The notes under the pieces were generated by a model, which saw only the letters and a program-made list of their open reading frames with translations, was not told where the DNA came from and did not search any database. From positions 1-24,140 of the IMG/VR virus record IMGVR_UViG_3300031452_000018: a stretch of 24,140 nt of DNA, one strand, 5' to 3'. Shown one piece after another: positions 1 to 24,140 of this stretch. The stretch comes from a virus (lineage: Duplodnaviria > Caudoviricetes). Both the position numbers and the translations under genes were made by a program. Each line of letters starts with the position of its first letter. Position 1 is the stretch's first letter.

Positions 1-28
1 TCGAGAGCCTCGTCGACAAGCGTTGCCT

Positions 29-295
29 CTACCTTGCCCAACAGCGCGACACCATCAGGTCTCGTACATCGTTCCACTGGTGGCCCAAAACCATAAAACA
101 GAGCTGATCAACCGGAAACCGTATGACTGGCCGCAGTGTGACCGTGCCGGCTTCGCCGGGCAGGCGGACCATCGATCCATCATCGAACGGAATCACCGTA
201 CTGCCCGCGCTCAGGTTATCGTAATCTCGCTGCGCCGCAGCGAGCCCGCCGGGCATCCTTGGTGCCGCACCAGTGGCAGCCCCATTTGTAGCCAT
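29..295 (-). pseudogene. Remnant of a toxin C-terminal domain paralogous to the P3 tip (17628-18287)
   Basis: GGLAAAQRDYDNLSAGSTVIPFDDGSMVRLPGEAGTVTLRPV matches GGLSAAQRDYDYLSAGGTAAPFDDGSMVRLPGEAGTVTLRPV at ~17700-17825. Similarity stops at both ends, so the final IDVN..RKLHY segment is missing. Confidence 0.75.
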
Positions 296-303
296 CGGCG
301 CTA

Positions 304-534
304 TTATTCATCATATGTTCTTTTTGCAACCAATATAGGGCCAAAACTGCTGCACTTTTCTTCGCATACAACAACACTGCCTGGTATAAATTCCCATTTC
401 TCATCCTCAAGGTCATAATCATCCGTCGGCATGACCATAAAGACATTGTTCCCCAAATTTACTCCTTGCGTTGGTCTCGAAACGTCGGTTCCTTCCTCTA
501 ACAATGGAATGTATATAGTCTGGCTAGTGGTCAA
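304..534 (-). CDS. Putative immunity protein for cassette P6 (76 aa)
   Basis: Small, acidic, AT-rich ORF. Its TTG start overlaps the apparent ancestral end (TAG 524-526) of the upstream toxin tip. Confidence 0.7.
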   Translation of the reverse strand: MTTSQTIYIPLLEEGTDVSRPTQGVNLGNNVFMVMPTDDYDLEDEKWEFIPGSVVVCEEKCSSFGPILVAKRTYDE

Positions 535-1450
535 AATAATCCCCTCCGAGTTAAATGACCTCGCCTGTCTCAGTGTCTATGACGATTGACCTACCATTTT
601 GTGGGTGCACGTATCTAGTCGCGCCGTTTTCTGGGTTGATGCGGTTTGAAGCGGGAACGCTCCTTCCGCCCGCGATGGCTTCCTCGACCTCCTCAGGCGT
701 CCACCCTCGTTTGTTCATCTGATTGAGCCATTTTTGCGTTGATTTGGGTCCGGCGAACCCCCGTGTCACCCTCGCGAGATCCTGCATGATCAGGTTCGGT
801 GCTTCAGCCTCAGCCGGCGTCGGCGGGTGAGTCGGATGCGGATCGCTTGCTCCAGTTGGCGGCTTCGTCTCGTCGCTTCCCTCCGGCCACCACCGCCGCG
901 CGAGGCGCTCCGCGGCGCTGGCCAGCGCACCGAGCATGCGGGCAAGGGCGCGGGCACGCGGCCTGAAGGCCATGGGCGTGACCGGTGTTCCATCCGGCGC
1001 GTGAGGACCCTCAGCGGCTTCAACTCGCGAGATCGTGGGCGATGAAGAAAGCGCTGATCCCTCGCCGCCCCCGCTCGTCCATCGACCATCCGGATCGCGG
1101 GGCTGAGTCAGGTAGGCGGCGGAGCCGGACGGCACGGCGAACGCGTCGGCGGCTTCGCAGGCATCCGACGCGGTTACTCCCGCCGCACCAACTGTCGTCG
1201 CCGAAAAGATCCCCTCCGCACCCGGGTAGGTCCCGTCTTCGATCAGCTGCGCCTCGACGAGCCGTGCCGTGACATCCGCGGGCCACAGCCCGAGCCCCGC
1301 ATAGACCTGCGCGGCCTGCGCCTTGCTGAGCGCGACCGTCGCCTTCGTGGTGGCATCGAGCTGCCACAGCGGCCGGAATTCGAAGGTGAGCCGCGCCGGG
1401 TCGATGCCCTCCGAGCGCAGGATCAGCCGGTCGAGCTAGGGCCGGAGGTT
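524..1450 (-). pseudogene. Cassette P6: 5'-truncated portal fragment fused to a colicin E5-like RNase tip (orphan CT cassette)
   Basis: Frame open from 1435 to 551: LDRLILRSEGIDPARLTFEFRPLWQLDATTKA...YLTQPRDPDGRWT...KWLNQMNKRGWTPEEVEEAI...ATRYVHPQNGRSIVIDTETGEVI. No portal N-terminus. The TAA at 551-553 is followed in frame by LGGDYFDH and TAG. Confidence 0.8.
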
Positions 1451-1478
1451 GGCATATCCTAATGTTCGTCGTTTTCTG

Positions 1479-1805
1479 CTAATCTAATCGCGCATAGGAC
1501 CGGGCGTTATTCCATGCAATCGCAACTTGATTAGTTATGTCGTAATGGGGAGCCATATCCACCAGGTTTTGCATTATGACGTCGACTGTGTAGGTCGTCC
1601 TGCTACCGAACACGATCGACTCGATGAACGGAATTATCATGTGATTAATTTGATTAATTCCAATCAGTCGGTGGATCATATTGTCTGCTGGTGTCGTATA
1701 AATATCTCTTACCCCCATTGTGAGATGGTACAGGAATGAACTCAAAACTCTCGCCTGCGTAGAAGGTGGGGAGCCTGCAAGCTCCAACATGCTGATTTCA
1801 CTCAC
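1479..1805 (-). CDS. Putative immunity protein for P5 (108 aa)
   Basis: AT-rich ORF starting 14 nt after the P5 stop, with GGAG upstream of the GTG start. Confidence 0.75.
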   Translation of the reverse strand: MSEISMLELAGSPPSTQARVLSSFLYHLTMGVRDIYTTPADNMIHRLIGINQINHMIIPFIESIVFGSRTTYTVDVIMQNLVDMAPHYDITNQVAIAWNNARSYARLD

Positions 1806-1819
1806 GACAGCAGCTCCAT

Positions 1820-3592
1820 CTATTCAAGGATCGGCTTGTCCGGCGGTAGTCGGCCGCCGCCGTCGCCGGGCTCATCAAAGGGGTTGATGTGCAGAGTTCT
1901 CGGCAAGCCGTCGACCGGATAACCGCGATCTTGGAGAACTTTCAACCGAGTGTTCCCGTTCATGACCCGCCCATCCGGGGTTACCCTTAAAGGCTCTTCC
2001 GGATTCTCCCTGAAGCTCTTCACGATGTCATCAGTTGTTTGCTTCTGCCAGAATTCCAGAGAGCGTTCTGCCTGAGAATCGGTTTCGTAGGTGCTGTCCG
2101 GGTGAATTCGCCGAAGCGGAGGATCGGCACCTGCAACTCGGAGGACATGCGGCGCACTTGGAGCCGAACAGGAGCCGCCGCCTCCACCGCCTATCACTGT
2201 CCATCGCCCATCCGGATCGCGGGGCTGAGTCAGGTAGCCAGCGGAATCGGACGGCACGGGTAAGGCGTCGGTGGTGCTGCTGGAATCTTTTACCCCGTTC
2301 GCCTCCGCGCCTCCCACACCCGCAAAGGTCGCCGCGGCATTCGGATAGACCCCGTCCTCGATCAGTTGCGTCCCGACGAGCCGGGCCGTGACATCCGCGG
2401 GCCACAGCTCGAGCCCCGCATAGATCTGCGTGGCTTGCGCCTTGCTGAGCGCCACCGTCGCCTTCGTGGTGGCATCGAGCTGCCACAGCGGCCGGAATTC
2501 GAAGGTGAGCGCCGCCGGGTCGATCCCCTCGGAGCGCAGGATCAGCCGGTCGAGCCGCTCCAGCTGCGGGCGGAGGTCGATCTCCTGGCGAGCCGAGATC
2601 ATGTCGTAGTAGTTGCGCGTGTCGCTGTCGCCAGTCGCCGACAGGCCCGCGGGCGACTGGCCGAGCAGCCGCGTCACCGGGATGTCGGCCGCACCCGCCG
2701 CCACCTGCAGGAAGGTGCGGACCATCTCGGGCAGGCCGGCAAAGTCGACCCGTTGCCTGGCCCAGGTCTCGCCGTCGCCGAGCAAGAGCAGGTTGTTGAT
2801 CGATTTCATGGCGGCCGCGTAGGCGAACCGCGCCGACAGCTGCGCCGTGGTGTCGGCGGAGGACAGGTGCTCGGAGAGGTTCGGCACCGTGACGACGTCG
2901 ACCTTGGCCTCGTGCATCAGGCTCGTGGCGCCGGCCGTGGTCAGCGCCACGGCATGGACCGCGTCGTAGAGCGCCAGCAGCACGCTGTCCGACCAGACCG
3001 AGGCCCCCAGGCTCGGGTCGGGCCAGGCGTTGCCGAGGAAGCGCACCACGCGCGAGGGGTGCAGCCGCAAGGCGCCGCGCTCGGGCGCCACGACGTCATA
3101 AGCTACGGCCTCGCCGAACCAGGGGCTCAGGGGATCGCGGTCGATTGCCGGGGCCGCGAGCTGCCAACGGCTGACCGCGTGCAGGAATTTCAGACCGCCG
3201 CGCGGCAGCGTCTCGGGGTCGAGCGGGCGGGCCAGCGCGGCCGGGTCGGTCTCGCCCGTGCCGATGATGATGGCGCCGCCGCCGTAGAGCCGCCCCAGCA
3301 CCAGCGCCCGCTGCAGCGCCTTGCGCAGCCCGAGCCGGCGCTCGGCGGCCTCGACCCGGGCCACGTCCTCCCGGTGCCCCGACCACGCGCGCCATTCGCG
3401 CACCATGTCGTAGGGCACGATGTCGACGACCTTGCGGGCCAGCCAGTCGCCCCGGTACATGGCCTCGATCTGCCCCCGGTCGAGGTCGAACAGCACGAAG
3501 CTGTCGTAAGCCGCCTTGTCCTTGCCGGCGCCCAGCGAGGCCGCGAGGTTCGACAGGCTGTCGCGCACGCCCGCCGTGAAGGATGGAGGCAT
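1820..3592 (-). CDS. P5: DUF1073/HI1409-type portal fused to a ParB/Srx-like toxin tip (590 aa)
   Basis: Start MPPSFTAGVRDSL at 3592, matching P2 and P4. Portal motifs YRGDWLARKVVD, RLYGGG, LHPSRVVRF, IPVTRLLGQSPAGLSATGDSDTRNYYD. Then QPRDPDGRWT (2198-2227) and a tip with PLRVTPDGRVMNGNTRLKVL, resembling the ParB/Srx (D/N)G(H/N)xR motif. Confidence 0.85.
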   Translation of the reverse strand: MPPSFTAGVRDSLSNLAASLGAGKDKAAYDSFVLFDLDRGQIEAMYRGDWLARKVVDIVPYDMVREWRAWSGHREDVARVEAAERRLGLRKALQRALVLGRLYGGGAIIIGTGETDPAALARPLDPETLPRGGLKFLHAVSRWQLAAPAIDRDPLSPWFGEAVAYDVVAPERGALRLHPSRVVRFLGNAWPDPSLGASVWSDSVLLALYDAVHAVALTTAGATSLMHEAKVDVVTVPNLSEHLSSADTTAQLSARFAYAAAMKSINNLLLLGDGETWARQRVDFAGLPEMVRTFLQVAAGAADIPVTRLLGQSPAGLSATGDSDTRNYYDMISARQEIDLRPQLERLDRLILRSEGIDPAALTFEFRPLWQLDATTKATVALSKAQATQIYAGLELWPADVTARLVGTQLIEDGVYPNAAATFAGVGGAEANGVKDSSSTTDALPVPSDSAGYLTQPRDPDGRWTVIGGGGGGSCSAPSAPHVLRVAGADPPLRRIHPDSTYETDSQAERSLEFWQKQTTDDIVKSFRENPEEPLRVTPDGRVMNGNTRLKVLQDRGYPVDGLPRTLHINPFDEPGDGGGRLPPDKPILE

Positions 3593-3627
3593 GGCGGCTC
3601 GCAGGATGGGAGGGAGGGACCGGCATG

Positions 3628-3740
3628 TCACACCACGCCGAGCAGCCGGTAGTCGGAGCGCCGCACGGCTTCGAGCGCGTAGCGCAGGCGTCGATGACGT
3701 GGTTGTGGCGATCGTCGAGCAGGGGGTAGTCGCCGCCGTG
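3628..3740 (-). pseudogene. 3' remnant of a second large terminase gene
   Basis: Encodes LDDRHNHVIDA / LRYALEAVRRSDYRLLGVV* with a 1-nt deletion, versus LEDRHDHVIDALRYALEAVRRADYRLLDVV* ending at 21051. Confidence 0.8.
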
Positions 3741-3790
3741 GACGACCGGCTTAAAGCGGCTATATCGGTAGCCAGAGGTGGAGCCGGGTC

Positions 3791-4039
3791 ATGACCGCCT
3801 ACAGCGTCGCCGAAGCCAAGAACACGCTTCCCAAGCTGATCGATCGGGCGCTCGAGGGCGAAGAGGTGGTGATCACGCGCCACGGCAAAGCGGTCGCCGA
3901 ACTGAGATCGTTGCCGTCGCGCCCGGCCGCACCGACCGCGACCTACGCTTGGCTGCGCACCCGCCGACAAGCCCGCCCTCGCGTCGGCTTGACCTCCGTC
4001 GAGGCCCTGGAGCGCCTGTACGAGGCCGAAGCGTCGTGA
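3791..4039 (+). CDS. Type II TA antitoxin, Phd/YefM family (82 aa)
   Basis: YSVAEAKNTLPKLIDRALEGEEVVITRHGKAVAEL is a typical Phd/YefM N-terminus. GGAG RBS upstream. Confidence 0.92.
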   Translation: MTAYSVAEAKNTLPKLIDRALEGEEVVITRHGKAVAELRSLPSRPAAPTATYAWLRTRRQARPRVGLTSVEALERLYEAEAS

Positions 4040-4153
4040 GCGCCTGTCGCGATTGCTCGGCGTCTCGACGTCACCCTCGCTACATTGGACCGGCGCTTGG
4101 CGATTCCCGCCCGGGAACTCGGCGTCGTGGTCGACGAACTCGACGCCGTTTAG
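4036..4153 (+). pseudogene. Internally deleted VapC/PIN toxin
   Basis: A GTG overlaps the antitoxin stop (GTGA). After a few codons and a frame change the sequence reads AIARRLDVTLATLDRRLAIPARELGV..., a PIN-domain C-terminus. Only 118 nt remain. Confidence 0.7.
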
Positions 4154-4584
4154 CCCCGCCCCTCCGGCCAGCCGAACCCCGCCGCGAGGTGGCGCCGCCA
4201 CCAGCCGTCGAACGCCACCTCGCGCACGCGGTCGCGCGATTGCGCGTGGATCATGCGTCCATCGTCGGACAGGATGGCGGCGTGCTTGACCGGGCACCCC
4301 GGCCGCAGCCGGAACAACGCCACGTCGCCCGGCCCCACCTCCTCCAGCGCAACCGGAAGCAGGTGCCGCCGCGCCGCGTCGAGCATGTGCTCGACGGCAC
4401 CGACCTCGCCCCAGTCGGGCGTGTAGGGCGGCGGCTCCTCGGGCTCGGCGCCGTAGAGGTCGCGCCACACGCCGCGGACGAGGCCGAGGCAATCGCAACC
4501 GGCGCCGCGGAGCGCCGCCTGATGGTGATAGGGCGTGCCGATATAGCGGCGCGCCGCCGCCACGATGACTTGACGGTCGATCAT
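4150..4584 (-). CDS. NlpC/P60 phage cell-wall peptidase (RcGTA g14-like, TIGR02219-type), 144 aa
   Basis: ARRYIGTPYHHQA..GCDCLGLVRGVWR..YTPDW..KHAAIL..MIHA. ATG at 4584 overlaps the upstream stop. Confidence 0.92.
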   Translation of the reverse strand: MIDRQVIVAAARRYIGTPYHHQAALRGAGCDCLGLVRGVWRDLYGAEPEEPPPYTPDWGEVGAVEHMLDAARRHLLPVALEEVGPGDVALFRLRPGCPVKHAAILSDDGRMIHAQSRDRVREVAFDGWWRRHLAAGFGWPEGRG

Positions 4585-5474
4585 GAGAACAGCGAGCCGC
4601 CGGTCGCCGCGAGCGCGCCCTGCACGCCGTAGCGCGTCACCGCGTCGGCGCCCGGGATGTGGGGGAAACCGCGGAAATTGGCGACGTTGTTGAACTTCGA
4701 CCTGCACACGGCCAGCGTCTTGCGGCAGCCCGCCACCACGGTGCCTGCGTCGCCCACGGCGGCCGGGAAGGGCGGCGGCAGCCAGAGTTCGAGCTGGTCG
4801 ATGCCGCTGGTGCGGCGGTGCGATTTCACTTCGAAGAGGATCGCGGCATTGGCGCCGCTCGCGAAGACGATCGTACCATCCGTGAACCAGTCGGACGCAT
4901 AGCCCGAAAGGCCGGCCGCCACGAGCACGCGGCCCGTGCCGCCGGAGGCCAACGTAACGGCGGCGCGAAACTGCGGCTGTGTCAGGTCGACCTTGCAGCG
5001 CGCATCGCCGAGCCTGGCCTCGCATTGGCGCGAATAGGTGGACCCGATCTTCTGGTTCAGGCGGTGGGCGAGCGCGCGCAGCTCGGCCGAGAAGGCCAGG
5101 CCCTCGCGCTTCACCTCGCCCAAGTTGCCGCTGGAGATCAGCACGAAGGTCGCGGGGTCGCTCCAGTCGACCCAGTAGAGGTCGACCGCCGCGTCGTCGT
5201 AGCGCCCCGCCAGGATGTCGGCTTCCGACAGGCCAGCACTCGATAGCGCCCCCGCGGCCGCCATGTTGTCGACCGCGAGGCCGAGCGACTGCTCGATGCG
5301 CGACGCCGTGAAACCCGAGCCGGCCTGGAAGGTGGTGCCGGCAGCCGTGACGTCGCGGTCGTGCTCGGTGAAACCCATGACCGTGCCGTCGTGGCGGGTC
5401 ACCCGCCAGCAATAGCACAACGTCGTGACGCCGCCCGACAGGTGCGCCTGCAGGGCGGGAGGAAGCGCTTTCAT
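4581..5474 (-). CDS. DUF2163 baseplate hub protein (RcGTA g13-like, TIGR02218-type), 297 aa
   Basis: TTLCYCWRVTRHDGTVMGFTEHDRD..CEARLGDARCKVDL..AGCRKTLAVCRSKFNNVANFRGFPHIPG. ATG at 5474. Confidence 0.92.
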   Translation of the reverse strand: MKALPPALQAHLSGGVTTLCYCWRVTRHDGTVMGFTEHDRDVTAAGTTFQAGSGFTASRIEQSLGLAVDNMAAAGALSSAGLSEADILAGRYDDAAVDLYWVDWSDPATFVLISSGNLGEVKREGLAFSAELRALAHRLNQKIGSTYSRQCEARLGDARCKVDLTQPQFRAAVTLASGGTGRVLVAAGLSGYASDWFTDGTIVFASGANAAILFEVKSHRRTSGIDQLELWLPPPFPAAVGDAGTVVAGCRKTLAVCRSKFNNVANFRGFPHIPGADAVTRYGVQGALAATGGSLFS

Positions 5475-6115
5475 GGCCGGATCTCGACGATCGGGATGTT
5501 GGGGATCTGCCCGGCCTCGAACCAGGCGAGGTCGGCCTCGAGGTAGTCGGTGTCGAAGCGCACCGGCACGTCGAACTCGAAGCCGGCCGTGATGGCGGCG
5601 CCGGCCGGCGGCACGTGGCCCGGCAGGAAGGTGACGAGGCCGCTGGTGGCGTCGGCCGTCCAGGCGAGCGCCGGGGCGACCGCTGCCCCACTCACTCCGA
5701 TCCGCACGGTGCCGGGCACGGGTTTGGCGATGGTCCGCGTATAGGGGGTCGGCAGGCCGGCGCCGTAGAGCTTCACGAGCTGGAAGGTCGCGGTGCGGCC
5801 GTCGCCCGTGCCGATCGCGACGTCGAGGGCGGTCGGGGTCTGGGGCGACGGGCAGGAGCGGTAGTCGAAACGGTCCTTCCAGCGGAAGCCGTAGAGCCGG
5901 CCGCGCTGGGCCTCGAAGAAGTCGCGCACGGCTTCGAGCTGGGCGAAGCTCTTCACGCCGTAGCCAGCCTGGTACTTGCGGCGGCCATCGGCCCAGACCG
6001 CGTTGCGCTCCTCGGCGCCCGAGCGCAGCGTGACGACGTCGGTGCGACGCTCCGGGCCGCCCCGGGCGCCGAGCGCCACGTCGGTCGGGAACCGCACCTC
6101 GTTGAAGCCCGCCAT
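5471..6115 (-). CDS. DUF2460 distal tail protein (RcGTA g12-like, TIGR02217-type), 214 aa
   Basis: FNEVRFP..GGPERRTDVV..SGAEERNAVW..FFEAQRGRLYGFRWKD..TAGFEFDVPVRFD. ATG at 6115. Confidence 0.92.
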   Translation of the reverse strand: MAGFNEVRFPTDVALGARGGPERRTDVVTLRSGAEERNAVWADGRRKYQAGYGVKSFAQLEAVRDFFEAQRGRLYGFRWKDRFDYRSCPSPQTPTALDVAIGTGDGRTATFQLVKLYGAGLPTPYTRTIAKPVPGTVRIGVSGAAVAPALAWTADATSGLVTFLPGHVPPAGAAITAGFEFDVPVRFDTDYLEADLAWFEAGQIPNIPIVEIRP

Positions 6116-7146
6116 CAGCCGTTCCTCCCACCGCGCCCGACCGCGCGGGCCAGCAGCGCCGCCATCTGGCTCTCGCTCCGCGCGAAGGAGGGCGCGTCGG
6201 GTGAGGTCACGTTGAAGTTGATCACCTGCGTGGCCCGGGGGCCGGCCCCCGGGCTCGGCATCTTGGCCCAGGGCGTCACGGCGGCCGGACCCGCCACGAC
6301 CTCGGCTCCCCGCTCGCCCACGATGCCCCACTGCCCGGCGCCGATCGTGCCGCCGTCGGCAAAAAGACCGGCGAAGCCGGATGCCCCGCCGCCGCCCGAC
6401 ACCGCTTTGGCCATGGCGCCGAAGATGCCCCCGGTCGCGCCGTCCTTGCCTTGCGTGCCGAACAGCGCCGCGAAGGGTCCGGCCCCCGTGAGCGTGGCCT
6501 GAAGGCCCTGGCGGGCCGTGCCGCGCAGCAGACTTGCCGCGACCTCGTTCAGGCGCGCGCCGTCGAGGATCAGGCTCTCGATGCCCCGCGCCGCCTGGGC
6601 CGCGCCGAAGCCGAAGGCCTGGTTCGTGGCGGCTTGGCTCGCCTTGAACTTGGCCTGGGCGGCCGTGGCGGCGTCGATCTGCCGGACGAGGTCGGCCACG
6701 CCCGCCCGCTCGGCCGCCGTGGCCTCCGTGCCGAGCTTGGCCTGCTCGGCCTCGATCTTCATGCGCTCGACGATGGCCGCGTGGGCGTCGCCGACCGTGT
6801 GCAGCAGAGCCAGCTGTTCGGACAGGCGCGTCATCACCTTGGCCGGATCGTCGTCGCGGTCGCCCGAGGTGTCGGGGATGGTCCGGCTCGCCAGCACCTG
6901 GGCCGTGGTGAGACCGGCCTGAACCTTGGCCACCGGCGAGGCGGCGGCCATTGCGGCGGCCTGCCGGGCCTGGAGCCCGGCCGCGGTGTCGAACGTGTGG
7001 CTCAGGCCGGCCGAGGTCGCGTCGGCCCAGGCGCCGGCCCGGCCCGCCAGCCGGTCGAGGGTGTGTCCGGCCGTGTCGGCGGCCCGCGTGAAGCCGGAGA
7101 AATCGGCCTCGAAGCCGAAGCTGAGGGCGCCCGCCTGTTCCGCCAT
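6115..7146 (-). CDS. Short tail tape measure protein (343 aa)
   Basis: Ala-rich helical ORF between the chaperones and DUF2460. C-terminus FADGG..IVGERGAEV..FNVTSPDAPSFARSESQMAALLARAVGRGGRN is GTA tape-measure-like. Confidence 0.85.
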   Translation of the reverse strand: MAEQAGALSFGFEADFSGFTRAADTAGHTLDRLAGRAGAWADATSAGLSHTFDTAAGLQARQAAAMAAASPVAKVQAGLTTAQVLASRTIPDTSGDRDDDPAKVMTRLSEQLALLHTVGDAHAAIVERMKIEAEQAKLGTEATAAERAGVADLVRQIDAATAAQAKFKASQAATNQAFGFGAAQAARGIESLILDGARLNEVAASLLRGTARQGLQATLTGAGPFAALFGTQGKDGATGGIFGAMAKAVSGGGGASGFAGLFADGGTIGAGQWGIVGERGAEVVAGPAAVTPWAKMPSPGAGPRATQVINFNVTSPDAPSFARSESQMAALLARAVGRGGRNG

Positions 7147-7149
7147 GCT

Positions 7150-7392
7150 CTACCCTCGCCTCTGCCAATCGCGGAACTCGGCGTCGAGCGCCTGGATCTG
7201 GTCGCGCGTCATCGCGCCCTCGTCGGGGTCGAGGCCCAGCACGAGACGGGAATAGCCCGCCCAGGCATCGGCGAAGCCGCGCCAGGAACAGCGCCAGAAT
7301 TCCTCCTCGGACCAGGTCAGGGCGCCGAGCGCGAAGCCTCGCCAGCGGCGCCAGTCGGCGAGCCGTCGCGGTCCGGCGCCATCGCGAAAGGG
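7150..7392 (-). CDS. Tail assembly chaperone C-terminal extension (gpGT-like), probably produced by -1 frameshift
   Basis: DWRRWRGFALGALTWSEEEFWRCSW...MTRDQIQALDAEFRD resembles alphaproteobacterial tail chaperones (LxWxxxxFW). No convincing independent start; lies in the -1 frame of the upstream chaperone. Confidence 0.75.
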   Translation of the reverse strand, partial: PFRDGAGPRRLADWRRWRGFALGALTWSEEEFWRCSWRGFADAWAGYSRLVLGLDPDEGAMTRDQIQALDAEFRDWQRRG

Positions 7393-7763
7393 CCGGCGCC
7401 CGGCGCCGCCTCCTCGGCGGCCGCGCCGGCCGGATTGCGCACGACCTCGAAGCCGAGCGCCGCCATCAGGGCCAACACGAAGGCTTCCGCCTCGACCGCG
7501 GCGGTGCGGGCCGCGAGCGCCTCGGCATCGGCACGGCCGATCGCCCCGAGTGCGCCGGCGATCAGCGCCATGCCGTCGGCGGCGCGGCGCCCGAACACGG
7601 CCTTGTTGATGGCCTCGACGATCGAAACGCCGCCGCATCGCTCCTCGATCAGCGCCACCGTGCCAAGGGTCGTGTCGAAGGCGACCCGTTGGCCCGCCAG
7701 CACGGCCGTGAACTCGCCGCGGAGGGTATTGGGGGCCGCGATCCTCGCGGCAGCGGCCGTCAT
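7317..7763 (-). CDS. Tail assembly chaperone (GTA gp10-like), 148 aa
   Basis: NTLRGEF..LAGQR..TLGTVALIEE motif. Positioned between tail tube and tape measure. Confidence 0.8.
   Translation of the reverse strand: MTAAAARIAAPNTLRGEFTAVLAGQRVAFDTTLGTVALIEERCGGVSIVEAINKAVFGRRAADGMALIAGALGAIGRADAEALAARTAAVEAEAFVLALMAALGFEVVRNPAGAAAEEAAPGAGPFAMAPDRDGSPTGAAGEASRSAP
7386..7392 (-). promoter_or_regulatory. Putative -1 ribosomal frameshift heptamer C CCT TTC
   Basis: X XXY YYZ pattern correctly phased in the chaperone ORF (GGC CCT TTC). A -1 slip gives CCC TTT CGC GAT (PFRD), the frame of the downstream chaperone domain. Confidence 0.7.
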
Positions 7764-7808
7764 GCCGGCGCTCGCTCTTCGAAGGGAGCGCTCGTCATGC
7801 CGGCGCTC
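7758..7808. repeat. 16-nt direct repeat CGTCATGCCGGCGCTC (7758-7773 and 7793-7808)
   Basis: Exact repeat read directly. Duplicates the stop/start junction between tail tube and chaperone. Confidence 0.85.
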
Positions 7809-8217
7809 CGGCGGTCCAGGCCGGGACGCCGGAGGATTCCAGCGTCAGCGACGACGAGATCTCCTTGTCGAACGGCGCCGATTCGTCGAGCTGCGTGACC
7901 ACGAACCCGCCCTGGTAGTAACCGGCACCCGGGTAGACGATCTGGCACTGGAGCAGGGCGCCTCCTTCGAAGGCGCTCCTCACGGCCCCATAGGCCGCGT
8001 CGTTCAGCCAGACGAAGTCGCTGGCCGAGAAGCTCATGGACTGCGCGGCCGCGCCGGGCAACAGTTCCTGCCAGCGGCCGACCGAGTCGGCCGAGGTGAC
8101 CTCGACCTTGCCGACGGCGCGCTTCACCTGCTTGGTGCGCAGGCCGCCGGCGGTGACGAAGGTCGAACCGGATGTGTTGACGCGCAGCAGCAGGCCGCGG
8201 CCGGGGGACGCCGACAT
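7795..8217 (-). CDS. Phage major tail tube protein (TP901-1/GTA g9-like), 140 aa
   Basis: GRGLLLRV..FVTAGGLRTK..VEVTSADSVGRWQELL..YQGGFVVTQLD..SLTLESSG. Confidence 0.9.
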   Translation of the reverse strand: MSASPGRGLLLRVNTSGSTFVTAGGLRTKQVKRAVGKVEVTSADSVGRWQELLPGAAAQSMSFSASDFVWLNDAAYGAVRSAFEGGALLQCQIVYPGAGYYQGGFVVTQLDESAPFDKEISSSLTLESSGVPAWTAGAPA

Positions 8218-8241
8218 GGGGCACCTCGTCGTTTCGGGGGA

Positions 8242-8676
8242 TCAGGGGAGCGTGGATTCGTGGCCGGCCGCGACCGTCACCGAGACGACGCCGTGCAGCG
8301 CCACCTCGTCCGGATCGCGGAACGGGCCCCGCGCCCCGGTGCAGAGCAGCGACAGCAGCGCCACGCCGGGAGCGTCGATGTTCTGCATATGCAATATACG
8401 CCGTACATGGCCCATGACGGCGCGCGGCCGGCCCAGCGTATCGCCGATCTCGTAGCGATCCCAGACGTCGAGGTCGAAATCGAGCGTCTGGGCCTCGGTG
8501 TCGGCCGTCGAGGCGTCGCGGGCCGAGACGAGCCGAATCGTGACGGAGGGCATCACGGCGCGGGCCGGTGGCGCGTCATAGACGCGGGCTCCGATCACGG
8601 CCGCGAGCGTGGCGTCGGACCGGAGCGCCGCGCCGATCGCCGCCACGACGGCGGCCTGGCGGTCGAGGGCGCTCAC
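8242..8676 (-). CDS. DUF3168 tail terminator/completion protein (144 aa)
   Basis: AALRSDATLAAVIGARVYDAPP..DVW..HGVV. Located immediately before the tail tube. Confidence 0.85.
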   Translation of the reverse strand: MSALDRQAAVVAAIGAALRSDATLAAVIGARVYDAPPARAVMPSVTIRLVSARDASTADTEAQTLDFDLDVWDRYEIGDTLGRPRAVMGHVRRILHMQNIDAPGVALLSLLCTGARGPFRDPDEVALHGVVSVTVAAGHESTLP

Positions 8677-9134
8677 GGCTTCATGCCCCGGCGCAGTGCC
8701 GCGGCCAAGACCGCAACGGCCTCGCGTCCAGCCTCGAGCGCGGCAGGGCGCAGGAAGGGGCGGGCCGTCATGCGGGCCGTTCCATATTCGAGGAACACGG
8801 CATAGGGCGCCGAGACGGTGACGGCGGCCCGGCCCGAACCGGTGTCGGCCGTCACGGCGACCGATCCCGCGAAGCGCCCTGCGGAGACTTCCCGAACCTG
8901 CTTCGCAGGCCCGGGACCCAAGCCTCCTCCGCCCGAAACGTCGGCCGGCGGGGTGCCGGGCGCCGAAGGTCCAACGCGCGCCTCGCCGTCGAGCGCCGCC
9001 CGGACATCGTCGGCGACACCCTCGGCGACATCCTGCAAAGCCGGTGTCGCGGCCGCACGGGCGGCTCCGGGGAGCGCCGCGAGGCGTCGCCGCAAGCCGT
9101 CGAGGCCCGAGATGCGGTGGGACACGGTCGCCAC
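8673..9134 (-). CDS. HK97 gp10-family neck/tail component (153 aa)
   Basis: ISGLDGLRRRL..PSAPGTPPA..APYAVFLEYGTARMTARPFLRPA. Confidence 0.9.
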   Translation of the reverse strand: MATVSHRISGLDGLRRRLAALPGAARAAATPALQDVAEGVADDVRAALDGEARVGPSAPGTPPADVSGGGGLGPGPAKQVREVSAGRFAGSVAVTADTGSGRAAVTVSAPYAVFLEYGTARMTARPFLRPAALEAGREAVAVLAAALRRGMKP

Positions 9135-9138
9135 GGCG

Positions 9139-9489
9139 TCAGACCGGGACCGCCACGGCCGTCCAGGCCGCGCCCGCGGGGTCGGTGTCGATCCGGATCA
9201 CCCGGTAGATCTGGCCCGCCACCGCAACCTCGTCGTCGAGGTCGACCGCCGCGGCGAGCCCGGCCCGGAGCACCGAGATCGTCACGGCCGGATCGGGCAG
9301 GCCGCTCGCGACACGGGCGCGGTCCGACACGGCTTCGACCATGGCCCGCACCGGGACGCCGGTGAAAGCGGCGCGAAAGCCCCCCGAACCGTCGTCGGTC
9401 GGCGACACCTTGTTCAGGGTGGCGGCGCGATACAGGCCCGCAAAGGCTGCGCCGAACACGGCCGCGAGATCGCCGTCGAGAAGCGACAT
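9139..9489 (-). CDS. Putative head-closure/head-tail joining protein (116 aa)
   Basis: Size, position, DGSGGF turn and C-terminal YRVIRIDTDPAGAAW. GGAG RBS. Confidence 0.7.
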   Translation of the reverse strand: MSLLDGDLAAVFGAAFAGLYRAATLNKVSPTDDGSGGFRAAFTGVPVRAMVEAVSDRARVASGLPDPAVTISVLRAGLAAAVDLDDEVAVAGQIYRVIRIDTDPAGAAWTAVAVPV

Positions 9490-9536
9490 GGTGGTTTCTC
9501 CGGATTCGCGAGGCCGTCATGGCGCGCCGCGTGCGA

Positions 9537-9920
9537 TCAAGGGACGAAGACGGCCGGCTGGTTGACCTTGAGCAGCGCCAGGAAGCGGCGCCCGTAGCTG
9601 GTCTCGGCGAGGATCGACGGCTCCGCCGCCTGCCGGCGCGACGTGGCGCGATCGAGGCTGAGACCGCCCGAGCGCATCGACGTGAAGCCGATCGTGCCGG
9701 CGGCGGCCGAAGCGGATTCCGCGCCGGTGCCGAGCCCGTCGAGCGTCATCGAATGGGCGGCCAGCAGCATGATGCCGATCGCGAAGTCGCCCGGGAGCCA
9801 GTGCGTGTCGACGCGCGTCTGTGCCTCCACGATGGCACCGGCAACGGCTGCGGCCGGCACGGCCGCGAAGGCGGGGAAGCGCGCGGCAAGATCGGCCGCG
9901 CTCGGGACGATGTAGGGCAT
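9537..9920 (-). CDS. DUF4054-type head-tail adaptor (127 aa)
   Basis: ARFPAFAAV..LLAAHSMTL..TSYGRRFLALL. AGGAG RBS. Confidence 0.85.
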   Translation of the reverse strand: MPYIVPSAADLAARFPAFAAVPAAAVAGAIVEAQTRVDTHWLPGDFAIGIMLLAAHSMTLDGLGTGAESASAAAGTIGFTSMRSGGLSLDRATSRRQAAEPSILAETSYGRRFLALLKVNQPAVFVP

Positions 9921-9979
9921 GGCGGTCTCCTGGCGGGCTCGGGGCCATTATCTCGTCGATGACGAGGGATCGGCCCCTG

Positions 9980-10330
9980 GCCGCGGCCTGCGGGACGGTC
10001 CTGACCATCTCGGGCGGTCCGGCGAAGTTGATCCGCTGGCGCGCCCAGGTCTCGCCGTCGCCGAGCAAGAGCAGATTGTTGATCGATTTCATCGCGGCCG
10101 CGTAGGCGAACCGCGCCGAGAGCTGCGCCGTGGTGTCTGTCGAAGAGAGGTGCTCGGACAGGTTCGGCACCGTGACGACGTCGACATCAAGCACGTTCCA
10201 CGTGCTCGTCAGCTTATATCGGGGCAGTTCGGCAACAGCCGGACTGCTCTGGCCTCGTGCATGAGTGAGGTGGCGCTGCTGGGCTCAGCGATAACCATTT
10301 CGCCGAACTTGGGACTCAGGATCGCACACG
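9980..10330 (-). pseudogene. Internal portal remnant with deletions and a ~64-nt insertion
   Basis: LSPKFGE..ATSLMHEA-[insert]-VDVVTVPNLSEHLSSTDTTAQLSARFAYAAAMKSINNLLLLGDGETWARQRINFAGPPEMVRT. Lacks both ends. Confidence 0.85.
10186..10249. repeat. Double-hairpin insertion element, copy 1
   Basis: Near-identical to 16456-16519 and absent from the intact portal copies. Confidence 0.8.
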
Positions 10331-10366
10331 ACCACGGGCCGTCTTGCTAGGGGGCGAGCATGACGG

Positions 10367-10732
10367 TCAGTTCGCTTGATCTTCCTTCATCGCTGCGAGG
10401 GTCACGGAAGCCTGCTTACGGATCTGCCCCCATCGCGGATCATCGATCAGATCTTCAGGCCGGACAGATTCGGGTGTGTTCTTGACCAAATCGTCCATCA
10501 GACTGTTTAGACGTTCCAACTCGATCGCCTCTCCGGGGTCCAGACCGTGCCCTGGTCCCGCGAGGATCCGTGGAACAAACAGGTCGTCATATGCACAGAT
10601 CGTCTCATCAGGGCTGTCGACCCAACGCCCTCCACCGCCACCAAACCAGACGGTTCTTTGGAAGTCCTCGTCAGCGATACGATCTAATTCATCAATGACG
10701 CGCCGTCTCCAGATCATCATGTCGGTCGCCAT
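10367..10732 (-). CDS. Putative immunity protein for P4 (121 aa)
   Basis: ATG at 10732 (MATDMMIWRRRVIDELDRIADEDFQRTVWF..SPDETIC..DPRWGQIRKQA), 40 nt after the P4 stop. Acidic, predicted helical. Confidence 0.75.
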   Translation of the reverse strand: MATDMMIWRRRVIDELDRIADEDFQRTVWFGGGGGRWVDSPDETICAYDDLFVPRILAGPGHGLDPGEAIELERLNSLMDDLVKNTPESVRPEDLIDDPRWGQIRKQASVTLAAMKEDQAN

Positions 10733-10772
10733 GAGGTACCCCCTTGTTCGTTCCAGCACTGAACCCGGATGT

Positions 10773-12725
10773 CTACGGCCTTTTGAATGTGAAGTCAGAA
10801 GCCGGAATATGTGCTCGGGGAGTTCCTCCCCGTTTAGAACCGCTAACCGGTTGTCCGTTGACGTCCATAAAGGCCCCATTCTGGTCCACGATATAGGGAA
10901 CTTGCTGGTGTGAATAGGGGCTATCGGGATCGGCGGGCATCGACCGCACGACGTTGTTGTCATTCTTGGGGTCGGACCATTGCAGGCCGCCTTTCCTCCG
11001 CGTGGGTCTTTCGATCCAATTGTCAGGAATGCCGGCCGGCTTGAAGACGGTGGGCGGCGTCGGGTGAGCCAGGGACGGTTCAGGTGAACGGGCCGGCGCC
11101 GAGGACAGGGGCTCCGAGGTCGCTGCCGGTGGTTGGGGAGCGATCGGCTGCTGTGGTGGCCGAACCTCTGGGGTGCCGGTCCTGGGATCACCCTGCTTTT
11201 CGGAGCCTCCATGACGGACCTCCGCTCCCTTCTCGTTGTCGCGTTCCCTCGCCCGCTCCCTCCGTCTCCTGTCCCGTTTTTTCCTGCGCCGCTCCTTTTC
11301 CAAGTGAAACCCGGCCGAAATGATCAGGGCCCCGCTTCCCTCCGTCCATCGTCCATCCGGATCGCGGGGCTGAGCCGGAAAATAGTCCGCGACCAGGCCG
11401 CTCGCGTCTCCGCCATTCGGGCCGCCTGGGTCGGTCGCACCCGTCCCCACGTCGGCGAAGATCGTCGCGGCGTTCGGATAGACCCCGTCCTCGATCAGCT
11501 GCGACTCGACGAGCCGCGCCGTGGTGTGGGCGGGCCACAGCCCGAGCCCGGCATAGACGGCGGTCGCTTGCGCCTTGGCGAGCGCCACATCGGCCTGGCT
11601 CGCGGCGTCCATCTGCCAGAGCGGACGGAACGTGAAGGTCAACGCCGCTGGGTCGATCCCCTCGGAGCGCAGGATCAGCCGGTCGAGACGCTCCAGTTGC
11701 GGTCGCAGGTCCACCTCCTGACGAGCCGAGATCATGTCGTAGTAGTTGCGCGTGTCGCTGTCGCCCGTGGCCGACAGGCCTGCCGGCGACTGGCCAAGAA
11801 GGCGGGTGACCGGGATATCGGCCGCTCCTGCCGCCACCTGCAGGAAGGTCCTGACCATCTCGGGCAGGCCGGCGAAGTCGATCCGTTGCCTGGCCCAGGT
11901 CTCGCCGTCGCCGAGCAAGAGCAGGTTGTTGATCGACTTCATGGCGGCCGCATAGGCGAACCGCGCCGACAGTTGCGCCGTGGTGTCGGCCGACGACAGG
12001 TGCTCGGAGAGGTTCGGCACCGTGACGACGTCGACCTTGGCCTCGTGCATGAGCGAGGTGGCGCCGGCCGTGGTCAGCGCCACGGCGTGGATGGCGTCGT
12101 AGAGCGCCAGCAGCACGCTGTCGGACCAGACCGAGGCCCCGACCGTCGGGTCGGGCCATTCGTTGCCGAGGAAGCGCACCACGCGCGACGGATGCAGCCG
12201 CAAGCTCCCGCGCCCGGGCGTCACCACCTCGTAGGCGACCGCCTCGCCGAACCAGGGGCTCAGCGGGTCGCGGTCGATCATCGGGGCGGCGAGCTGCCAG
12301 CGGCTCACCGCATGCAGGAACTGCACGCCGCCGCGCGGCAGCGCTTCGGGGTCGAGGGGCCGCGCCAGCGCGGCCGGGTCGGTCTCGCCCGTGCCGATCA
12401 CGATGGCGCCGCCGCCGTAGAGCCGCCCCAGCACCAGCGCCCGCTGCAGCGCTTTGCGCAGCCCGAGCCGGCGCTCGGCAGCCTCGACCCGGACCACGTC
12501 GTCGCGGTGCCCCGACCATTCGCGCCACTCGCGCACGGTGTCGTAAGGCACGATATCGACGACCTTGCGGGCCAGCCAGTCGCCCCGGTACATGCTCTCG
12601 ATCTGCCCGCGATCGAGGTCGAACAGCACGAAGCTGTCGTAAGCCGCCTTGTCCTTGCCGGCTCCGAGCGAGGCCGCGAGGTTCGACAGGCTGTCGCGCA
12701 CGCCCGCCGTGAAGGATGGAGGCAT
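10773..12725 (-). CDS. P4: full-length portal fused to basic/Pro-rich linker and predicted nuclease-type tip (650 aa)
   Basis: Complete portal from MPPSF at 12725, QPRDPDGRWT at 11343-11372. Tip GGLQWSDPKNDNNVVRSMPADPDSP..QQVPY..NG..D.NG..AHIP resembles Rhs-type toxin tips ending in an HIP motif (Ntox30-like, tentative). Confidence 0.85.
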   Translation of the reverse strand: MPPSFTAGVRDSLSNLAASLGAGKDKAAYDSFVLFDLDRGQIESMYRGDWLARKVVDIVPYDTVREWREWSGHRDDVVRVEAAERRLGLRKALQRALVLGRLYGGGAIVIGTGETDPAALARPLDPEALPRGGVQFLHAVSRWQLAAPMIDRDPLSPWFGEAVAYEVVTPGRGSLRLHPSRVVRFLGNEWPDPTVGASVWSDSVLLALYDAIHAVALTTAGATSLMHEAKVDVVTVPNLSEHLSSADTTAQLSARFAYAAAMKSINNLLLLGDGETWARQRIDFAGLPEMVRTFLQVAAGAADIPVTRLLGQSPAGLSATGDSDTRNYYDMISARQEVDLRPQLERLDRLILRSEGIDPAALTFTFRPLWQMDAASQADVALAKAQATAVYAGLGLWPAHTTARLVESQLIEDGVYPNAATIFADVGTGATDPGGPNGGDASGLVADYFPAQPRDPDGRWTEGSGALIISAGFHLEKERRRKKRDRRRRERARERDNEKGAEVRHGGSEKQGDPRTGTPEVRPPQQPIAPQPPAATSEPLSSAPARSPEPSLAHPTPPTVFKPAGIPDNWIERPTRRKGGLQWSDPKNDNNVVRSMPADPDSPYSHQQVPYIVDQNGAFMDVNGQPVSGSKRGGTPRAHIPASDFTFKRP

Positions 12726-12768
12726 GGCGTCACTCGCAGGGTTCGGGAGGCGCAAAGGCGCGTACGGC

Positions 12769-12790
12769 TTTCTCCCGATTGCGGGAGAAA
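12769..12790. promoter_or_regulatory. Intergenic perfect inverted repeat TTTCTCCCG-ATTG-CGGGAGAAA
   Basis: 9-bp stem, 4-nt loop, ~45 nt upstream of the P4 start. No long U-tract on the minus strand, so function unclear. Confidence 0.4.
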
Positions 12791-12858
12791 TGTCGGCCCG
12801 CGTGCAAGGCAAAGCAAATGCAGGAGAGGAAGCGGAGCGGCTAAGGACCCGTTGCCCG

Positions 12859-13110
12859 TCAGGGCTTCGCGCCCGCGCCGCGGGCCGGCGCCTTTTCCTG
12901 CGGGCGGGCGAGGGGCTTGTCGTCCGGCTTCGCCTCGCTCCCGGCGAGGACGTCCACCCGCACTTCGCCCGCCTTCACCCAGGCGTCGTGCACCGGGTGG
13001 CGGGCGAGGTCGAGATCGGCCGAGGCGCCGGGTTCCAGCAGCGTGGTGCCGCCGTCTGCCGTGTGGAAGCCGCGCGCGGCGCGGCCGAGGTTGGTGACGT
13101 GGACCCGCAT
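12859..13110 (-). CDS. Small post-capsid head protein (83 aa)
   Basis: MRVHVTNLGRAARGF..LLEPGASADL, directly after the major capsid gene. Alternative ATG at 13125. Confidence 0.7.
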   Translation of the reverse strand: MRVHVTNLGRAARGFHTADGGTTLLEPGASADLDLARHPVHDAWVKAGEVRVDVLAGSEAKPDDKPLARPQEKAPARGAGAKP

Positions 13111-13114
13111 GATG

Positions 13115-14056
13115 TCAGATCCCATCGTTGTAGGACATGCCGCGCGGCAGCCGCACGTCGAGGCCGCCGAGCCGCATCATGCCCGGGATGATGAATTCCA
13201 GCATGCGCTGCTGCGGCGGGAAGAATTGATGCGGCATCGGCATGTGGAACTTCAGCACCTGGGGGTCGCGCCGGTAGGTGATCATCCGGTTGGTGCCGCC
13301 CGCCCCCGCGCCCGCCAGTTGCCGTACCGTGCGGATGGTCAGCGGTTGCCCGGTCGTCGAGCTGTAGACGTTGTTGGCCTGCAGGTAGGTCATGACCGTG
13401 GTGTCGGAGGTCGCGGAGCGCGGCATCGCCGCGATCGTGCCGTACTGGGCGACCGGCAACAGCACCGTGTCATGCAGTTCCACCTGGTTCGAAGCCGACC
13501 AGGCGCCCACGAGGGCGTTGTTGACGTCGGCCAGGATCTCGGCCGGCGTCTTGTTGGCCCAGAGCGGTGAGCCGGAGGCGCCGTTCGGCACCGCCACCTG
13601 CGGCACCACCGTCTGATTGACGAGGCCGAGAAAGCCCTTCCGGCTGTCGCCCGAGATGACCACGCGCTCGACGAGTTCGTCGGCGGCGCGCTTGGCGGCC
13701 GCAGCCTTGTCGGCGTTGAGGTTCATGCCAGGGATCATCATGGCCTGGTTCACCTCCTCGAGCGAGTAGCGGTAGCCGATCTTGGCCGATTCCACCGTCG
13801 TCTCGTATTTGCTGCGGCTGAGCTCCGCGAAGGGCATGTCGCTCGCGTCGCCGTTCATCCAGTCGGCCTGGCCGACGTGGTCGTAGGTGAAATAGGTGAC
13901 GGTCTTGGCCCAGGGATAGGCCGAGGTGTCGACCGGCACGAGGCGAGGATATTGGATGTCGGCATAGCGGATCGCATAGACTTCGCTCTCGATGCTGGTG
14001 ACTTGCGAGAGCAGGAAGCCGAGCGCCGCCTGGGCGTCGGTGGTTGCGCGGAGCAT
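13115..14056 (-). CDS. Major capsid protein, DUF2184 family (313 aa)
   Basis: DAQAALGFLLSQVTSIESEVY..YPRLVPVDT..IGYRYSLEEV..GLVN..RMITYRRDPQVLKFHMPMP..GGLDVRLP..YNDGI. ATG at 14056 with AGGA RBS. Confidence 0.9.
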   Translation of the reverse strand: MLRATTDAQAALGFLLSQVTSIESEVYAIRYADIQYPRLVPVDTSAYPWAKTVTYFTYDHVGQADWMNGDASDMPFAELSRSKYETTVESAKIGYRYSLEEVNQAMMIPGMNLNADKAAAAKRAADELVERVVISGDSRKGFLGLVNQTVVPQVAVPNGASGSPLWANKTPAEILADVNNALVGAWSASNQVELHDTVLLPVAQYGTIAAMPRSATSDTTVMTYLQANNVYSSTTGQPLTIRTVRQLAGAGAGGTNRMITYRRDPQVLKFHMPMPHQFFPPQQRMLEFIIPGMMRLGGLDVRLPRGMSYNDGI

Positions 14057-14132
14057 GGTGGTCCTGACGGAAGGAGAAAGGGGAAACGTCCCGCGATACG
14101 GGCCTTCAGGCCCGGCCGAGGGGCGAGGGCGA

Positions 14133-14588
14133 TCAGCCGAGCCGCAGCTTGGCCAGGGCGGCGCCGCTGGTGGCGCTCTCCCACAGGGCGCCGGAGATCG
14201 CGGTATTGCCCGTCGCCACATTGGTGAGTTGGCCCAACGCGGTGAAATAGGCCGGCTGACCAGGCGACACGGCGGCCGCGGCGTTGACCCAAACCACGCC
14301 CTTGGTCATCACACCGACCGTCACGGTCGGGGCGAAGACATCGCCCGCTGTCGGCGCCAGTGTGGCGTCGCGGATCGCGACGCCACGGAAGGCGCCGCTG
14401 CCGCCGTTGGCCGACACAACGAGCTGCTCGGACGTGCCCTGCAGCACGGGGTCGCCGGGCGCCACCGCCACGGTCGCGGCGGGGTCGACCACGCGCGAGA
14501 CGATGTTGGTCACCCATTCGCCATTGGCCAACATGCCCAGGTAACCGGGCGACTGGAAGTTGCTGTAGCTGGTCTGGACGGCGGGCAT
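14133..14588 (-). CDS. Capsid cement/decoration protein (151 aa)
   Basis: MPAVQTSYS..GYLGMLA..FRGVAIRD..VGVMTKGVVWVNA. TGATG overlap with DUF2213; sits between maturation protein and capsid. Confidence 0.8.
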   Translation of the reverse strand: MPAVQTSYSNFQSPGYLGMLANGEWVTNIVSRVVDPAATVAVAPGDPVLQGTSEQLVVSANGGSGAFRGVAIRDATLAPTAGDVFAPTVTVGVMTKGVVWVNAAAAVSPGQPAYFTALGQLTNVATGNTAISGALWESATSGAALAKLRLG

Positions 14589-15712
14589 CAGCGGTCTCCT
14601 TGGGAGAGGTCGGGCTTCCAGGCGCCGGCCAGATAGGTGTTGCGGGCCTGGAGAGCGGAGGCGGGGGTGCTGCCGCCCGCGGCGGTGCCGCCCGCGGCGG
14701 TCACGTTGGAAAGCTGGCCGGCCAGCGGGTTGAGGGCCGGAGCGCCGGCGGTCCCGCGCAGCGTCGCGACCGTGTCGAAGGCCGCCGCCACATAGTCGTC
14801 GCCGCGGCCGCGCACGGCATCGGCGCCGAGCGCCTTCACCAGGGCGGCACGCCGGATGTCGCCGAGATCGAGGCCGCTCGGGTCGAACCCGACCCCGAGA
14901 ATGGTTCGCGCGGCATCGATCACGGCGCCGCGTTCTGCGGCGCGGCGGTCGAGTGAAGCGGCATCCGTGGCCGCGCGGGCTCTCAAAGCCGCGATCTCGC
15001 CGTCGCGGGCCGCAAGCTCGCGGTCGCGCGCCGCGATATCGGCCTGCAGTCGGGCCACCACGGCGATGGCGTCGCCGGGGGGACAGTCGATCACCGCCAC
15101 CGCGGCAACGCCGGACGTCGCGCCGGTCGCGGTATCGGCCATGGCGGCGTCGGCGCTCGCGGCTGCGGCGCCCGCGCCGATCGCGCCGACCGTGCAGGTC
15201 GGGCCGCAACGGCCCTGGTCGACGAGCGCGATGTGGTTGCCGCGGATGTTGCGCTGCACGGCGTCATAGGGTTCGCCCTCCGGGGTCAGGCCGGGCGTGA
15301 AGTCGAAATCGGCCCAGTAACCGTTCGACAGCTCGCTGCCGGCTTCCGCCCTGGCCACGGCCGCGGCGTCGGTGACGACGAGGTCGGTCGCGAAGTGCTG
15401 GCCGTCGCGCTCGACCGAACTTCCGGAGTGGCCGACCGCGACCTGCTTCCAGTTGCCGCTGTCGACCATGGCGGGCGGATGGTCGAGCGTGACGGGCTTG
15501 CCCGCGAAGGAGGCGAGGCTGGCGGGGTTGAACACTTCCACCGGCGGGCGGTAGACCCGGACCGGACTGTCCGAGGCGGCACCCGCCGGCCCGCCGATCT
15601 CGCCCGCCCGGTAATCCTGGATGCCGGCCCGCCCGATGCGGGCTCGCATCTGCAGGAAGCCTTCGGGCGTCCGCCGCCGCGACAGCGGCGTCGCTTGGTC
15701 GTGGATCAACAT
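14588..15712 (-). CDS. DUF2213 head maturation protease/scaffold (374 aa)
   Basis: RRTPEGFL..IGRAGIQDY..VYRPPVEVF..SFAGKPVTLDHP..ELSNGY..QRNIRGNHIALVDQGRCGPTC, followed by an Ala-rich coiled-coil tail. AGGAG RBS. Confidence 0.92.
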   Translation of the reverse strand: MLIHDQATPLSRRRTPEGFLQMRARIGRAGIQDYRAGEIGGPAGAASDSPVRVYRPPVEVFNPASLASFAGKPVTLDHPPAMVDSGNWKQVAVGHSGSSVERDGQHFATDLVVTDAAAVARAEAGSELSNGYWADFDFTPGLTPEGEPYDAVQRNIRGNHIALVDQGRCGPTCTVGAIGAGAAAASADAAMADTATGATSGVAAVAVIDCPPGDAIAVVARLQADIAARDRELAARDGEIAALRARAATDAASLDRRAAERGAVIDAARTILGVGFDPSGLDLGDIRRAALVKALGADAVRGRGDDYVAAAFDTVATLRGTAGAPALNPLAGQLSNVTAAGGTAAGGSTPASALQARNTYLAGAWKPDLSQGDR

Positions 15713-15818
15713 GGGTCGGCATCTCCTGGCGAGGGCTGCAGCGGCAGCCGATGGATCGACGAGCGTGCCGCGGCCGCTATGCTGGCGCGGTCTTCAATCG
15801 CCCTCAGGCGAGGCATCC

Positions 15819-16075
15819 ATGCTGCGGCACTGGCCATCGCGGGGTACCGGTCGCTGCGTGACCTGCGGGTGGCGCTCGGGCCGCTCGATGTCGTGACGGG
15901 CCCGAACGGCTCCGGCAAATCGAGCCTCTACCGTGCGCTGCGCCTCCTGGCCGAGGTCGCCCAGGGGCGGGTCGTCCAGTCGCTGGCGGCCGAGGGCGGC
16001 CTGCCGTCGACGCTGTGGGCCGGGCGGGTGGTTGAAGGCGAGGCGGCGCCGGGGTGGAAATGGCCGGAGCGCTGA
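15819..16075 (+). pseudogene. N-terminal fragment of an SMC/RecF-like (AAA_21-type) ATPase
   Basis: ALAIAGYRSLRDL..VVTGPNGSGKSSLYRALRLLA..AEGGLPSTLWAG. The ATG at 15819 is out of frame by one base and the frame ends after ~85 codons. Confidence 0.8.
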
Positions 16076-16230
16076 TCTGGATCTGCGCGCCGCCGGATCG
16101 CTTCCGGCCAAGAGAAAGGCCCGCAAGCGAGGAGCCCCGGGCCGGACCGCATCTCTGCAGTGAAGCCATATAGACTCGAACAGCCGCCCGATGTCAAGAA
16201 CAAATAGGGAACAATGCCCATAGCATGATT

Positions 16231-16662
16231 GGTATGTCGGCGGCACCGGCCGCCACCTGCAGGAAGGTCCTGACCATCTCGGGCAGGCTGGCGAAATCGA
16301 TCTGCTGCCGAGCCCAGCTCTCGCCGTCGCCGAGCAGCAGGAGGTTGTTGATCGACTTGATCGCGGCCGCATAGGCGAACCGCGCCGAGAGCTGCGCCGT
16401 GGTGTCGGCTGACGATAGGTGCTCGGGAGAGGTTCGGCACCGTGACGACGTCGACATCGAGCACGTTCGACGTGCTCGTCAGCTTACAGTGGAGCAGTTC
16501 GGCACCAGCCGAACTGCTCTGGCTTCGTGCACCAGGCTCGTGGCACCGGCCGTCGTCAGCGCCACGGCGTGCACGGCGTCAGAGACCGCCAGCAGCACGG
16601 AGTCCGACCACACTGAGATCCCGACCGTCGGGTCGGGCCAGGCATTGCCGAGGAAGCGCAGC
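16231..16662 (-). pseudogene. Internal portal remnant with insertion and frameshift
   Basis: RFLGNAWPDPTVGISVWSDSVLLAVSDAVHAVALTTAGATSLVHEA-[insert]-VDVVTVPNLS / EHLSSADTTAQLSARF..QVAAGAADIP. Confidence 0.85.
16456..16519. repeat. Double-hairpin insertion element, copy 2
   Basis: CGAGCACGT-TCG-ACGTGCTCG (16458-16478) and GAGCAGTTCGGC-ACCA-GCCGAACTGCTC (16492-16519), both perfect stems. Confidence 0.85.
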
Positions 16663-16670
16663 TCGCGCCT

Positions 16671-17003
16671 TTAGACCGGCTCCGACCGCTTGAGGCCGAA
16701 CCAGCAAATAGGTTCTGCCGAGGTCGGCGTCTTGCCCATGGCGATCCACTCACCTTCGATGCGTTTCAGCAGATCACCCGGCTCGCCCGGCCAGAACGAC
16801 ATCGTTGTCGCGTAATCGAAGTCGCCCGGGTACACGCCGAGCGCTATCAGGCGTTCGATGACGTCCAGCGTGCAGCGGCGGATCTCCTCCTGACCCCGCA
16901 GACAGAGGTGCTCCCGCAGGGACTCGGCGATGAAAGGTACTTCGAGGAAGTCAATATCGGCCTCGGCGCGAAACTCCGATATCATACGTTCTATGTCAGA
17001 CAT
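16671..17003 (-). CDS. Orphan putative immunity protein, paralog of 17281-17631 (110 aa)
   Basis: Shares FIAESLRE..QEEIRRCTLDVI..GVYPGD..FWPGEP..LLKRIE.EWIAMG.TPT..PICWFGLKRS.PV. TAATG overlap with a toxin-tip remnant. Confidence 0.8.
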   Translation of the reverse strand: MSDIERMISEFRAEADIDFLEVPFIAESLREHLCLRGQEEIRRCTLDVIERLIALGVYPGDFDYATTMSFWPGEPGDLLKRIEGEWIAMGKTPTSAEPICWFGLKRSEPV

Positions 17004-17272
17004 TATGGACCCCAGTAGTGCAGCTTCCGAAAGATCACGCCGGGGATGTTGATATCAATAGCCTGCACCGTGGTGTCGGCCGAGATCAGGTGCTCGCTGA
17101 GGTTCGGTACCCGTGACGACGTCGACCTTGGCCTTGTGCGTCAGGCTCATCGCACCCGCGGTGGTCGATGCAACCGCGTGCACGGCGTCGTAGAGGGCCA
17201 GCAGCACGATGTCGGACCAGACCGAGGCCCCGTCGGTCGGGTCGGGCGATTCGTTGCCGAGGAAGCGCAGGC
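17003..17272 (-). pseudogene. Cassette P3b: portal remnant joined to the last 19 codons of a P3-like toxin
   Basis: RFLGNESPDPTDGASVWSDIVLLALYDAVHAV.. then SADTTVQ|AIDINIPGVIFRKLHYWGP*, versus P3 end PAIDVNVPGVVRRKLHY*. Confidence 0.8.
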
Positions 17273-17280
17273 TCGCGACT

Positions 17281-17631
17281 TCAGACCGGCCCAGATCGCT
17301 TGAGGCCGAACCAGCAAATAGGGTGCTCCAGCGTCGGCGTGGCGCCCATGGCGATCCACTCGGCTTCGATCCGCTTCAGCAGCGCCTCCGGTTCGCCCGG
17401 CCAGAACAGCATCGTCGTCGCATGATCGTAGTCGCCGGGGTACACGCCCCGCGCCATCAGGCGCCCGATCACATCGAGCGTGCAGCGGCGGATCTCCTCT
17501 TGGCTCCGCAGATCGAGATCCTCTCGCAGGGACTCGGCAATGAATGACACATCGAAGAAGTCGCGATCGATCTCGGCGCGGAGTTCTGAGGTAATTCTTG
17601 CGATTTCGGCTTCAAACATCATAAACCTCAA
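17281..17631 (-). CDS. Putative immunity protein for cassette P3 (113-116 aa)
   Basis: TTG start overlaps the P3 tip stop (alternative ATG at 17622). Intact and has a tandem paralog. Confidence 0.8.
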   Translation of the reverse strand: MRFMMFEAEIARITSELRAEIDRDFFDVSFIAESLREDLDLRSQEEIRRCTLDVIGRLMARGVYPGDYDHATTMLFWPGEPEALLKRIEAEWIAMGATPTLEHPICWFGLKRSGPV

Positions 17632-18910
17632 TAATGGAGCTTCCGCCGTACCACACCCGGAACGTTGACATCGATGGCCGGCGATCCGGGCGTCGACGTG
17701 ACTGGCCGCAGTGTGACCGTGCCAGCTTCGCCGGGCAGGCGGACCATCGATCCATCATCGAACGGAGCCGCCGTACCGCCCGCGCTCAGGTAATCGTAAT
17801 CTCGCTGCGCCGCGGAGAGACCACCGAACATCAGACGCGTCCTGGTCGAACTACCGGGCCTGCCGATCGGCTGCCCGTTGGGCCTGAGGAAGTCGCAGGT
17901 CCTCGCGATGGCGGCCTCCTTCGCCGCGCCCTCGATCCGAGCGATATCGGCCTCGGTCGCGACGTAGCCCGGCGGCTCCAGCCTCAGCAATGCACGGTTT
18001 TGTGGATCGATCTCCTTCAACGAGCGCCACGCTTGAATGTACCACGCGGCCCTGATCGGTTCCATGGCGTCGGGAGGAACTTCGGCAAGCGGTCGATTTT
18101 CTCCTTCGCCCTCCAGTCCAGCGGCATGTGCTGTCCCGATCGGGCTCAGTATGCCGAGGATGCCGCTCGGCTCGCTTGACGCCGTGCGCTTCGGGGCGAT
18201 GCCGGCCCCAGCAGTCCATCGTCCGTCCGGGTCGCGCCGCTGGTTCGGGTCGAAGTCGAGGGCGGAGCGCGCGGTCCCAGCTCGCACGATCTAGATCGCC
18301 TCCGCACCCGGATAGGTCCTGTCCTCGATCAGCTTCGCCTCGACGAGCCGCGCCGTGGTCTCGGCCGGCCAAAGCCCGAGCCCGGCGTAGATTTGGGTGG
18401 CCTACGCCTTGGCGAGTGCCACACCGGCCTGGCTCGCCGCATCCATCTGCCACAGCGGCCGGAACGCGAAGGTGAGCGCGGCCGGGTCGATGCCCTCCGA
18501 GCGCAGGGTCAGCCGGTCGAGCCGCTCCAGTTGCGGCCGCAGGTCGATCTCCTGGCGGGCCGAGTTCATGTCGTAGTAGTTGCGCGTGTCGCTGTCGCCC
18601 GTGGCCGAAAGACCCGCCGGCGACTGGCCGAGCAGCCGCGTCAGCGGGATGTCGGCCGCTCCTGCCGCCACCTGCAGGAAGTGCGGATCATCTAGGCAGG
18701 CCGGCGAGTCGATCCGCTGCCGCGCCAAGCTCTCGCCATCGCCGAGCAGGAGCAGGTTGTCGATCGATTTCATCGCCGACGCCTAGGCGAAGCGCACCGA
18801 GAGCTGCGCCGTGATGTCGGCCGAACTCAGGTGTTCGCTGAGATTCGGCACCGTAACGACGTCGACCTTGGCCTCGTGCATGAGCGAGGCCGCGCCCACC
18901 GTGGTCAGCG
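17628..18910 (-). pseudogene. Cassette P3: decayed 5'-truncated portal half plus open toxin tip (17628-18287)
   Basis: The portal part has TAG stops (~18783, 18402, ~18291) and small deletions near 18690-18710. The tip is open: LDFDPNQRRDPDGRWT..GGLSAAQRDYDYL..VRLPGEAGTVTLRPVTSTPGSPAIDVNVPGVVRRKLHY. Confidence 0.82.
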
Positions 18911-18949
18911 CGAATACTGTCCTTTCTGACCCGAATCCTCAGCCTGTTT

Positions 18950-19462
18950 CTACGCCGATGAATGCTCCGGGCTAAACACCAGCCCTGTCCCTTGCGGTTC
19001 TGTAAGCCAAAATTTCAGGGGTACACCATCCTCATCGAAATCATTATAACTCTCAAGCAGAAGCTTGAGCCCGAGTCGCAGGCAAGCAGCGACAATGTCG
19101 GGATCGATGTTCGGCATGGGAGTCACACCGTCCGCTAGTACTGTGATCCAGAGCACGGCCTCAATTTGTCCACTCAGGAGGTACACCACCAAGTCCTGCC
19201 CCAATTCGATCAGCCCGATGATACGGGTCAGCCAGGCCGAAACGTCGTTGTCGTCCTTACCCCTGAAGCTTGCCGTGGAGGCATAATGTCGATCCGCTAC
19301 TCGACCCGCGAGACGTCCCTCGGTCGCCATGGGCTCACCCACAATGTGGAGAAGCTCGACGGTGACATCGGCCTGATCCAAAAGCGGCTTCAAAAAAACC
19401 CACTCACTCCAAAGGCGCAAAGTCATATCGATCGGCTTGTCGCGTGGTGCATGAACAATCAT
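18950..19462 (-). CDS. Putative immunity protein for P2 (170 aa)
   Basis: AT-richer ORF starting 4 nt after the P2 stop, with an AGGAG RBS inside the toxin end. Confidence 0.75.
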   Translation of the reverse strand: MIVHAPRDKPIDMTLRLWSEWVFLKPLLDQADVTVELLHIVGEPMATEGRLAGRVADRHYASTASFRGKDDNDVSAWLTRIIGLIELGQDLVVYLLSGQIEAVLWITVLADGVTPMPNIDPDIVAACLRLGLKLLLESYNDFDEDGVPLKFWLTEPQGTGLVFSPEHSSA

Positions 19463-19466
19463 ACCT

Positions 19467-21008
19467 TTACTCTCCTAAATTTCCAATTATCTCTCCGTTG
19501 TAGATGATATCCCCGGTTGTCGTATCGAATAAACAAGCGTCAGCACCAGTTAGTCTCCTTAGCCGCTTAGCCAAATGAAGAGCGTCAGAGGCAGCGTTCG
19601 GGTCTAATTTCAGCACTCGGCAAGCATACCGGAAATTGCTCGTCGTAGCCACTGGCTGAAACAGGCTTTCATCACGTTCTCCAGTAATCGGGTCGGCTCC
19701 GTGGTGGAAAACGCGGGTGATGGGAGACACTCCTCCGCCACTCTCCGCCGTCCATTGCCCATCCGGATTGCGCGGTTGATCGGGAAAGTAGTCCGCGACC
19801 GGGCCGCTCGTGTCTCCGCCATTTGGGCCGCCTGGGTCGGTCGCACCCGCCCCTGTTTCGGCGAAGACCCCCTCCGCGCCCGGGTAGGTCCCGTCCTCGA
19901 CCAGCTGCGCCTCGACGAGCCGCGCCGTGGTCTCGGCCGGCCACAGCCCGAGCCCGGCGTAGATCTGGGTGGCTTGCGCCTTGGCGAGCGCCACACTGGC
20001 CTGGCTCGCGGCGTCCATCTGCCAGAGCGGACGGAACGCGAAGGTGAGCGCCGCTGGTTCGATCCCCTCCGAGCGCAGGATCAGCCGGTCGAGGCGCTCC
20101 AGTTGCGGCCGCAGGTCCACCTCCTGGCGGGCCGAGATCATGTCGTAGTAGTTGCGCGTGTCGCTGTCGCCCGTCGCCGAAAGACCCGCCGGCGACTGGC
20201 CGAGCAGCCGCGTCACCGGGATGTCGGCCGCGCCCGCCGCCACCTGGAGGAAGGTGCGCATCATCTCGGGCAGGCCGGCGAAGTCGATTTTTTGGCGCGC
20301 CCAGGTCTCGCCGTCGCCGAGCAAGAGCAGGTTGTTGATCGATTTCATGGCCGACGCATAGGCGAAGCGCGCGCTGAACTGCGCCGTGGTGTCGGCCGAC
20401 GACAGGTGCTCGGAGAGGTTCGGCACCGTGACGACGTCGACCTTGGCCTCATGCATCAGGCTCGTGGCGCCGGCCATGGTCAGCGCCACGGCGTGGATGG
20501 CGTCGTAGAGCGCCAAGAGCACGCTGTCGGACCAGACCGAGGCCCCCAGGCTCGGGTCGGGCCAGGCGTTGCCGAGGAAGCGCACCACGCGCGAGGGATG
20601 CAGCCGCAAGGCGCCGCGCGGCAGCGCATCGGGGTCGAGCGGGCGGGCCAGCGCGGCCGGATCGGTCTCGCCCGTGCCGATGATGACGGCGCCGCCACCG
20701 TAAAGCCGGCCCAGCACCAGCGCGCGCTGCACGGCGCGGCGCAGCCCGAGGCGACGTTCGGCCGCCTCCATGCGGGCCACGTCGGCGCGCTCGCCCGACC
20801 AGGCGCGCCACTCGCGCACAGTGTCGTAGGGCACGATGTCGACGACCTTGCGGGCCAGCCAGTCGCCCCGGTACATGGCCTCGATCTGGCCCCGGTCGAG
20901 GTCGAACAGCACGAAGCTGTCGTAAGCCGCCTTGTCCTTGCCGGCCCCGAGCGAGGCCGCGAGGTTCGACAGGCTGTCGCGCACGCCCGCCGTGAAGGTT
21001 GGAGGCAT
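19467..21008 (-). CDS. P2: portal with in-frame 41-aa deletion fused to a small predicted RNase-type tip (513 aa)
   Basis: Directly follows the terminase. QPRNPDGQWT at 19749-19778. Tip ..DALHLAKRLRRLTGADACLFDTTTGDIIYNGEIIGNLGE has HxxK and DxxTGD motifs (Ntox33-like, tentative). Confidence 0.82.
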   Translation of the reverse strand: MPPTFTAGVRDSLSNLAASLGAGKDKAAYDSFVLFDLDRGQIEAMYRGDWLARKVVDIVPYDTVREWRAWSGERADVARMEAAERRLGLRRAVQRALVLGRLYGGGAVIIGTGETDPAALARPLDPDALPRGALRLHPSRVVRFLGNAWPDPSLGASVWSDSVLLALYDAIHAVALTMAGATSLMHEAKVDVVTVPNLSEHLSSADTTAQFSARFAYASAMKSINNLLLLGDGETWARQKIDFAGLPEMMRTFLQVAAGAADIPVTRLLGQSPAGLSATGDSDTRNYYDMISARQEVDLRPQLERLDRLILRSEGIEPAALTFAFRPLWQMDAASQASVALAKAQATQIYAGLGLWPAETTARLVEAQLVEDGTYPGAEGVFAETGAGATDPGGPNGGDTSGPVADYFPDQPRNPDGQWTAESGGGVSPITRVFHHGADPITGERDESLFQPVATTSNFRYACRVLKLDPNAASDALHLAKRLRRLTGADACLFDTTTGDIIYNGEIIGNLGE

Positions 21009-21050
21009 GGCGGCTCGCAGGATGGGAGATGTGAATCGCTTGCCGCGGCT

Positions 21051-22274
21051 TCAAACCACGTCGAGCAGGCGGTAGTCGGCCCGTCGCACGGCTTCCAGCG
21101 CGTAGCGGAGTGCGTCGATGACGTGGTCGTGGCGGTCCTCGAGCACCGGCAGGATGTCGCCGGTGAGCGGGTCGGTGCGGTAGGAATAGAGCGTCAGTTC
21201 GTCGATGGCGTGCCGGCACTCCGGGTGGACCACGATGTCGTGGTCCTGCAGGAACGCCACGCCTTCCTCGACCGAGTTCTTGCCCTTCTTGGCGGGCCTG
21301 ATACGGAATTCCTCCCGGCGCAGGTGGTCGATCAGTTCGGGCCGGGCGCTGTCGCCCGTGATGGGCCAGGCCCTCGCCCCATGCGTGCCCTCCACGCCGC
21401 GGAACAGCGCCCCGATCTCGCCGATCGGGCAGCCGACCCGGTAGGCCTCGCGGTCGATGTAGATCAGCCCCTGGAACAGGAAGCAGCGCACCAGCACGGT
21501 GGGGTCGGCCGCGAAACCCCAATCGGCGCCGTAATAGGGCCGAGCGCTGTCCGGCACCTCCAGGCTGTCGATCCTCCAGCGGCGGAACACGCGCGTCTCC
21601 GCGTGGAGCTGATAGGCGCCTTCCCACACGTGGGCGTATTTCTCGAGATCCCGCGACCTGTCCCAAAGCCGCTCGGCGTCGAGCACGGCCGGGAACCACG
21701 GGTTGTCGGCGTAGCTCACTCGGGCCAGGATGGCATCGGGCCGCGGCGGCCCGCGGCGGAACATCGCGTCGACCGGGTCGGAGGGATGGCGCGGATTCCA
21801 GGTGAACCACAGTTCCGAACCGGCTTTGCGGATCGTCGGCACCAGGATGTCGAGCGAGCGCTGCGACACGGTGGCAGCCTCCTCGACCCAGGCAATGTCG
21901 ACGCCCTCCATGGACTTGATCGACTCCGGGTTCGACCGTAGGCCGGCGAACAGGAACAGCGAACCGTTGCGCCCGCGGATGGCCTCCGCGGTCGAGCGGT
22001 AGCGGCGCGTCAGGCCCAGTGCCGCGATGCGGTCGTCGAGGAGGCGCTTCGACGAGTCACGGATCGAGCGCTGGATTTCGCGCGCCGCCAGCACCCGCAG
22101 CGGCCGCTCGGCCGCCATCAGCACCAGGGCGGTGGCGATCGAATGTGACTTGCCGGAGCCGCGGCCGCCGTAGAAAGCCTTGTAGCGCGCTCGTTGGAAC
22201 AGGGACCGGAAAGCGTCCGGCAGCGCGATCTCGAGATCTTTCGGCGGGCGCGACGAACCGGACCGTGATGCCAT
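21051..22274 (-). CDS. terL: Terminase large subunit, PBSX family (407 aa)
   Basis: Walker A YGGRGSGKS, Walker B IAWVEEA, TWNP, YADNPW, nuclease GADWGF and DHVIDALRY. ATG at 22274 preferred because the longer start lies in a portal remnant. Confidence 0.93.
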   Translation of the reverse strand: MASRSGSSRPPKDLEIALPDAFRSLFQRARYKAFYGGRGSGKSHSIATALVLMAAERPLRVLAAREIQRSIRDSSKRLLDDRIAALGLTRRYRSTAEAIRGRNGSLFLFAGLRSNPESIKSMEGVDIAWVEEAATVSQRSLDILVPTIRKAGSELWFTWNPRHPSDPVDAMFRRGPPRPDAILARVSYADNPWFPAVLDAERLWDRSRDLEKYAHVWEGAYQLHAETRVFRRWRIDSLEVPDSARPYYGADWGFAADPTVLVRCFLFQGLIYIDREAYRVGCPIGEIGALFRGVEGTHGARAWPITGDSARPELIDHLRREEFRIRPAKKGKNSVEEGVAFLQDHDIVVHPECRHAIDELTLYSYRTDPLTGDILPVLEDRHDHVIDALRYALEAVRRADYRLLDVV

Positions 22275-22330
22275 GGGCGCCGTCGTCCTTTGTCGGCCGC
22301 GCGTTTCAACCTCACCGGAGCTTCGGGCGA

Positions 22331-22490
22331 TCAGGGCGTCTTGGCTCCCAGGCTCGAGTCGGGCCACGCGTTGCCGATGAAGCGCACCACGCGCGAGGGA
22401 TGCAGCCGCAAGGTGCCGCGGCCGGATGCCACCACGTCGTAGCTTACCGCTTCGCCGAACCAGGGGTCAGCAGGTCGCGGTCGATCGCGG
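22331..22490 (-). pseudogene. Short internal portal remnant
   Basis: PWFGEAVSYDVVASGRGTLRLHPSRVVRFIGNAWPDSSLGA matches the portal copies. Confidence 0.85.
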
Positions 22491-22603
22491 CGCGACTTCG
22501 CTTCCAGCACTGGAGCTGTGATGAACGATGATGCAACTGACTTAGTGGAAATCGATGTTTTTGAATTATCGATCATGGCATGTTATATATTTACTGTTGA
22601 GGT

Positions 22604-23134
22604 TCATCTGTCATACTGCTCGATGTCTATGGTGCCGTCAGAATTATAGGACATATTCCATCCATCTTCCGAGAATAAAATCCACTGGCTACTCTCCTGA
22701 GAACCAGGTTTAAATTGTACGTATAAAAAACCAGAAATATCAAATTTCATGTTCAAACTGTATATGTCTTGTGAAACATCGGCTGTTATCAGCTTCTGAC
22801 CACTAAGTCGACTGAGACAGAGATCGACTTCTGACTGATCGGGATCGAAACGGCTACATTTTAGATCGAATGCCTCTACACTCCACAGACCGTCATCGAT
22901 GAACAGGCTCCACTGTCCCGTGGGGACGACGACACGTCGGCTCAGAGCTGGGTTAACTGGCTTATCGACCGAAGTCGAACCGTTTATCGGACCCTGGACT
23001 ACGAGATGAGGCTTGCCAAATTCCATCCGCAAAATTCGACTCTCTCCACAGCGGACGAACCACACGTACTCTCCAATGAGAGGTGCAAATAGATTACGCG
23101 CTTCCTCAGCGATAACCTGCCTCTGTTTAGTCAT
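22604..23134 (-). CDS. Putative immunity protein for P1 (176 aa)
   Basis: Markedly AT-rich. ATGA overlap with the P1 stop and GAGGTGA RBS within the toxin tip. Confidence 0.78.
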   Translation of the reverse strand: MTKQRQVIAEEARNLFAPLIGEYVWFVRCGESRILRMEFGKPHLVVQGPINGSTSVDKPVNPALSRRVVVPTGQWSLFIDDGLWSVEAFDLKCSRFDPDQSEVDLCLSRLSGQKLITADVSQDIYSLNMKFDISGFLYVQFKPGSQESSQWILFSEDGWNMSYNSDGTIDIEQYDR

Positions 23135-24140
23135 GGATACTCACCTCGTTTGACACTGAGCGCAATCGATAGCAGCTCTTGATAGTCTGTTATGCCTTGG
23201 CCGGTGATCGCGTCGTGGAAAATTCTTTGTTGTCTTCTATCCAGACCAGCGGCGTTCGCGGCAGCCTTGGCGATCTTTAGCCCCTGCGGATCGTCCGCCG
23301 AAGCCGCCGGAGTAACTGGAGTTCCGTCGGGTGCATGAGGACCAGCATACGGCTTTTCCCCGCCCGCGCCACCCCGGGCAGTCCATCGCCCCTGGGGATC
23401 GCGGGGTTGGGCCGGAAAGAAATCCAGGACCCCACCGCTCGGAGCCCCGCCATTCGCGTCCTCTGGGTCGGCCGTGTCTGCTTGCCCCGCTTCCGCGAAG
23501 ATCGCTTGCGCGTTTGGGTAGACTCCCTCCTCGATCAGCTGCGACTCGACGAGCCGCGCCGTGGTCTCGGCCGGCCACAGCCCGAGCCCGACGTAGATCT
23601 GGGTGGCTTGCGCCTTGGCGAGCGCCACATCGGCCTTGGCGGCGGCGTCGAGTTGCCACAACGGCCGGAACGCGAAGCTGAGCGCCGCGGGGTCGATGCC
23701 CTCGGAGCGCAGGATCAGCCGGTCGAGCCGCTCCAGTTGCGGCCGCAGGTCGATCTCCTGGCGGGCCGACACCATGTCGTAGTAGTTGCGCGTGTCGCTG
23801 TCGCCCGTCGCCGAAAGCCCGGCCGGCGACTGGCCAAGCAGCCGCGTCACGGGAATGTCGGCGGCACCCGCCGCCACCTGCAGGAAGGTCCTGACCATCT
23901 CGGGCAGGCCGGCGAAGTCGATCCGCTGCCTGGCCCAGCTCTCGCCGTCGCCGAGCAAGAGCAGGTTGTTGATCGATTTCATGGCGGACGCATAGGCGAA
24001 CCGTGCCGAGAGCTGCGCCGTGGTGTCGGCCGAAGAGAGGTGCTCGGAGAGGTTCGGCACCGTGACGACGTCGACCTTGGCCTCATGCATCAGGCTCGTG
24101 GCGCCGGCCATGGTCAGCGCCACGGCGTGGATGGCGTCGT
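23131..24140 (-). CDS. P1: portal (5' end outside window) fused to a short helical toxin-like tip
   Basis: Portal C-half, QPRDPQGRWT at 23380-23409, then GPHAPDGTPVTP and GLDRRQQRIFHDAITGQGITDYQELLSIA. Confidence 0.82.
   Translation of the reverse strand, partial: DAIHAVALTMAGATSLMHEAKVDVVTVPNLSEHLSSADTTAQLSARFAYASAMKSINNLLLLGDGESWARQRIDFAGLPEMVRTFLQVAAGAADIPVTRLLGQSPAGLSATGDSDTRNYYDMVSARQEIDLRPQLERLDRLILRSEGIDPAALSFAFRPLWQLDAAAKADVALAKAQATQIYVGLGLWPAETTARLVESQLIEEGVYPNAQAIFAEAGQADTADPEDANGGAPSGGVLDFFPAQPRDPQGRWTARGGAGGEKPYAGPHAPDGTPVTPAASADDPQGLKIAKAAANAAGLDRRQQRIFHDAITGQGITDYQELLSIALSVKRGEYP

Follow-up and report, generated by a model that had tools for sequence, protein, structure and literature searches.

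Portal-derived genes with variable toxin-type ends and partner genes in a GTA-like cluster of Lichenihabitans

Why would one locus hold a phage portal sequence six times over, each time with a different end? The question is raised by a 24,140-nt stretch of DNA (IMG/VR record IMGVR_UViG_3300031452_000018, positions 1 to 24,140), analysed here as a whole and called the window. Its six portal-derived sequences, all on the minus strand, reach the motif R[DN]PxG[RQ]W at 23403, 19772, 18236, 11366, 2221 and 1099 and continue into C-terminal domains of their own, here called tips. A first-pass annotation proposed that this is a polymorphic toxin system built on the portal, loading a six-toxin cocktail into the particle.

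The portal array, its tips and their partners

The array consists of the following features.

23131-24140, minus: P1, portal with tip1, an Rhs-type C-terminal domain (PF06381 E 5.6e-54)
22604-23134, minus: I1, 176-aa predicted immunity protein for tip1 (overlaps the P1 stop by 4 nt; also after tip1 in L016)
22237-22474, minus: portal scrap (22343-22474) and 3' scrap of a small-terminase candidate (22237-22296), both by tblastn
19467-21008, minus: P2, portal with a 41-aa in-frame deletion, and tip2
18950-19462, minus: I2, predicted immunity protein of tip2 (3/3 cognate pairs)
17628-18911, minus: P3, orphan cassette of a 5'-truncated, stop-broken portal and an intact tip3 (alpha+beta model)
17281-17622, minus: I3, predicted immunity protein of tip3 (after 14/14 distinct tip3 copies)
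16671-17270, minus: orphan immunity gene, a second copy of I3 (16671-17003, 74% identical), together with a portal scrap and the final codons of a tip3
16227-16667, minus: portal scrap
10773-12725, minus: P4, whole portal (650 aa) with tip4 (PF06381 E 4e-100, TIGR01555)
10367-10732, minus: I4, predicted immunity protein of tip4 (SCO4402-like; 6/6 cognate pairs)
1820-3592, minus: P5, whole portal (590 aa) with tip5 (portal fold, best match Pam3 portal 8HDS)
1479-1805, minus: I5, predicted immunity protein of tip5 (also after tip5 in L019)
551-1435, minus: P6, orphan cassette of the last ~120 portal residues and a colicin E5-like tRNase tip with an early stop
304-534, minus: I6, predicted immunity protein of tip6 (3/3 cognate pairs)

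The six similar portal copies of the first-pass annotation are indeed all PF06381-derived, with 74-86% identity to P4 over the portal part (61% for P6) and a PF06381 match in P1-P5, the copies scanned, but only P4 and P5 are whole genes. These two hold the full-length portal domain (PF06381 E about 1e-100), and the Pam3 portal was matched at E 2e-83 by sequence and ranked first by fold, the latter from a low-confidence model (pLDDT 53). P1 runs off the contig at its 5' end and P2 is 41 residues short; whole forms of both are in the database (P0008, 544 aa, and P0018, 554 aa). The portal part of P3 begins only at about residue 216 and is interrupted by three in-frame stops ahead of the tip, while that of P6 starts at about residue 347 and its tip ends in a stop at 551-553, earlier than in the homologue P0037. 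The six-toxin cocktail was therefore overstated, as no more than four of the six genes (P1, P2, P4 and P5) could yield a portal-fusion product, P3 and P6 being dead cassettes. Together with the second I3 copy, these two are orphan cassettes of a kind present also in relatives. Four further portal scraps (22343-22474, 16917-17270, 16227-16667 and 9928-10209) and a tip3 scrap (124-257) were found in the window; these had been missed at first, as had the second I3 copy and, outside the array, the LexA-type box and the apparently host-inherited, GTA-like nature of the carrier.

Behind the motif, present in all six sequences, the tips are mutually unrelated, apart from 14 linker residues that tips 1 and 6 have in common. 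The AT-richness noticed at first reading was also evident, with GC at third codon positions of 0.45-0.76 in the tips and 0.41-0.78 in the partners, compared with 0.90-0.92 in the portal, capsid and hub genes. Searches with the tips gave toxin-end matches for five of the six: colicin E5, Rhs, PAAR, HINT and a cdi-type cassette. Tip1 shares 79% identity with the C-terminus of the RHS-repeat protein P0230, tip2 55% with the C-terminus of a PAAR protein from an Agrobacterium T6SS cluster, tip4 36% with a C-terminal domain in a Cronobacter VENN/cdi-type cassette cluster (its Atlas matches are mixed Ntox families), and tip5 56% with the C-terminus of a Streptomyces polymorphic-toxin HINT protein. 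Tip6 matched Colicin_E5 at E 1.1e-6, over the cut-off, and PDB entry 2DFX at E 0.0014. No sequence match to tips 4 and 5 was present in PDB, and plasmid searches returned none for tips 1, 3 and 6 or for I6.

Tip3 is the commonest tip in the genus and the one that matched no family in Pfam, NCBIfam or PHROGs. Its PDB profile search gave repeat-protein noise only, and Foldseek returned no E under 0.001 for its predicted alpha+beta model (pLDDT 79). In VIA-align the CdiA-CT complex 5T86 came up at Z 5.4, tied with unrelated folds, and the Atlas matched tip3 to unnamed clusters (0.93) and to a MafB cluster (0.83). Where tip3 occurs in longer proteins, these are portal fusions only (7/7).

As had been claimed, a small ORF, different in each case, follows every tip, at -4 to 40 nt from its stop. 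In relatives, the tip-partner pairing was cognate in 28 of 28 distinct tip copies with zero cross-pairs, 12 self-like rows, 18 duplicates and 7 rows without downstream room having been excluded from the count. I2 is homologous (E 5e-14) to the gene right behind the Agrobacterium T6SS PAAR gene, not to the next one. I4 matches NF047838 at E 1.4e-8, under the cut-off, and the partner gene in the Cronobacter cluster is NF047838; direct BLASTP between the two was not significant, nor was it between I5 and the Streptomyces HINT partner. I1 matched no Pfam family. The dN/dS of tips 3-5 and of I1, I3 and I4 was 0.15-0.20 (I3 about 0.19), with many of the dS values saturated.

The portal C-termini of relatives are variable, not invariant. 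Ninety homologues gave 62 tips in 31 clusters, an upper bound because some tips are frameshifted. Barnase with barstar, Imm21, SUKH, Ntox37 and Ntox28 are the toxin and immunity families that the relatives add. The toxin-end homology, the cognate pairs, the roughly 30 tip clusters and the orphan cassettes thus bear out a polymorphic toxin-immunity array with the portal as its conserved N-terminal part. By homology, the tips are predicted to be lethal-type nuclease families with dedicated immunity-type partners.

The particle genes and their inheritance

The rest of the window is mainly a head and tail gene set.

21051-22230, minus: terminase large subunit (Terminase_3 E 4.7e-34, Terminase_3C)
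16170-16212, minus: predicted LexA-repressed promoter, GTTC-N7-GTTC box (16198-16212) with TTGACA directly after
14588-15712, minus: DUF2213 head maturation protease/scaffold (PF09979; phrog_530 head maturation protease E 1.5e-80)
14133-14588, minus: cement (decoration) protein (PF22758)
13115-14056, minus: major capsid protein (PF09950)
4150-9920, minus: neck and short non-contractile tail genes, RcGTA-type tail (Pfam)
3791-4039, plus: lone Phd/YefM antitoxin gene (PF02604)

The head genes are of Pam3/E217 type. The neck and tail genes comprise DUF4054, head completion, gp10, gp17, tube, chaperone, short tape measure (RcGTA_tape E 2e-11, under the cut-off), DUF2460, hub and NlpC/P60, and in relatives a GTA_TIM gene comes next after them. 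MuF (PF04233) was absent from the window and from 5/5 genomes (control rings 5/14), and the N-terminal part of the carrier is PF06381/TIGR01555, not a MuF domain. The PF05065 capsid of an RcGTA-type head was found in only one of five genomes, there on another contig and at another locus; the cluster capsid is PF09950.

The cluster is typical of the genus Lichenihabitans, where 27 of 31 genomes have the portal. A single full-length capsid gene was found in 17 of the 31, compared with any capsid match in 7 of 121 family genomes; the family-level search being too broad, the genus level was used, with L132 (no annotation) left out. Capsid divergence is close to that of a host gene (dS 0.58 vs 0.53 for recA; Mantel r 0.41, p 0.005, 16 genomes), the capsid and recA trees agreeing only in part. 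Capsid dN/dS is 0.17 and gene order is conserved over 16-17 species. The structural genes are genus-wide, single-copy and under purifying selection, and the cluster looks host-inherited and GTA-like and not like an ordinary prophage.

The GTTC-N7-GTTC motif has been assigned to alphaproteobacterial LexA (PMC8565304). In the window alone the box is not above chance (1 seen vs 0.6 expected), so only its conservation across genomes counts: the predicted box with TTGAC (-35) was found in 16 of 31 genus genomes, the reversed control in 0, and the recA control gave 27/27. In L003 and L020 the box is shifted to the -10 side.

What the array may do, and the alternatives

The explanation that we favour, and consider reasonably likely, is that the cluster encodes a domesticated particle, likely induced by DNA damage, whose portals end in exchangeable toxin-type tips with dedicated partners and which would bring these toxins into non-immune neighbours. 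LexA cleavage would de-repress the operon in some cells. Portal subunits would then assemble into the 12-mer, which would hold the tips within the head, and a single ring could combine the products of several intact genes; toxin loading into particles is inferred. The DUF2213 protease may release the tips by cleaving the linker close to the conserved D-[FY]-x-P-x-Q-P-R-D motif, a site suggested by the motif alone (D in 40 of 62). Once the cell has lysed, the tips, and probably DNA with them, would be injected by the RcGTA-type tail, and kin with the partner gene would survive. Recombination via the shared portal 3' half would swap tips and leave tip-partner cassettes behind as orphans, as at cdi and rhs loci.

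More tentatively, a phage head and a GTA-type tail may have been tamed by a bacterial genus into an SOS-triggered toxin-delivery particle, with the dodecameric portal as loading dock, mixed rings that hold several toxins per particle, release by the head protease and tips reshuffled by recombination within portal genes. Such a capsid-borne path for polymorphic toxins would differ from MuF, tailocins and PVC/eCIS, and the particle might also act as a gene transfer agent restricted to kin. Broken portal starts, missing capsid or tail genes, a 10-nt loss in P5, the unmatched tip3 and the partly agreeing trees were counted against the favoured explanation.

Several of these observations would also follow if the toxin-partner pairs are real and the particle is decaying, the cassettes serving as addiction modules or an immunity bank with toxicity inside the carrier, for example in SOS-linked self-killing. 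Among 24 5'-complete portal starts in the genus loci, 14 were broken, 6 had an intact long tip and 2 were intact without a toxin tip, and orphan immunity genes exist. In P5, 10 nt at 2193 are missing from contigs of 4/4 runs, which would put the tip out of frame. G002 and G124 hold cassettes with a promoter copy of their own at several sites, a search for DUF2460 in G002 and G003 found none, and some genomes that have cassettes gave no match for capsid or tail genes. However, the low capsid dN/dS and the conserved gene order speak for a maintained particle, a whole-portal fusion, unneeded for addiction, is kept in six genomes, and some breaks may be assembly errors across repeats. We therefore regard decay as unlikely.

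Alternatively, gene transfer could be the main function of the cluster, its head not being of RcGTA type, and the tips would be passengers that limit DNA transfer to kin or disarm recipient defences as Acb1/ART portal tails do. The RcGTA-type tail with GTA_TIM, the terminase and the vertical inheritance fit such an agent, and no replication genes were seen in the cluster flanks. In two genomes a whole portal lacks any toxin tip, the cluster of one of these, G125, being complete, and distant PF06381 portals bear anti-defence tails. The predicted lethal-type nuclease tips and their immunity-type partners argue against it, and no Ntox, colicin or barnase match was obtained from any of the 116 long portals of distant type. 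Improbable as it seems as the main function, gene transfer is not exclusive of the toxin-delivering particle favoured here.

An ordinary temperate prophage, with the portal in the role that MuF has in MuF-toxin phages, would agree with the filing of the window as a virus record, with the Pam3/E217-type head genes and with flanking genes that differ between some species. Yet the flanks are housekeeping genes, the site sppA-ihfB-lapA-OCD is common to L001, L011, L029, L054 and L072, and a search confined to tyrosine integrases found none within 120 kb of the cluster in 5/5 genomes. With the lack of nearby replication genes, the single copy, the host-like divergence and the predicted host LexA-type box, this makes a prophage very improbable.

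That the array is an assembly artefact joining portal genes of several strains is hardly credible: the window does have 1.3-kb repeats of 83-89% identity, but multi-cassette arrays occur also in isolate genomes (L004, L005, L007) and megabase contigs (L012), other assemblies match 20468-24140 and 5467-13819 at 99.5-100%, and portal-tip-partner junctions are spanned by contigs of other runs (e.g. 22384-23557 and 18860-19937). In assembly L054 the block 1-3614 (99.97% identical) sits behind the promoter and the small-terminase candidate, so the block order of the window is not certain, and only the order is in doubt.

Relation to known toxin carriers

The closest parallel is the MuF polymorphic toxins of temperate phages (Zhang 2012, PMC3482391; Jamet 2017, PMC5576092; Bxa/Apk2, PMC11699363), for which capsid delivery has been proposed since 2012, the biological role still being called unknown (PMC11699363, 2024). 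In both systems a head-associated phage protein, encoded among the head and packaging genes, ends in a variable toxin domain and has its immunity gene next to it, the toxin families overlap, and injection with DNA is a proposal for MuF as well. Unlike in MuF, the carrier here is the portal, an essential 12-mer, there are several carrier copies and orphan cassettes per locus, and the cluster looks domesticated. The C-terminus of homologous portals points into the head (PMC10329688), and T4 portals tolerate a C-terminal GFP on up to half of the subunits (PMC9958956).

The first-pass annotation knew of no described portal-toxin array, and we found no portal-borne toxin-immunity cassettes in the literature either. 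The claim to novelty nevertheless has to be narrowed, since fusions of portals to injected effectors have been published, namely PBECR, 2H/Acb1, InPase, Nudix and ART (Iyer 2017, PMC5512222; Iyer 2022, PMC9503650). These share the PF06381 family and the fusion point with the present array, and the linker motif occurs in 23 of 116 long distant portals. Such portals mostly carry Acb1 (74/116) or ART (22/116), the next gene being MuF (6/7 tested) or a protease gene, and are single-copy (one portal match in 67 of 68 loci), in contrast to the several copies here. The tips described here belong to interbacterial toxin families, with cognate partners and swapping between close relatives.

With CdiA, Rhs and MafB loci the array shares a conserved N-terminal part, a junction motif, a variable tip, a cognate partner and 5'-truncated orphan modules, and tips 1, 2, 4 and 5 are common to carriers of that type. 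The difference is that no secretion system is involved and the conserved part is a virion protein. As in RcGTA-type agents, the tail set comprises tube, chaperone, short tape measure, DUF2460, hub, NlpC/P60 and GTA_TIM, and inheritance is vertical with no replication genes seen. Unlike RcGTA, the cluster has a PF06381/DUF2213/PF09950 head module with a cement protein and not a PF05065-type capsid, and toxin cassettes and a predicted LexA-type box are present.

The portal would join the list of polymorphic toxin carriers and a GTA-like cluster would gain a function other than gene transfer, while the tip clusters would be a source of uncharacterised antibacterial toxin-immunity pairs. As the toxin is fused to an obligatory virion protein, culturable isolates exist (Lichenibacterium, Lichenifustis), with Lichenifustis flavocetrariae (L007/L015) having an intact cluster, and an SOS switch is predicted, head-borne delivery is directly testable. 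The genus consists of lichen- and rock-associated bacteria, and the isolates are non-pathogenic.

Portal-derived array and its cassettes

Judged from sequence, the portal tips and their partners very probably form a toxin-immunity system. All relevant genes of the window lie on the minus strand, where six portal-derived frames (P1 to P6) reach the junction motif R[DN]PxG[RQ]W and then run into 90-202 residues of unrelated sequence (tip1 to tip6); tip-to-tip similarity in the window is limited to one 14-residue linker common to tips 1 and 6. The first-pass annotation had described a six-copy portal array, and the six frames with unrelated tips stand, but they are not six working genes. The PF06381 portal is complete in P4 and P5. 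The contig end truncates P1, 41 residues are missing from P2 (the database has whole forms of both, P0008 and P0018, respectively), and P3 and P6 are 5'-truncated and stop-broken, so the array comprises two to four possible carriers and orphan cassettes (tip and partner behind a truncated portal remnant). Between the portal sequences lie four further fragments of portal and another copy of I3. As had been proposed, a different small ORF (the predicted immunity partners, I1 to I6) follows each tip closely, with -4 to 40 nt between its start and the tip's stop in every cassette, and the C-terminal domains are AT-richer, with GC3 of 0.41-0.78 in tips and partners against 0.90-0.92 in structural genes. 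A lone Phd/YefM antitoxin gene (3791-4039), for which no partner toxin was seen, adjoins a 3' remnant of a large terminase gene (3614-3740), and portal duplications seem to drag upstream sequence along.

Homology searches matched tips 1, 2, 4, 5 and 6 to toxin ends of other carriers. Tip6 is Colicin_E5, above the curated cut-off and also aligned with PDB 2DFX, and tip1 has 79% identity to an Rhs C-terminus. Tip2 shares 55% identity with the end of a PAAR protein encoded in a T6SS cluster; the gene behind this PAAR gene is a homologue of I2 (E 5e-14), but the next gene is not. A Streptomyces HINT toxin ends in a sequence with 56% identity to tip5, and I5 is unrelated to that toxin's partner; tip4 has 36% identity to a domain from a VENN/cdi-type cassette cluster of Cronobacter, and both I4 (under the cut-off) and the partner of the Cronobacter tip4-like gene match NF047838. 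Family, PDB profile and fold searches gave no clear match for tip3.

The C-termini proved variable in relatives too. Among 90 homologues, five of them from the window's own lineage, 66 carry the motif, and the 62 tips longer than 60 aa fall into 31 clusters, an upper bound. A family scan of relatives' tips, covering 49 of the 90 homologues, was accompanied by finds of a barnase tip with barstar, a SUKH partner, Ntox37 and Ntox28; Imm21 lies behind some tips that have no Pfam match and look HNH-like. The homologue of a tip's own partner directly follows it in 28 of 28 distinct, non-self copies with room downstream, and another tip's partner in none of these 28 (in-frame queries; 12 rows left out as self-like, 18 as duplicates and 7 for lying at an edge); four partner copies had no detected tip. 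With toxin-type tips, this pairing and orphan cassettes, the array works like a polymorphic toxin system with the portal as carrier, as had been suggested, at the level of genomic tests. Tips 3-5, I1, I3 and I4 have dN/dS of 0.15-0.20 (few pairs, partly saturated). The position of one tip-partner unit varies among close relatives, a tip4-type end lying behind NlpC in L071 and behind the capsid gene in the window.

Proposed tip position and release

P5 matches the portal of cyanophage Pam3 in sequence (E 2e-83) and, at rank 1, in fold, from a model with a mean pLDDT of 53. The C-terminal barrel of the homologous E217 portal projects into the head, only residues 97-528 of 765 being built (PMC10329688), density is absent for residues 529-765 in Pa193 (PMC11456595), and T4 portals still function when up to about half of their subunits carry C-terminal GFP (PMC9958956). 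The tip could therefore plausibly lie within the head. An Asp precedes the motif in 40/62 close homologues, and the DUF2213 protein, which matches head maturation proteases, may release the tips.

Tip linkers look modular. An internal stretch, L-x-x-L-[NS]-P-[IV]-G-x-A-x-A-x-E, occurs 40-75 residues past the motif in 16/60 tips and precedes unrelated toxin ends (window ~18130-18165 in the tip3 linker, P0013, P0021, P0044 and others); it is presumably signal-peptide-like, resembling a signal peptidase site, and could be a second processing site. GPHAPDGTP is found in tips 1 and 6 (window 23330-23310 and 1000-980) and in seven other homologues, including P0015, P0019, P0029, P0064 and P0078. A short Cys-rich tail (C..EW..A...C ... 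ARGLVS.RCGGN) terminates several portals (P0034, P0036, P0075, P0079; L002) and had no match in a Pfam search.

Probable host inheritance and predicted control

The best explanation is a domesticated, likely SOS-induced phage-like particle with portal-borne toxins, and we regard this whole delivery model as somewhat probable. The close relatives comprise genomes of Lichenihabitans, Lichenibacterium and Lichenifustis as well as alphaproteobacterial MAGs. Within Lichenihabitans the portal is present in 27/31 genomes and a full-length capsid gene in 17/31 (one copy each, 81-93% identity), while any capsid match was found in only 7/121 family genomes. Gene order is conserved (terminase, portal, protease, cement, capsid, neck, RcGTA-type tail). 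Across 16 genomes, capsid dS (0.58) is similar to that of recA (0.53), capsid dN/dS is 0.17, capsid and recA distances are correlated (Mantel r 0.41, p 0.005) and the two trees agree in part. Host genes flank the cluster, which occupies a shared site behind sppA-ihfB-lapA-OCD in L001, L011, L029, L054 and L072, other species differing; no tyrosine integrase was found within 120 kb in 5/5 genomes. In one relative, an endolysin-like gene lies downstream.

It is likely that the cluster is under SOS control. GTTC-N7-GTTC, a motif of alphaproteobacterial LexA according to PMC8565304, lies at 16212-16198 with TTGAC immediately after, and its frequency in the window alone shows no excess over chance. 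In the loci examined the module lies ~0.2-1.4 kb upstream of a terminase, portal, cassette or protease gene; its half-sites are invariant and its spacer varies. The exact box plus TTGAC occurs in 16/31 genomes, versus 0 for the reversed control. The related GAAC-N7-G(T/A)AC is present in 27/27 recA promoters.

Breakage counts against the best explanation. Genus loci contain 24 portal starts that are 5'-complete; 14 of these are broken and 6 intact with a long tip, while 1 ends in a short Cys-rich tail, 2 are intact without a toxin tip and 1 runs off the contig. Some breaks occur in isolate genomes (L004, L005). In P5, 10 nt at 2193 are missing from contigs of 4/4 sequencing runs examined; L054 and L056 show the window's form. 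Block order in the window is uncertain, since L054 places block 1-3614 behind a promoter and small-terminase candidate.

G002 and G124 have promoter-portal-cassette units at several chromosomal places, with five copies of the boxed promoter in G002, where DUF2460 was looked for and not found. In three genomes the toxin cassettes between portal and protease give way to FUSC-family efflux genes:
L009:11482-14655, FUSC-family efflux genes
L020:13658-16859, FUSC-family efflux genes
L175:9688-11766, FUSC-family efflux genes

Known systems and distant portals

The array is not one of MuF toxins with immunity genes as described in Zhang 2012 (PMC3482391), Jamet 2017 (PMC5576092) and the Bxa paper (PMC11699363), MuF being absent from 5/5 genomes searched; nor is the cluster a canonical RcGTA, though its tail is RcGTA-type. 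The first-pass annotation had named no described portal-toxin array and had left novelty to a search. Portal fusions to PBECR, 2H, InPase, Nudix and ART are already in print in Iyer 2017 (PMC5512222) and Iyer 2022 (PMC9503650), but searches of open-licence literature, leaving aside figure 5 and supplements of PMC5512222, where fusions of this type might be listed, yielded no paper on portal-borne toxin-immunity cassettes, nor was one found there on the Lichenihabitans cluster. What is new is the combination of a portal carrier, cognate immunity with orphan cassettes, and a particle that is apparently inherited with the host and probably under SOS control.

Distant PF06381 portals (P0092-P0228) gave 138 new 50%-cluster representatives, 116 of them at least 560 aa, and the motif is in 23 of these 116. 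Most of the 116 carry C-terminal enzymes; counted by hand, Acb1 is present in 74 and ART in 22, and none matches Ntox, colicin or barnase. Portal-Acb1 fusion looks very common. Other ends are zeta toxin (5), PBECR3 (2), Nudix and topoisomerase IB. A single portal match was found in 67/68 distant loci, and the following gene is MuF in 6/7 tested. Another PF06381 portal group (L081-L086, L105, L119-L127) has no tail, no MuF and a protease gene next; some of its members, located on contigs of megabase size, may represent a second domesticated cluster.
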